Origin: Nitrospirota bacterium
GTDB taxonomy: Bacteria > Nitrospirota > Thermodesulfovibrionia > UBA6902
NCBI GenBank assembly: GCA_016207885.1
Contig: JACQZE010000003.1
Coordinates: 421,117 to 485,116 of the forward strand
Length of the DNA: 64,000 nt
Reading direction: 5' to 3'
In this document: positions 1-64,000 of the stretch, in pieces
Position numbering within the stretch: the first letter of the stretch is position 1
Layout of the letters: every line of letters begins with the position of its first letter
The notes under the pieces: generated by a model
Databases searched by the model: none
Seen by the model: the letters and a program-made list of their open reading frames with translations, nothing else
What the model was told of the DNA's origin: nothing
Position numbers and translations under genes: made by a program

Positions 1-304
1 TGTAAGGGTCTCCTACATCCTGCTGAAGCGGCAAAAGTATCCCGCTGGTAGTTCCATAACAGCAGAAGTTCTTGTACCAGTTCTCATAAGCTATCTTCCC
101 CGCCCTGGCAGGGTCTATCTTTTTGTAGCCCCACGGGAATTCGGTATTTTTAGCTTGAGCTTCGGATAAGAGGCCCAACCCTCCTGCTGATACTATGCCG
201 ATCCCTGCAGCACCGGCAGCGATCTTCCCTGCTCCCGTCAGCAGCTCTCTTCTTGACAGGCTCTCTTTTTTAATATGCTTTACAAATGACCTGATAAATT
301 TCAT
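1..304 (-). CDS. Tat-signal redox protein, N-terminal fragment (gene continues beyond window start)
   Basis: The reverse-complement ORF starts at the ATG that is the reverse complement of 302-304, with GGAGG 9 nt upstream. The N-terminus MKFIRSFVKHIKKESLSRRELLTGAGKIAAGAAG is a twin-arginine signal, followed by ...NFCCYGTTSG. It runs off the window end. Confidence 0.45.
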   Translation of the reverse strand, partial: MKFIRSFVKHIKKESLSRRELLTGAGKIAAGAAGIGIVSAGGLGLLSEAQAKNTEFPWGYKKIDPARAGKIAYENWYKNFCCYGTTSGILLPLQQDVGDPY

Positions 305-349
305 AATTCTGCCTCCAACGCTGTCATTGATGAATAATAAAACAATTTT

Positions 350-697
350 TCATTGTCGAACAGGCGGCGGGGAATATGCCGTTACTTCCGGGTCATATGT
401 CCTGCCCTGATGTTCAAGGTGGCAATCAAAACACCTTATTTTATCTTTGTAGGCTTCTGCTATATCGTCATAATAGTGTTTGTTGTCAACATGGCATTTT
501 ATACACGAAGCGTCCTTGACCCCTTCCCATGGCACATGGCATGCGTTGCAGTCCTTCTTCAGGTATGAATGTTTGTATGATATCTCTCCGTTCATAAATA
601 CTGCGTAACTGCGCGGGTACCCGTATAAAAAAATAAAGACGATCACAAAAATAGAGAGGTACATGCCCGCGATTATCTTTATATCCATATTTTTCAT
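350..697 (-). CDS. membrane-anchored multiheme (three CxxCH) cytochrome c
   Basis: 115-aa ORF with an N-terminal TM helix and three heme-binding motifs (CNACH, CIKCH, CFDCH). It is immediately upstream of, and likely co-transcribed with, the Tat-signal gene. Confidence 0.7.
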   Translation of the reverse strand: MKNMDIKIIAGMYLSIFVIVFIFLYGYPRSYAVFMNGEISYKHSYLKKDCNACHVPWEGVKDASCIKCHVDNKHYYDDIAEAYKDKIRCFDCHLEHQGRTYDPEVTAYSPPPVRQ

Positions 698-1504
698 TTA
701 ATAATATAGAATGACGGCTATATGAATTATGACGCAGGTGAGCAGAGCCAGGGTCAAAGGCATATGCAGTCCCAGCCAGGCCTCCTGTATCTTCATCTTG
801 GCCAATACAAAAGAGGTTTTTTCTGATTCTATAAAAATGGTGCTTAGCGTGTTCAGGTCATGAATATCCTGGCTCAGAACACTTGCCTTAAATCCCTCGA
901 TCTCCCCCCTGCGTTTATCAAGCAGGTCCCTTTCTTCCATGAATAAATATTCCCACTTGGTCCTGTTTAGTTCTATAGACGGCCTTATTTTCTCTTCATA
1001 GATCTTCTTCAGCTCATTCGAGGTCTTTGAAACCAGAGAGTCCGCCTCTTCCAGAAAATTCTTCAGGTTGCCGATCAACTCTTCTTCAGATTTTGTTTTT
1101 CTGCCGAACTTCACCAAGGAAAGAGGGACAGACCTGTAGATCAATGCCCCCGCTATCCCGCTGATAAAGGTAAGACAATATATGATCGCAAGAAAAATAC
1201 TGAAAGTCCCGGTAAGCCGGAAGCCGGAATGCATGAGCAGGAGCGACAGGCTTATGATGCCTATATAAATGTGTGACTGCAGCCATGCCTGCTGGGAACC
1301 GACCCTGTAACTGTAAATACTTTTTCTGAAGATATACAAGGTGAGCGCCAGTAACAGTAATAAGCAAAGAAAACCGTAACCCAGCACAAAATAAGACCTG
1401 TTGACCGGGTATATGACGCGAGTGTATAAATAATAACTTATGGAAAGCAATGTCATTATTATCAGGAATACAAGCGGCCATCTGCTTCTCAGATTATTTT
1501 TCAT
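698..1504 (-). CDS. hypothetical polytopic membrane protein with C-terminal charged/coiled-coil region
   Basis: 268-aa ORF with about five hydrophobic helices in the first 120 aa and a K/E-rich middle. It abuts the cytochrome gene. Confidence 0.45.
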   Translation of the reverse strand: MKNNLRSRWPLVFLIIMTLLSISYYLYTRVIYPVNRSYFVLGYGFLCLLLLLALTLYIFRKSIYSYRVGSQQAWLQSHIYIGIISLSLLLMHSGFRLTGTFSIFLAIIYCLTFISGIAGALIYRSVPLSLVKFGRKTKSEEELIGNLKNFLEEADSLVSKTSNELKKIYEEKIRPSIELNRTKWEYLFMEERDLLDKRRGEIEGFKASVLSQDIHDLNTLSTIFIESEKTSFVLAKMKIQEAWLGLHMPLTLALLTCVIIHIAVILYY

Positions 1505-1507
1505 ATC

Positions 1508-2917
1508 TTAATTCAGGGTTATGACATCCGTAAAGAAATTTAAAGTATTTATCTTCCGCGCCGCGCCGGTCGGGCAGTTGTAAACACATCCCATGAAAGG
1601 ATGTTCACGGCACATGTCGCATTTAACGACCATTCTTTTTGGTTTTCGTTTCTTATCAGGTTCCTGCTCTATCTGCCCGTTGTCCCTTCTCCTGAAATAA
1701 CGGCTGAGGAATCCTTCATCATGCCTGTTTCTACCGGTATCCGGCAAAGTTACGACGGATATGTTCCCGTACGGGCAGTTTCTGGCACATATCCCGCATG
1801 CGATACAGGACTTATTGTGATATATCTCACCCTCAAAACCTCTGTTGATAGCGCCTGTCGGGCATTTGATCATGCATGAGGGATTTTCACAATGCCTGCA
1901 TGATGAGGCTATAAGCAGGTTGTTGTTAAGTGGTATCCCCTTTCTTACCAGCCGTGTATGGCCGTTGTGAAGCACGCCGCATGCCTTGAGGCAATTGTCA
2001 CAATTAATACATTTTGTGATATCAATAACCAGTATCTCTTTCGACTGAACAATTCCCATGTCGATAACAGAGCGCAAGGTGTTCTCCATATGTTCATCCT
2101 CGCGCATCTGCACATTCTTCTGTTTTATCTTTTCAATGCTGGCTTCCAGACTTGTTTTAACCCTTGGATGCAGTTCAATTATGTGTTGAAAATCAGCCCG
2201 CGATACCTTGATAAGTTCAGTCCGGCTGATAGCAGTAATGGTAGCCATCCTCTTCTCATTCTCATTTACCAGGGCCATTTCACCGAGATAATGCCCTGCC
2301 TTGAGATAGGCCAGCACCCTTTTTCTTCCGTCAGTCCCCGTCTCCGTGATCTTGACCAATCCATACCTGACGACATAAAAGGCATCTGCTTCATCTCCCT
2401 GATGAAAAACAGCCTCACCGCTGTTATAGGTATGAAGAGTTGCTTTATCGATCAGCTCTTCAATTATGTCTTTGGGCAATCCCATAAAGATCGGAATAGA
2501 GGGAAGCTGGGAAGCAAGAACACGCTCACAATATAGAGCATCTATCCTGCTTTTGATCAGAGGGAATTTATCAAAAAGATTTAATAACGTCTCTTTAGGG
2601 ATTACAAGAACCTCCGTACGTTTTAAAGGCACAACATCAGCTGTTCTGACATATCCGGAAAGTGCGGCTATCTCTCCAAAGATATCCCCTTCCTTTAATA
2701 TTATTTCACCAAAAGTATTGGCAGGACTTAACTCAACCCTTACCTGGCCTGAGAGAATGACACAGCAATCTTCACCATAATCTCCGTAGTTATAGATCTT
2801 TTCTCCATGCTTGAAAACCTCTACGGTGCAGGTATTCAGTAAAGGCAGGAGTTCGTCGTTATTGACCCCTGAAAACAGAGGGGTCTCCGAGATATGCTCT
2901 TTCAGGATTATTTCCAC
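1508..2917 (-). CDS. tandem cyclic-nucleotide-binding domain protein fused to a 4x Cys-cluster ferredoxin-like domain
   Basis: 469 aa. Two cNMP-binding-like segments (GDIFGEIAAL, GHYLGEMALV). Four Cys clusters: CINCDNCLKAC, CRHCENPSCMIKCP, CIACGICARNCP, CDMCREHPFMGCVYNCP. Confidence 0.6.
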   Translation of the reverse strand: MEIILKEHISETPLFSGVNNDELLPLLNTCTVEVFKHGEKIYNYGDYGEDCCVILSGQVRVELSPANTFGEIILKEGDIFGEIAALSGYVRTADVVPLKRTEVLVIPKETLLNLFDKFPLIKSRIDALYCERVLASQLPSIPIFMGLPKDIIEELIDKATLHTYNSGEAVFHQGDEADAFYVVRYGLVKITETGTDGRKRVLAYLKAGHYLGEMALVNENEKRMATITAISRTELIKVSRADFQHIIELHPRVKTSLEASIEKIKQKNVQMREDEHMENTLRSVIDMGIVQSKEILVIDITKCINCDNCLKACGVLHNGHTRLVRKGIPLNNNLLIASSCRHCENPSCMIKCPTGAINRGFEGEIYHNKSCIACGICARNCPYGNISVVTLPDTGRNRHDEGFLSRYFRRRDNGQIEQEPDKKRKPKRMVVKCDMCREHPFMGCVYNCPTGAARKINTLNFFTDVITLN

Positions 2918-3106
2918 TTGACTATGCCTCTAATGATATATTCTTCATAGATAATAAAGAATACAATTATAAATAATTAACCCCAAAAAAGTATATCCCG
3001 GCAACCATAAGATATATGTCCGGATCTCAGGATTTTCTCACATGAATATTCTGTTGCCGATATGGATTCTTCTCCCGAAGCAACAAGCGGGACGGGGGAA
3101 AAAGGA

Positions 3107-3787
3107 CTAAATACTATTTATATACTCCAGGCAGACATCTTTATCTGCGAGATTCTCAAGAAACAGGTCAGCCCCCGCCTCTTCCAGATCAGCTTTGCTG
3201 TACGGCCCTGTAGCGACTCCGATCGAATGAGCATTGTATATCTTGGCGCACATCACATCACGCGGGGTATCGCCGATGACAACGCATTTTTCATATGTGG
3301 TATTTATCCCGATCTGTGAGAACTTTTTAACGGCTATCGGCAGGAGCATATTGCGGTCTTCATGGTCGCTGCCGAACGCGCCGTCAGAGAAATACTTCCT
3401 GAGGTCAAACGAGGCTAACTTTATATCCGCGCCTGCCTCAAGGTTTCCTGTCAGAAGCCCGATAGGAACCGCATCCCAGGTAAGCGTATCAAGTATCTCA
3501 AGCACACCGGGCTTTACATGCTTCCACGGGTTATTGATCTCAAGGGAAAGGTGATCGAGGTATTTATACATAAGCACCTCAACCTCTCCGCTGTCGCTTA
3601 AGAGCCCGTGCGTCATCAGCCCTTCTTTCATTATCTGGATATCGGTCATGCCCGCCATCTTCATATCCCTGAAGGCGTCCCTGATTCCGAAGAGCTCATG
3701 GAACGCGCTGTTAAGCGCCCTGCTCCCGGCCTTGCCGGAATCTATAAGCGTCTCGTCAATGTCAAAGAGGACAAGTTTATTGCTCAT
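3107..3787 (-). CDS. HAD-superfamily hydrolase (phosphatase-like)
   Basis: N-terminal DxDxT motif (LFDIDETLID) and a later GDTPRD motif, in a 226-aa ORF. Confidence 0.7.
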   Translation of the reverse strand: MSNKLVLFDIDETLIDSGKAGSRALNSAFHELFGIRDAFRDMKMAGMTDIQIMKEGLMTHGLLSDSGEVEVLMYKYLDHLSLEINNPWKHVKPGVLEILDTLTWDAVPIGLLTGNLEAGADIKLASFDLRKYFSDGAFGSDHEDRNMLLPIAVKKFSQIGINTTYEKCVVIGDTPRDVMCAKIYNAHSIGVATGPYSKADLEEAGADLFLENLADKDVCLEYINSI

Positions 3788-3885
3788 TGTTTTTTATATT
3801 AGAACAGACCTTAATTAACATGCAATTATTGAAGAATTTCAATTAGAAAGTCTATAATCAAAAAACCATTTCAAAGGAGCTATAA

Positions 3886-4650
3886 ATGATCAAGGTCGGA
3901 ATCATCGGAGGCTCGGGGCTTGATAACCCTGATATCCTCAAAGACGCAAAAGAGATAAAGGTTGCAACACCATACGGCGCGCCGACATCTCCTCTCACTA
4001 TCGGCTCGATAAGCGGGATTGATGTGGCTATCATCGCAAGGCACGGCAAAGACCACTCGATATACCCGTCAAAGGTAAATTTCAGGGCGAATATCTGGGC
4101 GCTCAAAGAACAGGAATGCACGCATATACTCGCGTCCACGGCGGTCGGCTCTTTAAGAAAAGAGATCGCGCCGGGGCATCTTGTATTCCCGAGCCAGTTC
4201 ATAGACCATACCAGAAAGAGAGAGGCCACATTCTTTGATGAGGATGTTGTGGTGCATACCCCGATGGCAGAGCCTTTCTGCCAAAACCTCATCAACCTGC
4301 TCTCTTCATCTGCAAAAGAGATGGGGCTTCCCTTTCATGCCAACAAGACGGTCATAACGATCGAAGGGCCGAGGTTCTCCACAAAGGCTGAAAGCCATAT
4401 GTTCAGAAGCTGGAACGCTGATGTGATAAACATGAGCACAGTGCCTGAGGCCAATCTCGCGAGGGAGAAGAAGATGCATTACGCTGCCATCGCAATGTCC
4501 ACCGATTATGACTGCTGGCACGAAGAAGAAGAGCCGGTCACATGGGAGATGATACTTGAAACGATGAAGAAGAACGCGGGCAATGTAATAAAACTGTTTC
4601 TTAAGGCCATACCAAAGATCACTGAATACGATGATACCTGCCATCAATAA
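3886..4650 (+). CDS. mtnP: 5'-methylthioadenosine/purine nucleoside phosphorylase
   Basis: MIKVGIIGGSGLD...ATPYG...IIARHGKDH has the MTAP/PNP family signature. RBS AAAGGAG lies upstream. Confidence 0.8.
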   Translation: MIKVGIIGGSGLDNPDILKDAKEIKVATPYGAPTSPLTIGSISGIDVAIIARHGKDHSIYPSKVNFRANIWALKEQECTHILASTAVGSLRKEIAPGHLVFPSQFIDHTRKREATFFDEDVVVHTPMAEPFCQNLINLLSSSAKEMGLPFHANKTVITIEGPRFSTKAESHMFRSWNADVINMSTVPEANLAREKKMHYAAIAMSTDYDCWHEEEEPVTWEMILETMKKNAGNVIKLFLKAIPKITEYDDTCHQ

Positions 4651-4672
4651 TTAAAATATAAAGGAGATCATT

Positions 4673-5206
4673 ATGCCAATCAAATCAAAGATCAGGACCA
4701 TACCGGACCATCCCAAAAAAGGAATAATGTTCAGGGACATCACCACCCTTATCAAAGATCCGGTCGGCTTCAGGCTGGTCATCGATGCCCTGACCCAGAG
4801 ATACATTACAAAAGATATGGATTTCGACGTTATTGTCGGCATCGAGGCAAGGGGTTTTATTATCGGGGGGGCATTATCATATACGCTCGGGAAAGGCTTT
4901 GTGCCTGTCAGAAAGATCGGCAAGCTTCCGGCTGAAGTAGTCAGGCATGAATACGAGCTTGAGTACGGCACAGACACTGTTGAGATACATAAAGACGCAA
5001 TAGTGAAAGGCGCAAAGGTGATTCTGGTCGACGACCTCCTTGCAACAGGCGGGACAGCGCTGGCTGCCGCAACCCTTATAGAAAAGCTCGGAGGCATAGT
5101 GTCTGAGATGGCGTTTATCGTGAACCTTCCTGATGTTGGCGGCGAAAAGAGGCTGACAGGCAAGGGGTATAAAGTGCACTGTCTTACTGAGTTTGAAGGG
5201 GACTAA
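4673..5206 (+). CDS. apt: adenine phosphoribosyltransferase
   Basis: 177 aa. FRDITTL, VGIEARGF and the PRPP-binding motif VILVDDLLATGGT. RBS AAAGGAG. Confidence 0.85.
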   Translation: MPIKSKIRTIPDHPKKGIMFRDITTLIKDPVGFRLVIDALTQRYITKDMDFDVIVGIEARGFIIGGALSYTLGKGFVPVRKIGKLPAEVVRHEYELEYGTDTVEIHKDAIVKGAKVILVDDLLATGGTALAAATLIEKLGGIVSEMAFIVNLPDVGGEKRLTGKGYKVHCLTEFEGD

Positions 5207-5288
5207 AACACCCGTCATTCCGCGTCCGGACGGTTCATTTATTTACATATTTATCAATGTCCTATGTATAATATTGTCAAATATCATC

Positions 5289-5639
5289 ATGGGTATCATT
5301 ACTGAAAACAGGCGTTCAAAAAGAGTCAATTTAAGCCTTTTTGCCGAGCTTACACTTGCTGAAAAAAGCTTAAACGGCTTTATTGAAAACATCTCTGAGC
5401 ACGGCATCATGCAAAGGGTCTTTTCCGATGTGGAAGTGCATGGGTTTACTCCGGGGAACGATGTCAATGTGAATTTCATGCTCCCGTCAGATGATACCAT
5501 TGACCTGAAATGCAGCATAAAGTGGTTGAATATGAATTCTCAGCAATTTTCAGAGATCATATACAATGTAGGAATGGAGATCATTGAACCTCCGAACGCG
5601 TATCTGAAATTTGTTCATGATCTGTATAAGCATTGCTAA
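5289..5639 (+). CDS. PilZ-domain (c-di-GMP-binding) protein
   Basis: RRSKR followed about 25 aa later by NISEHG matches the PilZ RxxxR...(D/N)xSxxG signature. The start was trimmed from ORF 5193 (which overlaps apt) to the internal Met; the true start is uncertain. Confidence 0.5.
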   Translation: MGIITENRRSKRVNLSLFAELTLAEKSLNGFIENISEHGIMQRVFSDVEVHGFTPGNDVNVNFMLPSDDTIDLKCSIKWLNMNSQQFSEIIYNVGMEIIEPPNAYLKFVHDLYKHC

Positions 5640-5759
5640 GGCCTGATCTCTTTATCCATTAATAATTACCACTCTTCCCATTAGTATCTGTAATTTCTCC
5701 CAAGACTTAAGACCGCAGATATCCCGTTAAATCAATACTACTATTTTGTTTTGTGACTT

Positions 5760-6762
<1,003 letters not shown>

Positions 6763-6829
6763 AAGAAGCGTTCAGCGGTCAGCACTCAGAAATGAACCGC
6801 TTTTACTGATAGCTATAAAGGAGGAAACA

Positions 6830-8257
6830 TTGAGCACAGCGATTAAAGATACACAAAAGATGATAGAGGAAGTCCTTGATGCATATCCGGAGAAATCAAA
6901 GAAGGACCGGGCAAAGCATCTCGCGGCGAACGATCCCTCGGGACAGTGCACCACTTGCCAGGTGAAGTCCAATGTTAAATCACGTCCCGGCGTCATGACC
7001 GTGCGCGGCTGTGCCTATGCAGGCGCCAAGGGCGTTGTATGGGGGCCGGTGAAAGACCAGTTAACGATCAGCCACGGCCCGGTCGGATGCGGCCAGTACT
7101 CATGGTGGTCGCGGCGCAACTACTATAACGGACAGACCGGCATCGATACCTTCGGCACCATGCATATCACCACAGACTTTCAGGAAAAGAATATCGTTTA
7201 CGGCGGCGACAAAGGCCTTGACCTTGCACTGCATGAACTCAAGGGGCTCTTCCCGCTTGCAAACGGGATCGGCATACTTTCCGAATGTCCGGTCGGCCTT
7301 ATCGGAGACGATATCGAGGCTGTGTCAAAGCGTGTGGAAAAGGAATTTAAATATCCGATCGTTCCGGTGCGGTGCGAGGGTTTCAGGGGAGTGAGCCAGT
7401 CCCTCGGCCATCATATCGCAAACGATACCATCAAGGATTATGTGCTTGGCAAGGGCAAGCTTGAAACCTCAACGCCCTATGATGTAGCCCTCATCGGGGA
7501 CTATAACATCGGCGGCGACGCATGGGCCTCGCGCAAAATTCTCGAAGAGATGGGCCTTCGCGTGATCTCGCAGTACACGGGAGATGCAACGATCAACGAG
7601 ATCGGCATCGCGACCAAGGCGAAGCTGAACCTGATCCACTGTTACCGGTCAATGAACTACATCTGCCGGCACATGGAGGAGGAGTACGGCATTCCCTGGA
7701 TGGAGTTTAATTTCTTCGGCCCTACAAAGACCTATGACAGCATCAGGAAGATTGCGGCGAAGTTCGACGAAACGATACAGCAGAAGGCGGAAGCGGTCAT
7801 CGCAAAGTACAAGCCGGTCATGGACAAGATCATTGAACAGTACAGGGCAAAGCTCGAAGGCAAGAAGGTGATGCTCTACGTTGGCGGCCTTCGTCCGCGC
7901 CACACTATCGGCGCTTACGAGGACCTCGGCATGGAAGTGGTTGCTTCAGGATACGAGTTCGGCCACAGCGACGATTATAAGCGCACCTATCCTGAGATGA
8001 AGGAAGGGGCTGTGATCATGGATGACGCTACTTTATATGAACTGGAAGAGTTCACTCGCAGGCTGAAGCCGGACATGGTCGGCTCGGGAATCAAGGAAAA
8101 ATATTCTTACCACAAACTCGGAGTGCCGTTCCGGCAGATGCATTCATGGGACTATTCCGGCCCCTACCACGGCTTTGACGGCTTCCCGGTATTTGCTCGT
8201 GACATGGACATGACGGTAAACAGCCCCACATGGGATTTGATACGGAGGAAAAGATGA
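6830..8257 (+). CDS. nifD: nitrogenase MoFe protein alpha chain
   Basis: TTG start after AAAGGAGGA. Hallmark segments include ...[19 protein letters not shown]...[18 protein letters not shown]... The stop overlaps the nifK start (ATGA). Confidence 0.92.
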
Positions 8258-9768
8258 GCACGATAAAGATAAAAGACCACTGCGACCTGTTTCTTGAGCC
8301 GGAGTATCAGGCCCAGTTTGAGCGCAAGAAAGAATTCGAAAACCCATGGCCTGCGGAGAAGGTGAAAGAGGTTTCGGAATGGACCAAGACTGAAGAATAT
8401 AAGGAACTTAACTTTGCAAGGCAGAACATCAAGATCAATCCTGCAAAGGCCTGTCAGCCGCTCGGCGCGGTCTTCTGCGCCTCAGGTTTTGAAGGCTCAA
8501 TGCCCTTTGTGCAGGGCGCTCAGGGCTGCGTGGCGTATTTCAGAAGCCATCTAAGCAGGCACTTTAAAGAACCCTTTGCAGCGATCTCTACATCCATGAC
8601 CGAGGATGCGGCGGTGTTCGGCGGACTGAACAACATGCTTGAAGGGCTGGAGAACACCTATGCCCTTTACAAGCCGAAGATGATCGCGGTCTCGACGACA
8701 TGCATGGCAGAGGTTATCGGCGATGATCTGAACGCCTACATAAAGACAGCGAAAGAAAAAGGCGTAATACCCCAGGACCTGCCTGTGCCGTTTGCTCACA
8801 CACCCAGCTTTGTCGGCTCGCACATCGTTGGCTATGACAATATGCTGAAGGGCATTCTGAAGACGCTTTCAGAAGGCAGGAAAGGCGAGTCGAATAATAA
8901 GGTCAATATCATTATGGGTTTCGACACCTATACCGGAAACTACCACGAGATCAAACGGCTGATGGCGATGATGGGAATTGAATTTACACTGCTGGCGGAT
9001 GTGAGCGAGACCTTTGATTCGCCGAACACAGGTGAATACAAGCTATATCCCGGCGGAACTCCGATTCCCGAAGCCATGGATGCGGTGAATGCTATAGGGA
9101 CTGTCGCGCTGCAGAAGTACTCGACCGTAAAGACAATCGAGTACATTCATAAGGAATGGGGACAGAAAGCCTTTACAGCCGCGCCGATAGGCATCAGGAA
9201 CACAGACACATTCTTTGAAGAGCTAAGCAAGCTCACGGGCAAGCCGGTTCCGGCTGCTATCGAAGCTGAGCGCGGGCGCGCGGTAGATGCCATGGTGGAT
9301 TCGCACCCTTACGTTCACGGCAAACGATTTGCCCTTGTCGGCGACCCTGACATCCTGCTTGGGATGATGAGTCTCATTATGGAGATGGGAGGCGAGCCGG
9401 TGCATATCATCTGCACCAACGGGGACAAGCACTTCGAAGCGGAGGCCAACAAACTGCTCGCGTCAAGCCCATTTGGCGTAAACGGCAAGGTATACATTGG
9501 AAAAGATATGTGGCATATGCGCTCTCTATTATTCACCGAACCGGTTGATATCCTTATCGGAAATTCCTATGCAAAGTTTCTAACACGCGACACCGGGACA
9601 CCGCTTATCAGAATAGGCTTCCCGCTCTTCGACCGGCATCATCTCCACCGGTATCCGGTAATCGGCTATCAGGGAGCGCTGAACCTTGTGACCATGATCG
9701 TCAATAATGTGCTTGATGAGATGGACAGAAAGACGATGGATACAACGAGCTTTGATGTTATCAGGTAG
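8254..9768 (+). CDS. nifK: nitrogenase MoFe protein beta chain
   Basis: [13 protein letters not shown]...[32 protein letters not shown]... The ATG at 8254 is preceded by GGAGGAA. Confidence 0.92.
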
Positions 9769-9771
9769 AGG

Positions 9772-9855
9772 ATAACTCCCCCTTCCCCCTCTTAACCTAA
9801 GAGGGGGGTAAGACTTATTCCTCCCCTTAAGATAAGGGGAGGCGAGGAGGGGTTA
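9772..9855. repeat. composite C/G-rich palindromic element, intergenic copy between nifK and nifEN
   Basis: ataactcccccttcCCCCTCTTAacctAAGAGGGGGG...CCTCCCCTTAAGATAAGGGGAGG. Its first 23 nt are identical to the copy inside nifEN at 10408. Confidence 0.8.
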
Positions 9856-9876
9856 TGAAATAAAAAAGGACCGACA

Positions 9877-12561
9877 ATGTTAACTAACATAGACAAATTA
9901 ACAGAAAGCGGCTGCTCTTCCGAAAAGCAGGACAAGGTATGCCGTTCGCGGGGCGGAGAGTCATGCGCCTTTGACGGAGCTATGATCGTACTCCAGCCTA
10001 TTGCGGATACGGCGCATATCGTCCACGGGCCGATTGCGTGCTGCGGCAACACATGGGAAGGAAGAGGCACGTTATCTTTAAATGGCAACCTGCACAGAAT
10101 GGGCTTCACAACCGACATGAATGAGATAGATATTGTCTATGGCTCTGAGGAAAAATTGTATGCGGCAATAATTAAGACATTTGAAGCTGTAAAACCAAAA
10201 GCTATTTTTGTCTATGCAACATGCGTAAGCGGTTTAATCGGCGAGGATATCGAGTCCGTATGCAAAAAAGCGGAAACCGAAATCGGAGTTCGTGTCATTC
10301 CGGTAAACGCACCGGGCTTTGTCGGCCCGAAGAATTTAGGGAATAGGATAGCAGGGGAAGTGCTGCTGGATCATGTGATAGGGACAGGGGAATTGCCTTC
10401 CAAAATCATAACTCCCCCTTCCCCCTCTTATCTTAAGAGGGGGGCAGACATCAATCTCATCGGAGAGTATAACATCGCAGGAGATTTGTGGCTTGTGGAG
10501 CCGGTGTTAAAAAAAGCTGGAATGCAAATCCTTTCACGCATCACAGGCGATTCGACTTTTGAGGAGATAACTTACGCGCATCATGCAAAGCTGAATGTAG
10601 TGGTTTGCAGCCGCGCATTGATAAATGTTGCGAAGGAGATGGAGAAGCGGTACGGCATTCCTTATATTGAAGTTTCGTTCTTTGGCAAGACAGAGATGAC
10701 AAAGGCCTTGAGGCTGATTGCAAGCAAGCTGTCATCTAATTACAAAATCCCCCTTAATCCCCCTTTTTCAAAGGGGGAGATTGGATTCCCCTCTTTGGAA
10801 AAGAGGGGTCAGGGGAGATTTTTTCAAATAGAGTCAATAATTGCAAGAGAAGAAGAACGTCTTGAAGAAAAACTGAAAATATATTCTCACCTCAAAGGCA
10901 AAAAGGCTGTTCTCTACACCGGCGGGGTGAAGAGCTGGTCATTCATCTCCGCGCTTCTTGATCTGGGAATTGAGATAGTTGCTGTCGGAACAAAGAAGAG
11001 CACATTTGAAGATGAAGAGAAGATGAAAGAGATACTTGGAGAGAATGCTCCGCTTGTTGAAGATGTGATGCCTAAGAATCTCCTGAGGCTCATGAAAGAG
11101 AAAAACGCCGACATACTTGTTGCGGGCGGGAGAAATCAGTATCTCGCGATTAAGGAAGGCTTTCCTTTTGTTGATGTGAATCAGGAGAGGCATACGGCAT
11201 ACGCGGGATATGAAGGGCTGGTGAATTTGGCTGAGCAGATAAGCAACAGCATACGGTTTTATAACCCGAAGGCAAAAGTCGGAAGCCGGAAGTCTGAAGT
11301 AAGAACGAAATCCGAAATTGTTATCAATCCGTTGAAGCACTCACAGTCCATCGGGGCTGCGATCGCGTTTCAGGGGATCAATAATTCAATTCCGGTCATT
11401 CACGGGGCGCAGGGGTGTAACTTCCTTGCAAAGGTTTTATTGACAAAGCATTTCAGAGAGCCCATCGCTCTTCAAAGCACAAAGCTCTTTACCGAGGACG
11501 TGGTGATGGGAAGTGAGGATAAGTTAACCGGCACATTGGACAGCATCATAGACAAGAATGCTCCTGATGTTATCGGAGTTCTGACGTCAGGGCTGTCAGA
11601 GGCAAAGGGAGATGATCTTGAAGGGACATTGAAGGTAAGCGGTCATAGGCCAGGGGTCAGGATTATCCATGTCCCGACTCCTGATTATGAAGGCGGGCTT
11701 GAAAGCGGTTACGCAAGGGCGGTAGAGAACATCATTGAGTCTGTGGTGCCTAAAAATATTGCTGATGCCAGACCCTTGACCGATGACCGTCTTGTCAATG
11801 TCCTTGTCGGCTCGCATCTGACCCCTGCTGATTTTACAGAGTTAAGAGAGATTATTGAAGCCTTCGGCTTAAAGCCGGTCATATTTCCAGACCTTTCCTC
11901 GCTTGACGGCAGCAGGCAGGGCTTTTCACCACTTGCCGCAGGCGGGACAGATGTTAAGGACATAAAAAGAATGGCAGAGGCATCGTTCACAATTGCTATA
12001 GGAAAAAGCATGGAACCGGGCGCGAGGTTGTTGAACGAAATATGCGGCATTGAGTATACGGTGTTTGAAAGCCTTTCCGGGCTCAGGGATGTGGAAGTCT
12101 TCATGCAGATGCTTTCATTCCTGAGCGGCAATCCGGTTCCTGCCAGATACGACAGACAGAGGAGAATCCTGATCGACGGGATGAGGGACGCGCATTTTTA
12201 TTTCGGAAACAAAAAGGTTTGCATCGCGCTTGAGCCTGATATGGCTGTTCAGACTTCAAGATGGATCAGTGAGATGGGCGCGGAGGCAACGCTTGCGGTC
12301 ATTCCTCAGAATACGGAGAGCTCAGGAAATATTATTGCGAAAGAGGTGGTTGTCTCTGACCTGTTTTCGATAGCGGGTGATTATGACCTGCTAATTTCAA
12401 ACTCACACGCTGAAGATACGGCAAAGAGGCTGGGTGTTCCATTGTATCAGGCGGGATTCCCTGTTTATAAAGTTATAGGTAACAGTTCAAGGATCACCAT
12501 TGGATACAGAGGCACGCTTGCGATGATCAATGAAGCGGCAAATCTGCTGCCAAAGGAGTGA
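9877..12561 (+). CDS. nifEN: fused NifE-NifN FeMo-cofactor biosynthesis scaffold
   Basis: 894 aa. The N-terminal half is NifE-like (CAFDGAMIVLQPIADTAHIVHGPIACCGN). The C-terminal half is NifN-like (IGAAIAFQGINNSIPVIHGAQGCNFL). It contains two in-frame repeat insertions. Confidence 0.85.
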   Translation: MLTNIDKLTESGCSSEKQDKVCRSRGGESCAFDGAMIVLQPIADTAHIVHGPIACCGNTWEGRGTLSLNGNLHRMGFTTDMNEIDIVYGSEEKLYAAIIKTFEAVKPKAIFVYATCVSGLIGEDIESVCKKAETEIGVRVIPVNAPGFVGPKNLGNRIAGEVLLDHVIGTGELPSKIITPPSPSYLKRGADINLIGEYNIAGDLWLVEPVLKKAGMQILSRITGDSTFEEITYAHHAKLNVVVCSRALINVAKEMEKRYGIPYIEVSFFGKTEMTKALRLIASKLSSNYKIPLNPPFSKGEIGFPSLEKRGQGRFFQIESIIAREEERLEEKLKIYSHLKGKKAVLYTGGVKSWSFISALLDLGIEIVAVGTKKSTFEDEEKMKEILGENAPLVEDVMPKNLLRLMKEKNADILVAGGRNQYLAIKEGFPFVDVNQERHTAYAGYEGLVNLAEQISNSIRFYNPKAKVGSRKSEVRTKSEIVINPLKHSQSIGAAIAFQGINNSIPVIHGAQGCNFLAKVLLTKHFREPIALQSTKLFTEDVVMGSEDKLTGTLDSIIDKNAPDVIGVLTSGLSEAKGDDLEGTLKVSGHRPGVRIIHVPTPDYEGGLESGYARAVENIIESVVPKNIADARPLTDDRLVNVLVGSHLTPADFTELREIIEAFGLKPVIFPDLSSLDGSRQGFSPLAAGGTDVKDIKRMAEASFTIAIGKSMEPGARLLNEICGIEYTVFESLSGLRDVEVFMQMLSFLSGNPVPARYDRQRRILIDGMRDAHFYFGNKKVCIALEPDMAVQTSRWISEMGAEATLAVIPQNTESSGNIIAKEVVVSDLFSIAGDYDLLISNSHAEDTAKRLGVPLYQAGFPVYKVIGNSSRITIGYRGTLAMINEAANLLPKE
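10408..10448. repeat. palindromic element copy inserted in-frame in nifEN
   Basis: ataactcccccttCCCCCTCTTAtctTAAGAGGGGGGcagac is translated as ITPPSPSYLKRGAD within the NifE domain. Confidence 0.8.
10746..10825. repeat. palindromic element (two hairpins) inserted in-frame in nifEN
   Basis: aatCCCCCttaatCCCCCtttttcaaaGGGGGagattggattCCCCTCTTtggaAAAGAGGGGtcaGGGGagatttttt is translated as KIPLNPPFSKGEIGFPSLEKRGQGRFFQ. Its 3' half is nearly identical to the copy at 41893. Confidence 0.8.
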
Positions 12562-12672
12562 GATGTGAGAAAGTTTAAGAAAGGCATGAAACGTTTGGCT
12601 GTATTCTTGTCAGAGGTCATTTTGGAGACAGCGCGCTATTGCGAAAACAATCAAATATTTTGAGGTGACGTC

Positions 12673-13071
12673 ATGAAAGTGGCATTTGCGACAACAGATG
12701 AAATTAATGTGGATGAACATTTCGGCAGGGCCGGGATGTTTGTCATATACGAATTAATGAAGGATGGTTACAAATTCCTTGAGACGAGAAGGTTCGCTGA
12801 AGGCAGGGATGCGGAGATAGAAGGGACAAAAGGGCTGGGACAGATCCATGATGACAGGGTTCAGGCGAAAGTCGATAAGCTTGCTGATTGCAAGATCATC
12901 TATCTCACGGAAATTGGCGGGCCTTCGGCAGCGAGGCTTGTAAAAAAGGGCATAATGCCGATAAAGATAAAAGAGGCAGCATCTATTGAGGAATCAATGA
13001 ATAGACTATTTGAGACAGTAAAAGGGTCTCCGCCGCCGTGGCTGAGAAAGGCGATGAATAATCATTCGTAG
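12673..13071 (+). CDS. nifX: dinitrogenase FeMo-cofactor-binding (NifX/NafY/NifB-C family) protein
   Basis: MKVAFATTDEINVDEHFGRAGMFVIYEL matches the N-terminal signature of the Nitro_FeMo-Co domain. RBS GAGGTGA. Confidence 0.7.
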   Translation: MKVAFATTDEINVDEHFGRAGMFVIYELMKDGYKFLETRRFAEGRDAEIEGTKGLGQIHDDRVQAKVDKLADCKIIYLTEIGGPSAARLVKKGIMPIKIKEAASIEESMNRLFETVKGSPPPWLRKAMNNHS

Positions 13072-13118
13072 AGGCAGGTTTTAAACTTGCCCCGACAATA
13101 AAAAAGGAGGATTTACAG

Positions 13119-13436
13119 ATGAAGATGATCAGGGCGTTTATAAGGCCGGAAAAAGAGCAGGAGGTAGTTTTGGCATTGGAGGGAGCCGGATTTCCGTCAC
13201 TCACAAAGATGCCGGTATTCGGAAGGGGAAAACAGAAGGGGCTTCAGGTGGGGCCGGTGCATTATGACGAACTTCCCAAAACCCTCATCATGACCGTTGT
13301 TGACACTGAAGATGTCGGGAAAGTGATCGGGATAATAGAGGGCAAGGCAAAGACCGGTTTTATCGGTGACGGGAAGATATTCGTCAGCCCGGTTGATGCT
13401 GTTTACACCGTCAGGACCGGGGAGGCTGTGCTATGA
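13119..13436 (+). CDS. nifI1: nitrogenase-associated PII-like regulator NifI1
   Basis: 105-aa PII-fold ORF (MKMIRAFIRPEK...GRGKQKG...GDGKIFVSPV), paired and overlapping (ATGA) with a longer PII-like ORF. Confidence 0.75.
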   Translation: MKMIRAFIRPEKEQEVVLALEGAGFPSLTKMPVFGRGKQKGLQVGPVHYDELPKTLIMTVVDTEDVGKVIGIIEGKAKTGFIGDGKIFVSPVDAVYTVRTGEAVL

Positions 13437-13849
13437 AGGAGATCACCGCGATCATCAGAAGGGACAAGCTCCCTGAGACCAAAAAGGCGCTTGATGAACT
13501 GGGTTATCCCGCGATGACAATTCAGAGCGTAGACGGGAGAGGAAAACAAAAAGGCGCGATGTGCGCGGAGATGGATTCTGAAATGCCCGAGAGCTTCTGC
13601 ACGGCAGCGAAATTAAAACCGACTCCATCCACATATGCGCTTGAACATACATTGCCGAAGGCCGCCCTCTATGTGCCAAAGAGGATGCTTACTGTTGTTG
13701 TGCCTGATGATGTTGTGATCAAGCTTGTGAAATCAATTATTAAGGTCAACCAGTCAGGCAAGCGCGGAGACGGAAAGATATTTGTTTCGCCCATTGAAGG
13801 CGCTGTCAGGGTAAGGACAGGAGAGATGGACGGCGAGGCGATCTCATAA
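13433..13849 (+). CDS. nifI2: nitrogenase-associated PII-like regulator NifI2 (extended T-loop)
   Basis: 138-aa PII-fold ORF with a long insertion between GRGKQKG and GDGKIFVSPI. Confidence 0.75.
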   Translation: MKEITAIIRRDKLPETKKALDELGYPAMTIQSVDGRGKQKGAMCAEMDSEMPESFCTAAKLKPTPSTYALEHTLPKAALYVPKRMLTVVVPDDVVIKLVKSIIKVNQSGKRGDGKIFVSPIEGAVRVRTGEMDGEAIS

Positions 13850-13859
13850 AGGAGGCATT

Positions 13860-14135
13860 ATGTCAATTACAGGGTACACAAGAGGCGGGCAGGAATGGAC
13901 GCCGAAGTTTATAGAATCCATAGATGCTGACAAGTGCATCGGCTGCGGACGCTGTTACAAGGCCTGCAGCCGGGATGTGCTTGAGCTGATCGAGAAGCCC
14001 TTTGAAGGTGAAGACGAGTACGGAGATGACATGGGCAACAAGGTGATGTCTGTCGCAAATCCAGGGAACTGCATCGGCTGCGAGGCTTGCTCAAAGATCT
14101 GCACAAAGAGATGCCATGTGCATACAGAGGTTTAA
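13860..14135 (+). CDS. 2x[4Fe-4S] ferredoxin
   Basis: Two clusters: CIGCGRCYKACS and CIGCEACSKICT. 91 aa. Confidence 0.75.
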   Translation: MSITGYTRGGQEWTPKFIESIDADKCIGCGRCYKACSRDVLELIEKPFEGEDEYGDDMGNKVMSVANPGNCIGCEACSKICTKRCHVHTEV

Positions 14136-14136
14136 G

Positions 14137-15033
14137 ATGAAAACAATTCTTAAGAGCAGCGACAAAAAACATATCATAAGCACGCACCCGTGTTTCTCTA
14201 AGGAGGCGCACAACAGGTTCGGAAGAATTCATCTGCCTGTAGCGCCTGCCTGCAACATTCAGTGCAAATACTGCGTAAGGAAGTATGACTGCGCCAATGA
14301 ATCAAGGCCCGGCATAACAAGCAGGGTGCTGACCCCGTATGAGGCATTGGAAAGGGTCAGGTCATTGGTTGAACGGAATGAGCGCCTGACCGTTATAGGC
14401 ATTGCAGGGCCGGGAGACCCGCTGGCAAATGACGCGACATTTGAGACATTCAGCGCGATCCACAGGGAATATCCCGAACTGACGCTCTGCGTCTCAACAA
14501 ACGGGCTGCTGCTTTCCGACAGGCTTGATGATCTTATCGGGGCAGGAGTGAGCAGCCTGACGGTTACAATAAATGCTGTCATTCCAGAGATAGCTGAAAA
14601 GATATATTCATGGGTGTCGTACAACGGCAGGCTTTATAAAGAGAGAGAAGCCGCCGAATGCCTTCTGCTGAATCAGTGGGAAGGGCTCGGAGCGGCTGTT
14701 GAGGCTGGGCTTATCGTAAAAGTTAACACGGTTTTTATCCCGGGAGTTAATGACGAAGAGATCCCATTTATCGCCAGGTTTGCCGGCCACAAGGGTGCGG
14801 AACTGATGAATATCATGCCGTTGATCCCAAAAGGTGAGTTTGAAGATCTTCATAGGCCGTCTCGTGAAGCCGTCCATGTAATGCGCGAGAAATGCGGAAA
14901 GCACATTTCGCAAATGACTCATTGCAAACAGTGCCGGGCGGATGCCTGCGGAACTCTTGATGAAGATAAAGATATGGAACTTGAAGTTCTGCATTCGAGG
15001 ATCGGGGAAGATTATTGTGAAATTATTAATTGA
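14137..15033 (+). CDS. nifB: FeMo-cofactor biosynthesis radical-SAM protein NifB (SAM domain only, no NifX-like C-terminal domain)
   Basis: PACNIQCKYCVRKYDC is the CxxxCxxC radical-SAM motif. NifB-like GPGDPLAN and TNGLLL segments are present. The start was trimmed to MKTILK. Confidence 0.8.
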   Translation: MKTILKSSDKKHIISTHPCFSKEAHNRFGRIHLPVAPACNIQCKYCVRKYDCANESRPGITSRVLTPYEALERVRSLVERNERLTVIGIAGPGDPLANDATFETFSAIHREYPELTLCVSTNGLLLSDRLDDLIGAGVSSLTVTINAVIPEIAEKIYSWVSYNGRLYKEREAAECLLLNQWEGLGAAVEAGLIVKVNTVFIPGVNDEEIPFIARFAGHKGAELMNIMPLIPKGEFEDLHRPSREAVHVMREKCGKHISQMTHCKQCRADACGTLDEDKDMELEVLHSRIGEDYCEIIN

Positions 15034-15061
15034 AAGAAGCGGTCAGCTGTCTGAAATAGAA

Positions 15062-15787
15062 ATGGAGCGTTACCGCAGGCAACTGATGCTTCACGGGTTC
15101 ACTGAAGAACATCAGCGTAAGCTGAAGGATTCAACCGCGCTGATAGCGGGCATCGGCGGCCTTGGAGGGACTGCCGCAATATATCTCGCTGTTGCCGGGA
15201 TAGGAAAGATGGTCTTCGCCCATTACGGAAATCTCACGCTCTCCAACATGAACAGGCAGATTCTGATGCGGCATGACCGGATCGGGGGAAGCAGGGTTGA
15301 GCAGGCCATGAGGACAATTGAAGAGATAAATCCCGATGTGGAGGTTGAGGCCTTTAATGAAAGGACATCAGAAGGCAATGTTGGGAATCTTCTCGACGGA
15401 ATTCAGATAGCGCTTTCTGCCAGGCCCAATTTCCGCGAGCGGAGAATCTTAAACAATGCCTGTGTCAGAAGAAATATTCCCATGGTTGAGGCTGCCATGA
15501 ACGGCATGGAGGGGTATCTTTTTAATGTAATTCCCGGAATAACTCCCTGCCTAAATTGCCTGTATCCTGAAGATAACCCGGAGTGGGAAGAGCTTGGTTT
15601 TCCCGTGCTTGGCGCAGTCTCCGGCGTACTCGGCTGCCTGATGAGCATAGAGACGATAAAGCTCCTGACAGGTTATGGGAAACCCCTGCGTTCTCAAATG
15701 CTGGTATTCAATACTATGGATCTGGATTTCAGAAAAATGAATACGAGAAGAGATATCAAGTGCATGGTATGCGGGAATTTGAATTAA
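15062..15787 (+). CDS. hesA: HesA/MoeB/ThiF-family E1-like protein
   Basis: YRRQLMLHGF...LIAGIGGLGGTAAIYLAVAGIGKM is the Rossmann segment, with a C-terminal CLNC...CMVC pair. The start is uncertain (ATG 15062 or GTG 15017). Confidence 0.65.
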   Translation: MERYRRQLMLHGFTEEHQRKLKDSTALIAGIGGLGGTAAIYLAVAGIGKMVFAHYGNLTLSNMNRQILMRHDRIGGSRVEQAMRTIEEINPDVEVEAFNERTSEGNVGNLLDGIQIALSARPNFRERRILNNACVRRNIPMVEAAMNGMEGYLFNVIPGITPCLNCLYPEDNPEWEELGFPVLGAVSGVLGCLMSIETIKLLTGYGKPLRSQMLVFNTMDLDFRKMNTRRDIKCMVCGNLN

Positions 15788-15830
15788 CCTGACAGGGATA
15801 TTAATAAAACAGCAATCACATACTACAACC

Positions 15831-15908
15831 CGTCATTCCGGCTTGTCCGGAATCTTTCTTTGTTTTAAGCAGGATAAGCCTTCGGATTCCCGACAAGCGG
15901 GAATGACA
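15831..15908. repeat. long inverted repeat (23-bp arms, GTCATTCCGG-type) between hesA and nifV
   Basis: cgtcattccggcttgtccggaat ...32 nt... attcccgacaagcgggaatgacag. Related half-sites occur at 5209-5232 and 24136-24147. Confidence 0.6.
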
Positions 15909-15920
15909 GCAATAATAAGG

Positions 15921-17069
15921 ATGAAACTCATGGCAAGAAAAAATAAAATAGAAATTCTCGACACAACCCTGCGGGAGGGAGAACAATCAAGAGGCATTCT
16001 CTTTACCACAGCGCAAAAAATAAAGCTCGCTGAAAAGCTTGACTGCTTCGGAGTGGATTTTATCGAACTGGGGCATCCGGCTGCGTCACCGTCCATACGG
16101 AAGTCTGTTGCCGTAATTTCCTCACTCGGGCTAAAGGCGCAGACAGTTGCCCATGCACGGGCAAAAAAAGAAGATATAGACATTATCCGGAGCTGTAAAA
16201 CAGCATGGGCCGGGATATTTTCCGGTATCAATTCGCTCAGCCTTGACTATCGGCTGCGCTCAGACAGAAAAACGGTTGCCGCCAATATCCTGAATGCCAT
16301 TAAGCATGCGAAAGACTGCGGCCTCAAGGTGCGTTTCACCTGCGAGGATGCTTCAAGGACTGACAGGAAGGAATTAATTGACCTGTACGCAATGGCGGTT
16401 GATGCCGGAGCAGACAGGATATGCGTTGCCGATACTGTCGGGATACTGACTCCGTCAAAGACAAAGGCGTTGATAGCTTATATTAAGAAACACGTCACAG
16501 CAGATATGCATGTCCATCTTCACAATGATTTTGGATTAGCCTCTGCCAATGCGCTTGCAGCTTATGAAGCCGGGGCGAGCGCGATAGATGTTTCTATCAA
16601 CGGCTTGGGAGAACGCTCGGGAGTGGCGGCGCTTGCCGAGGTATGTATGGCGCTCAAGCAGTTGTATACTGTGAATAACATCTGGGATCTGAAGCTGCTG
16701 CCGGAACTTTCAGCAATGGTATCAAGCTTCACAAGGTCGCCCATTGAATATTCACGGCCGATTGTAGGCAGAAATGTATTCTCCCATAAAGGCGGCATCC
16801 ACAGCGCCTCTGTTATGAAAAATCCTGAAACGTATGAACCCTTCCCTCCGGAAATCCTCGGGATAGGCCGCACTATCGTCATCAGCAGATTGATCGGCAG
16901 GCAAGGACTTGAAGGCGTATTGAAACCAGCACGACAGCTCTCACATAAGGATATCGAACATATCATCGGCAGAATCAAAAACAACGGCAATATAGAATTT
17001 ACAGACAAAGATGTAGCCCGTGTGATGAGAAACTTCAAAAGAGAAGACAATGCCCGCATATTGTCATAG
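15921..17069 (+). CDS. nifV: homocitrate synthase (HMGL-like, 2-isopropylmalate synthase family)
   Basis: ILDTTLREGEQS...GVDFIELGHPAA...HLHNDFGLA, in nif context. The start is ambiguous (ATG 15903, 15921 or 15930). Confidence 0.7.
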   Translation: MKLMARKNKIEILDTTLREGEQSRGILFTTAQKIKLAEKLDCFGVDFIELGHPAASPSIRKSVAVISSLGLKAQTVAHARAKKEDIDIIRSCKTAWAGIFSGINSLSLDYRLRSDRKTVAANILNAIKHAKDCGLKVRFTCEDASRTDRKELIDLYAMAVDAGADRICVADTVGILTPSKTKALIAYIKKHVTADMHVHLHNDFGLASANALAAYEAGASAIDVSINGLGERSGVAALAEVCMALKQLYTVNNIWDLKLLPELSAMVSSFTRSPIEYSRPIVGRNVFSHKGGIHSASVMKNPETYEPFPPEILGIGRTIVISRLIGRQGLEGVLKPARQLSHKDIEHIIGRIKNNGNIEFTDKDVARVMRNFKREDNARILS

Positions 17070-17083
17070 CCCACAAAGCTGTC

Positions 17084-17103
17084 CTACAATTACATAATTG
17101 TAG
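17084..17103. promoter_or_regulatory. 20-bp palindrome CTACAATTACATAATTGTAG after nifV, preceded by GCTGTCCTACA motif
   Basis: Near-perfect dyad symmetry. The GCTGTCCTACA motif is shared with the hairpin at 21479. Confidence 0.35.
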
Positions 17104-17146
17104 TTTGATCTAATATGAGAACCTTTTAAATGCAAAGGGTTTGATC

Positions 17147-17164
17147 CTGGCATGCTTTTAGCAT
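17147..17164 (+). promoter_or_regulatory. sigma-54 promoter nearly identical to the nifH promoter
   Basis: cTGGCATgctttTAGCAt versus nifH cTGGCATactttTAGCAt. The -12 GC lies about 15 nt before the annotated ATG. Confidence 0.55.
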
Positions 17165-17176
17165 AATAGATAAGTT

Positions 17177-18667
17177 ATGAATCCGCTTTCCAGTCAGGAA
17201 CTTTATCATGAGATCTTCGGCTCTATCCTTGATAGAACCGAAATGACCCCTTATTTATTGCTGCAGGCAACAAATTATGAGGCCGCCCTGAGACAGGCAA
17301 CCAGGATGATGGGCAACCGCGGTTTTGATACGTCAGACAGCAATGAGCTGAATGAAAGCGAGAAAAAAAGGGCGCAGCAATATATAGAGCAGGCCTATTG
17401 TTACTGTTTTGATTTTATGTTCCCGTTTTTAAAAGAACAGCTTGAAGGGCTCAAGGCTTTAAATACCAAAAATCAGTATCTGTACACTAACTCTTTGCAG
17501 GTCATAGATGAAATAGCGGCTATATTGCTTGATCCGGAGTTTAAAGAAATAGTTGCCGAAGACCCGCGGCATCTCTTTCTTCTGGCATCATCAAAAAAGT
17601 ATCCTCACGTCTTCTACGGCTACAAGGGGCTAAATATGCATGTTCCGCCCGGCTGGCAGCGCATGGCATGTTCGATCCTGAAAGTGGCGCATCTGATCAA
17701 GTCAATCGAGGAGGAGAGCCAGGATGTTAACGACTTCGCCCAGTTGGGCTTGTTCTTTGAAAGTAAGGGGCAGAGCCTTCACGACATATTTAATTATGAC
17801 TGGGAGAACCCCGGAGAACTTCCGGAAAGCGAGGCAGCTCAAAGGGCATTCGTAAAGATCTCTGCTTTTTTTCATAAACTGAAAGAATTTGTTCAATATA
17901 ATACTGAACAAAAGCGCCTGATCTTCAATAGCGGAGACGGGGTTGAAGTCGATATCGTTGAGATAAAGGCAAGGCTGAAGAGCCCGGAAAGCATGTTTAC
18001 CAAGCTGGGCAAGAATCTTGAGGGAGAGGCCTACAATATCAGAGACCTTCTGGCGATCACCTTTATACTGAAGAACAAGGATGATACTTTAAAACTCTTT
18101 CATGCGCTGCAGAAACGGGGCGTTATACTTCAGGAAAATACGATCTCACAGTCCATAACCCAGACATTATTTGATATGCCTGAAGATATGACAGACGCGG
18201 TAGGAAGCCTCATGGCATCTCTCTCTATGAGCAAAGGGAAAGATGAGCCGGATGACAAGGATGAGGTTTTGGTTAACGCAAACAATTTTTATAATGCCCT
18301 CGGGGTCAATACTGCCAATAACCCTTATTCTTCATTGGGCCATAAGAAATTCCAGTGCAAGATAAACTTCTTTGTGCCCATTCACCGGATAGCCGGAACA
18401 GGCAAGATCATTATTCCCGGCACTGCTGAATATAAAATGAGGGACCGGCTTAATTTAAAAACGGAACAGCATACACTTGCGTTAGAGCTTCGCATATCAG
18501 ACGAGAAAAGCTGGCAACGGTCGGAATACAGCGGAGAGTCTCATCACAATGCCTATAAATTCCGTCAGTTGATCTCTGTAATGAACAGGGTATTCAAAAA
18601 TATCTTTAATCTGCCGGAGAAGTCTTTTTCCCAGGTCAGAAGCGACCAGGATATACTCTTCTCATAA
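17177..18667 (+). CDS. RelA/SpoT-like nucleotidyltransferase-domain protein (possible small alarmone synthetase-like) with unknown N-terminal domain
   Basis: The C-terminal half carries an RxKxxxSxxxK motif (ARLKSPESMFTKLGKN), D-containing IRDLLAITFIL, and an ExQxR-like ALELRISDEKSWQRSE...SHHNAYKF segment. Their order matches the NT_RelA_SpoT fold. 496 aa. The start may be an internal Met. Confidence 0.55.
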   Translation: MNPLSSQELYHEIFGSILDRTEMTPYLLLQATNYEAALRQATRMMGNRGFDTSDSNELNESEKKRAQQYIEQAYCYCFDFMFPFLKEQLEGLKALNTKNQYLYTNSLQVIDEIAAILLDPEFKEIVAEDPRHLFLLASSKKYPHVFYGYKGLNMHVPPGWQRMACSILKVAHLIKSIEEESQDVNDFAQLGLFFESKGQSLHDIFNYDWENPGELPESEAAQRAFVKISAFFHKLKEFVQYNTEQKRLIFNSGDGVEVDIVEIKARLKSPESMFTKLGKNLEGEAYNIRDLLAITFILKNKDDTLKLFHALQKRGVILQENTISQSITQTLFDMPEDMTDAVGSLMASLSMSKGKDEPDDKDEVLVNANNFYNALGVNTANNPYSSLGHKKFQCKINFFVPIHRIAGTGKIIIPGTAEYKMRDRLNLKTEQHTLALELRISDEKSWQRSEYSGESHHNAYKFRQLISVMNRVFKNIFNLPEKSFSQVRSDQDILFS

Positions 18668-18778
18668 CATTTTAACTTTCCCTACCAAATTGTCATATAC
18701 CTTCTTTTTTTGTCAGTAAAGATACTTTATTGTAGCTTTAACGCCATAATGTTTCCTTTAAAATCAAAGTGTTATAAA

Positions 18779-18796
18779 CTGGCACGCTTCTCGCAA
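18779..18796 (+). promoter_or_regulatory. sigma-54 promoter (TGGCAC-N5-TCGCA)
   Basis: aCTGGCACgcttcTCGCAa is a strong -24/-12 match. It shares an extended upstream block (CCTTTAAAATCA..GTGTT..AAACTGGCA) with the nifH promoter. Confidence 0.6.
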
Positions 18797-18806
18797 TAAG
18801 CTACGT

Positions 18807-18998
18807 ATGGTTTCACTAAAAAATAAGATAGAGAGCTACGAAAAGAGTTCAATAATTCATGCGCTTGTTGAATGCGACTGGGTGATGGCAAAGGCGGCGA
18901 GACAGTTAGGCATCACTGAGAGGATGATCGGTTACAAGATTAAAAAATACGGAATAAGGAGGGAGGAAGGAAAAGACAGGGTTTCAGGCAGTACATAA
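18807..18998 (+). CDS. stand-alone Fis/NtrC/NifA-type HTH (HTH_8) mini-protein, or remnant of an activator C-terminus
   Basis: IESYEKSSIIHALVECDWVMAKAARQLGITERMIGYKIKKYGI closely matches the C-terminal DNA-binding helix-turn-helix of sigma-54 activators and Fis. The ATG is about 12 nt downstream of the -12 element, so the transcript would be leaderless. Confidence 0.45.
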   Translation: MVSLKNKIESYEKSSIIHALVECDWVMAKAARQLGITERMIGYKIKKYGIRREEGKDRVSGST

Positions 18999-19070
18999 GG
19001 GCACATTGTAATACGCCCGTCAAAAATAAGCGCAGGCGTTAGCCTGCGGCATAAAAATCAGGAGGATAAG

Positions 19071-19777
19071 ATGAAAATTTTCAGAGTTGTTGCAGTAAAA
19101 ATGATTTTACTTGTAATGTTTGCAGGCATCGCTTCTGCCACACCGTCAACACAGATATGGATACCATCGTCCGATATTCAGGCGTTTAAAATATCAAGAC
19201 AGAAAGCCAGGACGGCGTTAACGAAGCGACCGTCACAAATTTAGGTTTGACCGTTGGCGTGCTGCCTTTTGAGAAGGTTCAGGCTGAGGTCGGGGTGGAT
19301 TACAGGGATGCCAACGGTAATCATGAATACCCCCTTCTGTTCAATGTAAAGTTAGGCACACCCGAAGGCGTGTTATTTGAGGGTTCGCCTGCAATAGCGG
19401 TTGGAGGATATGATTTCGGAACAGAGAGCGATGTAAGCGACTATAACCTTGTCTACGGCATTGTGGCAAAGACCTTCGGGCCGGTTGGCAGGATCTCAGC
19501 CGGATATTACACCGGCAACAAAGACCTTTTGCTTGATATAGACGGCAATAAAGATAATACAGGCGTGCTCCTTTCATGGGACAGGACCATCTCTGAAATA
19601 TCGGACAAGCTCTGGGCCGCTGTCGATTATCAGGGAGGAAAGAACGGTTACGGAGCTTTGAGCTTTGGCGCGGCATGGAAATTCGCTCCGAACGTAGGCG
19701 TGATATTCGGTTATGATATTTATAATGAGAGCGTTCTTAAACCGACTGCGACCATACAGTTGGATGTAGACTTTTAA
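19071..19777 (+). pseudogene. small outer-membrane beta-barrel (porin-like) protein, signal peptide and barrel in different frames
   Basis: The ATG at 19071 encodes the signal peptide MKIFRVVAVKMILLVMFAGIASA TPSTQIWIPSSDIQAFK. The barrel ORF (from 19190 in the +2 frame) ends ...IQLDVDF with a C-terminal Phe. A 1-nt indel in the A-run near 19187-19192 would fuse the two frames. Confidence 0.5.
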
Positions 19778-19795
19778 TAGAAGGAGGGAAATGAA

Positions 19796-21103
19796 ATGAA
19801 ACGATTATCAAGTATTTTATTTGCTGCGCTGACACTATTGAGCATCGCGGGTTTTGCCTTTGCAGAAGGGGCTGCGCCCACGGTTGATACCGGCGATACG
19901 TCGTGGATGCTGATCTCAACCGCGCTTGTCATGCTGATGACGCCGGGGCTCGCGTTATTTTACGGCGGCATGGTGAGGCGGAAGAACGTGCTGGGAACGA
20001 TAATGCAGAGCTTTATCGCCCTCGGTGTCGTAACCATTATCTGGGTGCTTTACGGTTACAGCCTGTCGTTCGGGCCGGATGTCGGGCATGTCATAGGCAA
20101 TCTCGACTGGGCCTTCTTAAACGGCGTAGGGCTTGAGCCGAATACGGATTACGCGGCAACGATACCGCATCAGACCTTTATGATATTCCAGATGATGTTC
20201 GCCGTCATCACTCCCGCGCTTATAACAGGAGCGTTTGCCGAGCGGTTCAAGTTCAGCACGTATCTCGTCTTCATTGTGGTATGGGTAACGTTTGTATACT
20301 TCCCGCTTGCTCACTGGGTATGGGGAGTCGGAGGATGGATAAGGAATCTCGGCGCGCTTGATTTCGCAGGCGGCCTGGTAGTTCATATCAGTTCAGGTGT
20401 ATCGGCGCTGGCTGCGGCGATAGTTGTAGGCAAGAGAAAGGGTTACGGCAAGGAAGCGATGATGCCGCATAACGTCACAATGACGCTGCTCGGAGCCGGG
20501 TTATTGTGGTTCGGATGGTTCGGGTTTAACGGTGGAAGCGCGGTCGCGTCAGGAGCTCTTGCGACATCAGCCTTTGTTGTTACGCATATCGCAACGGCAG
20601 CGGCTGCATTATCATGGACGTTTGCTGAATGGAAGCACAGGGGCAAACCGACAGCACTCGGCGCAGCATCAGGCGCGGTTGCCGGGCTTGTCGCGATCAC
20701 CCCGGCCTCAGGTTTTGTCGGGCCTATGTCATCAATAGTTATCGGCCTTGTGGCAGGCGTCTTATGTTACTGGGCGGTAAATCTCAAGACAAAATTCGGC
20801 TACGATGACTCGCTGGATGCGGTGGGAGTTCACGGTGTAGGCGGCACATGGGGCGCGATAGCTACCGGCTTATTCGCTTCAAAGGCGATTAATGCGGCAG
20901 GCAATGACGGCCTGTTTTTTGGAAATTCGTCTCTCATGATGAATCAATTGATAAGCATCGGCGCCTGCTGGGTCTATTCCTTTGTGGCCACATTGATCAT
21001 ATTAAAGATTCTCGATGCAATGATGGGGCTGAGGGTTGACGAAGAGAGCGAAATGGCAGGATTAGACCATGCGCAGCATGGGGAAAGCGGATACACATTA
21101 TAA
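19796..21103 (+). CDS. amt: ammonium transporter
   Basis: 435 aa with an N-terminal signal. Contains the Amt signatures LALFYGGMVRRKN, FAERFKF and DFAGGLVVH. Confidence 0.9.
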   Translation: MKRLSSILFAALTLLSIAGFAFAEGAAPTVDTGDTSWMLISTALVMLMTPGLALFYGGMVRRKNVLGTIMQSFIALGVVTIIWVLYGYSLSFGPDVGHVIGNLDWAFLNGVGLEPNTDYAATIPHQTFMIFQMMFAVITPALITGAFAERFKFSTYLVFIVVWVTFVYFPLAHWVWGVGGWIRNLGALDFAGGLVVHISSGVSALAAAIVVGKRKGYGKEAMMPHNVTMTLLGAGLLWFGWFGFNGGSAVASGALATSAFVVTHIATAAAALSWTFAEWKHRGKPTALGAASGAVAGLVAITPASGFVGPMSSIVIGLVAGVLCYWAVNLKTKFGYDDSLDAVGVHGVGGTWGAIATGLFASKAINAAGNDGLFFGNSSLMMNQLISIGACWVYSFVATLIILKILDAMMGLRVDEESEMAGLDHAQHGESGYTL

Positions 21104-21469
<366 letters not shown>

Positions 21470-21478
21470 CAGGCGATA

Positions 21479-21521
21479 GCTGTCCTACATTTTTGTCGGA
21501 GCTACAAAAATGTAGGACAGC
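21479..21521 (+). terminator. long perfect hairpin after glnK (18-bp stem)
   Basis: GCTGTCCTACATTTTTGT cggagc TACAAAAATGTAGGACAGC, followed by ttgatttgt. Confidence 0.45.
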
Positions 21522-21557
21522 TTGATTTGTAACCCATTAACAATAAAGAGTTTTAAG

Positions 21558-21575
21558 CTGGTACGCTTCTTGATA
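21558..21575 (+). promoter_or_regulatory. degenerate sigma-54-like promoter (TGGTAC-N5-TTGAT)
   Basis: 14 of 17 positions are identical to the promoter at 18779, but the -12 GC is replaced by GA. Weak. Confidence 0.25.
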
Positions 21576-21600
21576 TATAGCATACGCTTATTGGCCTTAA

Positions 21601-23305
<1,705 letters not shown>

Positions 23306-23306
<1 letters not shown>

Positions 23307-23989
23307 TGTCAGTTCTTATCATAAAAAACATAAAGTCTGAGGGCCCCGGAACGATCGAGGGCTTTCTTAAGGCAAAAGGCATGGAATACAGCATTATTGA
23401 CCTGTCCGACTGCAAGGCCGAGATCCCTGACACAAGGGATTATTCCCATCTTGTAGTTATGGGCGGGCCCATGGCTGTATATGAAATGGACGACCATTCA
23501 TTTCTCAGTTATGAAGCCGCGATAATCAGGGCCTTTATTAAAAATGGAAAGCCTGTGCTGGGCATCTGCCTCGGCGCGCAGATGATAGCATACGCGCTTG
23601 GAGCAAGGGTCTACGCCGGCGCGGTAAAAGAGGTCGGATGGCATGAGGCCCGCATAACAGAAGAGGGCATGAAAGATCCCGCATTTGCAGCCCTGTCCGT
23701 AAACGGCGGGCCTTTCGCAGAGGTCTTTCAGTGGCATGGCGACACCTTCGACCTGCCGCAAAAAGCTGTGAGAACGGCCTTTTCAGACAAGTATGAAAAT
23801 CAGTCGTTCAGATACGGAGATAACATCCATGCGCTTCAGTTCCATATAGAGGTCACTCCTGAGATCATCAGGGAATGGTTCGCGGATCAAAAGGGAGAAG
23901 ATATCGACAATATGCTAAGGCATTCAGAGAACGTGTACCCTGAATATCACAAAAGGGCTCTGAAATTTTACGAGAAGTTTTTTGCTTAA
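23306..23989 (+). CDS. class I glutamine amidotransferase (GuaA N-domain-like)
   Basis: GPMAVYE, VLGICLGAQM (nucleophile Cys) and QFHIE (the His/Glu of the catalytic triad). Confidence 0.75.
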
Positions 23990-24000
23990 AGCCTTGTTGT

Positions 24001-24150
24001 TATTCCCCCTTATAAAAGCCAACAGTAGGCGCTTTAAGCGGGGGATACAGGGGGATGTTGAGATAAAACACACCCCCTAACCCCTCTTATTAGAGGGGAT
24101 GATTCCGGTCAAGCCAACAGTAGGCAAGACGAAGCCGCCGGAATGACATA
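24001..24150. repeat. composite palindromic element cluster, intergenic (GATase-glnA)
   Basis: tattCCCCCttataaaagccaacagtaggcgctttaagcGGGGGatacaGGGGGatg ... cacaCCCCCtaaCCCCTCTTATTAGAGGGGatgattccggtcaagccaacagtaggcaag...gccgccggaatgac. Confidence 0.75.
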
Positions 24151-24168
24151 AAAATATTAAACTAAAAC

Positions 24169-24187
24169 TGTCAACTTATAGCTGACA
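24169..24187 (+). promoter_or_regulatory. TGTCA-N9-TGACA palindrome 23 nt upstream of glnA
   Basis: tgtcaacttatagctgaca has perfect 5-bp arms. It resembles, but does not match in spacing, the GlnR/TnrA TGTNA-N7-TNACA box. Confidence 0.35.
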
Positions 24188-24209
24188 ATTAAATCCAAAG
24201 GAGGAAAAA

Positions 24210-25622
24210 ATGACACCAAAAGACGTACTGAAAATGGCTCAGGAGAACAAGGCCGTAATGGCCAACTTCAAGTTCCTTGATTTCCCGGGAATTTGGCAGC
24301 ATTTTGCCGTGCCTGTTGACGAACTCAAGGAGGAAATATTTGAGGAAGGCCTCGGATTCGACGGCTCATCCATCAGGGGATGGCAGGCGATAAACACATC
24401 GGACATGCTCATTATGCCCGATCCGAACACGGCATTCATGGATCCATTCATGAAGTACCCGACGATCAGCCTTATCTGCAACATCGTGGATCCGATTACA
24501 AAGGAGTTCTACACAAGAGACCCGAGATACATCGCGCAGAAGGCAGAGGCGTATCTTAAATCAACCGGCGTGGGAGACACCGCATACTTCGGGCCTGAGG
24601 CTGAGTTCTTCATCTTTGACGGCATAAGGTTCGATCAGAATTCCCACAGCGGCTACTACCATATCGACTCTGTAGAAGGCATCTGGAATTCCGGCAGGGA
24701 GGAGAATCCAAACCTCGGTTACAAACCCAGGCATAAAGAAGGATATTTCCCTGTCCCGCCGACAGACAGCCAGGTTGACATAAGGACAGAGATGGTCATG
24801 GAGATGATCAAGTGCGGCATCTATGTCGAAAGGGAACATCATGAGGTCGCAACAGCAGGACAGGCTGAGATTGACATGAGATTCGATTCGCTTGTCAACA
24901 TGGCTGACAAGAACATGCTCTTTAAATACATAGTCAAAAACGTGGCAAAGCGTAACGGCAAGACAGCGACATTTATGCCAAAGCCATTATTCGGCGACAA
25001 CGGCTCAGGCATGCACGTTCACCAGAGCATATGGAAAGGCGGAAAGCCGCTCTTCGCAGGCAATGGTTATGCCGGCTTAAGCGAGATGGCAATCTACTAC
25101 ATCGGCGGCGTATTGAAGCACGCAAAGTCGCTTGCAGCTCTGACCAATCCGACCACAAATTCATATAAGAGACTGACTCCGGGATTCGAAGCTCCGGTAA
25201 ATCTCGCATACTCAGCGAGAAACCGTTCAGCGTCAATAAGGATACCGACCTACTCGGCAAATCCGAAGGCAAAGAGGGTTGAGGTGAGGTTCCCTGACCC
25301 GTCATGCAACACATACCTCGCCTTTGCAGCTATGCTCATGGCAGGCCTTGACGGGATCGAGAACAAGATCAATCCGGGCGAACCGCTGGATAAGGATCTT
25401 TACGATCTGCCGGCAGAGGAGCTTAAGAACATCCCGCAGATGCCGGGCAGCCTTGACGAGGCGCTTGACGCTCTTGAGAAAGACCACGCATTCCTTCTGA
25501 AAGGCAATGTCTTCACGGAAGACGCCATTTCAAAATGGATAGACTACAAGAGGACAAATGAGGTAGACGCGCTCAGGCTCAGGCCGCATCCGTACGAGTT
25601 CTTCCTGTATTACGATATTTAA
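24210..25622 (+). CDS. glnA: glutamine synthetase type I
   Basis: 470 aa with ...[12 protein letters not shown]...[10 protein letters not shown]...GSGMHVHQS... RBS GGAGGA. Confidence 0.95.
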
Positions 25623-25639
25623 TAGATTCTCTTTGGATA

Positions 25640-25690
25640 GCAAAAAAAGGCTCAGGCTGATGATTCAGTCTGGGCCTTTCTTTTGCATTC
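25640..25690. terminator. bidirectional-looking terminator hairpin after glnA
   Basis: aaaaaaaGGCTCAGGCTGAtgatTCAGTCTGGGCCtttcttttg has an A-run upstream and a T-run downstream. Confidence 0.5.
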
Positions 25691-25725
25691 TTACCTGTTC
25701 TTATTCTAAAGTTATGGAATCTATC

Positions 25726-28441
25726 TTAATCGTCCTTATATCTCCTGAAATTCTTTACCAGCTTTTCAAAGGTATCCGGCTTATACTTTTCAAAGTCTCC
25801 TTCATCCACAAAGACAAAATTAAACCTGCATTTTTTCTGTGATGCATTGATGTCCGCGCACCAGTTTTTCAGCCGTTCCATTTTCAAAGGCACATCAAGG
25901 TCTTCAAGGCCTTTCGTCTCCACAATATATGTTTCCTTTTCATTGGCCTTGACTATAAAGTCCGGGTAGTAATTTGAGATGCTGCCGTCGGCAGTCACAT
26001 AGTCGAGCCTGAAATGAACGGCAAGGTAGTTCTTTGCGTAAGAAATAATATCTGGGCATTGCTCCAGGAATGATGCAAAGAGGAGTTCAAGGCGGCTGTC
26101 TCCGATGATTTTATTGAAGATGCTTTTTTGAGGAATGAGAAAGCCCTGATCCTTCACAACAAACGGCCTTGTCTGCCGCAATTTAATATAGTCCCGTATC
26201 TCGGCGCTTCCTTTATCAACCACTGTAAGCTCATTTATCTTTTTCTTGAATGTCTCAATTATAGTCTTGCTTGCCTCAAGCTCAGAGAGATTGCGGATTG
26301 TGTTCAGATCGTCAATATCCGCAATCCTGTCAAACAGATGTTCGGCTATAAAGGTTTTTACCTTTCCATAAAGCACATCATAACCGCTTATCAGGCGGAG
26401 GTCTTTCATAATGACCTGTGCAAAGTAGCCGATTACGCTCCGGCAATCGGCAGCCATTGCCGAATCAAGATATGTCGTGTGCGTAATCTCACCGGTTGTT
26501 ATATCTTTAAAAACAATCTCCCTTTTCTCCTCTTCGGAAAATTGCCTGTACTCCACCTTTCTTGTGCCGAACATTGAGGGCGCAAGCTCTTCAAGATTTT
26601 TGTATTCCCTGTATATCCTTGGGGAAAGCACAGGGATTTCTATATCAAGCCCGTCAATGTCCTTTTTCCTGTTTTCATTGTCTATCTCAATAATGATCGG
26701 CGCCTTTGCAGCAGTGCCTTCACCCATCGGCTTGCGCTCAAGCTCAACGCCCTCGCTCTGGATGGACTCAACAAAATCCATAAAGGCATTGGTCCCGACA
26801 ACGCTGACATACTCTGTCGTATCAGTTCCCGGATACATCCTTCTCAATCCCCGGCCGAGCGTCTGCTCCGGCAGGATATTGCTCTTTGCTGCATACGCCC
26901 TTAAGCCGACGATGGTAGTTACGTTCCTGACATCCCAGCCTTCCTTGAGCATGAGGACCGAGACAATTGCCTTATACTGGCTTTCCATTCCGTCAATCTT
27001 GTTGGACGCCTTTCTCAGCTTTTCAAGCTCATCTTTGGACTTCTTAGAATCAGCCTCGGAGATCTCACCGTTATTGTTCGTATGAATAACAAGCACGGCG
27101 TCTTTAAATTCAGGATAAGTATTCTCAAGATGTTCTGCCACATCATCACAGTTTTTTGTGTCATCCGTCATTATGAAAAGCACAGCCTTTTTACTCATCT
27201 TCTCATGTTCGGCATATGCCTTGCGCCATTCTTCCACGCCAAGCGCAATATAGTCAGCGTATTTTTCCGTATAGCGTGAGCTTTGACGCTCCTGAAGTTT
27301 TGTCCGGCTTGCCGCATCCGGCAATACGGGATGCTTGACCACGTTCTGCGTAATTGCCTCAACAAGCGGATAATCCGAGACCGTCTGCACAAAGATCGCC
27401 CCGTTATTGTGCTTGGGAGTTGCCGTTACATCTATTTGCAGAGAGAGGAAATGGTCCTTCTGCTTCAGGCGGTTGTGGATGTCTTCAATGGATTTAAACC
27501 ACGCCAGACGGTTGTCATGGATGTGGTGAGCCTCATCATTAATGACAATAAGCTCGTCAATTTCACGGACAATGACACCGAGGTCAACCTTTGAGTCAGT
27601 GGTTTTACCCGTGGGCCTTTTACCGAGAAAGTAGTCCGTCAAATCATCATCGTCAAAGTTCGGCTCAATGTCATCTCCGGCATATACGCGATGGATATTT
27701 GTGAGAAAGATATTGCCGGTCTTTCGGATAATGGACACATCATCCTGAATATGCAAGGTCAGTTGAAAATCGTCCTGCCAATTCCTGCCCTCATAGCCAT
27801 TATCCGGCAAGAGCGGGTCATCAAAGAAAACCCGAAGCCCGTCAAAGTCAGCACGAAGACGGTCAAGGACAATAATATTAGGCGCAATGATAAGGAAGTT
27901 TGTTGACAGCTTTGAATCAGGCTCATAGAGCTTGTGGAAATAACACCATGTAACTACGAGGCTCATAACCTTTGTCTTGCCGCTTCCGGTTGCCATTTTT
28001 ATGACAAGACGAAGCCAGTCTTCATAAAACATCCCTGCGGATACCGCTCCTGATGAGTCATAACGTATCAGGTCGTATTTGTCTTTGACCTTAACAACTT
28101 CATAGAGATAAATAACCGTTTCAATAGCCTCGCGCTGGGCAAAATAATAACGAAACTCATACCCCCCTTTATTTCCCCCCTTATCAAGGGGGGATTGAGG
28201 GGGGGTAAGGAATAATGTGTTCCGTTTTGAACCACCAGTTAATCAGGGCTTTGCTTGTTTCAGTTGCGCCATCATAACCGGAATCACGCCATTGTTTAAC
28301 ATCCCTTCGTATTTTATTGACCAGCGGAGGCAGGAGTTTGCCATAACTTGATTCCCACAAAGCCTCATCAGCCGGAAACCAGCGGATATCGGGATGAAGT
28401 ATTTCATAGGAGGAATTTGGGAATGAAGGATGAATTGCCAT
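25726..28441 (-). CDS. res: type III restriction enzyme Res subunit (helicase), split by a frame change inside a palindromic-repeat insertion
   Basis: The 768-aa ORF 25726..28032 starts at Walker A (TGSGKT) and carries the DEAH box (IVINDEAHH) plus a C-terminal endonuclease region. The N-terminal 85 aa (28184..28441, ...ALINWWFKTEHIIPYPPSIPP) are in another frame. The helicase frame reads through the repeat as ...SLPPLNPPLDKGGNKGGYEF... back to a stop at 28240. Confidence 0.6.
28156..28210. repeat. palindromic element copy inside res (at the frame break)
   Basis: ataCCCCCCtttatttCCCCCCTTATCAAGGGGGGattgaGGGGGGGtaagg contains C6-7 and G6-7 homopolymers. Confidence 0.75.
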
Positions 28442-28672
28442 AGTCTTTAAATGAATTTTAGATTTAGTTTACATTTCATAACTTATTAATTTTTAAGGGC
28501 TTTCAACTTATGCTAAAGCTGTTCTAAATCAATTATAGATTTAATTAACAAGCGTCCAATACGTTACATCCCTTGTACCCACTTCAGATTTTGCGTCTAA
28601 ATAGCAACCCTCTGATTCTACAAGAAAATATCAGGGATCCTGCCTTTCTAAACCCTATCGTCTAAATAACGA

Positions 28673-30080
28673 TCAGGCCCAATATGGCACATACTTGGCA
28701 TAACGTTTTGACTTGCTATCTGGATCGTCCAGCTTTACCAGACCTTCATCAACTGCATCTGAAATAATACGTGATATTGTTTCTGCCTTGATCTCTGGCA
28801 ACTTGAAACGCTCTCGCAGGCTCTGGTTTGTCATTTTTTTGTTACTGACATACCGTAAACAACAGTGCTGATAACAAGCCCTGCTTCGCTCTTTTCTGTC
28901 CATCTCCTCAAATGCTTTGTGTGCAAACAAGATAACACTTGTATTACGCTCTCCAACGCGGAAATCAGGAGCTGGCAACTGCCATGCCTCAGCCAGCCCG
29001 ACCACTTTGTCAATGCCGCTGCTCTTTTCTTCGCATATTCCAAAACGCCGCATTAAATCGGCCAGTCGATCATTGCGAGCTTTATACTCATCAATAAAGC
29101 GGTCAGGAGGAATTAACGGTTTGCCGGGATTAGAAATCTCAATTCGATCAGAATATATTTCTACCATAACAAACGAGCCGAAATCCTCTACATCCTGATG
29201 GATGAGAGCATTTGCAACCAGTTCCCGAATAGCGAGTTCAGGATACATCCGCACATCGCTTCGAAGTGCCTGGCCAACCACTTCATTCGCGGGCAACTGG
29301 CTATTTATAAAATCGATAAGTCCCTCGAACCCGACTGCATACCCTTTAGTGCCCGGCTGATCCCGAACAGTCTCAAGTTTGTTTGAGCCACGATAAACAA
29401 TCACCCTTGGCTTTGCGTTGAAGTCCGTTGAAATCGCGCAGATCCTTGGCCAGTAAAATAGCTCCAAGATTTGTAATGTCCCAGCCATTGCTGTTTTTTA
29501 TAATAAGATGTTCGCTCTCACAACGAGCTAAGACTCCATCTCGATTAGCGGGATAAGGGAGTTTGAGCAATTCGAACAGGCTTTGTGTATCAAGAAGGCG
29601 TACAACCTTGTCAGCATCAGCGCCTTTTAAGGCAGGGCGTAAAAGGAATTCGGGCTTCCCCTCATCGAAAATCCGGCGGAGAAGGTCCTCGGTCATAGGC
29701 ACAAGGTCTTCACCCGCCCTCATGAGATATGCCCCTTCAAAGGCCAGAGCCGTTCCTGCCGGACGGGAAGGTACAATGAAAACGAGAACTCGCCCATCGG
29801 GATGAGAAACTTCTTCAATCTCTACCCTTATGCGCAGTGTTTCGGCAATACGTGCCTTGATGGCACCAAGGTCAGAAAAAGCAAGCGTTCCTACCACTCT
29901 CCGGGGCAGACGGTTTGACACTCCCAATACCAGTTGGCCGCCGCCTTCATTAGCAAGCGCTACGCAATAGCGCAACAGTTTCACTGTATCAAATTGCTGT
30001 TTGGCCTCTTTAAATTCCAGCCGCTCATGTTCTCGGGGAACGGTCAGTAATTGGTCAATGGCATCCGGTGTCCAGCTCAC
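28673..30080 (-). pseudogene. AlbA_2 (divergent AAA/Schlafen-like) + HATPase_c_4 domain protein, split into two overlapping ORFs
   Basis: ORF 29373..30080 carries the AlbA_2 N-domain (EHERLEFKE..., ...NLGAILLAKDLRDF). ORF 28673..29488 carries the ELVANALIHQD...IEISNPG HATPase_c_4 core. The frames switch within the microrepeat gaTTTCAACGgaCTTCAACGc (about 29420-29440). Confidence 0.55.
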
Positions 30081-32365
30081 ACCCCCACCTCCACAATTTT
30101 CATCGTATCATTTCCGAATATGTCCACAACCTTGACGGCAATTTTATAGCGTCCTTTCTGGCATTCATGAAACGGGGTTTTTAGTTCGAGCGTCCGGTCT
30201 TTTTTTGTGCGGAAGCTCTGCCATTCGTTTTCAAATACAAAGTCGCCTGTCCAGACTTCTTCTATTTCGTTGGTCTCATCTTTTTTTACTCTGACGATCT
30301 CGCGCCTGCTTTCAAAGTTGAAATCCACGCTCCAGTAATCTATCCAGTCTGTCCAGTTTTTGGTAAGAACTTCTTTGGTTACGATACCGTCCTTGTCCTT
30401 CATGACCTTTACGATCTTGCCCTGCTCGACAACGATTTTATTTGCGCCGTTTTTCAGGCTTGTGGCTGCATTGTCTATGCTGTCCTGTGAGTAGTAGACG
30501 GAGAAGTCGGTAAGCTCGACGGCCACCCCCCTCTTTCCCCCCTTACTAAGGGGGGATGAAAGGGGGGTCACATGCGGCTTTACCTCAATGAAAGACACAT
30601 CGTGAAAAACAACCTGGTTCTTCTCTACCGCACGTTTGTCAAAGACCTCGCGGGGGATGTATTTCATGGCAAGGTCAATGCCTTTTGACTTTGCCTCTTC
30701 CTGAATATTCGGGAACAGTCCCATCTCAAACTCAAAGGCGAGGACGTCCACACGGGAAATGCGTTTTGAGCGGCACTCAAGTATGACCTCTTCTACAAAG
30801 AGCCTTGTTACGGGCAGGTTGACTGGCCCCACGGCAACCATGCGTCCCGCCTTTTTGCCCTGAAAGCATCTGAAGTTCTCAATTGTCTCCGCGCGGTAGG
30901 CATGGAGGATAAGGTTGATAAAGTCTTTTTCCTTTTGCTCAAGCTGTTTCTGTTTCTCTTCTTCCCGAAGGTTTAGATTCACGCCGATATAGTGCGCCCG
31001 CTCGTACTTGCCGAGATTGAGGATTTCAAAAGCACGGAAGTCCTTGCCCTCTTCCTTCAACTGCCGCTGAACGCCGATCATGCGCTTGCGGGTTGTGTGA
31101 ATGGCGAACTTGCCGAGGTCTGAGCCGATCCACTTACGCCCCAGCTTTTCAGCAACGGCAAGCGTGGTGCCGGAGCCGCAGAAGAAGTCGGCCACGATGT
31201 CGTTTTCGTTGCTACTGGCTTTGATGATGCGATCGAGAAGTGCTTCGGGTTTTTGGGTGGGGTAGCCTGTACCTTGGGTTGAGGATGCGCCAAGCCCAGT
31301 GATATCATCCCACAAGGACTGAACAGAAACACCTAAACCATCATCCAAATATTGTTTCTTCTGAGGAACTGTTCCTGGTGAAGTCTGAACAATCAACTCG
31401 TTAGCCAGCAAGTCTTTCATAGTTGCCTCGCTGTAACGCCAGTATCGCGTAACGCCCATAATTTCATAGCTGGGGTTTCCCTTAGCCGCACCGCCCGGTC
31501 CGATCATGCTAACGAGTCTATATTTTCTTCCTGTGCCTGGATCGGTATATTTGAAGAATGAATCAATGTATTCCTGCGAGTACGGAAGAAACACATTATT
31601 GAAGACGTAGGCCTGAGATTTTGCGTAGGCAAATATAGTGTCCGTATTTGCCCCCATGTACTTGCTACCTTGTCCTATGTTGCCTTTTACTGTGTGCGCG
31701 CGTTTCCATGTAATTTCATTGATGAAGTTGTCTGTTCCGAAAACCTCATTCAACACAAGCCGAATATAAGCACTTACCCGCCAATCACAATGCACATAAA
31801 TACTCCCATCCTCTGCAAGCAAATCCCGCATGAGAGAAAGCCGTTCATAAATCATTGCAATGAAGCTGTCAGCGCCTTTGCCCCATGTATCGCGGTAGGC
31901 TAATTCTTCAAGCACATTAGGTTTCTTGGTGAAGGTCTCATCGCCGATCTCTATATCCATCGAGAAGTCCGCGCCAACGTCAAACGGCGGGTCTATGTAG
32001 ATCAGCTTGATGCCGCCCTGCTTTTCGACCTCATCACGGAGAGGGCCGTTCTTCAGGGAAGATAGAATGAGCTTGTTATCACCCCAGATAAGTTTGTTTG
32101 TCCAGCCGGACTTCTGCCGTCCCCTCGTATCGAAGAGCCCGAACTGAGCATTGGAATCATCCGGCTTCTCGGCACGCGGCTCATCCACCTGTTCAATCAC
32201 CTGAAAGGGCAGGACGATATTACAAACCTCGCTGGTCTTCCCGTTCCAGACCAGCTCCACTTCTCGCTTGTCGTCAAACAATAGAAAACGGTACTTGTCC
32301 GGCAGAGGCTTGCCGGACTCTATCAGCTTCAGTATCTCGCGCTTTTCGTTGTCAGTGAGTTTCAT
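30077..32365 (-). CDS. mod: type III restriction-modification Mod subunit (N6-adenine DNA methyltransferase)
   Basis: [14 protein letters not shown] (motif IV, DPPF) and [23 protein letters not shown] (motif I). 762 aa. Contains an in-frame repeat insertion. Confidence 0.8.
30524..30570. repeat. palindromic element copy inserted in-frame in mod
   Basis: ccaCCCCCtctttCCCCCCTTACTAAGGGGGGatgaaaGGGGGGtcac is translated (minus strand) as [15 protein letters not shown]. Confidence 0.75.
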
Positions 32366-32461
32366 GTGTTATGTTGGTGCAGATTCTTGGCATAGGTTTT
32401 TAGTATCTCCTGAATGATACTCGTTCCCCGATATTATATATAGATAAGCAGAAAGTTAGAA

Positions 32462-32544
32462 GCAAAAAAATGCGCGGACTTTTCAACCCGCGCACATGAT
32501 ATTCCAAGAACAGTAAATAAACTAAATCGCTACATCTCCCCTCT
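32462..32544. repeat. direct repeat copy 1 (degenerate glnB 3' end + terminator) flanking the Fic cassette
   Basis: About 85% identical over about 85 nt to 33828..33913. It contains the hairpin TGCGCGGacttttcaaCCCGCGCA preceded by A7 (an intrinsic terminator on the minus strand), and a degenerate remnant of the glnB last codons (..RGEM* versus ..RGEAAI*). Confidence 0.7.
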
Positions 32545-33668
32545 TATTTAAACAACTGCAAGTAGGCAGCGAACACATACATCTTGCCCCGCTTGCCGCC
32601 GGTGATTTCTTTAAGAATACCGAACTTTTCCAGATCAACGATCAGTTTGTACGCCGATGCCGGTGATATTTTCGTTACCTCGCCTACTTTGGCGGCATCA
32701 ATCATCGGGTGTTGATACAAGTAATTGAGAATCTTCTGTGCGTTTGCCGTTCTGCTGCCCAGTGATTGTATCTGGTTATCCACCTGCTTTTGCAGCTTGA
32801 GGATGTTGTCAAAAGTGGAAATGCTGCTTTTAGCGGTTTCGATAATTCCCACCAGAAAAAACTTGAACCATTGCAGCAGGTCGTTCTTCTCTCTCACCCG
32901 CATCAGGTTATCGTAATAATGCGTGCGGTTGCGCTCGAAGAAATCCGACAAGTACAATACGGGCTGCTTCAATATTCCCTTGCTTACAAGATACAAGGTA
33001 ATCATCAACCGCCCCACGCGGCCATTGCCGTCGAGGAAAGGATGAATGGTTTCAAACTGGTAATGCACCAGTGCAATTTTTAACAGTTCCGGGAAATACC
33101 GGGTATCGTTATGAACAAACTGCTCAATATCACCCATCAACTCGCCGATAGAGGTATGCACCGGCGGCACAAAAACAGCATCGTCAATGGTTGCCCCGCC
33201 TATCCAGTTCTGGCTTCGCCTGAATTCACCCGGCTGTTTATGTTTGCCGCGCACGCCCTTCATCAAGGTCTTATGTGTCTCCATAACCAGGCGAGAGGAA
33301 AAGGGAAGTTTCTGCAACTTCGCAATCGCCCCGTTCATGGCCGCTACATAGTTCTGCACCTCTTCCCAGTCGTCCCTTTTATCCGGGGCAACGTCCTCCC
33401 TTTCCAGAAGTGCCTCCTCCATATTCGTCTGCGTACCTTCGATCTTGCTGGATTGAGTGGCTTCTTTCAGCACATGCATTCTGATGAAGAGGTCAATATT
33501 GGGGATGTAGTCCGAATACATATCCAGCCGGCCCAATTCACGATCCGCCTGTCCAAGCAGCTGAATCAACTCCATGTTGTCCAGCACCCAGGCCCGGTTG
33601 ATAAAGTTGGGCTGAAAGCTCTTGTAATGCCCTTGCTGCACATAACGGCCAGACTGAAACTTTTTCAT
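32544..33668 (-). CDS. Fic-family protein (AMPylase-type fold)
   Basis: Fic motif HPFLDGNGRVGRLM. 374 aa. Confidence 0.8.
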   Translation of the reverse strand: MKKFQSGRYVQQGHYKSFQPNFINRAWVLDNMELIQLLGQADRELGRLDMYSDYIPNIDLFIRMHVLKEATQSSKIEGTQTNMEEALLEREDVAPDKRDDWEEVQNYVAAMNGAIAKLQKLPFSSRLVMETHKTLMKGVRGKHKQPGEFRRSQNWIGGATIDDAVFVPPVHTSIGELMGDIEQFVHNDTRYFPELLKIALVHYQFETIHPFLDGNGRVGRLMITLYLVSKGILKQPVLYLSDFFERNRTHYYDNLMRVREKNDLLQWFKFFLVGIIETAKSSISTFDNILKLQKQVDNQIQSLGSRTANAQKILNYLYQHPMIDAAKVGEVTKISPASAYKLIVDLEKFGILKEITGGKRGKMYVFAAYLQLFK

Positions 33669-33827
33669 CTGTGTGTCCTTACCTTATATGAAATTAAAAT
33701 AACCGGCATTGTTATTTTAGATTATACGTAAAAACTAAAATAATGCAACCCTTATTTTAGTTTTCGTACAAAACGTGCAACGTATTGGTTACGGATAAAG
33801 GATTTAGGTACGATTTATGTAACGACT

Positions 33828-34259
<432 letters not shown>

Positions 34260-34311
34260 TTATTCTATTACAAATCAAGATATCGGTTATATTAGCAAAA
34301 AATCATTAATT

Positions 34312-37110
34312 ATGCCTTTTAAACCATTAATAGAAATATCCACGGCTGCTCGCGACACTTCTGACCCGAAGAGGGCTGAAAGGAACCTCGCAAGGTTCTT
34401 TGAAGAGAATCATAAGGGCGGGCTTGCCCATGAACATTTAGAAATTACAGCCAGGCTCTTTGCGTCAAGCCAGTTTCTCGCGAATTTCTGCATCGCCAAT
34501 CCTGAAGAGCTATATTCTGCAATAGATGAGAGCAATAATGAGGTTACCAAAGAGCTTCTTCAGCTAAGGGCGGTTAGAGAACTCGTCTTCAGTGAAGGAG
34601 CTGATACAAATGATGTAATAAAGGCGCTCAGGATATTCAAGAAGCGTTATCTGCTGAGGATAACCTTGAGAGACCTTTCAGGCAAAGCGGGTATCCAGGC
34701 CATAATGCATGAACTCTCCCGTCTTGCGGAGGTTGTTATTTCCGAAGCGCTCTCCTTCTCTCTAAGATCCAATCAGTCAAGGTTCGGCGCGCCTTCTGAA
34801 AGCGCTGTCACTCTTATCGCCCTTGGAAAACTTGGAGGCGAGGAACTTAATTACAGCTCGGATGTTGACCTGATAGCTGTTTATGCCAATGATGAGGGAG
34901 AGACATCAGGCGTCGCAAACCCGTCAGGTGTGATCTTCAACAGGATAAGCAACCATGAGTTCTATTGCAAGGCCGTAGAGCTCTTCAGTAAATTGCTCTC
35001 CGCGCAGACTGAAGACGGGGTTGCATACAGGGTTGACCTGAGGTTAAGGCCGCAGGGGCAAAAGGGAGACATAGCCCTGCCTGTCAAGGCATATCAGACT
35101 TATTATGAGTCATGGGGCCGGACATGGGAGAGGATGGCGCTTATAAGGGCGAGGCCTGTAGCAGGCGATACAAAGTTGGGCGCGGCGTTCATGAAGACGG
35201 CAAATTCATTCGTCTGGAGAGAGACGCTTGACTTCACTGAGATAGAGGAGATCAAGGGGCTGAAGAAGAGCATAGACTCCGCATTCTCAAGAGATGATAT
35301 TAAACGCGGTTACGGCGGCATCAGGGAGGCTGAGTTCTTTGTCGAGACGTTTCAGCTTCTGTTTGCCGCAAAGAACAGCTCTTTAAAGACCTGCAGGATA
35401 CTTGACGCCATCAAGGCGCTCAAGGATATGAAGATGATCCCTGAGGAAGACCTTACGATACTTTGGGAAAACTACCTTTATTTAAGGCGCGTTGAGCACT
35501 ATCTTCAGATGAAGGAAGACCTTCAGACACACACTCTGCCTTCATCTGATGAAGAGATTGAAGCTCTCGCGAAGAATATGGGCTTTCCGTCCGGCGAGGA
35601 CTTTCTTGCAGGCCTGCGTGTGAGGAGGATGCAGGTCAAGTCCATGTACAACGGGCTGCTCGGCACCACTGAGGATGTCCATACTGAGGCGCTGAACCTG
35701 CTGGAAGGCGAGCTGAAAGACCATGAGCTCAGAAGCTACCTTTCATTCAGAAAGGTGAGAAAGCCTGATCAAAGTTTAATGAACCTCAACAAGATAAGAG
35801 AGCACATGCGCGTCTTCCGCACGATGCAGGAGCGTTCTCTGTCAAGAAAGGTCATGCCGCAGCTTCTTGAAAGCGCCCTGACCGCTGAGGATCCTGACAG
35901 CGCTATCGCCGGCATTGAAAGCCTGCTGACATCATTCGGCATAAAGACAGCCCACCTTACAGCCCTTATGGAGCAGAAGGAACTGATGGAAGGCATTATC
36001 AAGATATTTTCATTAAGCTCTTATCTCTCAAGGATATTCCTCAGCAGCCCGTACTATTTTAATATGCTGATCGAAGACTGGTTCATATATAAGACGCTCA
36101 AGTCCATAGAGGAAAAACTCCAAAAAACAACCAGTGAAAATGAAGATTTTAATTTTCAGGCCGCAAGGTTCAGGAGGCTTGAAGAGGTCCGTCTCGGAAT
36201 GCTCTTTCTTCAGAAGATACTTGATACTGAGACCCTTTTCAGGGACATGTCATATCTTGCGGAAGCGGTCATTAACGTGATAACGGATAAATATATTCAG
36301 AGCGGGCTTTCCGTTGTCGCACTCGGAAAACTCGGCGGAAGAGAGATGACCTTCGGATCCGACCTTGACATAATCTTTATTGCAGAGACATCTGAAGCAG
36401 CTTCAGCAGCTGAAAAGATCATGAAGTCGCTGACATCATATACCGACGCCGGGCTGCTCTACAGTGTTGATACAAGGCTGAGGCCCGACGGTTCAAAAGG
36501 CAGCCTTGTCAAGAATATAAAAGGATATAAAGATTACTATCTTGAGAAGGCGCATCCGTGGGAACTTCAGGCTCTGCTTCGGGCAAGGCCTGTGGCCGGC
36601 GACGCGGAGATAGGAGATGAGTTTTTGTCTATGGCTTCATATGTGATAAAAAAGAGAGGCATTGATGTGAAGAAGCAGGAGATAGCCGGCATGAGGAAGA
36701 GGATAGTGAAAGAGCTGTCGCGGGAATCCGACGGCATTGATATCAAGCTCGGCCCCGGAGGCATAGAGGAGATCGAATTTCATGTCCAGTATCTCCAGCT
36801 TCATAACGCGGAAAAGTATCCGGAGGTGCTTGTCCAGAATACGCCAGCCGCGATCAAAAGGCTTGCCAAATCCGGAATAATCTCAGAGACGGAAAAGACG
36901 ATATTGCTTGATGCGTATGAATACCTGCGAAAGATCGAGACGCTTATGAAGCTGAACAGCATAAATATTATCAACTCTGACCCTGACTTCATAGTGCCTG
37001 CGGCTCTCTTTATGAAGCATAAGAACAGCGATGAGTTCCTCGCACGCCTGAGGTCTGTGAGAGAGGGCGTGACCAAAGTTATCTTTGATGTTATAGAATA
37101 TAAACCATGA
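34312..37110 (+). CDS. glnE: bifunctional glutamine synthetase adenylyltransferase/adenylyl-removing enzyme
   Basis: Two nucleotidyltransferase motifs (LIALGKLGGEELNYSSDVDLIAVY and VVALGKLGGREMTFGSDLDIIFIA) in a 933-aa protein. The start was trimmed to the ATG at 34312. Confidence 0.85.
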   Translation: MPFKPLIEISTAARDTSDPKRAERNLARFFEENHKGGLAHEHLEITARLFASSQFLANFCIANPEELYSAIDESNNEVTKELLQLRAVRELVFSEGADTNDVIKALRIFKKRYLLRITLRDLSGKAGIQAIMHELSRLAEVVISEALSFSLRSNQSRFGAPSESAVTLIALGKLGGEELNYSSDVDLIAVYANDEGETSGVANPSGVIFNRISNHEFYCKAVELFSKLLSAQTEDGVAYRVDLRLRPQGQKGDIALPVKAYQTYYESWGRTWERMALIRARPVAGDTKLGAAFMKTANSFVWRETLDFTEIEEIKGLKKSIDSAFSRDDIKRGYGGIREAEFFVETFQLLFAAKNSSLKTCRILDAIKALKDMKMIPEEDLTILWENYLYLRRVEHYLQMKEDLQTHTLPSSDEEIEALAKNMGFPSGEDFLAGLRVRRMQVKSMYNGLLGTTEDVHTEALNLLEGELKDHELRSYLSFRKVRKPDQSLMNLNKIREHMRVFRTMQERSLSRKVMPQLLESALTAEDPDSAIAGIESLLTSFGIKTAHLTALMEQKELMEGIIKIFSLSSYLSRIFLSSPYYFNMLIEDWFIYKTLKSIEEKLQKTTSENEDFNFQAARFRRLEEVRLGMLFLQKILDTETLFRDMSYLAEAVINVITDKYIQSGLSVVALGKLGGREMTFGSDLDIIFIAETSEAASAAEKIMKSLTSYTDAGLLYSVDTRLRPDGSKGSLVKNIKGYKDYYLEKAHPWELQALLRARPVAGDAEIGDEFLSMASYVIKKRGIDVKKQEIAGMRKRIVKELSRESDGIDIKLGPGGIEEIEFHVQYLQLHNAEKYPEVLVQNTPAAIKRLAKSGIISETEKTILLDAYEYLRKIETLMKLNSINIINSDPDFIVPAALFMKHKNSDEFLARLRSVREGVTKVIFDVIEYKP

Positions 37111-38195
37111 TAATCCACAGACTGATATTCAAAGAGCTGCTCAGGAACTTTATGGTGGCGATATTCTCCCTCTCCGTGATCCTCTTCATGGAAAAGTTCG
37201 TCAGGCTCACAAAGCTTGTCATGGGCAAGGGCGCGGACCTCAAAGATATCATCAAGGTATTTCTCTACCTTCAGCCGTCGATACTCCTGCTCTCGATCCC
37301 GATGGCGATACTCATATCGATATTCCTTACATACGGAAGGATGTCCGCCGACAACGAGATAGTCATATTGAAAGGCAGCGGCATGAGCTTCGGCGGCATA
37401 GCCAGGTCATCTGTGACCATATCTATACTCGGTTTCGTCATTCTTCTCTTTGTCAGCCTTTATCTCTCACCGCTCAGTACGCGCTTATTCAAAGAGACGC
37501 TCCATGAGGCTATCACAAAAAAGGCATCCATGGCGCTTGAGGAAGAGTCCTTTTCAAAGGTATTTAAAGACACGGTGATCTATGTAAGGGATATGCCTTC
37601 AAGAAATGAATTCAACGGTATATTTTTATATAATGACTCCAAAAACCCGGTTCAAAATCCTGTAATTATCGTAGCTCAGAACGGGGCCATAAGCTCAAAC
37701 ATTGATGACGGCACGATAAAGCTGAGCATGAACAACGGCCTGATCCACACCTATAACAATGAGAACTCCTCAGAGATAAGGTTTTCCCAGTATGACTTTA
37801 TCCTTGCCTCAGGCATTAACACTGTGAACCAGTCAAAGCCGGCGGAGATGGAGACCACGGAACTGTGGAAAGGCAGAAATAAAAATCTTCCATGGAAGAT
37901 CGAGCTTAACAGGAGGCTCGCCATACCTTTCGCCTCTGTCATATTCGGCTTTCTCGGCCCTGCCCTTGCAAGCAGGATGGGCAAGATGGGCAGGATGGGC
38001 AGCTTCTCGTTCAGCCTCACGATACTTTTATTGTATTACCTCTTCCTTATAATGGGAGAAGGTTTTGCCAAGGCGGAAAAGATACCGGCATTCCTGAGCG
38101 GATGGGGGCCTAATATCTTTTTCGGGATCATTGCCGTATTCTTCTGTTATCTGGCTTATAAGGATAAACCTCTAAAAGCACACCGCCCGTTATGA
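37107..38195 (+). CDS. lptF: LPS export ABC permease LptF (YjgP/YjgQ family)
   Basis: The N-terminus IIHRLIFKELLRNFMVAIFSLSVILFMEKF and six TM segments are typical of the family. It is translationally coupled to lptG. Confidence 0.75.
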   Translation: MIIHRLIFKELLRNFMVAIFSLSVILFMEKFVRLTKLVMGKGADLKDIIKVFLYLQPSILLLSIPMAILISIFLTYGRMSADNEIVILKGSGMSFGGIARSSVTISILGFVILLFVSLYLSPLSTRLFKETLHEAITKKASMALEEESFSKVFKDTVIYVRDMPSRNEFNGIFLYNDSKNPVQNPVIIVAQNGAISSNIDDGTIKLSMNNGLIHTYNNENSSEIRFSQYDFILASGINTVNQSKPAEMETTELWKGRNKNLPWKIELNRRLAIPFASVIFGFLGPALASRMGKMGRMGSFSFSLTILLLYYLFLIMGEGFAKAEKIPAFLSGWGPNIFFGIIAVFFCYLAYKDKPLKAHRPL

Positions 38196-39262
38196 GCATA
38201 CTGCGCAGATATTTTTTAAAAGAGTTCTTCAAGTTCTTCCTGATATTCATATTAACCATTACCGCTATACTTGTTATCGCGGAGTTCTTTGACAAGGCCG
38301 ATGAATTCTATGCAAACAAAAGCCCTGTCTATCTCACATTCCAGTATCTCATATACAACTGCCCCAAATTCATTCTCTACGCATCGCCTATGGCGTCGCT
38401 TTTCTCCATACTCATTACGATCGGCATAGCTTCAAACCTGAGAGAGACTGTGGCGATCAAGGCGGGCGGGGGAAGCCTCAGAAAACTCTTCTCATCTTTC
38501 CTTGTGCTCGGCGCTGTCATAAGCGTCTTTACATTTATTGTCGGAGAGACGGTCGTGCCGGCTGCAACAAGAAAGGCGTCCTATGTCAGAAGCGTAAAAA
38601 TATTAAAAAAATCGCAGATAGTCACCTTCAGAGAAGAGGCGCTCTGGCTCAAAGGTCTGGATGGAAGCCTCATCCGCGTAAGGGACTTTGTCCAGGACAG
38701 CGACAAGATACTCCAGACGAGCATATTCAGCTTTGATCCGTCCTTTAAACTTCAGAAGAGGATCGAATCAGAAGAGGCTGAGTGGTCAGACGGGGCGTGG
38801 AAGCTGAAAAATTCAACCGTATTTGACCTTGATACCCAGGTAAGAGAGAAGCATGATTCCCTCGTCTCAAACGCCATGGACGAGCCCAAGATATTCAAGG
38901 AAGAGGTGAAGAAGCCTGATGAGATGAACTTCATCGAACTTCGCGATTATTACAACAGGCTGGAGAACGCGGGCTTCAAGAACCTCAAATACAAGGTCCA
39001 GCTATATGAAAAGCTGGCGTATCCCACGATTAATTTTGTCATGATAGTCTTTGGAGTAGCACTTGCGCTGAACACAAGATGGGGCGGAGGCGTCAGGGCT
39101 GCAGGGCTCGGCATCGTCGTGACCATCCTCTACTGGCTCGCCTACACAGTAAGCATCTCCCTCGGCAACACAGGAGCGATCGTCCCGTGGATAGCGCCAT
39201 GGATAGGCCCTGTAATATTCGGCGTTTCAGGGAGTTTGATGTATGTGAATATTAAGGAGTAG
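38192..39262 (+). CDS. lptG: LPS export ABC permease LptG
   Basis: MSILRRYFLKEFFKFFLIFILTITAILVIAEF and ...RETVAIKAGGGSL. Confidence 0.75.
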   Translation: MSILRRYFLKEFFKFFLIFILTITAILVIAEFFDKADEFYANKSPVYLTFQYLIYNCPKFILYASPMASLFSILITIGIASNLRETVAIKAGGGSLRKLFSSFLVLGAVISVFTFIVGETVVPAATRKASYVRSVKILKKSQIVTFREEALWLKGLDGSLIRVRDFVQDSDKILQTSIFSFDPSFKLQKRIESEEAEWSDGAWKLKNSTVFDLDTQVREKHDSLVSNAMDEPKIFKEEVKKPDEMNFIELRDYYNRLENAGFKNLKYKVQLYEKLAYPTINFVMIVFGVALALNTRWGGGVRAAGLGIVVTILYWLAYTVSISLGNTGAIVPWIAPWIGPVIFGVSGSLMYVNIKE

Positions 39263-39300
39263 GTTTGGATGCTCATTTTCGGTCGGTGTTAAACCGGTTG

Positions 39301-39573
39301 TTATCCTCTTTTTGCAATCAAATCACCTTCAATGTAACGATGGATTATTCCTGAAATAAGCGTTTGATAAGGCATACCCATTTCCATTGCTTTCTTCTGA
39401 ATGCCTTGATAGTCGTGGTCATAAAGACGTATGGTAATTCGCTTGTCTTTTATTATTGTCTTTCTTGCCGTAGCCTTAATAGCTGCAATTTCTTTTTTAG
39501 ATGGAGTGGAAAGTTTCATCTTCCCCTTCTCGTATGCCTCAACAATTGCTTTTTCTTCCTTGTCATATTTCAT
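39301..39573 (-). CDS. brnA: BrnA-family antitoxin (RHH)
   Basis: 90 aa with ...RITIRLYDHDYQGIQKKAMEMGMPYQTLISGIIHRYIEG. It lies downstream of, and 4 nt from, the toxin ORF. Confidence 0.7.
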   Translation of the reverse strand: MKYDKEEKAIVEAYEKGKMKLSTPSKKEIAAIKATARKTIIKDKRITIRLYDHDYQGIQKKAMEMGMPYQTLISGIIHRYIEGDLIAKRG

Positions 39574-39576
39574 TTG

Positions 39577-39855
39577 TTACACCTCCTTTTCATCTCTATA
39601 TATCTTGGTTGCTTTCCTACTTGGAATAATTGTTTTCAGGAAAATATAGTCTTTTTCAACAACGTGAGGAACAAGATAAATATAGTTGTCTACAACGACA
39701 AAGTATATTCTTTGTCCGGGGTAGCTGTCCTGGTCGGGATGGCCTGCAACTTTCCATACATCACCCCGCGCCAAATGGAAAACTATCTTCTCAAACGAAA
39801 TATTCCTTTCTCTTTTTAGCCACTCGTTCTTTTGCGGCTCCCATTCGTATTTCAC
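39577..39855 (-). CDS. brnT: BrnT-family toxin (DUF497 RNase)
   Basis: MKYEWEPQKNEWLKRERNISFEKIVFHLARGD ... IIPSRKATKIYRD has a BrnT-like N-terminus. Confidence 0.65.
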   Translation of the reverse strand: MKYEWEPQKNEWLKRERNISFEKIVFHLARGDVWKVAGHPDQDSYPGQRIYFVVVDNYIYLVPHVVEKDYIFLKTIIPSRKATKIYRDEKEV

Positions 39856-39863
39856 AATTTAAT

Positions 39864-39884
39864 TGTACATCATATGTCTGTACA
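39864..39884. promoter_or_regulatory. tandem TGTACA palindromes upstream of brnT (candidate BrnA operator)
   Basis: TGTACAtcatatgtcTGTACA within the brnTA promoter region. Confidence 0.3.
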
Positions 39885-39980
39885 GTTCAAGTTTGGATTG
39901 TGACAGTTTGTGACCCCATAAAGAGTCTAATATATATAATAATCATTGACACCCTGCCTTAATAGTTATATATAAATATC

Positions 39981-40820
39981 ATGGTCTACAAAAATATACT
40001 CGCGGCAGTGAATGAATTTTCAAACTCTGAGATAGCGGCGCGGTACGCGATCACACTTGCGAAGTCATCAGAGGCGAAGCTCTTCCTCGTCTTTATTGCA
40101 GATGAGAAGATCGAGAAGGAGAGGCTGCGGCATGCCGAGACTGCGCTTGAACGGCTCTTTATCGAGGCTGAAGAGACCGGCGTTGAGGTTGAGAGCATCA
40201 TCAAGAGCGGGGAACCAGCGGAGCAGATACTTGAGATCGTTAATGAACATGATATAGACATCGTCTTCACAGCCACAAGGAGGCAGGATGCAAAAGCGCG
40301 TTTCTTTGTGAAGACGCTCTCAAGGCAGCTCATGATAAAACTTCCATGCGCTGTTGCGATGGTGAGGGTTGTAAAGATGGGCGGCACGCATCTGAAGAAC
40401 ATTCTCGTGCCTCTGAGGGGCAGAACACCGGGGCTTAAAGAAAAGGCATACTTTGCCGCAAAGCTTGCCGAAGGCATGGGCTCAGGTGTAACTCTGCTGC
40501 ATACCCGCAAACCGGCTACGAAATTCTTTCACGGCGAGGTGCGCCTGAAACCGGTGCAGAGGGATGTTCAGATCCCGGAGGATATTAAAGAATTTTCAGA
40601 ATATCTGCATAAACATAACATCCCTGTTGAGAAGAAGATAGAATACGGCGGGGTTGCGAGAAGCATAACGGTAGAAGCAGCCTTCAGGAAGAATGACCTG
40701 ATCGTAATGGGGGCGAGTGAAAAGAGCCTGCTGAGTTCTATTGCAAGGGATAATCCTGTTGAACATGTTCTGCGGGAGACGCCTTGCAACCTGATAATAT
40801 TCAGAGGAAGAAAAAGCTGA
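39981..40820 (+). CDS. universal stress protein, tandem UspA domains
   Basis: 279 aa with two Usp-like halves (ILAAVNEF...LFLVFI...; ILVPLRG...LIVMGAS). Confidence 0.7.
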   Translation: MVYKNILAAVNEFSNSEIAARYAITLAKSSEAKLFLVFIADEKIEKERLRHAETALERLFIEAEETGVEVESIIKSGEPAEQILEIVNEHDIDIVFTATRRQDAKARFFVKTLSRQLMIKLPCAVAMVRVVKMGGTHLKNILVPLRGRTPGLKEKAYFAAKLAEGMGSGVTLLHTRKPATKFFHGEVRLKPVQRDVQIPEDIKEFSEYLHKHNIPVEKKIEYGGVARSITVEAAFRKNDLIVMGASEKSLLSSIARDNPVEHVLRETPCNLIIFRGRKS

Positions 40821-40829
40821 CGGCTGATC

Positions 40830-43568
40830 ATGCACATACACAACCTCTCAACAGATGCCGCGCTCAAGAGCCTTCTCACTTCTTCTAAAGGGCTCTCCGA
40901 AGCCGAGGCGTTAAAAAGGCTTAAGGAATACGGATCGAATGAGATAAAGGAAGTAAGGAGAACTCCGCTCTATAAAAAGTTCATTTCGCAGTTCACGCAT
41001 TTTCTTGCCATCCTCCTCTGGATCGCTGCCGTGCTCTGCTTCTTCTCAGAATTCATGCATCCGGGCGAAGGATTGCTCTCACTCGGCATAGCGATAACAG
41101 TGGTAATAATTATCAACGCGGTCTTTACATTCATACAGGAATACCGTGCGGAAAAGGCTGTGGAGGAGCTGAAGAAGCTCCTGCCGTTCAGGGTAAAGGT
41201 ATTGAGAGACGGCGCGGTAAAAGAGATAGAGTCCGGCAATGTGGTTCCCGGAGATATGATGCTCCTCAGCGAGGGCGACAAGGTGCCTGCGGACGCGAGG
41301 ATAATTGAATCAAACCGCCTGACGGTAAATAACGCGCCTCTCACAGGCGAATCTGATTCAAAGCAGAGAAGGCCTGACGAATCTATTGGCGAGTTTTTTG
41401 AGAGCCCGAATATCGTATTTGCCGGAACACTTGTTGTAAGCGGCAGCGGAAGGGCTGTGGCGTTCGCAACAGGCATGTCCACTGAGTTCGGCAAGATAGC
41501 CCATCTCACCGGCGGGGTACAGGAGTTACTGAGCCCTCTTCAGAAAGAGATCACCAGAGTAACAAAGATCGTAGCGGTCATCGCGATGATCACAGGGATA
41601 TCTTTTTTCACTCTGGGATTTTTTGTTGGAAAGGGGTTTTGGCAGAATTTCCTATTTGCTATCGGCATTATTATCGCGAATGTGCCTGAAGGCCTTTTGC
41701 CGACTGTCACGCTATCACTTGCAATGGGAAGCCAGAGAATGGCAAAGAAGAAGGCGTTGATAAAGACGCTCAATTCTGTTGAGACGCTCGGCTCTGTCAC
41801 AGTCATCTGCACTGACAAGACAGGCACGCTCACACAGAACAAGATGGAGGTTCAGAAGATTTGGAGATTGGAAAGGCAGGGGTTAGAAGATAGACAGCCC
41901 CTCTTTGGAAAAGAGGGGGAAGGGGAGATTTTAAAAAAAGATAATTCCTTCAGCATGCTTATGACAACCGCATCCTTCTGCAACAATGCTGAATTTGACG
42001 GGGAGAGATACAAAGGCGATCCAACAGAGGTTGCGATCCTTAAAGCCGCGAGAAAGGCTATCGGCGATCTTCATTCTGAAAGGGTTTACGAGATACCTTT
42101 TGATTCAGAGAGAAAGAGGATGACGACGGTAAATAAGACAGTTGTTTCTACCAAGGGCGCCATGGAGACTGTCTTTCCGCTATGCAATGCAATTCTTATA
42201 AACGGCAAAGCTGAGGCGATGAGCGAGGATAATAAAAAGACGATCACTCAGGCTTATCATTCAATGATGGATGAAGGATTAAGAGTTATCGCATTCGCGT
42301 ATAAGGAAATAGAAAATCCCCCCATCCCCCCTTTGACAAAGCCAACAGTAGGTGCCTTAAACAGGGGCGAGGGGGGATTAGCAGACTCATCACTTGAAAA
42401 AGACCTGATCTTCGCAGGCCTTATGGGGCTTCAAGACCCGCCACGATTGGAAGTGCCGGAAGCGATAAGAAAATGTAAGGCAGCAGGCATTAAGGTCATC
42501 ATGATAACAGGCGATGCGGGCAGGACAGCGGCTGCGATAGGAAGGCAGATCGGGCTTATAAAAAATGAACCGGTACTTATTGAAGGGCATGAGATGAACG
42601 CCATGACTGATAATGCGTTAAGAGAGAAGCTTTCATCAGAAGAGATCATCTTCGCGCGCATGACTCCTCTTCATAAGATGAGGATAGTCTCTGTTCTGCA
42701 GGATGAGGGCGAGCGTGTTGCCGTGACCGGCGACGGGGTCAATGACGCGCCCGCGCTGAAGAAGGCGAACATCGGCATTGCGATGGGAATCACGGGAACA
42801 GATGTCGCAAGAGAGGCTTCTGACATGATCCTTCTTGACGATAATTTCGCCTCGATCGTCAACGCGGTAGAAGAGGGAAGAAGCATTTTTTCTAATATCA
42901 GAAAATTCATCAGCTACATATTTGCATCCAACATACCTGAGGCTGTTCCGTATATCGGATATATAATTTTCAATATCCCTCTTCCTCTTACGATCATGCA
43001 GATACTTGTTATCGACCTTGGGACAGACCTGTTTCCCGCTCTTGCGCTTGGCGCCGAGAGGCCGACAAAAGATGTTATGAGCCAGCCTCCGAGAAGCCCG
43101 GAAGAGAGGCTCCTGAACTTCAACACGCTCGGCAGGGCATATTTATTCCTCGGCCCTATTGAGGCGCTCGCAGGCATATTCGGATTCTTCTATGTGCTCA
43201 ATGCCGGAGGATGGCAGTGGGGAACGATGCTCCCTGCGAATAATCTGCTTTATATGCAGGCAACAACAGCATGCCTTGCCGGAATTATCATCTCACAGAT
43301 AGGCAATGTCTTTGCGTGCCGATCATCTAAAGAATCCGTATTCAGCATCGGGGTCTTCTCTAACAGACTCATCATGTTCGGTATAATGTTAGAGATAATT
43401 CTTTCGGCATTTATCATCTACAATCCTATTGCAAATAAAATCTTCGGGACAGCGCCTCCCGGACAAAAGATATTGCTGGCCCTTATTCCTTTCGGCATCG
43501 GCCTGTTTTTAGCAGAGGAATTGAGGAAATTTTATGTCAGGAGGCTGGATAGAAAACATCATAATTGA
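40830..43568 (+). CDS. P-type cation-transporting ATPase (E1-E2, type II-like)
   Basis: ICTDKTGTLTQNKM (phosphorylation site), TGDGVNDAPALKKANIGIAMG and about 10 TM helices. 912 aa, with two in-frame repeat insertions. Confidence 0.85.
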   Translation: MHIHNLSTDAALKSLLTSSKGLSEAEALKRLKEYGSNEIKEVRRTPLYKKFISQFTHFLAILLWIAAVLCFFSEFMHPGEGLLSLGIAITVVIIINAVFTFIQEYRAEKAVEELKKLLPFRVKVLRDGAVKEIESGNVVPGDMMLLSEGDKVPADARIIESNRLTVNNAPLTGESDSKQRRPDESIGEFFESPNIVFAGTLVVSGSGRAVAFATGMSTEFGKIAHLTGGVQELLSPLQKEITRVTKIVAVIAMITGISFFTLGFFVGKGFWQNFLFAIGIIIANVPEGLLPTVTLSLAMGSQRMAKKKALIKTLNSVETLGSVTVICTDKTGTLTQNKMEVQKIWRLERQGLEDRQPLFGKEGEGEILKKDNSFSMLMTTASFCNNAEFDGERYKGDPTEVAILKAARKAIGDLHSERVYEIPFDSERKRMTTVNKTVVSTKGAMETVFPLCNAILINGKAEAMSEDNKKTITQAYHSMMDEGLRVIAFAYKEIENPPIPPLTKPTVGALNRGEGGLADSSLEKDLIFAGLMGLQDPPRLEVPEAIRKCKAAGIKVIMITGDAGRTAAAIGRQIGLIKNEPVLIEGHEMNAMTDNALREKLSSEEIIFARMTPLHKMRIVSVLQDEGERVAVTGDGVNDAPALKKANIGIAMGITGTDVAREASDMILLDDNFASIVNAVEEGRSIFSNIRKFISYIFASNIPEAVPYIGYIIFNIPLPLTIMQILVIDLGTDLFPALALGAERPTKDVMSQPPRSPEERLLNFNTLGRAYLFLGPIEALAGIFGFFYVLNAGGWQWGTMLPANNLLYMQATTACLAGIIISQIGNVFACRSSKESVFSIGVFSNRLIMFGIMLEIILSAFIIYNPIANKIFGTAPPGQKILLALIPFGIGLFLAEELRKFYVRRLDRKHHN
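41893..41932. repeat. palindromic element copy inserted in-frame in the P-type ATPase
   Basis: gacagCCCCTCTTtggaAAAGAGGGGGaaGGGGagatttt is translated as RQPLFGKEGEGEIL. It is nearly identical to the 3' half of the copy at 10746. Confidence 0.75.
42314..42383. repeat. palindromic element (long type with aagccaacagtagg core) inserted in-frame in the P-type ATPase
   Basis: aaaatCCCCCCatCCCCCCtttgacaaagccaacagtaggtgccttaaacaGGGGcgaGGGGGGattagc is translated as ENPPIPPLTKPTVGALNRGEGGLAD. It shares the core with the intergenic copy at 24001. Confidence 0.75.
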
Positions 43569-43593
43569 GATATTCACAGTCGTCAGTTAAGTA

Positions 43594-43622
43594 TTGACAA
43601 TTAATTTCGACAGGAGTAAATT
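43594..43622 (+). promoter_or_regulatory. sigma-70-like promoter for the riboswitch-kimA transcript
   Basis: TTGACA, a 17-nt spacer, then TAAATT. Confidence 0.45.
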
Positions 43623-43633
43623 AAAGTCACATA

Positions 43634-43762
43634 GCAGCCGAGGTTCTCTCAAAGAGAGGACGCGGGGGAACCAGTTTTTTGGGGCGTATTCCAGCAATGG
43701 ATAGGGCACTTCCAGGCCCGAGCCCGTCAGCTAACCTCGCAGGCATTTGGAAGGGCAATAGC
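43634..43762 (+). ncRNA. c-di-AMP riboswitch (ydaO/kimA class)
   Basis: ...cgcGGGGGAACCagtttttTGGGGcgtaTTCCagcaatggaTAGGGcacttccaggCCCGAGCCCGTCAGCTAACCTCGCAGGCatttggaaggg closely parallels the Thermoanaerobacter ydaO aptamer (GGAGGAACC...UUGGGGUUAAUC...CCCGCACCCGACAGCUAACUCCGGAGGC). Confidence 0.8.
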
Positions 43763-43763
43763 G

Positions 43764-43797
43764 AGAAAAACTAAACCGCTGCCCGGCGGTTTTTTTA
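43764..43797 (+). terminator. riboswitch expression-platform intrinsic terminator
   Basis: AAACCGCtgcccgGCGGTTTTTTTA. Confidence 0.7.
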
Positions 43798-43825
43798 TTT
43801 CCCCTTTTAGCCCTAAGGAGGAAAG

Positions 43826-45637
43826 ATGTCCATCAAGAATTTTCTCATCGGCAGTCCGATCGAGACCATCCGGGAAAAGCACGAACGTCTCAATAAAAAA
43901 ATGGGGCTCGCGGTATTCTCATCAGACCCGCTCTCGTCAGTAGCTTACGGAACTGAAGAGATCCTCTTTGCCCTCGTGGTCGGAGGCGCCGCCTTCATGA
44001 ACTATCTGATGCCCATAGCTGTCGCGATCGTCATCCTTGTTGCGATAGTGGCGACCTCATATTACCAGACCATCCACGCATATTCTTCCGGCGGCGGGGC
44101 GTATATCGTCGCGAAAGAAAATCTCGGGGATTATCCCGGCCTTGTCGCAGGAGCGGCGCTTCTTATCGATTATGTGCTTACGGTCACGGTCAGTGTTTCA
44201 GCAGGCATCGCTGCCATTACCTCTGCCTTTCCCGGAACGCGGGAATATACCGTTCTTTTCTGTCTCATGGCCATACTGTTTATCACAATGGTCAACCTGA
44301 GAGGGGTGAGAGAATCTGGCAAGGTATTTTCGTTTCCGGTCTATCTTTTTGTCGGAAGCCTGCTGCTTCTCATCGGGACGAGTTTTTGGAAATCATCTTC
44401 CCTGCCGCATCTTCCGTATAAAGACCTGAAGGATACGACATCAAGCATATTCCCCATCTTTATCATATTGAAGGCATTTGCCTCAGGGTGTGCTACGCTC
44501 ACCGGGATCGAAGCTGTATCAAACGGGGTGCGCGCATTCAAGGAACCGGAAGCGAAGAACGCCGGCATCACTCTTATATGGATGGCGGTTATCCTCGGCA
44601 TCCTCACAATAGGCATTGCATATTACGCGAACTATTTCGCTATCATGCCCAATGCGGATGAGACGGTCCTTTCCCAGCTTTCAAGAACGATATTTTCCAA
44701 GGGAATTATCTATTACACTATCCAGTTCGCCACAGCCCTGATCCTCATACTTGCAGCAAATACATCGTACGCTGACTTCCCAAGATTGTCTTCCATCATG
44801 GCAAATGACCGTTATCTGCCGAGGCAGTTGAGCAACCGCGGGGACAAGCTTGTATTCTCAAACGGCATCCTCATACTCGGTCTTCTTTCCGCCCTGCTGC
44901 TTGTGCTCTTCAGGGGCGACACCCACTCGCTTATCCCATTATATGCCGTAGGCGTCTTCACGGCCTTCACCTTATCACAGATCGGCATGGTCAGGCACTG
45001 GATGAAGGACAAGGGAAAGGGCTGGCTCAAAAGCGCCTTTATCAACGGCCTGGGCGGCCTTGTCACCGGCGTGGTACTGATAATAATAGCGGTAGAAAAA
45101 TTCTCACACGGCGCGTGGATGGTGCTCATAGCCATCCCGGTTCTGGTTTATCTGACGCAAAAGGTGCATGAGCATTATCTTTCCGTTGCCGGCCAGCTCT
45201 CTCTTGAAAAAGTTGAGCCTGCGAAGGAATATACTCACCATTCGGTGATCATACCTGTGTCAGGCCTTCAGACAGCTGTGTTGAACGCGATCAAGTACGC
45301 AAAGGCGCTTTCAGACGATGTGGCTGCGGTCTATGTCTGCCTCGATAACGTAGAGATGGAGCAGATGCAGGCGAAATGGAAGAGTTACGGAATGGGTGTC
45401 CCGCTTCTTATCCTGCACTCCCCCTACCGTTCGATCATTGAGCCGCTCATGGATTATATAGACGGAGTACGCGAGCAATATGAAGACGGCGTTATCACGG
45501 TCGTGCTGCCGGAGTTCGTGCCTCAGAAGTGGTGGCATCATCTCCTGCATAATCAAACAGCATTGTTCATCAAAGGTATGATCCTGTTCAAGAAAGGAGT
45601 TGTGTCCACAAGCGTGCCGCTGCATCTGAAGAGCTGA
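43826..45637 (+). CDS. kimA: KimA-like (APC-superfamily) high-affinity K+ importer
   Basis: 603 aa, 12 TM segments plus a cytoplasmic C-domain. The N-terminus is ...PLSSVAYGTEEIL... It lies directly downstream of the c-di-AMP riboswitch. RBS AAGGAGGA. Confidence 0.65.
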   Translation: MSIKNFLIGSPIETIREKHERLNKKMGLAVFSSDPLSSVAYGTEEILFALVVGGAAFMNYLMPIAVAIVILVAIVATSYYQTIHAYSSGGGAYIVAKENLGDYPGLVAGAALLIDYVLTVTVSVSAGIAAITSAFPGTREYTVLFCLMAILFITMVNLRGVRESGKVFSFPVYLFVGSLLLLIGTSFWKSSSLPHLPYKDLKDTTSSIFPIFIILKAFASGCATLTGIEAVSNGVRAFKEPEAKNAGITLIWMAVILGILTIGIAYYANYFAIMPNADETVLSQLSRTIFSKGIIYYTIQFATALILILAANTSYADFPRLSSIMANDRYLPRQLSNRGDKLVFSNGILILGLLSALLLVLFRGDTHSLIPLYAVGVFTAFTLSQIGMVRHWMKDKGKGWLKSAFINGLGGLVTGVVLIIIAVEKFSHGAWMVLIAIPVLVYLTQKVHEHYLSVAGQLSLEKVEPAKEYTHHSVIIPVSGLQTAVLNAIKYAKALSDDVAAVYVCLDNVEMEQMQAKWKSYGMGVPLLILHSPYRSIIEPLMDYIDGVREQYEDGVITVVLPEFVPQKWWHHLLHNQTALFIKGMILFKKGVVSTSVPLHLKS

Positions 45638-45724
45638 TCTCATTTGAATGCTCATGCAATGACTGCAAAACAAAAAGGGCCGGCAGGATAATCTGCCGGC
45701 CCCGGAAATAACAATATTGAAAAC

Positions 45725-46732
45725 TTAATTGATCGTAATTCCCCAGGGTGATCCGGCGTAAGAGCTGTCAGTCGCGGGCGCGAGCTTGATCGTCCCGACA
45801 ACTGTATTGTTTGTCGTATCAATGACCGATACTGAAACATCTCCGTGGTTTACGACATAAGCCCTGCTGCCTTCAGAATCCACCGCAACTCCTCTCGGCG
45901 CCTTGCCAACCTTGATCTCAGCCACAACCTTATCGCTGCCGGTATCAATAACAGTTACCGTGCCTTCTTCTCTTGTGACATATGCCCTGCCCTTTGCAGC
46001 GTCAACCCCAATGTACCAGGCGGTATCGCCGACCTTGATAAGGCCCTTGTCCTCCATCTTATCCGCGTCTATTACCATGACCGACCCTTTGCCGTGAATG
46101 GCTACAAAAACCTTCTTCTTCACATTATCAACAGCAAGGCCGAGCGGAGTATCAACGGTCTTTATCTTCTTGCTTACTTTATTAGTTGCAGTGTCAACGA
46201 CTGCAATCTCCCAATCAGTTGAGTTGCTGGCAAATACCTTGCCGTTTAATATATCCACATCAAAAGGGCCTACACCTACATCAATAGTACCTGTAACCTT
46301 ATTGGTCTTGAGGTCTATTATAGAGATGGTATGGCTGGCGTTCTTCCCGTCCACATAATTCTCGGTATCAGCTGCATACCCTATCCCGGCAGCTGTATCA
46401 AGCGCTATCGCCATCGGGCCTACACCAACTTTCACATTACCTACAACCGAATTGCTCTTAAGATCAACTACTGATACGCTGCTGTCGCCTGTGTTGGAAT
46501 TAACTACATACGCCTTGCCTGAAGCAGCATCCACTTCAATGCCCGCAGGCCAGGTACCGACTCTTATTGTGTTTATGACCTCATTTTTTGCGGGATCAAT
46601 GACCGATACTGTATTGTTGCCTGAGTTTGTGACATAGACAAGCTTGCCTGCCCCATTGGCCCAGACAGGGATGGCAAATACTGCAACTGCAATAATTGAA
46701 GCTAAGAATTTCCAAAAACTTTTCGATCTCAT
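45725..46732 (-). CDS. secreted YVTN-family beta-propeller repeat protein
   Basis: Signal peptide followed by repeated ...YVTNSGNNTVSVID.../...YVVNHGDVSVSVID... about 40-aa units. Confidence 0.7.
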   Translation of the reverse strand: MRSKSFWKFLASIIAVAVFAIPVWANGAGKLVYVTNSGNNTVSVIDPAKNEVINTIRVGTWPAGIEVDAASGKAYVVNSNTGDSSVSVVDLKSNSVVGNVKVGVGPMAIALDTAAGIGYAADTENYVDGKNASHTISIIDLKTNKVTGTIDVGVGPFDVDILNGKVFASNSTDWEIAVVDTATNKVSKKIKTVDTPLGLAVDNVKKKVFVAIHGKGSVMVIDADKMEDKGLIKVGDTAWYIGVDAAKGRAYVTREEGTVTVIDTGSDKVVAEIKVGKAPRGVAVDSEGSRAYVVNHGDVSVSVIDTTNNTVVGTIKLAPATDSSYAGSPWGITIN

Positions 46733-46793
46733 TTTCTCTCCTTTAAATTTGTTTATATTATTTCATACTGTTAAACAGCATCTTTAAACAATT

Positions 46794-47804
46794 CTAATCA
46801 ACAGCAACATCCCACGGCGAACCCGCATACGGGCTGCCCGGGGTAAGGCTCAGTTTTATAGTCTTAACGAGGACATTGTTTTCCGTGTCTATGACTGAAA
46901 CGCTGACGTCTTTGTGGTTCGTAACATAGGCCCGGTTATTTGCAGAATCAACAGCAATGCCAAGCGGGTCATTGCCGACCCTTATAGAGCCCGTGACCTT
47001 GTTTAAAGAGGCATCAATTATACTGACAGTATTAGCTGATCTGTTAGGGACATATAATCTGTTATGCACGGTATCAACCCCTATATACCACGGGTTCTTG
47101 CCGACTTTTATACTGGCAACAACCTTGTTGTTTTCAGGATCTATGGCTGAGATGCTGTTGCTGTTATGATTGGCTACATATACTCTGTCGCTTACAGAGC
47201 TGTATGCTGCGCCGAGAGGCACATTGCCGACAGGTATTGTTGCCATGACTGAATTCTTCTTCAGGTCAATTACAGAAACGCTGTCCTCGCCGGAATTAAC
47301 CACAAACAGCTTGTTCCTTCCGGGGTCGAGCGCCAACCCGAAAGGCTCTTTGCCGGCCTTTATATTGCCTGTTGAAGTATTATTGCCAAGATCCACAATC
47401 GATATTGTGTTGTTGCTGTTATCCGTATTGGTGACATAGGCCTTTTTTGACGCGGTGTCCAATGCAATGTGCATCGGGCCTGTCCCGACTTTTATCTTTC
47501 CGATAATAGAGTTGCTCTTAAGGTCTATTACCGCGACATTATTGTCAGAAGGGCCGGAGTTGACAATATAGGCCTTACGGGATTCATGGTCGATCGCGAT
47601 GCCTGACGGCCATACACCGACCCTGATCGTATTTACAACCTCTGCCTTTGAAGCATCAATGACCGATACGGTATTATTGCCCGCATTGGTAACATAGACC
47701 ATTTTTGCCGGAGCGGTGCTCTTGGCTATCGCAAAAAAAGGCGCTGCCATCATTAAAAACAGAAAAAAAGAAAATAAAAAGATCTTAATATTCCTTAAAA
47801 TCAT
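46794..47804 (-). CDS. secreted YVTN-family beta-propeller repeat protein (tandem paralog)
   Basis: Same repeat architecture. 336 aa. Confidence 0.7.
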   Translation of the reverse strand: MILRNIKIFLFSFFLFLMMAAPFFAIAKSTAPAKMVYVTNAGNNTVSVIDASKAEVVNTIRVGVWPSGIAIDHESRKAYIVNSGPSDNNVAVIDLKSNSIIGKIKVGTGPMHIALDTASKKAYVTNTDNSNNTISIVDLGNNTSTGNIKAGKEPFGLALDPGRNKLFVVNSGEDSVSVIDLKKNSVMATIPVGNVPLGAAYSSVSDRVYVANHNSNSISAIDPENNKVVASIKVGKNPWYIGVDTVHNRLYVPNRSANTVSIIDASLNKVTGSIRVGNDPLGIAVDSANNRAYVTNHKDVSVSVIDTENNVLVKTIKLSLTPGSPYAGSPWDVAVD

Positions 47805-47880
47805 TTCCCCTCCTGTTTTTTAAAAAATTAATAAGATACCGAGTTTATTTATATAGTTTTATGGCTTGACTTGTCAAGCG

Positions 47881-48744
47881 TTATGCATGCTGCCTTATAT
47901 ATTCAGCAACCTTTCTTTTATACTCCTGATGAATGGCCTTTGTTACTTTGCCCGGGCCGCTGCTTATCTTTATCTTGTCCACCATTGAAACAGGCATTAC
48001 CTCCATCGTTGTGTTTGATATAAAGACTTCACCGGCACAATAGATATGGGACGGCCTGAACTTTCCCTCGCGAACCTTTATACCAAGCTCTTCCGCAATT
48101 CCGATAATGGCCGTGCGCGTAATGCCGTTAAGGATGCCGACACTGATTTCAGGTGTGTAAAGTGTTCCGTTCTTTACAAAGAAGATGTTGCTTATCGTTC
48201 CCTCGGCAATATAGCCGCTGTAATTCAGCATCACCGCCTCATACGCGCCTCTCTCTTTCCCCTCTATCTTTGCGAGTATGTTGTTCAGAAAGTTAAGCGA
48301 CTTGATCGCAGGGTCAATAGACTTGTTGAAGTTCCGCCGGGTATTCACTATCGCAATATTGACGCCGCTCTTATAATAAGCAGAGAGGTATCCCTGAAAT
48401 GGATTCGCAATAATTACGAAGGTGGGTTTCGGACAGAGCTCCGGATCCAGCCCGATAGGCCCCCTGCCCCTTGATACTGTTATTCTTATATAGGCGTCAG
48501 ACAGCCTGTTCGCCTTAACGGTCTTGTTTACAGCCCTGATTATCGCTTCAGGAGTTTTGGATATATCTAATCTGATAAGAGCTGCGGAATTAAAGAGCCT
48601 TCCGATATGTTCTTCGATCTTAAAGGCCACACCATTATACGCCCTGAGAGTTTCATAAATGCCGTCGCCGTAGAGAAACCCGTGGTCAAAGACAGAGACA
48701 ACCGCCTTACTGTCGGGAACAAGCCTGTTATTCAGGTAGATCAT
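47881..48744 (-). CDS. ilvE: class IV aminotransferase (branched-chain / D-amino-acid aminotransferase family)
   Basis: FDHGFLYGDGIYETLRAYNG and ...EVFISNTTMEVMPV are class IV signatures. 287 aa. Confidence 0.65.
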   Translation of the reverse strand: MIYLNNRLVPDSKAVVSVFDHGFLYGDGIYETLRAYNGVAFKIEEHIGRLFNSAALIRLDISKTPEAIIRAVNKTVKANRLSDAYIRITVSRGRGPIGLDPELCPKPTFVIIANPFQGYLSAYYKSGVNIAIVNTRRNFNKSIDPAIKSLNFLNNILAKIEGKERGAYEAVMLNYSGYIAEGTISNIFFVKNGTLYTPEISVGILNGITRTAIIGIAEELGIKVREGKFRPSHIYCAGEVFISNTTMEVMPVSMVDKIKISSGPGKVTKAIHQEYKRKVAEYIRQHA

Positions 48745-48754
48745 ATGTTCCTGT

Positions 48755-49756
48755 TTACGTTCCGATCAGCTGTTCAAGTTCCTTAAGCTGTTTCTTTTCA
48801 CCCATGGCAATCAGCGTGTCACCTGTCTTTATAATGCTTGATGATGTGGGGTTGAACTCCATCTCTCCGGTCTCTCTCTTTATCGCCACAATGATGACCC
48901 TCAATGCCTTGCGCAGCCCGCATTCATCAAGCGTCCTGCCGGTAAAGTTTGATTCCTTCTTCACCTTTACCTCTTCTATCTGAAGCTCAAGGTTTCCGCT
49001 TCGTGTTGCAAACTCTAAAAAGTCTACAACTGACGGCTTGAGAAGCGTGTGCGCTATCCTGAGCCCGCCGATCTGATAAGGCGAGATGACGTTGTCAGCC
49101 CCTGCCCTGAGAAGTTTCTTGTCAGACCCTTCCTCGCCTGCCCTTGCAACTATCCTGAGTTTAGGGTTCAGGCCTCTGGCGGAAAGGACAACATACAGGT
49201 TGTCGGCATCTGACGGCAGCACCGATATCAGCCCCCTTGCCCTCTCAATACCAGCCTCCTTAAGGTCCGCATCCTGTGTCGCATCCCCTTTCAGCATGAG
49301 CACGCCGGGGCTTGCAAGCGCAGGGTTTTCGACTGAATTCTCAATCACTACAAATGGCGCCCCGTGCTGGAGCATCTCCTTGCAGATGATCTTTCCCATC
49401 CTCCCGTGTCCGCAGATAATATAGTGGTCTTTTATGCTCTGAATTTTCTTGTCCAATTTGCTCCTCCCGAAAACCTCTCTGATTTCTCCTTCAAAGATCA
49501 ACCTGGCGCCGACGCCAAGCGCGTAGAGCATCGCTCCCACGCCAAACATTATAAGAATGATGGTAAAAGACCTGCCTGCCTGTGAAAGCGGGTGGATCTC
49601 CCCGTACCCTACAGTTGTCAGGGTTATGATCGTCATGTAAAGGGAATCGAACAGATTCCATCCCTCTACAAAAAAATAGCCTGCTGTGCCAAACGATATA
49701 ACCCCGGCAATGACTAATATCGGGCTTATTATCCTTTCCCTTACATTCATGGTCAT
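48755..49756 (-). CDS. MthK-like K+ channel with RCK (TrkA-N/TrkA-C) gating ring
   Basis: Two TM helices with selectivity filter TTVGYGE, then a Rossmann motif (IICGHGRMGK) and a TrkA-C-like C-terminus. Confidence 0.8.
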   Translation of the reverse strand: MTMNVRERIISPILVIAGVISFGTAGYFFVEGWNLFDSLYMTIITLTTVGYGEIHPLSQAGRSFTIILIMFGVGAMLYALGVGARLIFEGEIREVFGRSKLDKKIQSIKDHYIICGHGRMGKIICKEMLQHGAPFVVIENSVENPALASPGVLMLKGDATQDADLKEAGIERARGLISVLPSDADNLYVVLSARGLNPKLRIVARAGEEGSDKKLLRAGADNVISPYQIGGLRIAHTLLKPSVVDFLEFATRSGNLELQIEEVKVKKESNFTGRTLDECGLRKALRVIIVAIKRETGEMEFNPTSSSIIKTGDTLIAMGEKKQLKELEQLIGT

Positions 49757-49789
49757 TAATTATAAAGAATTACAAATAGTTTTTTCGGT

Positions 49790-50713
49790 TTATTTTCTCT
49801 CAACAATAGCAAAACCAGGCATCACCGCGTTACAGACCAAATCTTCCAGCTGGCTATAATCATATTTCAATTGCGCCGCCCTTAAGCAAGCATAATATAT
49901 GTTTTTTTCTTCTTGCATGATCACCGCAGGCGCGATACTTTTTTTCAAAAGCATAGCTGTTAAAATCAACCTCCCGATGCGGCCATTGCCATCGGAAAAT
50001 GGATGTATCTGCTCAAATCTTGCGTGGATATTTGAAACATGCGCAATATTATCCTTTTGCCCTCTGCTTATGTCCTCGATAATACCCTGCATTAACGCCG
50101 GAACTTTGATATAGTTTGCCGTAGGCACATTAGAACCGACAATGCGCACGCCATGCCTGCGATAAAAACCGGCATCATCTTTGATCCCATTCATCAAAAT
50201 ACTATGCAATTTTAATATTAAATCTTCGTTGATTTTATTTTTGCCTTCAAGATACCCAAAAAGATATTGCAAAGCTGTTTGATGATTTTTAACCTCAAGC
50301 TGTTCGATCAGGCTTTTATCGGGTATTGATCTGTTATTGAAAATAATATCAGCCGTTTCATCTTCCGATAAGGTTGAACCCTCTATCTTGTTGGAATTAT
50401 ATGTAAGAGAAAGTAAAAACTGATCATAAATATCTGGGTTTTTTAAAATTATATTCAGGATATTCCGATTCTCATCGGATTTTTTTGCGATCAACTCTTT
50501 TTTTGCCGCCAAAACAGTTTCGGGTATTATTGTCTGCCCGGTATATGCTTTATATAACGCATCAATTGCATCTTCCTGTTTTTTTCTCGGTTTAGCTTTC
50601 TCATTCCACCAATTATTAAGCGCGACAAAAGAGACGCCGATTTTGGCGGCCATTTCAGTCTGCGTCAGTCCTGATATCTTCTGAATGATCTTAAGCTTCT
50701 CTTTGGTATTCAT
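49790..50713 (-). CDS. HTH(XRE)-Fic fusion protein
   Basis: N-terminal HTH (GLTQTEMAAKIGVSFVALNNW). Fic motif HPFSDGNGRIGRLIL. Confidence 0.75.
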   Translation of the reverse strand: MNTKEKLKIIQKISGLTQTEMAAKIGVSFVALNNWWNEKAKPRKKQEDAIDALYKAYTGQTIIPETVLAAKKELIAKKSDENRNILNIILKNPDIYDQFLLSLTYNSNKIEGSTLSEDETADIIFNNRSIPDKSLIEQLEVKNHQTALQYLFGYLEGKNKINEDLILKLHSILMNGIKDDAGFYRRHGVRIVGSNVPTANYIKVPALMQGIIEDISRGQKDNIAHVSNIHARFEQIHPFSDGNGRIGRLILTAMLLKKSIAPAVIMQEEKNIYYACLRAAQLKYDYSQLEDLVCNAVMPGFAIVERK

Positions 50714-50727
50714 AAAGCCATATTATC

Positions 50728-50774
50728 AAACTTTATAAAGTTTGTCTATATTTATGGATTTTATAAAGTTTCAC
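50728..50774. promoter_or_regulatory. perfect 16-bp palindrome AAACTTTATAAAGTTT plus half-site repeat upstream of HTH-Fic (candidate auto-operator)
   Basis: AAACTTTATAAAGTTT (50728-50743), and TTTTATAAAGTTTCAC at 50759-50774. Confidence 0.45.
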
Positions 50775-50863
50775 TATTTACAAAATCAATTTTTGATAGC
50801 AAGTCGCGGAGAATTGAATGGGAGTGAGAAATTATGCCCCAATAATTATATTGCAGAAAATAA

Positions 50864-50912
50864 AAGAGGGATGAGCCTGTTTGTATTGCACATGCAGGCT
50901 CATCCCTCTTGA
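50864..50912 (-). terminator. rpoC terminator hairpin
   Basis: AAGAGGGATGAGCCTG tttgtattgcacatg CAGGCTCATCCCTCTT lies immediately 3' of rpoC. Confidence 0.55.
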
Positions 50913-50916
50913 AAAT

Positions 50917-53900
50917 TTATTCTTGTTCTTCAGTGCTGATAAAAGTATCCCTGTATCTCGGCATGCCCGTGCCGGCAGGAATAAGCCTTCCCATGATCAC
51001 ATTCTCTTTAAGCCCTCTCAGTTCATCGGTCGCGCCGCCTATTGCCGCTTCTGTGAGCACCCTTGTGGTCTCCTGGAAAGAGGCTGCGGAGATAAAGCTG
51101 TATGTGCTCAAAGATGCCTTGGTGATACCAAGAAGTATAGGCTTCGCCTTTGCAGGCTGCCCCTTCTGCTTCAGGGCCTTCAGGTTCTCGGCCTCAAAGT
51201 CCGCCTTGTCAACCTGCTCGCCTTCGAGAAATCCTGTATCGCCTGAATCCTCGATCTTCACCTTCTTCATCATCTGCCTGGCAATGACTTCTATGTGCTT
51301 GTCGTTAATGGAGACGCCCTGAAGCCTGTAGACCTTCTGCACCTCTCCGACAAGATAACGCTGAAGCTCTTTGGGCCCGAGGATCTCCAATATGCTGTGC
51401 GGGTTCACAGAGCCGTCCATGAGCGGTTCGCCGGCCTTCACAAACTCGCCTTCGTTGACACTCAGGTGTTTACCCTTTGGTATGTTGTACTCCCTCGTAT
51501 CCGTGCCGCCTCTTACGTTTACTACTCTCATACCCTTGTGAAAGCCCTTGAATTCCACGATACCGTCGATCTCGCTGACGACAGCATGCTCTTTCGGCTT
51601 CCTTGCCTCAAAGAGTTCTGCAACACGCGGAAGTCCTCCGGTGATGTCCTTTGTCTTTGAGGTCTCTCTCGGGATCTTGGCTATTATGTCGCCGGGATGA
51701 ACGATATCACCCCTGTCAACAAGAAGATGAGAACCAAGTGAAAGCAGGTACCGCGCAATATTGTTCGTGCCCGGGATCTTTTGTGTGGCCCTTCCCTGTT
51801 CGTCCTTAATGGAAAGCCTCGGCCTTCTGTCAGGCGGGTACTCGATGACAACTTTATGCGAAAGCCCTGTAACTTCATCAACCTCTTCCTTGACCGTTAC
51901 GCCTTCTATGATATCTCCAAGCGCTATCTTGCCGCCGACCTGCGTGACGATCGGTATTGAGTACGGATCCCATTCCACGAGCAGGTCTCCCGCGTTTATC
52001 TTCTCATTGTCCTTGACCTTTATCTTTGCTCCATAAACTACGGAATATTTCTCCTTCTCTCTTCCTTTTGAATCCACGATCGCGATGCTTCCATTGCGGG
52101 TAAGCGCGACAAGAGAACCTTCCCTGTCCTTGACCGTTGAGAGGTCAATGAACTGGACTGATCCGTTATTCTTGGCCTTAAGCACACTCTGCTCGACCAT
52201 CCTTGTTGCGGTACCGCCGATATGGAAGGTTCTCATCGTAAGCTGTGTTCCGGGCTCACCTATGGACTGCGCGGCCACGATTCCAACTGCTGCGCCTATC
52301 TCTACAGGCTCGCCTTTCCCAAGATCCCTGCCGTAACACTGCCTGCAGACACCGTGTTTTGACTCACATGTAAGAACAGACCTGATCTTGACGTTGCTTA
52401 TGCCCGCCCCGACTATATCCTGTGAAAGCTGGCTGTTTATCTCAACGCCTCTCTTTGCGATCACCTTCCCGGTTATCGGGTCCTTGACCTCTTCCGCTGA
52501 TACTCTTCCGAATATCCTCTCTTCAAGCGGTTCAATGATCTCGCCGCTCTCTACGAGGCTTGCGACCTCGATCCCGTCACGGGTGCCGCAGTCATCTTCT
52601 GAAATTACAACATCCTGGGTGACATCAACCAGCCTTCTTGTCAGGTAACCTGAGTTAGCTGTCTTTAATGCCGTGTCTGCAAGTCCCTTTCTCGCGCCGT
52701 GTGTCGAGATGAAATATTGAAGCGGCGCCAGCCCTTCCCTGAAGTTAGCGGTTATCGGGGTCTCGATGATCTCACCCGAAGGCTTGGCCATAAGTCCTCT
52801 CATTCCTGCCAGCTGCCTTATCTGTGCGGCAGAGCCCCTTGCGCCGGAATCCGCCATCATGAAGATATTATTAAATGAACGGAGCTCTTTAAGTTCGTCG
52901 TCAGTAAGCTTTTCAACATGCTTTACGCCTTCAGCTCCCAGTTCCTTCATCATCGCCTCGGCGACCTTCTCTGTGACCTGCGCCCATATGTCCACAACCT
53001 TGTTATACCGCTCGCCGTTTGTGATAAGGCCGTCAGAATACTGGTTTTCCACATCAAGGACCTCATGTTCCGCCTTCTTTATGAACTCGGTCTTCTGGTG
53101 CGGGATATGCATGTCATCTATGCAGATCGAGGAGCCTGACCTGGTCGCGTATTTGAACCCTATCTTCTCGATATTATCAAGGAAAGCGACCGTCTCTTTT
53201 CTTCCAACCCTCTTGTAATAATAGCTGATGAGCTTTCCGACCTCTTTCTTGGTCATTACCTTGTTCACCATCTCATATGGTATCGCATCAATTACTATCT
53301 CATTAAGGATGATACGGCCGACTGTAGTGTCGACAAAAGAACCGTTCATCCTCACCTTGACAGCCGCATGCTCGCTCACTACTCCCGCGTCATAAGCAAT
53401 CCTCACTTCTTCAGGGCCGTAGAAGACCTTGCCTTCCCCTTTTGCCCCTGTCTTCTTCTTTGTGAGGTAATAAATACCAAGTACCATGTCCTGAGAAGGT
53501 ATCGTTATCGGCTCGCCGTTGGAAGGGTTGAGTATATTGTTAACAGACATCATAAGCACCCTTGCCTCTATCTGCGCCTCTATGGAAAGAGGAATATGTA
53601 TAGCCATCTGGTCGCCGTCAAAGTCAGCGTTAAATGCCGTACATACGAGCGGGTGAAGTTTTATGGCCTTGCCCTCTACAAGCACAGGGTCAAATGCCTG
53701 AATACCGAGCCTGTGAAGCGTCGGCGCCCTGTTAAGAAGGACCGGATGCTCCCTGATGACCTCGTCAAGACAGTCCCAGATGGCCTCATCTCCCCTCTCA
53801 ACCATCTTCTTTGCGGCCTTTATCGTAGTGACGTATCCCTTCTCTTCAAGCTTGCTGAATACAAAAGGGGTGAAGAGCTCAAGCGCCATGCTCTTTGGAA

Positions 53901-55002
53901 CACCGCATTGATGAAGTTTAAGGTCAGGCCCGACAACGATAACCGAACGGCCTGAATAGTCAACCCTCTTTCCAAGAAGGTTCTGCCTGAAACGCCCCTG
54001 CTTGCCCTTGAGCATATCACTGAGTGATTTGAGAGGCCTCTTTGTTGCTGCCTTCAGAACCTTGCTTCTCCTGCCGTTATCAAACAGCGCGTCAACAGCC
54101 TCCTGGAGCATCCTCTTTTCATTACGTATGATAACGCTTGGAGCCTTAAGCTCCATAAGCCTCTTGAGCCTGTTGTTTCTGTTAATGACCCTTCTGTAAA
54201 GGTCGTTAAGGTCAGATGTTGCGAATCTGCCGCCTTCAAGCGGAACCAGCGGGCGAAGGTCCGGCGGAAGCACCGGGATGACATCCATTATCATCCAGTC
54301 AGGCTTGTTGCCTGATTTCCTGAACGCCTCTACAACCCTCAGCCTCTTGGTAAGTTTTCTCTTGACCCCCAAAGAGGAGGATGCCTGGATCTTTTTCCTT
54401 AATTCCTTGCTAAGGGCGTCAAGGTCTATGGTCCTGAGCAGTTCCCTTACAGCCTCTGCGCCTATACCAGCCTTGAAAGTGTCGCCTAATTCCTGTGTCT
54501 TTTTTCTAAACTCCTCATCTGTCAGAAGGTCTTTCTCCTTCAGCTTCGTATCGCCGGGGTCAACAACAACATAGCTCTCAAAATAGAGCACCCTCTCAAG
54601 CTGCCTCATTGTCATATCAAGAAGAGTGCCTATCCTTGAAGGGATACCCTTTAAAAACCATATATGGGCAACAGGTGTCGCGAGTTCTATGTGGCCGAGC
54701 CTTTCCCGTCTTGCCTTTGCCTGAATGACCTCAACTCCGCACTTATCACAGACAACTCCCCTGTGTTTCATCCTCTTGTACTTGCCGCATATGCACTCCC
54801 AGTCCTTGACAGGGCCGAATATCTTGGCGCAGAAAAGGCCGTCCCTTTCAGGTTTAAAGGTACGGTAGTTTATCGTCTCAGGCTTTGTCACCTCTCCATA
54901 TGACCATGCCCTTATCTTTTCAGGAGAGGCAAGCTTTATCTTTATCACCTCAAACTCTGTCGGGTTCTTCGGCTTTTCAAAAATCGAATATATATCTTCC
55001 AC
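50917..55002 (-). CDS. rpoC: DNA-directed RNA polymerase subunit beta'
   Basis: 1361 aa with [12 protein letters not shown], Zn-finger CxxC pairs and the standard beta' architecture. Confidence 0.97.
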
Positions 55003-55005
55003 GTA

Positions 55006-58000
55006 TTAATTACCCCCCTTTCCCTTATCCGAGGCTGTATGTTTGAGCTTCTCAGAACCCTGATCTCCGCCGTTTGACAGCTTATCCTCCAGCAGTTCCA
55101 CATCAAGGCCAAGGCTCTGAAGCTCCTTGATAAGAACATGGAATGATTCAGGAACTCCGGGCTCAAGATTCGCATCGCCTTTGACTATCGCCTCATAAAC
55201 GCGAGACCTTCCTGCCACATCGTCACTCTTTACGGTAAGAAACTCCTGAAGTGTGGATGCAGCGCCGTATGCCTCAAGCGCCCAGACCTCCATCTCGCCG
55301 AGCCTCTGTCCGCCGAACTGTGCCTTGCCTCCGAGCGGCTGCTGCGTTACAAGTGAATAAGGCCCTATGGAACGCGCGTGCATCTTGTTCTCAACAAGGT
55401 GATGGAGCTTCATCATATACATGCAGCCTACCGTGACCGGGTTGCTGAAAGGCTCGCCGGTCTTTCCGTCATGCAGGATTATCTGTCCGCTTGCGGGCAG
55501 ATTTGCCGATCTTAAAAGCTCCTTTATCTCTGTCTCTTTAATGCTTTCAAAAACAGGAGTAGCAACAAAGAGCCCCAGCTCCTTTGCCGCCCAGCCCAGG
55601 TGGATCTCCAGGATCTGGCCCACATTCATACGGGAAGGAACGCCGAGAGGATTAAGGACTATGTCAATTGGCGTCCCGTCAGGCATATAAGGCATATCCT
55701 CTTCAGGAACTATGATAGAGATAACTCCTTTATTGCCGTGCCTTCCGGCCATCTTGTCGCCGACCTGGATTTTCCTCTTCATGGCTATATATACCTTTAC
55801 GGTTTTAAGCACCCCGGGAGGAAGCACATCGCCTTTCTTAAAGTTCTCCTTCTTCTCTTCGTAATAGCTTTCAAGCTTCTTTAGACCAGAGAGGATATCC
55901 TTTGCAATTGATACAACCTCTTCCATGATGTTCTCGTTTGCAATACCTATCTTTGAAAGGAGCCTGTCAGGAACCTCTTCAAGTATCTTTGCCGTAAGCT
56001 GTTTCCCTTTCGCACAAAGGATACTGCTTGTCTTTTGAGACTTTATCCCTTCAGTAAGCGTCTGATTCAGCAGAAGCTTTCTCATCCTGGCATAGTTGTT
56101 CTCTTTTAATACGGCCTCTTCATCTTCGTGGTCGCGTTCAAGGCGGGCTATCTCATCTTCTTCAATGCTCTTTGCCCTCTTGTCCTTCTGTGCGCTCTTT
56201 CTTGTGAATATCTTTACATCCAGCACAGTACCGTTGATCCCGGGCGGAACATAAAGGCAGTCCTCTCTGACCTCTTCAGCCTTTTCACCGAAGATAGCCC
56301 TGAGCAATTTTTCTTCAGGTGTAAGCTGTGTCTCGCTCTTTGGAGTGACCTTGCCGACAAGTATATCTCCGGGTTTGATCTTCGCCCCTATTCTGATTAT
56401 CCCGCTCTCATCAAGGTTCCTGAGGGCCTCTTCTCCGATATTCGGTATATCCCTTGTTATCTCTTCAGGCCCCAGCTTTGTCTCCCTGGCCTCTATAGAG
56501 AACTCTTCGATATGTACTGATGTATAAACATCCTCTTTTACGAGGCGTTTGCTGATAATAATGGCATCCTCAAAGTTGTACCCTCCCCAAGGCATGAAAG
56601 CAAGCATGACATTCTTGCCGAGAGCCAGTTCGCCCATATCGGTAGCAGGCCCGTCAGCTATTACCTGGCCTTTTTTTACATGATCCCCCAGCTTCACGAT
56701 AGGCTTCTGATTAACGCTCGTAGCCTGATTGGATCTGTAGAATTTTACGAGGGTATAAATATCCACCCCTCCGTCATCAGCCTTGATTATGATCCTTGAA
56801 CAATCAACAGACGCTATCTCTCCCGGCCGTTTTGCAGTTATAACAACTCCCGAACCCTTGGCTGCGACCACTTCCATTCCGGTTCCAACCCTCGGGGCTT
56901 CCGTATGGAGCAGCGGGACAGCCTGCCTCTGCATGTTTGAGCCCATGAGCGCCCTGTTTGCGTCATCATTTTCAAGAAAAGGAATGAGCGCGGTTGCAAC
57001 ACTGACGATCTGTTTTGGAGAAACATCCATATACTGAATATCATTGGGGTTCAGCATCTTGAAGTCCCCGCCTGACCGGCCTGCGACAGTCTCGCCTATG
57101 AGATTGCCGTCCTTATCCAGAGGAGTCGTTGACTGCGCAATGATATGCTTTTCACCGTCTATGGCAGACAGGTACTCGATCTCTTTTGCCGCGGTGCCGT
57201 CTTTCACTTTTCTGTAAGGCGTTTCTATAAAACCAAAATCATTGACCCTTGCATAAGTGGCCAGCGATGTTATCAGTCCTATGTTTGGCCCTTCAGGAGT
57301 TTCAACAGGACATATACGGCCGTAATGCGTCGGGTGAACGTCCCTGACCTCAAAACCTGCCCTCTCCCGTGTAAGGCCTCCGGGCCCGAGGGCGCTGAGC
57401 CTTCTCTTATGCGTTATCTCTGACAAGGGATTCGTCTGATCCATGAACTGGCTCAGCTGGCTCGATCCGAAGAACTCCTTGATCACGGCGATAACCGTCT
57501 TTGCGTTTATAAGGTCATGCGGCATTGCAGTCTCAAGTTCCGCAAGTATCATCTTTTCCTTGATAGCCCTCTCCATCCTCACAAGGCCTATCCTGAACTG
57601 ATTTTCCAGAAGCTCGCCGACAGCTCTTATCCTTCTGTTCCCCAGATGGTCGATATCATCGATCTCGCCCCGTCCGGCCCTCAGCTCCAACAGATATTTG
57701 AATATTTCGATAATATCTTCATTCGTCAGGATCCTCGTCTCAAGAGGAATGTTAAGACGCAGGCGCTTGTTAAGCTTCAGCCTTCCTACAGTTGAAAGAT
57801 CGTATCTCTTGGGGTCAAAGAAGAGCCCGTTAAAGAGCGCTTCAGCATCGGCAATAGAAGGCGGATCACCGGGCCTCAGTTTTTTATATATCTGCGTGAG
57901 AGCCTCTTCCTTGGTCTTTACCTTGTCCATGATCAATGTGTTTCTCAGGGAAGGAAGATACCTGATGCCGTCAATGAACAACAGCTGAAGTTCAACTTCT

Positions 58001-58995
58001 TTAAAAGAAGATATCTTGTTAAATATATCCTCGCTTATCTCTTCATTGCTTTCCAGGATGACCTCTCCGGTCTCAGGGTCAATGATGTCCTTCAGCGTAA
58101 CCCTGCCTATCAGGTCTTCTTTTAATAGAGGAATGCTCTCTATCCCCGCAGCCTGGATCTTCTTGTATATGGATTCGGAGATCTTGCCGTTCTCTTTTAC
58201 GATGACCTCTTTTGTCTTTGGAGCAATTATCTCGATAGCTGCCCTTAACCCCACCAGCACATCGCTTACCTTACGGGTAGCTGCGCCTTTTTTGATAGTT
58301 ACGATTTCAGTGGGATAATATTTTTTAAGGATATCTTCTTCTGAATGGTCAAGGGCCTTGAGTATTATCGTGGCAGGGAGTTTCTTCCTTCTGTCGATCC
58401 TTACATAAAGGATATCTTTTGAATCGAACTCAAAGTCAAACCATGACCCTCTTGCCGGAATTATCCGGGCAGAAAAAAGCGTTTTACCGCCTAAGCTCGT
58501 CTTTACCTTATCCGGGCTGAAAAAGACTCCGGGAGACCTGTGCAGCTGGCTTACAATGACCCTTTCGATGCCGTTAATAATAAAAGTGCCTGTATCCGTC
58601 ATCAACGGGAGCTCCCCTAAATAGACTTCCTGCTCCCTTGATTCTTTTATTATCTTTTTGCCGGAATCATCTTTTTCCCAGAGATTCAGCCTGACCTTTA
58701 TCTTTAAAGGGGTCGCGTAGTTCACGCCCCTCTCCAGGCATTCCCGTGCATCAAATTTAGGCTTGCCGACTATATATTCGACAAACTCCATGGATGCTGT
58801 TTCATTATAATCAAATATAGGGAACACGCTGCTGAAAGCCGCCTGTAAACCTATATCCTCTTTTTTGGAAGGCGGGATGTCCTGCTGTAAGAAACGGTAA
58901 TAAGATCGCTTTTGTATCTCAAGAAGATCAGGAATGGCAAGCACCTCTTCTGACGACTTCCCAAGATTTTTTCTAACCCTCGAACTACTGGCCAT
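55006..58995 (-). CDS. rpoB: DNA-directed RNA polymerase subunit beta
   Basis: 1329 aa, with the rifampicin-cluster region ...[26 protein letters not shown]... Confidence 0.97.
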
Positions 58996-59081
58996 ATTTC
59001 TCCTTTGGTAAACAGAAGTTTATCCATCGGGCACAGTCCGGCATCTAAACCGTCTGTGCCCGAAACTCGTATATCAATTAT

Positions 59082-59459
59082 TTACTTAACTTCTACAGAT
59101 GCGCCCTGCTCCACAAGCTTTGCCTTGATAGCCTCTGCTTCGTCCTTTGTCACACCGGTCTTAACGGGATTCGGCGCGCCGTCAACAAGGTCTTTTGCCT
59201 CTTTAAGTCCGAGGCTGGTTATCTCCCTGACAACCTTGATCACCTGTATCTTCTTGTCACCTGCGGCAGTAAGAACTACATCAAAGCTTGTCTTCTCTTC
59301 CACAGCCGCTGCTGCCGGAGCTGCCCCTGCTGCTGCTACCGCGACAGGCGCTGCCGCGCTGACGCCGTATCTTGTCTCAAACTCCTTAATGAACTCTGAT
59401 ATCTCCAGAATCGTCATCTTGTCAATAAATCCAAATACATCTTCCTTTGTTGCAGACAT
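59082..59459 (-). CDS. rplL: 50S ribosomal protein L7/L12
   Basis: 125 aa with an Ala-rich hinge and C-terminal ...[11 protein letters not shown]...[14 protein letters not shown]. Confidence 0.95.
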
Positions 59460-59500
59460 GTTCCCTCCTGATTTTTTTTAATATAAATTATAAATTTAGT

Positions 59501-60039
59501 TTATGAATCACGCTTAGTCTTAAGCGCTTCCATTGCGTAAATGATCTGAGCGACTGACGCATTCAGCAGCCTTGCAAGCTTGCTGACAGGCGACTGCATG
59601 GCTCCGATAAGCATTGACAGCTGGACTTCTCTTGACGGAAGCTCTGAGATGGTCTTGATCTGCGCGGCATTGCAGACCCCGCCTTCGACCATTCCTCCCT
59701 TGATCTGGAGCTTTTCATTCGCCTTGCTGAATTCAAGCATCTGCTTGGCAAGCATAACAGGATCACCATAGCCGAACGCTACCCCTACAGGGCCTTTGAA
59801 CATCTCTTTTGCGGCATTAACAGGCGTCTCAACTGCGGCTCTCTTGGCAAGCGTGTTCTTGACTACCCTGTATTCGAAGGAATGTTCCCTCAGCTTCTTC
59901 CTGAGATCGGATATTTCCTCAACAGTGAGTCCCCTATAATCGGTAAAGATAAGACCTGTTGCCTTGCTGAACTTTTCCTGGAGCTCTGTTATTACACGGA
60001 CTTTCTCTTCTTTTTTCAGCTTCTTTCCCCCCTTTCCAT
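59501..60039 (-). CDS. rplJ: 50S ribosomal protein L10 (start reached only through a 1-nt frame change in a G6 run)
   Basis: The ORF-frame translation ...GGKKLKKEEKVRVITELQEKF...RGLTVEEISDLRKKLRE... has no in-frame start. The ATG at 60037-60039 (minus strand) reads MERGGKKL... only if the G6 homopolymer (60027-60032) were G7. Confidence 0.7.
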
Positions 60040-60277
60040 ATAATCAGAGACCCCGGTTTGAGAGTTGAAAATTAAGAGTTGAGAGTTTAACGTTATTTAA
60101 AATAACTAACCTTAAACCTTTCACTTTCAGTTTTTAACTTTTTTCCGATCTGCGCAGGTCGATACGGCCCGTTTCCGGTCTCGTGTCTCTCTTGTTTAAG
60201 CCGCCCGTAAAAAGGGGCAGCGCCTGCGGTCTCCGACCTTTATATTTATCAGCCTTATAATGGCTGATTCCTGCAAT
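60040..60277 (-). promoter_or_regulatory. rplJ leader region (candidate L10-leader autoregulatory RNA)
   Basis: A 238-nt untranslated GC-rich structured segment lies between rplA and rplJ. This is the position of L10-leader elements in many bacteria. Its structure was not verified. Confidence 0.3.
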
Positions 60278-60967
60278 CTATGCCGGTACTGCCGTCTGGG
60301 TATCCACGGGCACACCCGCTCCCATTGTTGATGAAACAGATATCTTCTTTAAAAATTTCCCTTTGCTGGTAGAAGGCTTTGCCCTGACAATGGATTTAAT
60401 TACCGACTGGGCGTTATCAAAAAGCTTTTCGCTCTCAAATGAGACCTTCCCTATCGGGACATGGATAATAGCTCCCTTTTCTGTCTTGTACTCTACCTTT
60501 CCGGCCTTTGCCTCTTTAACGGCATTTGCCACGTCAAAAGTTACAGTGCCTGTCTTCGGGTTGGGCATAAGGCCTCTGGGGCCCAGCAGCTTGCCGATCT
60601 TGCCGACAACACCCATGATGTCAGGAGTTGCAATTACCCGGTCAAACTCAAACCAGCCCTTGCTTATCTTATCGGCAAGGTCCTCGGCGCCCACCTCATC
60701 AGCTCCGGCATCCATGGCCTCTTTGCCCTTATCGCCTTTTGCAAAAACCACGACCCGCACTTCCTTCCCAAGCCCGTGCGGCAGAACAACACTGCCCCTT
60801 ACAAGCTGGTCGGATTTCTTGGCGTCAATGCCGATATTAACGGCAAGGTCAACGGTTTCATCAAACTTCGTATGCGCAAGCCCCTTGACAAGGTCAATTG
60901 CCTCTTTCAGGTTATACTGATTTTCCCTGTTTATCTTTCCTTTTGCTTCATCATGTTTCTTGCTCAT
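60278..60967 (-). CDS. rplA: 50S ribosomal protein L1
   Basis: 229 aa, L1 signature throughout. Confidence 0.95.
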
Positions 60968-61005
60968 TGTTCCCCCAATAAAAAATCAAAATTGATATTG
61001 AATTT

Positions 61006-61437
61006 TTAACCTGTTATCTCTACGCCCATGCTCCTGGCAGTTCCTTTTATGGTCTGCATAGCCTTTTCAAGATCGAATGCATTTAAATCCGGCATCTTGG
61101 TCTTGGCTATCTCTTCCACCTGTGCCATGGATATCTTCCCGACTTTATCTTTGTTGGGAACACTGGAGCCTTTGATTATACCGGCTGCCTTCTTTATAAG
61201 CTGAGAGGCGGGCGGCGTCTTTAAGATAAAAGTAAATGACCTGTCCTTGTATATGGTAAGAAGAACCGGAACGATGGTATCTCCCATAGCCTTTGTCTGA
61301 GCATTAAAGGAGTTGCAGAAATCCATAATATTGATGCCGTGAGGCCCGAGCGCAGGCCCTATCGGCGGAGCCGGATTAGCCTTCCCTGCAGTTACCTGAA
61401 GTTTTACCATTGCTGTTACTTCTTTTTGTGGTGCCAT
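61006..61437 (-). CDS. rplK: 50S ribosomal protein L11
   Basis: ...[37 protein letters not shown]... Confidence 0.95.
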
Positions 61438-61465
61438 TTATTCCTCCAACAAATCCGATTTATTT

Positions 61466-61984
61466 TTATGTCTTTTCAACCTGTAAGAAATCCAGCTCAA
61501 CAGATGTCTGCCTGCCGAACACGCTGACCATGATCTTCAGCTTATTGTGAATGTCATCTATCTCATCAACAAAACCGTTGAAATTGGCAAAGGCGCCGTC
61601 AGTTATCCGTACATCATCACCCTTGTTGAACTGGGTCTTGACCCTTGATGAAGATCCGTCTTCCATCTGCCGTATAATAACGTCCACTTCATCCTGCTGA
61701 AGCGGGGCAGGTATTTCGCCGCCTACGAACCCTGTGACCCTCGGGGTGCTGCTGACAAGGTGCCACGTCTCGTTATTAAGTTCCATCTTTATCAGGATAT
61801 ATCCCGGATAGAACTTCCTTTCCAACTGCTTCTTTTTCCCGGCCTTCAACTCTACCACCTTTTCGGTAGGTATCATGATCTGCTCGATCTTTTCGGTCAG
61901 CCCCCGCCTGCGCGCGCCGTCCTCAATAGTTGCCTTTACCTTATCCTCAAAGCCGGAGTAAATATGCACAACATACCATTCCAT
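61466..61984 (-). CDS. nusG: transcription termination/antitermination factor NusG
   Basis: MEWYVVHIYSGFEDKV (NGN domain) and a C-terminal KOW domain (VRITDGAFANFNGFV). Confidence 0.93.
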   Translation of the reverse strand: MEWYVVHIYSGFEDKVKATIEDGARRRGLTEKIEQIMIPTEKVVELKAGKKKQLERKFYPGYILIKMELNNETWHLVSSTPRVTGFVGGEIPAPLQQDEVDVIIRQMEDGSSSRVKTQFNKGDDVRITDGAFANFNGFVDEIDDIHNKLKIMVSVFGRQTSVELDFLQVEKT

Positions 61985-61997
61985 AGTTATAATCCTT

Positions 61998-62183
61998 TTA
62001 CTTGATAACTAATTCTATTAGTTTGGAAAGCACCAGATCTATCACTCCAAGGAAAAATGCCGTAATAAATACCAGCACAAGCACGACCTTGGTCGAACCT
62101 ATCACTTCCTCCTTACCTGGGAAAACAACCTTCTTTAATTCTGTCTTTACTTCCGTAAAAAATAATTTTATCTTTTCGAACAC
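61998..62183 (-). CDS. secE: preprotein translocase subunit SecE
   Basis: 61 aa with a single C-terminal TM helix. It occupies the canonical position between rpmG and nusG. Confidence 0.85.
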   Translation of the reverse strand: MFEKIKLFFTEVKTELKKVVFPGKEEVIGSTKVVLVLVFITAFFLGVIDLVLSKLIELVIK

Positions 62184-62215
62184 TTTTTCCGCCTTCCCTT
62201 TAAAATAAAGTTAAA

Positions 62216-62291
62216 TGGCAGGCCAGGAGGGATTTGAACCCCCAGCCCTCGGATTTGGAGTCCGGCGCTCTACCGTTAGAGCTACTGGCCT
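62216..62291 (-). tRNA. tRNA-Trp (anticodon CCA), 3' CCA encoded
   Basis: The reverse complement AGGCCAGTAGCTCTAACGGTAGAGCGCCGGACTCCAAATCCGAGGGCTGGGGGTTCAAATCCCTCCTGGCCTGCCA has a 7-bp acceptor stem and a CU-CCA-AA anticodon loop. Confidence 0.9.
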
Positions 62292-62380
62292 ATACCAAAA
62301 TCAAAATAATAATTTTAAATTTAAATTAAGGTTATAAAAAATTACCTGCTTAATTTTGATCTTTAATCTTTGGGTTTTCT

Positions 62381-62533
62381 CTATGCCTTTGTCTCTTTAT
62401 GAATTACGTGCTGCCTGCAATGCTTGCAGTATTTCTTGAGATTAAGCTTCTCTTTTGTGTTCTTCTTGTTCTTTGTAGTGGAGTAGTTCTTATTCTTGCA
62501 GCTTGTACACTGTAAAAGTATTATATCCTGCAT
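62381..62533 (-). CDS. rpmG: 50S ribosomal protein L33
   Basis: [50 protein letters not shown] (50 aa, zinc-ribbon CxxC...CxxC). It is not in the supplied ORF track. Confidence 0.85.
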
Positions 62534-62573
62534 TTATCCCGTTTCCTTTTAGTGTTTTAGAATATGTTCGGTT

Positions 62574-63673
62574 CTATTCAATGACCTTTGCGACAACACC
62601 TGCTCCCACTGTCCTTCCGCCCTCTCTCACCGCAAACCTCAATCCCTCTTCCATCGCTATGTTGCTTATGAGCTCAACTTCTATATTGACGTTGTCTCCG
62701 GGCATTACCATCTCTACTCCCTCAGGCAGCTGCGCTATTCCCGTTACGTCCGTCGTCCTGAAGTAAAACTGCGGCCTGTATCCTTTAAAGAACGGCGTAT
62801 GCCTTCCGCCCTCTTCTTTTGTAAGTATGTATACTTCCGCATTGAACTTCTTGTGCGGGGTTATGCTCCCTGGCTTTGCCAATACCATGCCTCTTTCAAC
62901 TTCGTCTTTGGCCGTTCCCCTGAGAAGCCTACGTTCTCTCCTACTTTCAATATTCCTCTTTCTACTCTGCCTGTACAGACTGTCCCTCTTCCTGAGATGC
63001 TGAATACGTCTTCTATCGGCATAAGGAACGGCTTGTCTGTGTCTCTTACAGGTGTCGGTATGTAACTGTCCAAAGCGTCCATCAGCTCTTTCAGGCTCTT
63101 GTATTCTTCTGCGTTAGGGTCTGTGCTGGTGCTCTCTATTGCTTTGAGCGCGGATCCCTTGATTATTGGAACATCATCCCCAGGAAAGTCATATTTGCTT
63201 AAGAGCTCTCTTATCTCCATCTCTACAAGCTCTAACAGTTCAGGGTCATCTACCTGGTCTGTCTTGTTCATGTATACGATTATGTACGGAACTCCTACCT
63301 GTCTTGCAAGAAGGATATGCTCTCTCGTCTGCGGCATCGGCCCGTCTGCTGCCGACACTACAAGCACTGCTCCGTCCATCTGCGCCGCTCCTGTTATCAT
63401 GTTCTTTACGTAATCAGCATGCCCCGGACAGTCTACATGCGCGTAGTGCCTTGCCGCTGTCTGGTATTCTACATGCGCTGTTGCTATGGTTATTCCCCTT
63501 GCCTTCTCTTCAGGGGCATTGTCTATGGAATCATATGCGCGGTATGTCGCTCCGCCGCCAAATGCCAAATATTTAGTTATAGCTGCCGTTAATGTCGTCT
63601 TCCCATGGTCAACATGCCCTATTGTTCCTACGTTAACGTGCGGCTTCCCTCTGTCAAATTTCGCCTTTGCCAT
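62574..63673 (-). pseudogene. tuf: elongation factor Tu, disrupted (two ORFs in different frames; about 33 codons of domain 2 absent)
   Basis: The N-terminal ORF 62861..63673 ([15 protein letters not shown]...[14 protein letters not shown]) and the C-terminal ORF 62574..62888 ([14 protein letters not shown]...VVAKVIE) are both unmistakably EF-Tu. They join only with a +1/+4-nt correction in the ttcttctc tract near 62922. The segment between canonical KVGE(EVEIVG...RAGE)NVG is missing. Confidence 0.7.
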
Positions 63674-63730
63674 TACTCCCCTCCTTTATTCCCCTTTGCC
63701 AACTGAGCTACATGGGCGTCTCCTTTATAA

Positions 63731-63805
63731 TGGAGCGGGAAACGGGACTCGAACCCGCGACCCTCAGCTTGGAAGGCTGACGCTCTACCACTGAGCTACT
63801 CCCGC
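63731..63805 (-). tRNA. tRNA-Gly (anticodon UCC)
   Basis: The reverse complement GCGGGAGTAGCTCAGTGGTAGAGCGTCAGCCTTCCAAGCTGAGGGTCGCGGGTTCGAGTCCCGTTTCCCGCTCCA has anticodon loop CU-UCC-AA. CCA is encoded. Confidence 0.85.
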
Positions 63806-63910
63806 ACACAATAAAGTTAAAAGTGAAAAATTAAAAAACCTTTTGATCCTTTAACTCTTAACTTTTAATTCTCAACTTTCAAATACAAAGTCTGCAAAGC
63901 AAACTTTGCA

Positions 63911-63995
63911 TGGTGGAGAGGGGAGGATTCGAACCTCCGAAGGCGGAGCCGTCAGATTTACAGTCTGATCCCTTTGGCCACTCGGGAACCTCTCC
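63911..63995 (-). tRNA. tRNA-Tyr (anticodon GUA), long variable arm
   Basis: The reverse complement GGAGAGGTTCCCGAGTGGCCAAAGGGATCAGACTGTAAATCTGACGGCTCCGCCTTCGGAGGTTCGAATCCTCCCCTCTCCACCA is 85 nt. Confidence 0.88.
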
Positions 63996-64000
63996 TGATC

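Follow-up and report, generated by a model that had tools for sequence, protein, structure and literature searches.

A C-run/G-run hairpin repeat family, probably REP-like, inserted in frame in nifEN and other genes of a Nitrospirota bacterium, with a DUF559 endonuclease as its likely partner

Short palindromic repeats lying in frame within bacterial genes are already known in kind, from the Rickettsia palindromic elements (RPEs), intragenic REPs and the multicopy sequences of Geobacter. RPEs (Ogata et al. 2000, 2002; PMC10969869) are confined to Rickettsia and measure about 100-150 bp; each family encodes its own conserved peptide, which is thought to lie at the protein surface. REPs and REPINs are stem-loops of 20-40 nt with an unpaired tag at one end that are present as many repeats (PMC3116915; PMC3733652), in singlets, dimers and clusters, mostly outside genes with some REP copies inside ORFs. 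Multicopy sequences inside genes were noted briefly in the genome papers of Geobacter metallireducens and G. bemidjiensis, with no mechanism or partner gene proposed (PMC2700814, PMC2996986). MITEs such as Correia/NEMIS, Nezha and ERIC are likewise non-autonomous, structured and high-copy, with occasional in-frame ORF fusions (PMC10969869); they originate from DDE insertion sequences, span 70-300 bp and have terminal inverted repeats as well as target-site duplications. The nucleases of the Vsr/DUF559/DUF2726 group are encoded by selfish genes that are found in introns, in inteins or free-standing (PMC3424549), and the known Vsr-fold (EDxHD) homing endonucleases, for example I-Bth0305I (PMC3239194), share their nuclease fold with DUF559 and home into specific host-gene sites.

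The window examined here, a 64-kb stretch of DNA from a Nitrospirota metagenome-assembled genome (MAG), contains 11 hairpin units at 8 loci, all between 9.7 and 42.4 kb; the original prediction had claimed at least nine copies, and C-run/G-run palindromes are present everywhere it placed them. Each unit is a perfect 7-10-bp stem with a C-run as the 5' arm, a G-run as the 3' arm and a 3-4-nt loop, and most units bear a one-sided unpaired G-run tag, GGGGAGATTTT, the conserved tag of the commonest subtype being GGGG(A)GATTTT. Three forms were distinguished, namely singlets, nested units (C-tag, hairpin, G-tag) that make a longer folded hairpin, and doublets; the repeat as such measures about 35-45 bases, with individual units of 26-59 nt and a doublet of 80 nt. 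The units, their host genes and one adjacent palindrome are as follows.

9772..9808, minus strand: singlet, intergenic between nifK and nifEN; C-run tag ATAACTCCCCC, TT, 10-bp hairpin at 9785-9807
9816..9856, plus strand: singlet, intergenic, adjoining the 9772..9808 unit; hairpin CCTCCCCTTAAGATAAGGGGAGG, CGA, G-rich tag GGAGGGGTTAT; folds at -10.0 kcal/mol, z -3.6
9877..12561, plus strand: host gene, fused nifEN, 894 aa (Pfam Oxidored_nitro, 1e-191)
10408..10448, minus strand: singlet, in frame in nifE, aa 178-191 = ITPPSPSYLKRGAD
10746..10825, no strand: doublet, in frame in nifE, aa 290-317; first half C-tag AAAATCCCCC and hairpin 10759-10777, then a 10-nt spacer; second half hairpin 10788-10808, TCA and GGGGAGATTTT
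24001..24058, plus strand: long-hairpin variant, intergenic between a GATase gene and glnA; C5...G5 stem capped by GCC-AACAGTA-GGC, then ATACA, GGGGG; weak fold, z -0.8
24069..24100, minus strand: singlet; C-tag CACCCCC, TAA, hairpin CCCCTCTTATTAGAGGGG
24100..24146, no strand: separate palindrome family, ATTCCGG...CCGGAATGAC (ends CCGGAAT), with the GCC-AACAGTA-GGC cap
25726..28441, minus strand: host gene, res, type III restriction subunit (Pfam ResIII)
28156..28210, no strand: nested, inside res; C6 tag, hairpin C6TTATCAAG6, G7 tag; folds at -17.9 kcal/mol
30077..32365, minus strand: host gene, mod, type III modification methylase, 762 aa (Pfam N6_N4_Mtase)
30520..30572, no strand: nested, in frame in mod; C6 tag, hairpin C6TTACTAAG6, G6 tag; folds at -17.9 kcal/mol, z -3.9
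40830..43568, plus strand: host gene, P-type (type II) cation ATPase, 912 aa (Pfam E1-E2_ATPase and related domains)
41893..41932, plus strand: singlet, in frame in the ATPase gene (..QPLFGKEGEGEIL..); hairpin 41898-41918, GAA, GGGGAGATTTT
42314..42383, no strand: nested long hairpin, in frame in the ATPase gene (ENPPIPPLTKPTVGALNRGEGGLAD); C6 tag, C6...GCC-AACAGTA-GG...G4, G6 tag

That the hairpin family is real was confirmed by its excess over shuffled sequence. The pattern C5-N2-7-C4-N6-14-G4 matched 13 times, at 7 sites, where 100 dinucleotide shuffles predict 0.08, two stricter patterns gave 6 matches apiece against 0.00, and a scan for perfect hairpins (stem of at least 7 bp, starting with CCCC) recovered 9 units against 0.06 in mononucleotide shuffles; two extra long hairpins, at 24005-24054 and 42326-42376, appeared when up to 3 mismatches were allowed. 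The predicted hairpins were borne out by DNA folding of the perfect 7-10-bp stems (-8.8 to -17.9 kcal/mol, z -2.1 to -3.9), the two long hairpins folding more weakly than the other units. Structure is what is conserved in the family: at the one stem position that the search pattern left free, 129 of 135 copies have a Watson-Crick pair, which switches between T-A (103), A-T (25) and G-C (1), and the 3' flank AGATTTT is conserved among the same 135 copies. No Rfam family matches the unit.

One of the cores originally proposed, aagccaacagtagg, is an apical mini-hairpin, GCC-AACAGTA-GGC; it caps long stems of two different kinds and so does not count as another core within one hairpin. The supposed copy at 24001-24150 comprises the units 24001..24058 and 24069..24100. 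The remaining palindrome, 24100-24146, was ruled out as a member of the hairpin family, ATTCCGG...CCGGAAT being a different palindrome that is only adjacent; peptides related to it (..GQAGMT..) were found in NifEN homologues.

Seven of the 11 units are genic (nifEN, mod, res and the P-type ATPase gene) in a window whose coding fraction is at least 0.84. As predicted, the six genic copies are lineage-specific insertions, each missing from homologues of 74-91% identity when NifEN, ATPase, Mod and Res were aligned, and five of them (two in nifEN, one in mod, two in the ATPase gene) keep the reading frame. The exception, in res, is a single frameshift at 28199-28205, where the element's G7 run (read as C7 in the coding direction) has one additional base; deleting one base from this run restores a single Res ORF of 904 aa. 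An 82%-identical homologue lacks the res insert, as do most of the 60 homologues aligned; that of mod, whose product matches EcoP15I Mod in the PDB, is missing from four homologues of 63-82% identity (P0241, P0270, P0275, P0296).

The fused NifEN of PDB entry 9i0g matches the window protein at E=8e-215 and is gapped at each of the two insert sites, and both inserts are missing from a 78%-identical relative (P0005/L122). The second site (10746..10825) is empty in all three relatives whose DNA was compared (L121, L122 and L123), and the first is occupied in L121 and L123 by the 24069..24100 subtype. The nifE copy at 10408..10448 differs from its intergenic twin at 9772..9808 by one loop base, which turns TAA into TAT in the NifE frame. 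In an AlphaFold model (overall pLDDT 77.7) both NifE inserts fall in low-confidence coil: residues 180-187 (pLDDT <50) lie between H152-167 and E190-196, and residues 292-309 (pLDDT <50) between confident elements.

The first NifE site is the short linker before INLIGEYN named in the original prediction, a variable loop that ranges among 120 homologues from 11 aa when uninserted up to 45 aa. Peptides of the P..(K/R)G(G/D/E) type, in several subtypes, were found there in at least 42 of the 120, and unrelated repeat-derived peptides occupy the same NifE loops in many Nitrospirota homologues. Similar peptides thus do recur in relatives at the same loops, but they come from different element subtypes, which points to tolerant hot-spots rather than ancestral segments. 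On the evidence of these alignments, lineage-specific in-frame insertion and the existence of hot-spot loops are demonstrated.

The product of the ATPase gene matches Na,K-ATPase in the PDB at E=3e-171. In a syntenic relative (P0122/L244; 10 syntenic genes, 74-97% aa identity) the ATPase is 91% identical in amino acids and 88% in nucleotides, and both window inserts are missing: 41893..41932 sits within a 51-nt insertion specific to the window, and the segment 42314..42383 is a net 42 nt longer than its counterpart. The relative has its own insert at a third site, with the same GCC-AACAGTA-GGC cap in the opposite orientation. With protein ends set aside (a GlnE start-codon artefact and the ATPase C-terminus), internal indels of at least 4 aa between the two genomes comprise the ATPase element sites and one 7-aa indel in rpoC. 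No target-site duplication or defined insertion junction was readable in the nifEN and ATPase alignments.

Occupancy thus differs between genomes of about 88% nucleotide identity, which demonstrates turnover between close genomes and supports its being fast. As to the shared blocks that the original prediction offered for recent spread, 9772-9794 equals 10408-10430 at 23/23 positions, and 10788-10822 differs by reading from 41898-41932 at 3 of 35 positions, in the spacer only. Copy identity alone is not proof of recency, however, because the same 21-mer occurs in 18 unrelated loci from other sources.

The family is far from unique to the window. Units of C-run/G-run architecture also turn up in Cyanobacteria, Planctomycetota and Geobacterales, and in metagenomes and viral contigs, with at least 120 unit-bearing loci in each public collection searched; these cross-phylum matches come from patterns that fix much of the sequence, and the abundance and taxonomic spread are to be read as samples rather than counts. 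Units were found in independent MAGs, complete isolate genomes and plasmids, and units of the same architecture occur in Geomonas and Geobacter genomes (L065, L074, L120), where the likeness to the Geobacter multicopy sequences is drawn from their description. Among the matches listed, ORFs of at least 120 aa contain 26 of the 132 copies from metagenomes and 32 of the 111 from cyanobacteria. Genic units average 4.0 stop-free frames out of 6 against 2.5 for intergenic ones, and are read in several frames and both orientations (PLFGKEGLGEI, SPLTPLFQRGE, SPSPSFSKRG and others). The metagenomic figure, the stop-free frames and the TAT of the NifE copy are taken as signs of a purifying filter. A palindrome of C-run and G-run encodes a Pro-rich and then a Gly-rich stretch in any frame or orientation, so that proteins would receive a flexible, hydrophilic loop that they can tolerate.

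The predicted RPE-like behaviour is upheld, in that these are palindromic repeats found in intergenic sequence as well as in frame within unrelated genes that still function, with loop-embedded peptides that by description resemble the surface peptide of RPEs; the supposed lack of precedent is not upheld, although the family and its host genes appear not to have been described before. The units are shorter than RPEs, occur in several phyla with a Nitrospirota host here, and, being built from C/G runs, give Pro...Gly in any frame instead of a family-specific peptide; they also have a candidate partner gene, where RPEs have none. Size, one-sided tag and the arrangement in singlets and doublets recall REPs, but in place of GTAG/CGTC they have a G-run tag, GGGGAGATTTT or GGGGGGATC, the conserved flank running from its G-run into AGATTTT or ATC. 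Classification as MITEs was rejected, the units being under 60 nt with no duplication visible at the nifEN and ATPase junctions.

The candidate partner is a free-standing gene for a Vsr-like PD-(D/E)XK protein of about 115 aa with a DUF559 domain (Pfam PF04480, 1e-23 to 1e-48; PDB 3hrl, E=5e-18). When the ORFs of 240 loci, picked only for carrying the element, were clustered, DUF559 was the sole small family present in at least 4 loci. A hairpin lies within about 35 nt of all 10 DUF559 ORFs at these loci and on both sides of 5; for 2332 other ORFs of 90-170 aa the corresponding figures are 4.6% and 0.04%. The cassettes read [hairpin, G-tag] gene [C-tag, hairpin], the flanks being inverted copies with tags facing the gene, and the stop codon of the gene is sometimes provided by the tag. 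One cassette end on an unrelated metagenome contig (L179) is identical at 35/35 positions to 10788-10822 of the window, beside the DUF559 gene, and the right end of another (L125) has the same tag and hairpin as 9772..9808.

An independent sample, 12 DUF559 genes chosen by tblastn alone against plasmids (4 from Cyanobacteria, 2 from Deinococcus and 1 each from Azospirillum, Sphingomonas, Sinorhizobium, Neisseria, E. coli and Photobacterium), gave the same picture: all 12 have at least one hairpin-plus-tag copy within about 150 nt, and 7 have, by reading, inverted copies on both sides, the flanking inverted repeats spanning about 60 nt in Sinorhizobium. DUF559 genes and hairpins are thus tightly associated physically across phyla. 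Free-standing DUF559 genes bracketed by dispersed hairpin repeats were not found in the searchable literature. The arrangement resembles REP/RAYT in having a small nuclease gene between inverted repeat copies, but the gene differs, RAYT being an HUH/Y1 transposase.

We consider it probable that the copies are a small, non-autonomous, REP-like dispersed repeat with DUF559 as its likely partner and with genic copies tolerated in loops. Copies would be gained and lost quickly across the genome, a genic copy persisting only if it kept the frame, lacked an in-frame stop and lay in a surface loop or linker; we infer that the inserted peptides are translated and that the copies are selfish. Spread would be driven by the free-standing DUF559 endonuclease of about 115 aa, bracketed elsewhere by inverted hairpin and tag, so that nuclease and hairpin would form an analogue of REP/RAYT with a different nuclease. 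By this analogy the system looks like one of REP/RAYT type and would be mobile; that DUF559 itself moves or maintains the copies we regard as an evenly balanced proposition.

The flanking association is equally compatible with nuclease genes homing into hairpins that already existed and that spread by other means, serving as safe havens much as REPs do for some IS elements. One member of the Vsr/DUF559 group is the homing endonuclease of a group I intron (PMC3424549), a DUF559-containing gene has been placed in the EDxHD homing-endonuclease family (PMC9403480), and the Mod homologue P0261 has an intein-like insert with, by eye, an apparent DUF559-type domain. Two Deinococcus species differ in where the gene sits within their hpa cluster, and it is patchy in E. 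coli, where ycjD is present in 3378 of 5426 complete genomes (62%). Solo hairpins number 451 against 10 DUF559 genes in the sampled loci, and no DUF559 gene was found in 1.04 Mb of element-bearing viral contigs. The 64-kb window has none either, and the same holds for about 90 kb of sequence from four relatives, which weighs against the DUF559 partnership. Against homing, inverted flanks, fixed geometry and tag-supplied stops are more like element ends than a split target, and the doublet required as an empty site (hairpin, G-tag, C-tag, hairpin) was not seen. All doublets found have tags facing outward, whereas cassette tags face inward, so the doublets are not simple internal-deletion derivatives of the cassette either. 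Insertion into standing hairpins is a serious but minority possibility.

It is unlikely that the hairpins are multiplied host cis elements, such as sites at which mRNA is stabilised or processed, or sites of protein binding or supercoiling, which might for example set nifHDK against nifEN expression and leave genic copies as by-products or translational pause signals. Compensatory changes do keep the stems paired, two units lie exactly in the nifK-nifEN spacer, and functions of this sort are on record for the REPs of E. coli (PMC12306157, PMC3733652). Yet at the corresponding positions close relatives have no element and are otherwise unchanged (the short nifK-nifEN spacer of L123 has none at the equivalent of 9772..9808), and the differing occupancy at about 88% nucleotide identity, the use of both orientations in unrelated genes, the lack of an Rfam match and the disruption of res by one copy all argue the other way.

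Movement by a Y1 (HUH) transposase of RAYT or TIRYT type, with the DUF559 association incidental, is likewise unlikely. The size and the hairpin-plus-unpaired-tag design match REPs, and the TIRs flanking TIRYT genes share GGGGWSAS, which resembles the tag GGGGAGAT (Di Nocera et al., PMC3733652), but none of the most recurrent ORF clusters that were annotated, from 1.5 Mb of element-bearing loci, was a Y1 transposase, no transposase was among the window ORFs scanned, and the unit lacks the GTAG/CGTC tag by which the RAYT-linked superfamilies are defined, GTAG being confined to the apical cap in the long variants.

That there was no insertion, and that slippage or low-complexity drift of Pro/Gly linkers or MAG assembly and sequencing artefacts are responsible, is hardly credible: the host sites are indeed variable linkers, and slippage is a hazard of homopolymer runs, illustrated by the additional base in the C7 run of res, but this reading is already contradicted by identical DNA at unlinked loci (23/23, and 35/35 with the unrelated metagenome contig), by the same units in independent MAGs, complete isolate genomes and plasmids, and by clean gaps at the insert sites in homologues.

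Among the DUF559 genes taken from plasmids, those of E. coli, Sinorhizobium, Azospirillum and Sphingomonas are flanked by a hairpin CCCTCTCCC...GGGAGAGGG followed by a G-rich tag, a design shared with the present units, although the stems are mixed pyrimidine/purine runs, not pure C/G. As a lead only, these flanks may resemble the boxC-type and 'GGGAGAGGG-TTAGGGTGAGGGG' repeats of E. coli.

C-run/G-run palindromes were found at every position at which the original prediction had placed a short palindromic element, and the identical blocks it had seen between copies are real. A loose pattern (C5-N2-7-C4-N6-14-G4) gave 13 matches at 7 sites of the window against 0.08 expected, two stricter patterns gave 6 matches each against 0.00 expected, and a scan for perfect hairpins gave 9 window units against 0.06 in shuffles. 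With two long imperfect hairpins added there are 11 units at 8 loci, spanning 9.7-42.4 kb of the window and taking the following forms:

9772, 9816, 10408, 24069 and 41893: singlets
10746-10825: doublet
28156, 30520 and 42314: 'C-tag, hairpin, G-tag' forms, which fold as a nested long hairpin

The unit is asymmetric, with a hairpin followed by a 2-5-nt spacer and a G-run tag, and its commonest subtype is CCCCTCTTW-NNN-WAAGAGGGG, N2-4, GGGG(A)GATTTT. The expected hairpins were recovered by DNA folding as perfect stems of 7-10 bp with 3-4-nt loops (-8.8 to -17.9 kcal/mol for perfect-stem units, z -2.1 to -3.9). Among 135 metagenome copies, the sole stem pair left free by the search pattern was Watson-Crick in 129 (T-A 103, A-T 25, G-C 1), the 3-nt loop varied freely and the flank AGATTTT was 50-90% conserved per position. 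Two kinds of long stem are capped at the apex by GCC-AACAGTA-GGC. The segment AAGCCAACAGTAGG, considered as a nested second-order insertion, was rejected as such; it is the apical mini-hairpin of the long-stem variant and is missing from the 123 loci compared. A reading as intrinsic terminators was also set aside, as the T-run lies 3' of the tag rather than of the stem and the genic copies are mid-gene. No Rfam family matched the window elements or those of eight other loci.

The genes of the window lie in this order:

nif block: nifH, nifD, nifK and a fused nifEN
radical-SAM, ThiF and homocitrate-synthase genes, then two amt genes, a GATase gene and glnA
island with type III res and mod, an AlbA_2/HATPase_c_4 gene and a Fic gene, then glnE, lptF, lptG, a Usp gene and a P-type ATPase gene
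a c-di-AMP riboswitch and an amino-acid permease gene, then rpoC, rpoB and ribosomal protein genes

The genic copies proved to be insertions in all four genes concerned (NifEN, the ATPase, Mod and Res), each of which has homologues without inserts; the original observation was confirmed overall and its interpretation supported. The fused NifEN structure 9i0g, aligned to the window NifEN, has gaps at both insert sites (site 1, 10408-10448; site 2, 10746-10825), and a 78%-identical NifEN (P0005, locus L122) is missing both inserts. Site 2 (about 80 nt) is missing in all three relatives whose DNA was compared, and at site 1 the relatives L121 and L123 carry another subtype, found intergenically at window 24073. 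A syntenic relative (L244, GCA_030646035.1), 88% identical to the window in the nucleotides of its ATPase gene, is without both window ATPase insertions (net 51 and 42 nt) and bears, at a third position, a composite element of its own whose apical cap is the same but oppositely oriented. Ten syntenic genes share 74-97% amino acid identity between the two; apart from one 7-aa rpoC indel, all their internal indels of at least 4 aa fall at the ATPase element sites, a count that leaves out differences at protein ends (a GlnE start-codon artefact and the ATPase C-terminus). Four Mod homologues of 63-82% identity (P0241, P0270, P0275, P0296) read KPHVK----KNSIAVELTDF without the window insert, and a fifth (P0261) carries a comparable insert at that position. 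The Res insert is missing in an 82%-identical homologue and in most of the 60 aligned, a few of which have other repeat-derived peptides in the same loop. No target-site duplications were visible in the nifEN and ATPase comparisons with relatives.

The host reading frame had been said to be kept in five of six genic copies. The exception is res, where a single break arises from an additional base in a G7 run (28199-28205) within the element; a one-base deletion gives a continuous 904-aa Res. This G7/C7 run (C6 would restore the frame) could reflect phase variation, a pseudogene or a sequencing error. Homopolymer runs of the element can switch a gene off via a one-base slip, as in res, and are a potential source of phase variation. 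Palindromic repeats of other families also occur in frame in the NifEN homologues P0006, P0007, P0023 and P0064 (compare window 24100-24146), with the peptides IPACRESSFKNDPGQAGMTE, SGLSGIFPKKDCRQAAMTDN and HCEARSAEAI...LLRGVYPERKN, so that in-frame repeat insertion in the clade is not limited to one family.

Across 120 NifEN homologues (843-993 aa), the loop N-terminal to INLIGEYN ranges from 11 aa when empty up to 45 aa, and at least 42 have peptides of the P..(K/R)G(G/D/E) type, in several subtypes and sometimes two or three in tandem. In an AlphaFold model built with these 120 sequences (mean pLDDT 77.7), for which a 24-sequence model (pLDDT 49.9) was discarded, residues 180-187 and 292-309 are coil with pLDDT <50 between confidently predicted elements (H152-167/E190-196 and H271-287/H313-339), which fits a placement of the NifE inserts in surface loops or linkers. 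The peptides are uniformly of the form Pro...Gly because, whatever the frame, a C-run is translated as Pro and a G-run as Gly, and both strands of the palindrome read alike; predicted junction peptides include ..QPLFGKEGEGEILK.. and ..ITPPSPSYLK...

With seven of the 11 units genic in a window at least 84% coding, there is no preference for genes. Only 26 of 132 metagenome copies and 32 of 111 cyanobacterial copies lie in ORFs of at least 120 aa. Genic units have 4.0 of six frames free of stops compared with 2.5 of six for intergenic units, and the NifE copy and its intergenic twin have different bases where an in-frame TAA would otherwise arise in NifE. The elements are best read as a REP-like non-autonomous repeat, the genic copies being filtered survivors. 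These repeats account for a large share of the otherwise puzzling length differences in conserved Nitrospirota enzymes, NifEN with its 843-993 aa among them, and the inserts provide a natural map of insertion-tolerant loops for NifEN, for P-type ATPases and for the subunits of type III restriction-modification systems. For annotation, repeat-derived Pro...Gly peptides, and small ORFs composed of them, are no real domains.

As the search patterns fix much of the sequence, the taxonomic spread given here is that of a sample rather than a census: CCCCCCTT-N3-4-AAGGGGGG-N3-8-GGGGG occurs at no fewer than 120 loci in species-representative genomes, about 87 of the 120 listed being Cyanobacteria by record titles (consensus ...GGGGGG-YTA-GGGGGGATC), and the remaining listed loci include Planctomycetota, Nitrospirota, Geobacter/Geomonas, other Deltaproteobacteria, Chloroflexota and others; the CCCCTCTT-type pattern occurs at at least 120 loci in metagenomes and at least 120 in viral contigs. 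In the latter (IMG/VR, L257-L376), copies of the CCCCTCTT-type element, tagged GGGGAGATTTAA, are common, several often sharing one contig at about 1 kb spacing, and no DUF559 gene was found in 1.04 Mb of these contigs. In the Microcystis ichthyoblabe chromosome (L063, 6482-6960), at least 12 hairpin-plus-tag units stand in tandem with a 37-nt period (CCCCCCTTATCAAGGGGGGACTAAGGGGGGATCGGCA).

DUF559 is a large and widespread family of uncharacterised function, which includes E. coli YcjD. When ORFs of at least 100 aa from 240 element-bearing loci were clustered, DUF559 (PF04480) was the only small family present in four or more loci. The largest recurrent cluster (43 loci), represented by a multidomain Ser/Thr kinase with AAA_16, was probably joined by single linkage and was therefore rejected as an associated gene; other recurrent clusters were housekeeping genes or Uma2. 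An HMM built from the clustered DUF559 ORFs recovered 10 DUF559 ORFs in 1.66 Mb and gave no match in the window or the relatives' loci. A C/G hairpin lies within about 35 nt of the ORF in all 10 and on both sides in five, compared with 4.6% and 0.04%, respectively, of 2332 other ORFs of 90-170 aa from the same loci. The order is that of a cassette: [hairpin A, N2-3, GGGGGGATTT], 10-20 nt, DUF559 ORF, stop, [AAAATCTCCCC, N3, hairpin B]. The right end of one cassette (L179) is identical at 35/35 positions to window 10788-10822, within nifE, and that of another (L125; ATAACTCCCCCCTT plus hairpin) is of the window 9772/10408 subtype.

As the first sample had been chosen for carrying the element, a second was chosen by DUF559 homology alone (tblastn against PLSDB plasmids; 38 records, 12 examined). 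Read by eye, inverted hairpin-plus-tag copies flank seven of these 12 genes on both sides (two in Pseudanabaena, two in Deinococcus, and one each in Picosynechococcus PCC 7002, Sphingomonas and Sinorhizobium), and at least one copy lies within about 150 nt of all 12. The inverted repeats are about 60 nt long in Sinorhizobium, a TAG stop lies inside the tag in Pseudanabaena, the P. galeata cassette sits within an annotated 4.8-kb CDS, and the gene occupies differing positions in the hpa cluster of two Deinococcus species. It adjoins DUF1156 genes in PCC 7002 pAQ6 (L246) and in a Synechocystis sp. B12 plasmid (L247); in the latter it is flanked by a truncated DUF1156 ORF and the next ORF, so that the cassette may have split a gene there. 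E. coli ycjD adjoins sapF and occurs in 3378 of the 5426 complete genomes searched, and 3' of it (L254) are CCTCACCCCAACCCTCTCCCTGAAAGGGCGAGGGGG-type repeats, which we take to be possibly boxC.

The association and the shared ends of DUF559 genes and elements are plain observations, from which mobilisation is inferred: the partner is likely the DUF559 nuclease gene, arranged like a RAYT gene between REPs. The PDB match of DUF559 is 3hrl, an 'endonuclease-like protein', and the family has been grouped with Vsr and a group I intron homing endonuclease (PMC3424549), one DUF559-containing gene being assigned to the EDxHD homing-endonuclease family (PMC9403480; Taylor et al., PMC3239194). This kinship favours a rival reading in which DUF559 genes home into pre-existing hairpins; against it, the cassette end geometry is fixed and no inward-tag doublets, which would be possible empty sites, were found. 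A Y1 transposase of the TIRYT type might instead move the elements, as TIRYT terminal repeats have a GGGGWSAS motif (PMC3733652), but no such Y1 gene was found among the leading recurrent ORF clusters annotated in the element-bearing loci, and the scanned window ORFs of at least 150 aa included no transposase. That the hairpins are host-functional cis elements is poorly compatible with their differing presence between close relatives and with the disruption of res by one copy.

Mobilisation by DUF559 may be put in a wider form, tentatively and with rather more doubt than confidence. On this view, 'hairpin plus G-run tag' mini-elements would form a superfamily that crosses phyla and is moved or maintained by DUF559 (Vsr-like) endonucleases; this would amount to a second system of the REP/RAYT type, with a PD-(D/E)XK nuclease in place of an HUH transposase. 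The C-run/G-run design would make copies unusually tolerable inside proteins, and the system would continually add Pro/Gly loops to enzymes such as NifEN. The tight multi-phylum association with one small nuclease family offers a directly testable hypothesis for the origin and movement of untagged small palindromic repeats, and the hypothesis proposes a role for DUF559. In one Mod homologue (P0261, Mod alignment columns ~300-590), an intein-like insert ending ...VHN|CGSGTT breaks the conserved methylase motif; by eye it appears to hold a DUF559-type endonuclease domain, which, if true, would link DUF559 to homing-type mobility.

Palindromic repeats are known in frame as RPEs (PMC10969869), REPs are known inside ORFs (PMC3733652), and Geobacter multicopy sequences occur in all frames without frameshift (PMC2996986, PMC2700814). 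The window elements differ from RPEs in size, from GTAG/CGTC REPs in tag and RAYT, and from MITEs in target-site duplication and size. In-frame palindromic insertion is thus known in kind, the added interest lying in the cross-phylum architecture and the DUF559 association. Apart from the SDR families of Elhai et al. 2008, small dispersed repeats reportedly found in cyanobacteria and left out of the comparison, the literature searched gave no description of the element family, and element-sequence searches had no match. No report of such inserts in nif genes was found, and the literature searched on DUF559, EDxHD and Vsr-like proteins showed no link to dispersed repeats and no DUF559 genes bracketed by dispersed hairpins.

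Between glnA and the P-II/glnE genes the window has a variable defence island (25726-33668), which comprises a Fic gene, the type III genes res and mod, and a Schlafen-like AlbA_2/HATPase_c_4 gene that is split into two overlapping ORFs (28673-29488 and 29373-30080); L244 has Vsr, an NgoFVII-type endonuclease and a RadC-Dcm methylase at this position instead. The Fic gene (32544-33668) is flanked by 59-nt direct repeats, 86% identical (32464-32522 and 33832-33890), each with a GCGCGGAC...CCGCGC hairpin 3' of an A-run, which may be a duplicated terminator marking an insertion. The glnE ORF (999 aa) has an 80-aa N-terminal extension (34111-34350) missing in the 919-aa L244 orthologue; it overlaps the antisense P-II gene and is therefore probably a start-codon artefact of ORF listing. 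Two kinds of regulatory feature were also seen:

5807-5853, 17120-17166 and 18752-18798, + strand: a 47-nt conserved upstream block, carrying TGGCAT/C-N5-T(T/C)(A/C)GCA
43626-43760, + strand: c-di-AMP riboswitch (ydaO/yuaA type; 92 bits against a gathering score of 38)

By eye, the three blocks resemble sigma-54 (-24/-12) promoters, one ahead of nifH and the others ahead of two transcription units further downstream. The amino-acid permease gene (43826-45637) lies directly 3' of the riboswitch.

Follow-up and report, generated by a model that had tools for sequence, protein, structure and literature searches.

The gene at positions 17177-18667 of the forward strand of the window (the whole 64,000-nucleotide stretch of Nitrospirota DNA analyzed here) probably encodes an enzyme that signals nitrogen starvation, and not a component dedicated to the nitrogenase cluster. 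We favor this reading because the gene is conserved as a stand-alone unit, often lies beside nitrogen-acquisition genes and carries a nifH-style sigma-54 promoter. In its full form, to which we give somewhat better than even credence, the product would be an RSH-type pyrophosphokinase placed under the nitrogen regulon and coupling nitrogen limitation to an alarmone-type signal. The RSH superfamily is already known; what is new is an uncharacterised variant family. The open reading frame starts with ATG, and the four RelA/SpoT motifs described in a sequence-only reading of this DNA are all present in it in the claimed order: ARLKSPESMFTKLGKN (aa 265-280), IRDLLAITFIL (aa 288-298), ALELRISDEKSWQRSE (aa 435-450) and SHHNAYKF (aa 455-462). 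The protein is laid out as follows.

17177-18667, forward strand: target open reading frame, 496 aa, with a family-specific N-terminal helical region and an RSH-synthetase-like domain
17177-17557, forward strand: aa 1-127, N-terminal segment confined to the target family, without counterpart in TIGR04552/TIGR04562
17558-17887, forward strand: aa 128-237, helical region common to the target family and TIGR04552/TIGR04562
17888-18616, forward strand: aa 238-480, RelA/SpoT-type synthetase (nucleotide pyrophosphokinase) fold
17972-18004, forward strand: R266-x-K268-x3-S272-x3-K276, ATP-phosphate-binding motif, invariant or near-invariant, aligned to RelP/YwaC (KSRVKSFESIVNKL)
18044-18046, forward strand: D290, by sequence alignment the equivalent of the Mg2+-binding Asp of DxxGxR
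18074-18331, forward strand: aa 300-385, enlarged insert of helices separating core strands 2 and 3 of the model
18326-18364, forward strand: aa 384-396, (Y/H)SSLGHKKFQCKI, putatively in place of the guanine-stacking G-loop, from the alignment and established RSH motifs
18485-18502, forward strand: E437-L-R-I-S-D, by sequence alignment the equivalent of the catalytic E-V-Q-I-R-T strand
18542-18559, forward strand: H456-H457-x-A-Y460-K461, counterpart of the RSH-synthetase helix AxHxxYK

The AlphaFold2 model of the protein (pLDDT 86.6, pTM 0.84, with the helical insert partly of low confidence and residues 379-386 below pLDDT 50) has the RSH-synthetase alpha/beta nucleotidyltransferase fold in its C-terminal half, and the top ~48 Foldseek matches in the PDB are RSH synthetases without exception. 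The RelA/SpoT domain proposed earlier is thus upheld by structure prediction, whereas the Pfam profile PF04607 (RelA_SpoT) scores 18.5 bits (E = 0.0026, profile positions 2-50 of 113), below the gathering threshold of 27 bits. Relatives score 22.5-28.1 bits, with only P0192, a member of the sister family TIGR04552/TIGR04562, above the Pfam cutoff; PF04607 is matched at E <= 0.01 by 66 of the 70 members of the target and sister families, and no other family recurs. Searches of the PDB by phmmer and with profiles, using the target protein, A1, A2 and A3, returned nothing significant, the best match, RelP/YwaC (E = 0.015), lining up through the RxKxxxSxxxK...D motifs. A comparison with a RelQ sequence by hhalign put the motifs in the same register, again without significance, and is taken as a lead only. 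We consider it very likely that the protein is an RSH-fold pyrophosphokinase. No canonical Rel/SpoT is present in the window or in the DNA retrieved for the orthologous loci. The N-terminal ~235 aa, which the first description had called an unknown region of ~250 aa, indeed have neither a Pfam match nor a strong fold match. Within them, aa 1-127 contain the motifs HEIFGS..L and NRGFD, invariant in the target family, and the following helical region carries the signature DPRHLFLLASS...ACSILKxxHLIKSIEE, common to the target family and TIGR04552/62; a family-specific insertion spans approximately aa 208-250.

The target family is tight, with 63-93% full-length identity across two phyla and members in Thermodesulfovibrionia and Methylococcaceae, all full-length members falling into one cluster at 50% identity, and includes a cultured host, Methylobacter psychrophilus Z-0021 (locus L061). 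Its best NCBIfam family is TIGR04552/TIGR04562 (E = 3.6e-24), with the target lying under both cutoffs (85.7 versus 125 bits for TIGR04552 and 83.1 versus 140 bits for TIGR04562) and matching profile positions ~130-352 only. Comparison of the two families by hhalign aligned target residues 128-481 with sister residues 98-414 (96% probability, E = 4.7e-9), and orthologs are named TIGR04552/TIGR04562 by JGI despite the sub-cutoff scores of the target. Together, the target family and TIGR04552/62 comprise more than 2,000 database proteins. Our literature search found neither a characterization of these families nor any reference to them in RSH classifications.

The G-loop of RSHs has the motif YQS(I/L)(Q/H), the Tyr of which stacks on guanine. 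In the hhalign alignment, the Tyr of the sister-family YQS(I/L) falls at or beside His389 of GHKKFQCK, which is invariant in the target family and follows the low-confidence loop 379-386. Given this apparent replacement of Tyr by His, GDP or GTP may not be the acceptor, and (p)ppGpp is a possible but somewhat doubtful product. A more far-reaching reading, which we hold to be unlikely but worth stating, is that the family constitutes an unrecognised RSH subfamily serving as a dedicated synthase of a nitrogen-limitation messenger, the remodelled acceptor site and the N-terminal domain leading to a non-canonical product or a non-nucleotide target. Such a synthase would be induced by the sigma-54 activator of nifH and amtB, and would adjust how anaerobic diazotrophs and methanotrophs grow and assimilate nitrogen.

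Evidence on regulation comes from the locus itself. As stated in the sequence-only reading, the gene lies directly after nifV, with a gap of 107 nt from the nifV stop at 17069; rather than being embedded in the nif cluster, as that reading also had it, the gene occupies the junction where nif (5.8-17.1 kb) gives way to a cluster at 18.8-25.6 kb, amtB-glnK-glnK-amtB-GATase-glnA, to which a porin-like gene also belongs and which is headed by an HTH_8-only gene. The nif cluster comprises nifH, nifD, nifK, a nifEN fusion, a nifX-like gene, nifI1, nifI2, a ferredoxin gene, a nifB-like radical SAM gene, a ThiF-like gene and nifV, and is not marked as foreign by base composition. The following elements are relevant here.

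5809-5854, forward strand: nifH promoter core, consisting of an A/T-rich IHF-like box and the -24/-12 element TGGCATACTTTTAGCA at 5835-5850
5921-17069, forward strand: nif cluster, absent from the syntenic position in L001
17080-17103, forward strand: TGTCCTACAATTACA (TGT-N9-ACA), a candidate upstream activator site, together with an overlapping 9-nt inverted repeat without mismatch (CTACAATTA/TAATTGTAG)
17122-17147, forward strand: A/T-rich box CCTTTTAAATGCAAAGGGTT between the activator-like site and the -24 element, aligning with IHF-like boxes in the promoters of nifH and the HTH_8 gene
17148-17163, forward strand: sigma-54-type -24/-12 element TGGCATGCTTTTAGCA, with GG at 17149-50 and GC at 17161-62
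18780-18998, forward strand: third sigma-54-type promoter TGGCACGCTTCTCGCA (18780-18795) and the 63-aa HTH_8-only gene, with the architecture of the target promoter

The sigma-54 element postulated for the gene is borne out by pattern statistics; it recurs at close orthologs and has an upstream architecture resembling that of nifH. Matches to TGGCAYN5TNGCW number 5 across the window, where 0.58 would be expected, a count not attained in any shuffle; 3 of the 5 are intergenic and correctly oriented, namely, those upstream of nifH (5835), the target gene (17148) and the HTH_8/amtB operon (18780). The target element TGGCATGCTTTTAGCA conforms to the GG-N10-GC consensus (TGGCAC-N5-TTGCW) and differs from the nifH element TGGCATACTTTTAGCA by 1 base, not by 2 as first reported, with the unusual TAGCA -12 box being common to both. 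The candidate activator site, the TGT/ACA motif of which was picked post hoc, is placed like the perfect TGT-N10-ACA at 5767 upstream of nifH. Positions 17122-17167 are 74% identical to 5809-5854, so that the nif cluster lies between the two copies of a 46-nt direct repeat, the left one being that of nifH. Over the 90 nt upstream of the -24 element, the target promoter resembles those of nifH and of its L001 ortholog above the level of shuffles (z = 3.7 in both cases), as the L001 promoter does the HTH_8/amtB promoter (z = 6.0). The 3' end of the -12 element is located 13 nt from the ATG, predicting a leader of only ~3 nt that has no Shine-Dalgarno sequence; as nifV and the gene are not separated by a terminator, read-through from nif is possible.

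Sigma-54 elements precede 11 of 86 orthologs, compared with a background of 3.7%, and 6 of the strong ones belong to the clade of the window; the element is strong in the window itself, L001, L002, L007, L011 and L012. Most of the 86 orthologs checked have no such element, and the upstream regions of L006, L008 and L009 instead have a sigma-70-like motif in common. The window open reading frames that were scanned include no gene for a sigma-54 activator. Because the target gene, nifH and the amtB operon have similar promoter layouts, all three are most likely switched on by one and the same enhancer-binding protein of nitrogen limitation, and nitrogen-regulated expression of the target gene is fairly likely.

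Genes of nif, amtB/glnK/glnA or nasA/nasB/nirBD are located within 10 kb of the gene at 22-24 of 83 loci, and at 19 of 60 when loci with less than 10 kb of flank are set aside; the arrangements number about 6-8 and span two phyla. Members of a molybdoenzyme family labelled 'F1' near the gene in the Nitrospirota loci L016, L048, L050, L083 and L002 were not counted as nitrate reductase: they have no BFD tail, are paired with TauE or look like formate dehydrogenase, and were left out of the nitrogen count. The linkage is with nitrogen acquisition in general and not with N2 fixation specifically: the coregulation with N2 fixation suggested earlier is partly supported insofar as the gene is linked to nitrogen-acquisition genes and has a sigma-54 element, but not in its nif-specificity. 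In a competing account of the linkage, an RSH-fold enzyme without nitrogen role owes its neighbors to inherited synteny or hitch-hiking and its sigma-54 promoter answers another activator or signal. At ~70% of the loci (~60 of 83), no nitrogen genes are found within 10 kb, including L002 and L003 with their strong sigma-54 element; the nitrogen-linked loci are phylogenetically clustered, in one clade plus the Methylococcaceae; the nasA genes are convergent (tail-to-tail) and not operonic; and the sigma-54 element has been lost in the amtB-adjacent orthologs L013, L015 and L030. Against this, three different nitrogen-acquisition pathways adjoin the gene in the arrangements counted above, the chance expectation is, by a rough estimate not drawn from whole genomes, only a few percent, and the likeness to the nifH and amtB promoters extends beyond the core element. 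We judge the account without nitrogen role to be unlikely, although it retains a real share of the probability.

The possibility that the gene is a NifA-dependent nif component dedicated to nitrogen fixation draws on its position 107 nt after nifV without an intervening terminator, on the single-base difference from the nifH element with its TAGCA box, on TGT-N9-ACA where nifH has TGT-N10-ACA, and on the presence of adjacent nif genes at L006, L008 and L033 as well. However, nif is adjacent at these 3 loci and the window only (4 of 83), contrary to the conservation that such a role would lead one to look for. The closest ortholog, L001 (93% identical), retains the gene between the same flanking genes and behind a homologous sigma-54 promoter, although its locus has no nif cluster; L009 has no nif, whereas its sister loci L006 and L008 do; the amtB operon has the same promoter layout; and the family is conserved in many nif-less contexts. 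The gene does not belong to the nif cluster, and a dedicated role in nitrogen fixation is improbable. As a practical matter, its position after nifV gives no ground for a nif annotation.

Slightly less probable still is a non-catalytic pseudoenzyme, such as a nucleotide-binding sensor or scaffold retaining the fold only. The sub-threshold Pfam score is compatible with it, as are the divergent G-loop and the altered residues beside the catalytic Asp and Glu: the DxxGxR counterpart reads DLLAITF, with G replaced by A and R by T, and ELRIS stands in place of EVQIRT of canonical RSHs. On the other hand, the ATP-phosphate and Mg2+ residues R266, K268, S272, K276, D290 and E437 are invariant in 41 orthologs, and K268, S272, K276, D290, E437 and Y460 are invariant across both the target family and the sister family, which keeps DRVGVR and EVQI; E437 aligns with the E of the latter motif by hhalign. 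The loss of the catalytic D/E, which had been named as the mark of a non-enzymatic relic, is therefore not seen, and the protein, though highly diverged, is apparently an RSH-superfamily enzyme with its catalytic competence intact. Finally, the earlier suggestion of a toxSAS-like effector, belonging to a toxin-antitoxin or anti-phage system, is highly improbable because there is no conserved partner gene (no neighbor family at more than 14 of 83 loci, the commonest being a molybdoenzyme, and no small conserved or overlapping partner) and no PADLOC, plasmid or phage match, to which are added an extreme orthologous conservation, unlike that of fast-evolving defense genes, and a structure nearer to housekeeping RelQ, RelP and Rel than to the toxins.

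Under the favored reading of a nitrogen-regulon-controlled pyrophosphokinase, a small-alarmone-synthetase-like domain (aa ~238-480) would be fused to an all-helical, family-specific N-terminal region (aa 1-237), probably regulatory or substrate-selecting. The gene would be a stand-alone chromosomal one, tightly conserved in Thermodesulfovibrionia and transferred once into Methylococcaceae, with its own sigma-54 promoter in the lineage of the window made up of the -24/-12 element, an A/T-rich bend box before it and, further upstream, a TGT-N9/10-AC(A) site. Nitrogen limitation would most likely turn it on through an enhancer-binding protein common to the nifH and amtB promoters, and, with ATP as the donor, the enzyme would pass pyrophosphate on to GDP/GTP, yielding (p)ppGpp, or, given the altered G-loop, to another acceptor, coupling nitrogen limitation to an alarmone-type signal for growth and metabolism. 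Adjacency to nifV would depend on whether the nif cluster is present between two promoters that form a direct repeat, and would not signify nif operon membership. The link between nitrogen status and alarmones is still unclear outside Escherichia coli, and a separate RSH-like enzyme beside nif, amtB/glnA and nasA/nirBD would make it testable, with M. psychrophilus Z-0021 as a cultured host. If correct, this would be the first functional hypothesis for the target family and TIGR04552/62, and would add to the RSH superfamily an architecture whose acceptor site is unusual.

Among known systems, the closest in sequence is TIGR04552/TIGR04562 of Bacteriovoracaceae and Myxococcales (e.g., MXAN_4858), which has the helical region and the RSH-like domain in common with the target and is likewise uncharacterised (bioRxiv 10.64898/2026.08.28.747804; PMC9888234). 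The target differs from it in taxonomic distribution and in the extra 127-aa N-terminus and the insertion, and has modified all three of the canonical motifs, DRVGVR, YQSIQ and EVQI, that the sister family retains. RelQ (SAS1/YjbM) and RelP (SAS2/YwaC) are only ~10-16% identical to the target and, at ~210 aa compared with 496 aa, lack both its N-terminal helical extension of ~235 aa and its insert of ~85 aa; the target also departs from them in its G-loop and in the flanks of EVQIRT. With the toxSAS enzymes (CapRel, FaRel/FaRel2, PhRel and Tas1), it has the superfamily fold in common, and some of these use non-guanine acceptors, either ATP or the 3'-CCA end of tRNA (PMC7229694, PMC11559606). 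In nitrogen-starved E. coli, NtrC and sigma-54 switch on relA, tying nitrogen starvation to (p)ppGpp (PMC4066584). The likeness to this system is a functional analogy, that of an alarmone synthetase gene under a nitrogen-responsive sigma-54 promoter, with the regulation and product of the target being putative; but E. coli RelA belongs to the long, multidomain RSHs and depends on the ribosome, while the target would act as a distinct, dedicated enzyme.

The 496-aa ORF downstream of nifV is a new variant within the RelA/SpoT homolog (RSH) superfamily, and its family is recurrently linked to nitrogen genes. As the sequence-only reading had stated, the ORF lies directly after nifV (107-nt gap, within which no terminator-like site was found) and contains all of the proposed motifs in the order claimed. 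The features on which the argument rests are the following:

17177-18667, plus strand: RSH-like ORF, 496 aa
17148-17163, upstream of this ORF: sigma-54-type element TGGCATGCTTTTAGCA
5809-5854 and 17122-17167: 46-nt direct repeat, at the nifH promoter and the RSH promoter, 74% identical, 11,313 nt apart
18780-18998 (11611-11859 in L001, the locus with a 93%-identical ortholog): HTH_8 gene, 63 aa, Fis-type HTH_8 domain only, own sigma-54 promoter

We surveyed nitrogen genes within 10 kb of the gene in 83 non-redundant loci. The nif genes lie upstream on the same strand in the window, L006 and L008, and the ortholog is divergent from nifH in L033. The HTH_8/amtB/glnK/glnA cluster follows the gene in 7 loci (L001, L012, L013, L015, L030, L066, and L070), precedes it in L011, and lies on the strand opposite to it in L042 and L052. 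Nine Methylococcaceae loci have a nitrate/nitrite-assimilation cluster that converges on the gene and whose first gene ends 2-445 nt away; it consists of a NasA-type molybdoenzyme carrying a BFD tail, a flavoprotein resembling NirB, NirD (passing its own NCBIfam cutoff), and NirB. Collectively, 22-24 of the 83 loci are nitrogen-linked (19/60 when only loci flanked by 10 kb or more are counted), and the distinct arrangements number roughly 6-8; by our rough estimate, not derived from whole-genome counts, a few percent would be expected by chance. No other neighbour family is common to more than 14 loci, and there is thus no conserved partner gene. The linked loci are phylogenetically clustered, and an RSH enzyme unrelated to nitrogen, with synteny arising by hitch-hiking, is a possible if doubtful explanation, to be set against the excess over chance and the number of arrangements. 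In one Methylococcaceae subclade (L041, L058, L068, L076, L077, L080, and L084), 2 same-strand genes lie immediately upstream of the ortholog, encoding a protein of ~1150 aa without a Pfam or NCBIfam match and an O-methyltransferase (PF01596); the 3 genes may form an operon.

The gene is not a nif gene. L001 shares with the window both the upstream flank (cNMP-binding/Fer4 protein, HAD, PNP_UDP, phosphoribosyltransferase, PilZ) and the downstream flank (HTH_8, porin-like, amtB, glnK, glnK, amtB, GATase, glnA), and no nif cluster is present at that locus between them. Synteny breaks at exactly 5640 and about 17195, where the 11.5-kb nif cluster of the window corresponds to ~400 bp with a zinc-ribbon gene in L001. 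Likewise, nif lies upstream of the ortholog in L006 and L008 but not in their sister L009, where the downstream genes are the same. The nif genes adjoin the gene in only 4/83 loci, so that the description of the gene as embedded in the nif cluster has to be abandoned. The 46-nt repeat flanks the whole nif cluster on both sides and could be a recombination substrate for nif loss or gain; base composition does not set the cluster apart as foreign. A nif-dedicated, NifA-dependent gene, for which the position after nifV and the nifH-like promoter might speak, is very improbable in view of these loci.

The relaxed sigma-54 pattern TGGCAYN5TNGCW has 5 matches across the window where 0.58 would be expected (0/100 shuffles reached 5), with 3 copies intergenic and correctly oriented, before nifH (5835), the RSH gene (17148), and the HTH_8 gene (18780). 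The RSH element differs from that of nifH by 1 base rather than the 2 reported earlier. Only 13 nt separate the end of its -12 element from the ATG, hence a predicted leader of ~3 nt. The HTH_8 gene is near-leaderless in the same way, its -12 GC preceding the ATG by about 12 nt, and this points to a leaderless mRNA. When the 90 nt upstream were anchored on the -24 element and scored against shuffled controls, the RSH promoter resembled those of nifH (46% identity, z 3.7, 0/500 shuffles), the L001 ortholog (z 3.7), and HTH_8/amtB (z 3.1), and the L001 ortholog resembled HTH_8/amtB with z about 6. The common layout has 3 parts: a TGT-N10-AC(A) site (perfect TGTTTGTTAATTAACA at nifH, TGT-N9-ACA at the RSH gene), a TTGTAG/T motif, and a box CCTTTAAAAT(C)A rich in A/T, which at nifH and HTH_8 matches the IHF consensus. 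At least 2 ACAAT/ATTGT half-sites, a motif picked post hoc, lie upstream of all 3 promoters, compared with 6% of AT-rich windows. This upstream likeness suggests that the RSH promoter is ancestral to the gene, not brought in with nif, and belongs to one class with those of nifH and the amtB operon.

Across the family the promoter appears labile. Sigma-54-type elements precede 11/86 orthologs (background 3.7%), and the strong ones (window, L001, L002/3, L007, L011, and L012) all fall within the window's clade, some with nitrogen genes nearby and some without. The -24/-12 element is lost in L013, L015, and L030, which retain the homologous upstream region, and is replaced in L006, L008, and L009 by a conserved sigma-70-like motif TTGTTATACTATAAC. 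The latter 3 loci also have in common a conserved 590-aa downstream gene.

Taken alone, the ORF is weakly supported by sequence as a RelA/SpoT-domain protein: its match to Pfam PF04607 reaches 18.5 bits, short of the cutoff of 27, and is confined to the first half of the profile, and sequence searches against the PDB returned no significant match. Of 70 proteins from this and the sister family, 66 match PF04607, and no other family recurs. The uncharacterised NCBIfam families TIGR04552/TIGR04562 are the stronger sequence link (85.7 and 83.1 bits, both under cutoffs; 96% probability and E 4.7e-9 over residues 128-481 in profile-profile comparison with the true TIGR04552/62 alignment); their proteins retain the canonical RSH motifs DRVGVRF, YQSIQF, and YPYEVQIVD, and one exceeds the Pfam RelA_SpoT cutoff. 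Fold searches were unambiguous: a confident AlphaFold2 model (pLDDT 86.6, pTM 0.84) retrieved RSH synthetases as the top ~48 PDB matches in Foldseek. R266-x-K268-x3-S272-x3-K276, which aligns with RelP/YwaC in a profile search, D290, E437, and the H456/H457/Y460/K461 helix do not vary among 41 orthologs, and most are likewise invariant in TIGR04552/62; R266/K268/S272/K276, D290, and E437 correspond to the residues through which RSH enzymes bind the phosphates of ATP and Mg2+. Unlike canonical RSH proteins, the ORF has DLLAIT for DxxGxR, ELRIS for EVQIRT, and an invariant GHKKFQCK acceptor-side loop replacing the Tyr-containing G-loop. A pseudoenzyme, to which these departures might point, is very improbable with the catalytic D and E retained. 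The synthetase domain carries a helical insert of ~85 residues. The N-terminal ~235 residues are helical, with residues 128-237 common to TIGR04552/62 and residues 1-127 found in this family alone; the fold search gave no convincing structural relative, and a pseudo-HD domain was unsupported by fold comparison. The ORF misses the Pfam and NCBIfam membership cutoffs and belongs to the superfamily, as sister of TIGR04552/62, by fold and catalytic residues. The earlier suggestion of a toxSAS-like effector is extremely improbable, there being no partner gene in the 83 loci, no PADLOC, plasmid, or phage signal, and a structure nearer housekeeping SAS/Rel enzymes than toxins.

About 680 database proteins match the ORF, nearly all of 495-500 aa and 63-93% identical over the full length. 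An exhaustive search of 1.8 billion representatives yielded essentially one full-length 50%-identity cluster and, beyond it, a handful of distant relatives (28-36% identity). The carriers are Thermodesulfovibrionia/Dissulfurispiraceae (Nitrospirota) and, at the same ~64% identity, Methylococcaceae, among them the cultured Methylobacter psychrophilus Z-0021. In the neighbour-joining tree the Methylococcaceae members nest together as one clade, which implies a single horizontal transfer. Our literature search found no paper characterising this family or TIGR04552/62.

Further features of the window are:

9772-9808, 10408-10444, and 24071-24089: 37-nt G/C-palindromic repeat ATAACTCCCCCTTCCCCCTCTTA..TAAGAGGGGGG, 3 matches against 0.01 expected
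25726-33668, minus strand: restriction/defence-like island, next to glnA on its downstream side
34111-37110: glnE, for a glutamine synthetase adenylyltransferase of 999 aa, 8.5 kb past glnA

The HTH_8 protein, which resembles the DNA-binding tail of NtrC/NifA, heads the porin-like/amtB/glnK/glnK/amtB/GATase/glnA cluster, an arrangement kept in L001 and about 10 other loci, and glnE widens this nitrogen-regulatory neighbourhood. Between the two glnK-like genes, 46 nt (21478-21523) are 93% identical to L001 14474-14519 in inverted orientation and may be a small invertible or palindromic element. One copy of the 37-nt repeat lies in the spacer between nifK and nifEN, another, 95% identical, lies in frame within nifEN (translated IITPPSPSYLKRG), and a diverged one is upstream of glnA. 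The nif cluster is of unusual make-up (9877-15787), in that nifE and nifN are fused into one gene whose 894-aa product has two nitrogenase-component-1 domains, nifI1/nifI2 (13119-13849) are PII-like, and, ahead of nifV, a ThiF/MoeB-like gene (14942-15787) overlaps a short nifB-like radical-SAM gene at the latter's end. The mechanical nifH ORF (5770-6762, 330 aa) starts at TTG 5770, with the Pfam match from residue 52; judging by the sigma-54 element (5835) and a good Shine-Dalgarno sequence, the true start is ATG 5921. The island encodes a ResIII helicase (768 aa), HATPase_c_4, Schlafen AlbA_2, an N6_N4 DNA methylase (762 aa), and Fic/DOC; L001 has a different restriction-modification set in the same place (Vsr, NgoFVII-like, DNA methylase).

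We propose that, under nitrogen limitation, a sigma-54 enhancer-binding protein would switch on nifH, the amtB operon, and the RSH gene; no sigma-54 activator gene turned up in those window ORFs that were scanned. The enzyme would use ATP as the pyrophosphate donor, proposed because the donor site is fully conserved, and would modify either GDP/GTP, yielding (p)ppGpp, or a different acceptor, considered because the acceptor-side loop is altered. Nitrogen status would in this way be tied to an alarmone-type response. The original observation is confirmed and its interpretation partly supported, and the hypothesis of a nitrogen-linked RSH is specific and testable, with a cultured host at hand. 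In nitrogen-starved Escherichia coli, relA is activated by NtrC from a sigma-54 promoter, which we offer as a precedent for such control of the RSH gene (PMC4066584).

Follow-up and report, generated by a model that had tools for sequence, protein, structure and literature searches.

A stand-alone NifA-type helix-turn-helix gene ahead of an ammonium-transport gene cluster in Thermodesulfovibrionia

Why should the DNA-binding domain of an enhancer-binding protein occur as a gene of its own, only 63 aa long, just ahead of an ammonium transporter? The question arises from one locus of the window, as we call the whole 64-kb stretch of DNA that was analysed. There, a first-pass annotation had described an orphan ORF behind a sigma-54 promoter, reduced to the C-terminal HTH_8 domain and probably transcribed without a leader, which could be either a Fis-like small regulator of the downstream porin-amt-glnK genes or the fossil of a truncated NifA/NtrC gene. 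Thermodesulfovibrionia are widespread subsurface sulfate reducers and diazotrophs, and nitrogen control in this class, as in Nitrospirota at large, has apparently been without experimental study: a full-text literature search returned no paper on the small HTH family, nor on nitrogen regulation in Thermodesulfovibrionia.

The 63-aa protein and its kinship with NifA

The domain content of the ORF was read correctly, down to the quoted sequence. The Pfam profile HTH_8 (PF02954, the “Fis family” helix-turn-helix) matches it with E=3.4e-11 and a score of 43.1 bits (cut-off 22), residues 8-48 aligning to positions 2-42 of the 42 in the profile, and the same profile search found no second domain beside it, neither an AAA+ module (Sigma54_activat) nor a receiver. 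The AF2 model of the protein (pLDDT 85.9) shows three helices (4-22, 27-34 and 38-48) and, behind them, a tail that is charged and disordered; the extra “helix A” is absent. [quoted passage not shown] The closest solved structures are the activator domains of Aquifex aeolicus (PDB 2m8g, NtrC1 4l5e, NtrC4 3e7l/4fth), the first of which matches with a sequence E=1.9e-11, 47% identity and an rmsd of 1.1 A; these are domains of full-length activators, and NtrC4 has a dimerising helix A, which the small protein lacks.

Among curated families, the best NCBIfam match is NifA (TIGR01817, positions 489-530 of 534, E=6e-10), the next family following at 1e-4; the score of 38.5 bits lies below the equivalog threshold of 528.85, and the protein has neither GAF nor GAFTGA AAA+. 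The same genome has a full-length NifA (P0271), which does pass this equivalog cut-off, and its residues 455-503 are 55% identical to the small protein over 49 aa. No GAFTGA ORF occurs anywhere within the window; from protein accession numbers 22 apart, P0271 would lie about 22 genes from the HTH gene on the same 514,766-bp contig. In other genomes, a full-length GAF-AAA+-HTH NifA gene stands directly upstream of the small gene (loci L033, L045 and L070) or about 3.5 kb upstream (L047). The three-helix HTH_8 is common to the small protein and to the C-terminal domain of NifA (TIGR01817; PDB 9qq6; the G. diazotrophicus domain, PMC10590331). They differ in that the former is a separate gene without GAF and AAA+, and that three positions of the HTH set it invariantly apart from Nitrospirota NifA (Q to M in WVQ/WVM, P or S to E in TP/S-R/TER, and Q to M in RQI/RMI), on account of which its DNA specificity may differ from that of NifA. 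Outside these positions, the two HTHs are nearly identical, for example in IGYKIKKYG. Judged by its sequence, the 63-aa protein is a paralogue, encoded on its own, of the helix-turn-helix domain at the C-terminus of Nitrospirota NifA. A split activator, made of a NifA deprived of its DNA-binding domain plus a separate HTH, is not supported, since no NifA, the one on the same contig included, was found without an HTH_8 of its own.

Far from being an orphan, the protein has 733 database homologues, the best 120 of which are all 57-86 aa long. In species-representative genomes, tblastn confirmed orthologues of 57-90 aa in at least 251 species-level genomes, almost all of them Nitrospirota/Thermodesulfovibrionia, and clustering at 50% identity and E<=1e-10 gave 62 clusters, all of 47-106 aa save one 2580-aa repeat protein. 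The hallmarks of the family, every one of them present in the window protein, are a length of 57-90 aa, an N-terminus M-x-S/T-L-K/R, an invariant W25, AKAAR and GITERMIGYKIKKYGI. In an alignment of the window protein with 31 others (59-86% identity to it), 22 of 63 residues are invariant, among them GITERMIGYKIKKYGI, and the window protein has all 22; M-x-S/T-L-K is kept right at the start codon, and conservation is highest in the HTH and its recognition helix. The disordered C-terminal tail is not conserved family-wide, with a conserved R[IV]KEVRWIE in one subgroup. Away from any nitrogen genes, one paralogue (L019) follows kdpBC and has no sigma-54 promoter.

These data also bear on the fossil hypothesis, which did not survive. 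With the NifA of the same genome as query, tblastn matched the HTH alone, and the decayed GAF or AAA+ remnants that a pseudogene would show upstream of the ORF were not found at E<=10; the upstream DNA is instead a conserved promoter, NifA is intact on the same contig, and the dN/dS of the HTH gene is about 0.11, at saturated synonymous sites. Gene, family and fold being established, we infer that ORF 18807-18998 is a functional gene for a small protein that would bind DNA.

Control region and gene neighbourhood

The features of the locus and of the promoters compared with it are collected in the table. The proposed link to the downstream genes extends well beyond the window: in 68 of 75 assessable loci, the small gene heads a (porin)-amt-glnK(-glnA) cluster; amt follows at a distance of up to 7 kb in these 68 loci, and of up to 2 kb in 58. 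The hairpin that follows the HTH gene was considered as a terminator and rejected, as it has no T-run on the + strand, and an Rfam search of 16900-24300 gave no RNA element at E<=1.

Table. Features of the HTH locus and of promoters of the same design, in window coordinates
Feature	Position	Strand	Description
nifH promoter	5738..5850	+	Three ACA-N4-TGT units, then AATCAGtgtgTTG, TGGCATactttTAGCA; HTH-type design
Promoter of 496-aa gene	17090..17163	+	TTACATAATTGTAG ... TGGCATgctttTAGCA; 13-nt gap to ATG at 17177
Upstream activator region of HTH gene	18682..18735	+	CTACCAAATTGTCA (18682-18695) and ATACTTTATTGTAG (18722-18735), each 1 mismatch from ACA-N4-TGT
IHF-like box	18762..18774	+	AATCAAAGTGTTA (WATCAANNNNTTR), 0 mismatches; directly 5′ of -24 element
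Sigma-54 -24/-12 element	18780..18795	+	TGGCACgcttcTCGCA; consensus match with 1 mismatch; kept in orthologous loci
Predicted transcription start	18806..18807	+	12 nt past C of -12 GC, by standard sigma-54 geometry
Stand-alone NifA-type HTH_8 gene, 63 aa	18807..18998	+	ATG start; ORF list, Pfam, homologues, model
GC-rich short hairpin	19031..19048	+	CGCAGGCGTTAGCCTGCG; between HTH gene and next gene; similar hairpins in relatives
Porin-like beta-barrel gene, frameshifted here	19071..19777	+	57-aa signal-peptide ORF and 176-aa ORF
Ammonium transporter gene amt	19796..21103	+	Ammonium_transp E=4.9e-139; co-oriented, downstream, same cluster
glnK (P-II)	21122..21469	+	P-II E=1.7e-31; last gene before internal sigma-54 promoter
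Internal promoter	21485..21574	+	CTACATTTTTGTCG, CTACAAAAATGTAG, then TGGTACgcttcTTGAT; before second glnK-amt-GATase genes

The sigma-54 promoter in front of the ORF is TGGCACGCTTCTCGCA, with a -24 GG and a -12 GC (18793-94) 10 nt apart, as in the consensus TGGCAC-N5-TTGCW. A consensus scan of the window alone is no better than chance (2 matches at <=1 mismatch against 2.4 expected), and the promoter is taken as real because of its conservation across genomes and not of such in-window statistics: in 56 of 75 orthologues, the 57 nt upstream contain a GG-N10-GC that agrees with the consensus at 8 or more of 11 positions, compared with 7.5% of 200-nt windows drawn at random from these loci, and the element keeps a constant register with the IHF-like box and the upstream palindromes. 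What is conserved is the whole layout, in which two or three CTACAAAATTGTAG palindromes are followed by an IHF-like WATCAANNNNTTR box and the -24/-12 element. Two to three ACA-N4-TGT units, centred 60-95 nt 5′ of the -24 T, are present in all 74 of 74 orthologous promoters, and in 46 of 70, WATCAR stands at a constant offset (-18/-17, counted from the T of TGGCA). The window promoter has in addition a degenerate middle unit, with its TGT end at 18711-18713, and units 20 bp apart. Half-sites of the NifA type (TGT/ACA) are what these promoters conserve, and NifA is the presumed binding protein of the palindromes; IHF, going by the consensus, would be a candidate for the box. A further conserved motif did not emerge from the promoters examined.

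This design of palindromes, IHF-like box and -24/-12 element recurs at nifH, nifB, the internal glnK and the gene for a 496-aa protein, which sets the small gene, in a further difference from NifA, behind the promoter design of the presumed NifA regulon. Throughout the loci, all 112 of 112 promoters of this type are on the strand of the HTH gene, upstream of HTH, nifB, nifH, amt, glnK and the 496-aa gene. The classes differ in spacing: the units are 20 bp apart at nifH/nifB (7 of 8 intervals), which yields the canonical NifA site TGT-N10-ACA (two such sites at nifH), versus 18-19 bp at HTH promoters (61 of ~93 intervals).

As for the transcript, the arithmetic of the first-pass annotation was right. 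With the C of the GC taken as -12, the start falls on the A of the ATG or one base earlier; since this predicted start coincides with the start codon, the mRNA would have a leader of 0 or 1 nt. The gene has no Shine-Dalgarno site, and the gap of 11 nt between the -12 element and the ATG is kept in the two nearest relatives (L085 and L086) despite a differing gap sequence, being 13 nt in L087. In the window genome and its nearest relatives, the mRNA probably begins at the AUG, as this geometry predicts. The term leaderless is hence plausible for a sub-lineage but does not describe a family trait, as most relatives have a gap of 23-26 nt with GAGGTGA, and a leader of 12-15 nt with a Shine-Dalgarno site.

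A role in nitrogen control

We lean, with moderate confidence, towards a small regulator that would be induced by nitrogen limitation, bind palindromes of the NifA type or closely similar ones, and modulate the NifA/sigma-54 regulon, most likely by competition. The HTH gene is the first behind the promoter of a proposed nitrogen-limitation operon (HTH, porin-like, amt, glnK). Sigma-54 transcription would be activated from the CTACAAAATTGTAG palindromes in tandem, an IHF-like bend site lying between these and the promoter. Because one control-region design is common to HTH, nifH, nifB, the second glnK-amt and the 496-aa gene, the small protein would be made only when the NifA-type activator is active. 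As the DNA-reading head of NifA without the GAF sensor and the AAA+ motor, it should be incapable of activating sigma-54 on its own; an obvious ligand site is lacking, and its activity may be set by its abundance. In the simplest form, the small protein would compete with NifA and close a negative feedback.

Such DNA binding has a precedent in the isolated DNA-binding domain of NifA, which binds its own site specifically, while isolated NifA-type domains without helix A are monomeric and bind weakly, with a Kd of ~20 uM (PMC10590331); the small protein likewise lacking helix A, competition would need high protein levels. A leaderless or minimal-leader first cistron suggests only modest translation, which runs counter to competition. 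Also counting against it, there is no conserved palindrome in a repressor-like position at the gene's own promoter, where only sporadic half-sites 3′ of the -12 element were found (L054, L070, L061/L081), nor generally at nifA: a palindrome over its sigma-70-like promoter occurs in only two of seven loci (L047 and L070, being absent from L033, L045, L088, L089 and L090), and an operator at nifA as a general feature was rejected. A bolder version of the competing regulator, which we hold as tentative and rather unlikely, is an “activator without an engine”: a duplicated NifA DNA-binding domain, induced by NifA, which would occupy or reshape enhancer sites, exert feedback over the whole regulon (nif, amt, glnK, glnA) and represent both a decoy of a bacterial enhancer-binding protein reduced to one domain and a second, Fis-independent origin of a Fis-type protein.

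An unlikely reading, though the first to be weighed against competition, is a cascade regulator resembling Nac, with a DNA motif of its own at other promoters (for example the sigma-70 promoters of genes of the nitrogen-rich state) rather than at NifA sites. Made from the NifA/sigma-54 promoter and having no sensor domain, it would link those other promoters to the nitrogen status. The three invariant substitutions fall in or beside the recognition helix, including a glutamate at its position 2, and are typical of a changed specificity; the paralogue after kdpBC and the minimal leader, which suggests a low, regulator-like expression, point the same way. The HTH is otherwise nearly that of NifA, and a second conserved motif is missing from the promoters examined, both of which speak against it.

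The spacing of the palindromes raises a more doubtful alternative, where the small protein would be a positive co-factor or architectural partner of NifA, which through adjacent or joint binding, or mixed dimers, would aid activator assembly at assimilation promoters in a feed-forward manner. The units of these promoters are 17-19 bp apart against 20 bp at nif promoters, the small gene heads assimilation operons and not nif operons, and Fis-type folds are able to bend DNA. Nevertheless, the nif spacing rests on 8 intervals only, the window's own HTH promoter has the 20-bp spacing, internal amt/glnK promoters of the same design work with no HTH gene next to them, and there is no sign of a NifA contact surface. 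It is improbable that the protein is above all a protein-binding adaptor of GlnK/P-II, NifA or sigma-54 (by the logic of PipX or SciP) with DNA binding as a secondary activity: constant co-localisation with glnK and amt and the tail motif of one subgroup fit such a partner, against a conservation that peaks in the HTH and recognition helix and a tail that is disordered and variable. Lastly, a decayed NifA/NtrC remnant or a chance ORF is most improbable, the sole point in its favour being the correspondence of the ORF to the final domain of an enhancer-binding protein, against the conserved N-terminus and upstream promoter, the low dN/dS, the hundreds of orthologues of the same length and the intact NifA.

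Comparison with known regulators and implications

Fis is a gamma-proteobacterial nucleoid-associated protein with a reported origin in the NtrC DNA-binding domain (Morett and Bork 1998). Both proteins are stand-alone HTH_8 proteins descended from the DNA-binding domain of an enhancer-binding protein. The label Fis-like is imprecise: the HTH is of NifA type, no Fis family appears among the NCBIfam matches of the 63-aa protein, and the two align over 47-52 columns with 16-25% identity (about 21%). Fis is longer (98 aa), and both its N-terminal beta-hairpin arm and its helix A are absent here. It is expressed from a growth-phase sigma-70 promoter, whereas the small gene has a sigma-54 promoter in a nitrogen operon, belongs to another phylum and is NifA- and not NtrC-type. 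On this comparison, the small HTH would be an independent, parallel origin.

In regulatory logic alone, the proposed regulator resembles Nac of Klebsiella/E. coli, a sequence-unrelated LysR-type protein of 305 aa, which also works without a co-effector, from a sigma-54/activator-dependent promoter, and in an amount that reports nitrogen limitation. The same holds for two small HTH proteins that go on to repress part of a regulon, SciP of Caulobacter, which a master activator induces, and an Xre-family regulator of Cereibacter sphaeroides. The latter is reported to be expressed, together with its cognate activator, from a sigma-54 (RpoN3) promoter (PMC11999139). The HTH families of SciP and of this Xre regulator are unrelated to that of the small protein, and neither is paralogous to the DNA-binding domain of the activator itself.

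For Thermodesulfovibrionia, these results provide a regulon model, with a NifA-type activator, a 14-bp palindrome CTACA-N4-TGTAG, an IHF-like box, and sigma-54 promoters at nifH, nifB, amt, glnK and two unknown genes, together with a previously uncharacterised, class-wide component, a protein of some 60 aa that corresponds to the DNA-reading head of the activator alone. Leaderless transcription from a sigma-54 promoter would, if confirmed, combine a type of promoter with a mode of translation in an unusual way. The small HTH may offer a compact, orthogonal DNA-binding part for synthetic nif control. If the small protein is a decoy or partner of NifA, it would represent a new mode of tuning enhancer-dependent transcription, and would mirror the route by which Fis is proposed to have evolved from NtrC.

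Stand-alone HTH_8 proteins and their likeness to NifA

The protein quoted in the first-pass annotation agrees exactly with a 63-codon ORF deposited as MBI4825241.1 (locus tag HY807_02280), on a 514,766-bp contig of a Nitrospirae MAG. It contains a single Pfam domain, HTH_8, at residues 8-48 (E=3.4e-11, 43.1 bits, cut-off 22). Of 5.8 billion proteins searched, 733 matched, and the best 120 of these are all 57-86 aa long, hold only HTH_8 and come, where a source is named, from Nitrospirae, Thermodesulfovibrionia or Dissulfurispira. When 1.84 billion cluster representatives were scanned in full with HMMER, 62 clusters reached E<=1e-10, all of 47-106 aa with the sole exception of a 2580-aa repeat protein, and full-length activators did not appear before E ~1e-7 to 1e-8. 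Among species-representative genomes, 251 stretches encode a relative. Databases call these proteins "hypothetical protein", "helix-turn-helix domain-containing protein" or, wrongly, "Nif-specific regulatory protein", and full-text literature searches found no study of the family.

An alignment of 32 members shows 22 invariant columns, which include L4, E12, W25, A-x-AAR and the entire recognition helix G-I-T-E-R-M-I-x-Y-K, and the start codon coincides with the conserved N-terminus M-x-S/T-L-K/R. In a comparison of 78 gene copies, synonymous differences have reached saturation (mean pS 0.81) and non-synonymous differences average 0.15, with a median dN/dS of 0.11 for unsaturated pairs. Judged from these sequence comparisons, the small ORF is translated, and strong purifying selection acts on it. 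One subgroup of the proteins (loci L015, L016, L018, L024, L026, L040, L042, L046, L050, L056, L058, L061, L067, L074, L077, L081, L083 and L084) extends further at the C-terminus with the conserved sequence R[IV]KEVRW[IV]E[DE]; the window protein lacks this possible interaction motif. At locus L008, the HTH frame continues into a porin-like gene; the resulting ORF of 343-351 aa reflects either a fusion or a frameshift in the assembly.

The best of 18,950 NCBIfam models for the small protein is NifA (TIGR01817, last 42 positions, E=6e-10), followed by DhaR at 1e-4, and its best PDB sequence matches are 2m8g, the DNA-binding domain of an Aquifex activator (1.9e-11), and NifA 9qq6 (2.1e-9). The AlphaFold model (pLDDT 85.9; helices 4-22, 27-34 and 38-48; tail disordered) superposes at 1.1-1.2 A on 2m8g, on the NtrC4 and NtrC1 domains and on Fis helices B-D. 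A full-length GAF-AAA+-HTH_8 gene lies directly upstream of the small gene in L033, L045 and L070, and ~3.5 kb upstream in L047. Searching with the L047 protein revealed P0271 (MBI4825219.1), a full-length NifA of 507 aa that is 91% identical to it and exceeds the NifA equivalog cut-off (573.5 vs 528.85). Its accession number is 22 below that of the small protein, and its contig has the same length as that of the window, 514,766 bp; we infer that its gene lies a few genes past the left end of the window. Residues 455-503 of P0271 and the small protein share 55% identity. Eighteen Nitrospirota NifA proteins read ...GWVQAKAARLLGIT[P/S]RQIGYK[I/M]KKYG... and the small family ...DWVMAKAARxLGITERMIGYKIKKYG...; both have the lineage-specific residues IGYKIKKYG in common, but they differ invariantly at three positions in or beside the recognition helix.

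The small protein is a member of Pfam HTH_8. Lacking GAF and AAA+ domains, it is neither NifA nor any other enhancer-binding protein. It is not Fis either, since the N-terminal arm and helix A of Fis are missing and identity is ~21%.

Sigma-54 promoters of the small gene and of the nitrogen regulon

The ATG of the small gene lies 11 nt from the end of a -24/-12 element. In the usual sigma-54 geometry the C of the GC is position -12, which puts the predicted start on 18806/18807; the first-pass annotation, which placed it at the ATG, was right in its arithmetic. Within the window alone the promoter pattern is not significant (2 matches vs 2.4 expected), so its reality has to be judged from conservation. 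A match to at least 8/11 consensus positions occurs at most 57 nt from the start codon in 56 of 75 small genes, and in just 7.5% of random 200-nt windows of the same loci; most of the other genes have the variants TGGCAY-N5-TNGAT or TNGTA. A non-canonical -12 (TNGAT or TGGTA instead of TTGCW) was also seen at window 21559 and in the HTH promoters of L015, L016, L018, L035, L040, L042, L046, L050, L067 and L083, and the internal glnK promoter of the window has TGGTAC at -24.

Promoters aligned on the -24 element reveal a common upstream design. The palindrome cTACAAAATTGTAgc (ACA-N4-TGT) is present in two copies in 53 promoters and in three in 21; the copies have their centres 60-95 nt before the -24 T and are most commonly spaced by 18-19 bp in small-gene promoters. 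The consensus ttt..tT..AAAtCAA..agtTa....C directly precedes TGGCA, with WATCAR at a fixed register in 46/70 promoters and the strict IHF consensus WATCAANNNNTTR in 29/70. Scanning all loci and the entire window for the whole design gave 112 sites, every one on the strand of the small gene: 71 precede the small HTH gene, 6 nifB, 6 amt, 5 glnK, 2 a 496-aa gene, 1 nifH and 19 other genes, and 2 have no ORF called downstream. Exactly four fall in the window.

Unit spacing follows promoter class, being mostly 18-19 bp for HTH genes, 17-19 bp for internal glnK and 20 bp for nifH and nifB (7/8 intervals; window, L030, L031, L041, L065 and L074), where it creates a canonical NifA site, TGT-N10-ACA, between units. 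The small-gene promoter of the window also has 20-bp spacing. Internal amt promoters show a single extended palindrome, e.g. GGAAATCCTACAAAATTGTAGGATTTCC. Taken together, the conserved element, the upstream design, the scan and the spacing indicate that the small-gene promoter is a typical enhancer-dependent sigma-54 promoter of a nitrogen regulon.

Features of the window and of related loci
Feature	Locus	Position	Strand	Remark
nifH design promoter	window	5835	+	promoter region 5738-5850
496-aa gene	window	17177-18667		
496-aa gene design promoter	window	17148	+	palindrome and promoter 17090-17163; 13-nt gap to ATG
Palindrome units, small gene	window	18684, 18704, 18724		18704 degenerate
-24/-12 element TGGCACgcttcTCGCA	window	18780-18795	+	design promoter 18780; -12 GC at 18793-94
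Small HTH gene	window	18807-18998	+	
GC-rich short hairpin ...GCAGGnnTTAGCCTGC...	window	19031-19048		
Disrupted porin-like gene	window	19071-19777		
Disrupted porin-like gene	L047	8247-8947		
Second glnK design promoter	window	21559-21574	+	
Inverted repeat TGTCAacttatagcTGACA	window	24150-24185		~40 nt upstream of glnA
TGGCAC-N5-TTGCW-like match TGGCACATACTTGGCA	window	28685-28700	+	
Region with nif cluster	window	5207-18753		
Same region, nif cluster missing	L047	6686-7945		
HTH/porin-like ORF	L008	275-1306		
Second small-gene copy	L019	7995-8171		

The 496-aa gene is also found in L055, L064 and L068. Its protein scores 85.7 bits against NCBIfam TIGR04552, below the cut-off of 125, with a weak RelA_SpoT nucleotidyltransferase match, and appears to be a nitrogen-regulated putative enzyme. 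The inverted repeat before glnA has no sigma-54 promoter or ACA-N4-TGT units. The second TGGCAC-N5-TTGCW-like match, within a minus-strand ORF of a restriction/defence-type cluster, lacks both palindromes and an IHF-like box and is probably due to chance.

The idea that the ORF is the fossil of a truncated NifA/NtrC gene is refuted by several observations. A tblastn search of the whole window with P0271 (word size 2, E<=10) hit the HTH (18810-18956) only and nothing in 17000-18806, and the GAFTGA motif is absent from every window ORF. The DNA upstream is instead a conserved promoter, preceded by the 496-aa gene with a promoter of its own; the selection on the family and its NifA-type likeness add to the case.

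The proposed leaderless transcript may hold for part of the family. Start codons most often lie 23-26 nt from the 16-mer; in this class GAGGTGA starts at the predicted 5' end, leaving a leader of 12-15 nt that contains a Shine-Dalgarno site. Shorter gaps, of 11-18 nt, occur in a minority of promoters, and the 11-nt gap of the window gene has no Shine-Dalgarno site. In L085 and L086 (proteins 84% and 87% identical), the conserved MVSLK start also comes 11 nt on, and in the close relative L087 the gap is 13 nt. The gap sequences compared among close relatives all differ (ataagctacgt, atgaattgttt, gtaagatgttc), so that length is kept and sequence is not, as predicted for a start site on the AUG. 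For the sub-lineage of the window, one may reasonably predict a sigma-54 transcript that is leaderless or nearly so; this is not a property of the family.

Genomic neighbourhood

The first-pass annotation had suggested looking for stand-alone HTH_8 ORFs upstream of amt operons in relatives. In tblastn with window proteins against 82 non-redundant loci, amt lies within 2 kb downstream of the small gene in 58 loci and within 7 kb in 68, while in 7 a contig end at most 2 kb away precludes assessment. A porin-like gene immediately adjoins it in 56, glnK follows in 55 and glnA in 20, and nif genes lie upstream in 25 (nifEN, two P-II-like genes that are probably nifI1/nifI2, nifB, thiF-like and nifV). 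Variant loci keep the same logic: L055 has two copies, one at the head of each sub-operon, and the small gene is followed by (GATase-)glnA in L082 and L049 and by an amino-acid permease in L083. A paralogous second copy in the L019 genome, directly 3' of the potassium ATPase genes kdpB and kdpC and followed by a DHH-CBS-polyA-polymerase-type protein, has no sigma-54 promoter.

The gap to the next gene, which has a strong Shine-Dalgarno site, is short, and in the window it holds no intrinsic terminator on the coding strand. The hairpin between the HTH stop codon and that site recurs in equivalent regions of L002, L035, L036, L052, L085, L087 and others; with no T-run after it on the coding strand and no Rfam match, it could be a processing or stability element. 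The porin-like beta-barrel gene 3' of the HTH gene is disrupted at the identical point in the window and L047: compared with the intact 243-aa homologue of L064, ~9 codons are lost and the frame is changed, leaving a 55-57 aa signal-peptide ORF and a 176-aa ORF. The gene is either a pseudogene common to both or split in an unusual way. The closely related L047 retains the NifA gene, the small HTH gene and the amt-glnK-glnA cluster, and lacks at the syntenic place the 496-aa gene and the nif cluster (nifHDK, nifEN, two P-II-like genes, probably nifI1/nifI2, ferredoxin, nifB, thiF-like and nifV); nucleotide homology restarts 27 nt upstream of the -24 element.

A putative partner or competitor of NifA

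The gene, its family and the architecture of the regulon rest on solid ground: behind a nitrogen-regulon promoter lies the gene for a DNA-binding domain of NifA type that lacks sensor and motor. For its mechanism we propose a hypothesis, in which a NifA-type activator would bind the palindromes, as suggested by their enhancer distance, their presence at nifH and nifB as TGT-N10-ACA and the linkage of an activator gene to the regulon. The same or closely related sites may be bound by the small protein. An isolated NifA DNA-binding domain binds its site specifically, but as a monomer (Kd ~20 uM), and domains without "helix A" do not dimerise off DNA (PMC10590331); in its AlphaFold model, the small protein likewise has no helix A. 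Because it cannot contact sigma-54, its occupancy would compete with or reshape NifA binding and would set up a feedback loop, as NifA activity would be needed for its synthesis.

Against a simple decoy stand the three invariant HTH substitutions, the expectation that a monomeric domain binds weakly, a minimal leader that implies modest translation, and the lack of an operator-like site at its own promoter, such a site occurring at nifA in 2/7 loci only. Three rivals are therefore retained beside competition with NifA: the small protein may act in a cascade, like Nac, and regulate targets of its own; it may help NifA as a positive architectural partner; or it may be an adaptor that binds proteins, namely GlnK or NifA.

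Fis comes closest as a concept, through its proposed origin from an activator DNA-binding domain: following Morett and Bork in 1998, Fis is said to derive from that of NtrC. The small family would be a parallel case independent of Fis, originated in NifA and retained within the nitrogen regulon.

Follow-up and report, generated by a model that had tools for sequence, protein, structure and literature searches.

Does the stretch 39981-49756 of the window analysed here (64,000 nucleotides of a 514,766-bp contig from a diderm Nitrospirota metagenome-assembled genome, MAG) hold a potassium importer under riboswitch control, and do the genes around it belong to the same circuit? An earlier sequence-only reading had described a ydaO-class c-di-AMP riboswitch, complete with terminator platform, before a KimA-like transporter gene, within a K+-homeostasis neighbourhood that also contained a P-type ATPase, a tandem universal stress protein (Usp) and an RCK-gated channel with a TVGYG filter. 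We conclude, with a probability of roughly 85%, that 43594-45637 is a self-contained, c-di-AMP-repressed K+-uptake gene governed by a standard transcription-terminating OFF switch. The Usp, ATPase and channel genes were all found where that reading had put them or very near, and its impression of a Gram-negative-looking genome agrees with a diderm host that encodes LptF and LptG. Its picture of a shared neighbourhood could be retained only in part.

A ydaO-class aptamer precedes the transporter gene

A covariance-model search with Rfam RF00379, the ydaO/yuaA class of c-di-AMP riboswitches, matched positions 43626-43760 of the plus strand, scoring 92.1 bits (gathering score 38; E = 2.4e-20), and the alignment spanned the entire model (positions 1-134 of 134). 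The riboswitch class proposed earlier was thus confirmed, and the span given for it, 43634-43797, lies within a few bases of the aptamer plus terminator (43626-43799). Between 39200 and 50950 this aptamer was the sole riboswitch-like match even at E<=1, and no second riboswitch was detected in that interval at this threshold, either before the Usp and ATPase genes or anywhere else. The other match in the interval, to L20_leader, was at chance level.

We compared the aptamer with 24 distinct related aptamers, collected by a search pattern that fixed the 3' core (GGAAG). The helices were paired in 97.7% of cells, as against 30-54% when the partners were slid, and these pairing values were matched by none of 500 shuffles. 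Compensatory changes, with both sides altered, were seen at 14 aptamer pairs and show a fold that appears to be under purifying selection across many lineages. In published structures of the ydaO class, a hairpin loop pairs with the 3' tail to form a pseudoknot. The corresponding strands on the plus strand here, CUUCCA in the loop (43709-43714) and UGGAAG in the tail (43748-43753), are complementary in the window and paired in 100% of cells among the 24 relatives; since both are near-invariant, partly through the pattern that fixed GGAAG, they display no covariation. The lineage as a whole departs slightly from the Rfam consensus, with GGGGCGUAU in place of GGGGUGAAU as one instance. By homology with the class, the ligand of the aptamer would be c-di-AMP.

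The leader carries a terminator downstream of the aptamer

Scanning for consensus elements on the plus strand identified a promoter-like site at 43594-43622 (-35 TTGACA, 17-nt spacer, -10 TAAATT), which as a consensus match agrees at 10 of 12 positions and ends 3 nt before the aptamer; its TTGACA is invariant across seven aligned Nitrospirota leaders. Downstream of the aptamer, a terminator scan found an intrinsic terminator of eight pairs, AAACCGCU-GCCC-GGCGGUUU and then a U run, at 43773-43799 (plus strand), with the hairpin occupying 43773-43792 and U7 (T7 in the DNA) directly after it. A ribosome-binding site read from the sequence, AAGGAGG (43815-43821, plus strand), stands 4 nt before the ATG, and relatives have a GGAGG-type site at the equivalent place. 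A short UUUCC...GGAAA complementarity is visible around this site. Promoter, aptamer, terminator and ribosome-binding site follow one another in the correct order, and all four are kept in the seven aligned leaders. The predicted terminator expression platform is therefore present, as a terminator able to switch the gene off upstream of kimA, a gene of the known regulon.

In the circuit that we propose, a sigma-70-type promoter would start a leader RNA, of which roughly the first 135 nt would fold as the ydaO-class aptamer. High c-di-AMP, acting as a signal of K+ sufficiency, would lock the aptamer and its pseudoknot, the hairpin and U-run would form, and transcription would stop before kimA. 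At low c-di-AMP the tail beside the pseudoknot would be free, so that GGGCA...GCG could pair with the terminator's 5' arm and loop, polymerase would read through and KimA would be made. This OFF logic is what homology predicts, as the B. subtilis kimA (ydaO) riboswitch terminates transcription on binding c-di-AMP (PMC5575661; PMC6488665).

The candidate antiterminator (43753-43784, plus strand) consists of GGGCA at 43753-43757 and GCG at 43761-43763 opposite CGCUGCCC at 43777-43784. It has nucleotides in common with the terminator, and G43753 belongs to both this helix and the pseudoknot. When the expression platform was folded alone, the alternative helix (-11.0 kcal/mol) and the terminator (-10.8 kcal/mol) were nearly isoenergetic, and in the window the antiterminator duplex beat 97% of shuffles. 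Across 21 relatives, the mean z was only -1.0, with 4 of the 21 at <=5%, and in about one third of relatives the duplex was no better than shuffled sequence. The pairing of GGGCA...GCG with CGC-UGCCC, which had looked persuasive for the window and the sequences nearest to it, thus failed the shuffle control in the wider set and was downgraded to a hypothesis; we retain this particular helix as a weakly supported candidate.

Thermodynamic folding of the whole leader formed the terminator in the absence of ligand, in both the minimum free energy (MFE) and the centroid structure, and the stability of the leader was no better than that of shuffled sequence (z = -0.56). Switching, if it occurs, must accordingly be kinetic. 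The same observation bears on another reading, in which the aptamer is real and the hairpin and U-run are not under ligand control, the main route being translation initiation, RNA stability, Rho or an ON switch. A terminator that already appears in the unconstrained MFE fold would suit such a route, as would the statistical weakness of the antiterminator among relatives, the complementarity around the ribosome-binding site and one related leader (L089) that has no U-run at all. Against it, the hairpin and U-run stand at a constant spacing from the aptamer in 22 of the 23 distinct leaders of related kimA genes, and in B. subtilis this class has been described as an OFF switch that terminates transcription (PMC5575661). 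An ON switch in particular would run counter to all studied systems, where c-di-AMP represses and never induces K+ importers (PMC6488665, PMC5575661). We consider a route other than the terminator improbable and retain the transcription-terminating OFF switch.

The downstream gene encodes KimA

The open reading frame at 43826-45637 (plus strand) encodes a protein of 603 aa that matches B. subtilis KimA (PDB 6S3K/8B70) end to end, with 45% identity and E = 1.7e-162; residues 2-602 align with 4-606 of 6S3K, the C-terminal cytosolic domain included. The match to 6S3K upholds the identification as KimA-like and places the protein in the KimA subfamily of KUP transporters, so that the public annotation of 'APC family permease' can be replaced by KimA. 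Residue roles for K+, H+ and c-di-AMP have been assigned in KimA (PMC6994465; PMC10284832). The K+ site and gate residues D36, Y43, T121, S125, T230 and Y377 are identical here (D34, Y41, T119, S123, T226 and Y373), as are E233 of H+ coupling (E229 here) and D117. In the c-di-AMP pocket, six of the seven direct contacts (R337, P479, V506, H579, N580 and Q581) are identical; the seventh, S582, is replaced by threonine, which S. aureus KimA and the lactococcal Kups also have at this position. At the periphery of the pocket, F565, R587 and W592 are replaced.

By homology, the product would act as a K+/H+ symporter. Because it retains most of the c-di-AMP pocket, it is probably also inhibited directly by c-di-AMP, which would give control at two levels as in Bacillus.

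The riboswitch-kimA unit is conserved across Nitrospirota

In all seven Nitrospirota reference genomes that encode this KimA, the riboswitch lies immediately upstream of the gene. Among 120 metagenome loci sharing the 3' core of the riboswitch, the next gene encoded a KimA-family protein in 42 and Kup in 26, and KdpA and TrkH-like genes also occurred at this position; these are the genes already known to stand under c-di-AMP riboswitches. In L165, the relative whose ATPase comes closest to the one here (85% identity), the riboswitch-kimA unit is missing from this position, so that the unit is dispensable or mobile. KimA is 74-92% identical to many Nitrospirota proteins and 45% identical to the Bacillus protein, and there is thus no sign of recent transfer.

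Could the element be a decaying relic, or have changed its ligand, after transfer of the riboswitch from Firmicutes into a lineage that lacks c-di-AMP? The lineage-wide departures from the Rfam consensus would fit such a history. So would the outcome of a search for diadenylate cyclases: a six-frame motif scan and a tblastn run with an approximate CdaA-like probe detected no such gene in the 64-kb window, nor did the probe detect one in the first 164 fetched loci. Cyclases are, on the other hand, reported in most bacteria (PMC12448109), and the RF00379 score is far above threshold. The compensatory changes that point to purifying selection on the fold in many lineages, the canonical regulon, the c-di-AMP pocket kept by KimA and the much greater similarity of KimA to Nitrospirota than to Bacillus proteins all argue in the same direction. 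We therefore regard a relic or a changed ligand as extremely improbable, and a working c-di-AMP switch as the better account of the leader.

The arrangement had been described as a textbook Firmicutes one in a genome that otherwise looks Gram-negative. The arrangement itself is as described, and the implied surprise was overstated: riboswitches of this kind are predicted before K+ transporter genes in Cyanobacteria, Proteobacteria, Verrucomicrobia and Fusobacteria (PMC6488665), and the unit recurs throughout Nitrospirota and is frequent in metagenomes. Searches of the accessible literature for c-di-AMP or diadenylate cyclase together with Nitrospirae or Thermodesulfovibrio returned nothing on this circuit. 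Signalling by c-di-AMP is thus essentially undiscussed for Nitrospirota in the searchable literature, although this type of control is itself already understood. Our reading would extend the Firmicutes circuit of c-di-AMP, riboswitch and KimA to uncultured Nitrospirota of the Thermodesulfovibrionia type, and would imply that these organisms make c-di-AMP and gate K+ uptake by it. In itself the riboswitch-kimA unit adds little new biology, and the more useful lead is the pair of genes that precedes it.

A Usp gene is paired with a Na,K-ATPase-like pump gene

The first gene of this pair (39981-40820, plus strand) encodes a tandem Usp of 279 aa, with two stretches matching Pfam Usp PF00582 (E = 7.3e-30, 104.8 bits) and hence two domains in one chain. 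It scored only 39 bits against the UspE equivalog, whose cut-off is 227, and is therefore not UspE itself; sequence search identified no relative of solved structure. The second gene (40830-43568, plus strand) follows after a 9-nt gap and encodes a type II P-type ATPase of 912 aa with the Pfam domains Cation_ATPase_N, E1-E2_ATPase and Cation_ATPase_C, so that the two form a two-gene unit with Usp first.

The ATPase resembles the alpha subunits of Na,K- and H,K-ATPases. Its best PDB match was the Na,K-ATPase alpha subunit 2ZXE (575 bits, E = 2.6e-171), compared with 470 bits for the bacterial Ca-ATPase LMCA1, and the top 36 PDB sequences were all Na,K- or H,K-ATPase alpha subunits. JGI names its homologues 'sodium/potassium-transporting ATPase subunit alpha'; against the NCBIfam model TIGR01106 (ATPase-IIC_X-K) it scored 681 bits, below the threshold of 946.1. 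The core P-type motifs TGES, DKTGT and GDGVND are present, and NVPEGL in TM4, SNIPE in TM5 and IDLGTD in TM6 are identical to the shark pump (2ZXE). Relative to that pump, QWAD in TM8 is replaced by QIGN and YTLTSN in TM5 by YIFASN. We take the three identical motifs to represent cation sites I and II, and the TM5 and TM8 residues to represent Na+ site III. No beta-subunit gene, looked for as a single-pass glycoprotein-like gene, was found in the window or in L165, L167 and L168, and the neighbours of the ATPase gene in the window are Usp and kimA. A review of P-type ATPases offered nothing specific on prokaryotic P2C pumps.

Wherever the upstream gene could be read (L002, L003, L080, L125, L127, L137, L165, L167 and L168), Usp stood directly before the ATPase homologue. 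The pair lies directly upstream of riboswitch-kimA in L003, L005, L080 and L127 and within 3.5 kb of it in L002, and it adjoins riboswitch-kup in L125 and L137. In L167, a Desulfovibrionales MAG, the order Usp-ATPase-riboswitch-permease recurs with a riboswitch of 86.6 bits and a KimA-family protein only 27% identical to the one here. The pair is found without kimA in L165 and L168, and in several close kimA loci whose upstream side extends beyond 4 kb the ATPase gene is absent. Usp-ATPase is thus a separate unit that has no riboswitch of its own and is often, but not always, beside such importers.

One tentative interpretation, which we consider possible and rather doubtful, is that the pair forms a beta-less, K+-countertransporting monovalent-cation pump that aids the c-di-AMP-controlled importers, with Usp as a nucleotide-sensing regulator. 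If true, this would explain why the pair recurs beside riboswitch-kimA and riboswitch-kup in Nitrospirota and in the Desulfovibrionales MAG, despite an importer there of only 27% identity. In S. aureus, the USP domain of KdpD binds c-di-AMP through the motif SXS-X20-FTAXY. We looked for this motif in the Usp here and dropped it, as only FTA was present and the spacing was off by one.

The MthK-like channel belongs to a separate gene string

The channel gene (48755-49756, minus strand) encodes a protein of 333 aa with the Pfam domains Ion_trans_2, TrkA_N and TrkA_C. Its best solved match was MthK (1LNQ; E = 3.7e-36, residues 13-331), and the filter reads TVGYG (TTVGYGE). The gene is the first of a tightly spaced minus-strand string, mthK-ilvE-YVTN-YVTN, which also occurs in L165, the close relative without kimA that shares the whole backbone. 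An initial view that mthK is never syntenic with the other genes was overturned by this backbone; L165 is nevertheless the only locus where mthK lies near the ATPase gene, and mthK is in no KimA-anchored locus. Its adjacency in the window looks like shared ancestry and inherited gene order, not functional linkage.

These observations bear on whether 39981-49756 is a single K+-homeostasis island, with functional ties among Usp-ATPase, riboswitch-kimA and the MthK-like channel and possibly a common response to c-di-AMP. In other proteins, RCK_C and USP domains serve as c-di-AMP receptors, the ATPase carries the TM4, TM5 and TM6 cation-ligand motifs of the Na,K-ATPase, and the position of Usp-ATPase beside riboswitch-kimA or riboswitch-kup, repeated in gene order by the Desulfovibrionales MAG, would be expected of such an island. 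Opposed to this are the single riboswitch in 39200-50950, the loci where Usp-ATPase and kimA occur one without the other, and the KdpD-USP motif, of which the Usp has only FTA. The channel gene, moreover, is on the opposite strand, strung with ilvE and two beta-propeller genes, and near the ATPase gene only in L165. A coupled island therefore seems unlikely to us. Of the K+-homeostasis neighbourhood proposed earlier, the recurrence of Usp-ATPase beside riboswitch-controlled K+ importers stands; mthK, in its separate minus-strand string that is kept where kimA is missing, probably falls outside it.

Comparison with known systems

The closest counterpart of the riboswitch-kimA unit is the B. subtilis kimA (ydaO) leader and its gene. 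Both have an RF00379 aptamer, an intrinsic terminator and a full-length KimA with matching K+ and H+ residues and most of the c-di-AMP residues, and in both c-di-AMP is expected to repress K+ uptake at the RNA and protein levels. B. subtilis is a Firmicute, whereas the host here is a diderm Nitrospirota known from a MAG, and the two KimA proteins are only 45% identical. The aptamer described here has lineage-specific substitutions and short P-stems, and a Usp/P-type ATPase pair immediately precedes the unit. Where the class stands before kdpFABC, ktr, trk and kup genes (for example Bacillus thuringiensis kdp, PMC6488665), it likewise controls K+ uptake; in the window, kimA would be the only gene under such control.

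The pump shares with the eukaryotic Na,K- and H,K-ATPase alpha subunits (P2C), its top-scoring solved relatives, the TM4, TM5 and TM6 motifs and DKTGT, TGES and GDGVND. It differs from them in being shorter (912 aa), in having no beta-subunit gene nearby, in its pairing with a tandem Usp and in falling under the NCBIfam IIC cut-off; asparagine stands in for the TM8 aspartate of Na+ site III, and alanine for the TM5 threonine. The channel aligns over its full length with MthK, the Ca2+-gated K+ channel of Methanothermobacter, and has the same two-TM pore, TVGYG filter and single RCK (TrkA_N + TrkA_C). Its identity to MthK is low (E = 3.7e-36), and its gene runs in the same direction as ilvE and the beta-propeller genes.

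The c-di-AMP riboswitch aptamer

An Rfam scan of the whole window gave a single riboswitch match, to RF00379, the c-di-AMP family of the ydaO/yuaA class, at 43626-43760 (+). It covered model positions 1-134 of 134 and scored 92.1 bits (E 2.4e-20) against a gathering score of 38, so that the sequence-only reading, which had proposed a ydaO-class riboswitch with a terminator and a covariance-model check of it, was borne out. A permissive scan of 39200-50950 detected no further riboswitches, the sole extra being a chance-level match to the L20 leader.

The Rfam helices of the window were projected onto 24 aligned, distinct aptamers. Standard pairs occupied 97.7% of cells, versus 30-54% after sliding the 3' partners by 1-3 columns, and none of 500 shuffles matched the observed pairing values. 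Changes on both sides were seen at 14 pairs, and this covariation sits in the hairpin helices. The long-range helices and the pseudoknot strands are invariant, in part since the search pattern used for collecting the aptamers fixed the 3' strand. The complementary strands CUUCCA (43709-43714) and UGGAAG (43748-43753), both on the plus strand, are what we take to be the pseudoknot of this riboswitch class. Judged from the alignment, the aptamer is under purifying selection.

All Nitrospirota-type aptamers in an alignment of relatives carry GGGGCGUAU (43681-43691 in the window) where the Rfam consensus has GGGGUGAAU, and CCCGAGCCCG where it has CCCGAACCCG. These lineage-wide substitutions fall in both pseudo-symmetric core segments of the aptamer.

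Expression platform

The aptamer is preceded by a promoter-like site (TTGACA, a 17-nt spacer and TAAATT; 43594-43622, +). On its 3' side come a hairpin AAACCGCT-GCCC-GGCGGTTT with a run of seven T (43773-43799, +), then AAGGAGG (43815-43821, +) and the ATG of kimA (43826, +). The -35 box is invariant in the alignment of Nitrospirota leaders, which also shows the aptamer, the terminator plus T-run and the ribosome-binding site. The terminator is solid: the leader folded with it in both the MFE and the centroid structure, and 22 of the 23 distinct related kimA leaders have a hairpin with a U-run. The B. subtilis kimA riboswitch is a termination-type OFF switch (PMC5575661, PMC6488665); because of the homology to B. 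subtilis kimA and the conserved terminator, a model in which the present riboswitch would act as an OFF switch by transcription termination is well supported.

When the expression platform was folded alone, GGGCA (43753-43757) and GCG (43761-43763) paired with the terminator's 5' arm and loop, CGCUGCCC (43777-43784), giving an alternative helix of -11.0 kcal/mol versus -10.8 kcal/mol for the terminator. This helix begins with the G that ends the pseudoknot strand, which would offer a simple route from ligand to loss of the antiterminator: a pseudoknot stabilised by ligand would, via the shared G, disfavour the antiterminator. The alternative duplex of the window was better than 97% of shuffles; over 21 relatives its mean z was -1.0, and one third were no better than chance. 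Because the duplex fared poorly against shuffles across relatives, we treat this specific antiterminator helix as hypothetical.

Several comparison loci had leaders of other layouts. The kimA leader of L089 has the aptamer without a U-run terminator, and may use another expression platform. Two riboswitch cores lie on the same strand 2.2 kb apart in L088, and two are separated by 58 nt in L119. In L003, from one Nitrospirota genome, the leader-to-gene distance is 450 nt, and the stretch from the riboswitch terminator to kimA contains a 90-aa ORF (7738-8010) that has a signal-peptide-like N-terminus and lacks any Pfam match.

The controlled gene encodes KimA

Pfam and NCBIfam label the 603-aa ORF downstream (43826-45637, +), an APC-fold permease by Pfam, as an amino-acid-permease relative only. 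Among solved structures, it matched B. subtilis KimA (6S3K, 8B70, 8B71) over residues 2-602 with 45% identity (E 1.7e-162). Functional residues (PMC6994465, PMC10284832) were mapped through this alignment. All six K+ site and gate residues (D36, Y43, T121, S125, T230 and Y377) are identical, as are E233 (proton coupling), D117 (trans-inhibition) and R337, P479, V506, H579, N580 and Q581 of the c-di-AMP pocket; S582 of the pocket is threonine, likewise in S. aureus KimA. By homology, then, the ORF is KimA, as had been suspected of a KimA-like transporter here, and the protein probably still binds c-di-AMP directly.

Distribution and host

A reference scan with one genome per species yielded 44 KimA loci, all of which were scanned with Rfam. 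A riboswitch lay directly 5' of kimA in 7/7 Nitrospirota loci, one of them cut by a contig end, and in 0/37 of the others, which came from Methylomirabilota, Bdellovibrionota, Chloroflexota, Actinomycetota, Acidobacteriota, Nitrosotalea and one Clostridiaceae MAG. The closest KimA locus among the reference genomes was 91% identical to the window KimA. Metagenomes searched with the lineage 3' core pattern gave at least 120 loci. Among readable downstream genes, KimA-family members (distant 657-683-aa forms included) were found in at least 42 loci, Kup in at least 26, KdpA and a TrkH/KtrB-like protein in at least one each, and a small lytic-transglycosylase-like protein in at least two. Judged by gene content, this set is the established regulon of the c-di-AMP riboswitch class. 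As a regulatory unit the riboswitch-kimA pair is ordinary and well understood, but it had not been discussed for this phylum. A published listing of predicted c-di-AMP riboswitches 5' of K+ transporters names Cyanobacteria, Proteobacteria, Verrucomicrobia and Fusobacteria, and not Nitrospirota (PMC6488665), and the literature searched contained essentially no papers on c-di-AMP with Nitrospirae or Thermodesulfovibrio.

The nearest relatives carry the labels Thermodesulfovibrionia, Thermodesulfovibrionales or Dissulfurispiraceae. Window genes include a nif cluster, amtB, glnA, glnE, rpoBC with a ribosomal-protein cluster, and LptF and LptG, in keeping with the Gram-negative-type genome read from the sequence. 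An approximate CdaA-like probe found no diadenylate cyclase in the window or the first 164 comparison loci; such enzymes are, as a general statement, found in most bacteria (PMC12448109). The apparent purifying selection on the aptamer, the canonical regulon and the conserved KimA pocket lend indirect support to c-di-AMP in this lineage.

The nitrogen-fixation/assimilation block (5770-25622, +) comprises nifH, nifD and nifK-like genes, an 894-aa fusion protein resembling nifEN, ThiF, homocitrate synthase and a radical-SAM protein, together with two amtB, GATase and glnA, and glnE lies farther along the window; 17177-18667 (496 aa) and 19247-19777 (176 aa) in it have no Pfam match. Between glnA and glnE lies a probable defence island (25726-33668, -) with a ResIII helicase-type restriction subunit, an N6_N4 DNA methylase, AlbA_2 (Schlafen), HATPase_c_4 and Fic; its Fic gene (32544-33668, -; Fic_N and Fic), the second in the window, adjoins the restriction-modification cluster. 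A 469-aa protein (1508-2917, -) has two cyclic-nucleotide-binding domains and a fused 4Fe-4S dicluster domain.

A variable cassette in a conserved backbone

Of the comparison loci, L165 has the ATPase most similar to that of the window (85% identity), and it shares with the window a backbone of P-II, glnE, lptF, lptG, Usp, ATPase, beta-propellers, ilvE, mthK and rpoC. When window 43594-45703 is compared with L165 10724-10777, L165 has neither riboswitch nor kimA; a 425-aa beta-propeller gene stands in their place. Since the backbone is shared without it, the riboswitch-kimA unit is a variable cassette. The gene order of the window has three extra segments relative to L165: a weak BrnT/BrnA-like pair (39301-39855, -), the riboswitch-kimA unit (43594-45637, +) and an HTH-Fic gene (49790-50713, -) between mthK and rpoC. 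The first holds 90- and 92-aa ORFs in overlapping orientation between lptG and Usp, with weak, sub-threshold matches to CopG/BrnA antitoxin and BrnT toxin.

The predicted RCK-gated TVGYG channel was found at 48755-49756 (-) as an MthK-like gene with Ion_trans_2, TrkA_N and TrkA_C and with the TVGYG filter in its sequence. It is the first gene of a closely packed minus-strand run that also contains ilvE and two YVTN propellers, and its proximity to kimA seems to reflect inherited gene order rather than a functional cluster.

The kimA and YVTN genes converge on a strong GC-rich hairpin of 11 pairs with a minus-strand T-run (45676-45703), likely the terminator of the mthK-ilvE-YVTN string. The L20_leader match over it (24.5 versus 58.7 bits) is sub-threshold and probably chance.

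A Usp and Na,K-ATPase-like pair beside the importers

The tandem Usp (two Usp domains, 39981-40820, +) and P-type ATPase (type II, 40830-43568, +) noted from the sequence were both recovered with Pfam. The tandem Usp was 5' of the ATPase in all loci with a readable side (L002, L003, L080, L125, L127, L137, L165, L167 and L168). The pair lies directly 5' of riboswitch-kimA in L003, L005, L080 and L127; in L002 at most 3.5 kb separates the two. In L125 and L137 the pair adjoins riboswitch-kup. In L167, a Desulfovibrionales MAG, Usp-ATPase is followed by a c-di-AMP riboswitch scoring 86.6 bits and then by a permease of the KimA family, only 27% identical to the window KimA. L165 and L168 have the pair without a riboswitch-controlled importer. 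The pair is widespread in Nitrospirota, and one Desulfovibrionales MAG has it too. Of the potassium-homeostasis neighbourhood first proposed, the recurrence of Usp-ATPase beside riboswitch-importers stands, but the proximity of MthK seems not to count towards it. This conserved pair, recurring beside c-di-AMP-controlled K+ importers, is the best lead for novelty.

Homologues of the ATPase are named 'sodium/potassium-transporting ATPase subunit alpha' by JGI; the window protein does not reach the NCBIfam cut-off for IIC, and no beta-subunit gene was found near the pair in the window, L165, L167 or L168. Among solved structures it is closest to eukaryotic (animal) Na,K-/H,K-ATPase alpha subunits, at 575 bits, ahead of the Listeria Ca2+-ATPase at 470 bits. 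Compared with the shark Na,K pump, NVPEGL of TM4, SNIPE of TM5 and IDLGTD of TM6, presumably cation ligands, are identical, whereas QWAD of TM8 in the shark pump is QIGN in the window ATPase.
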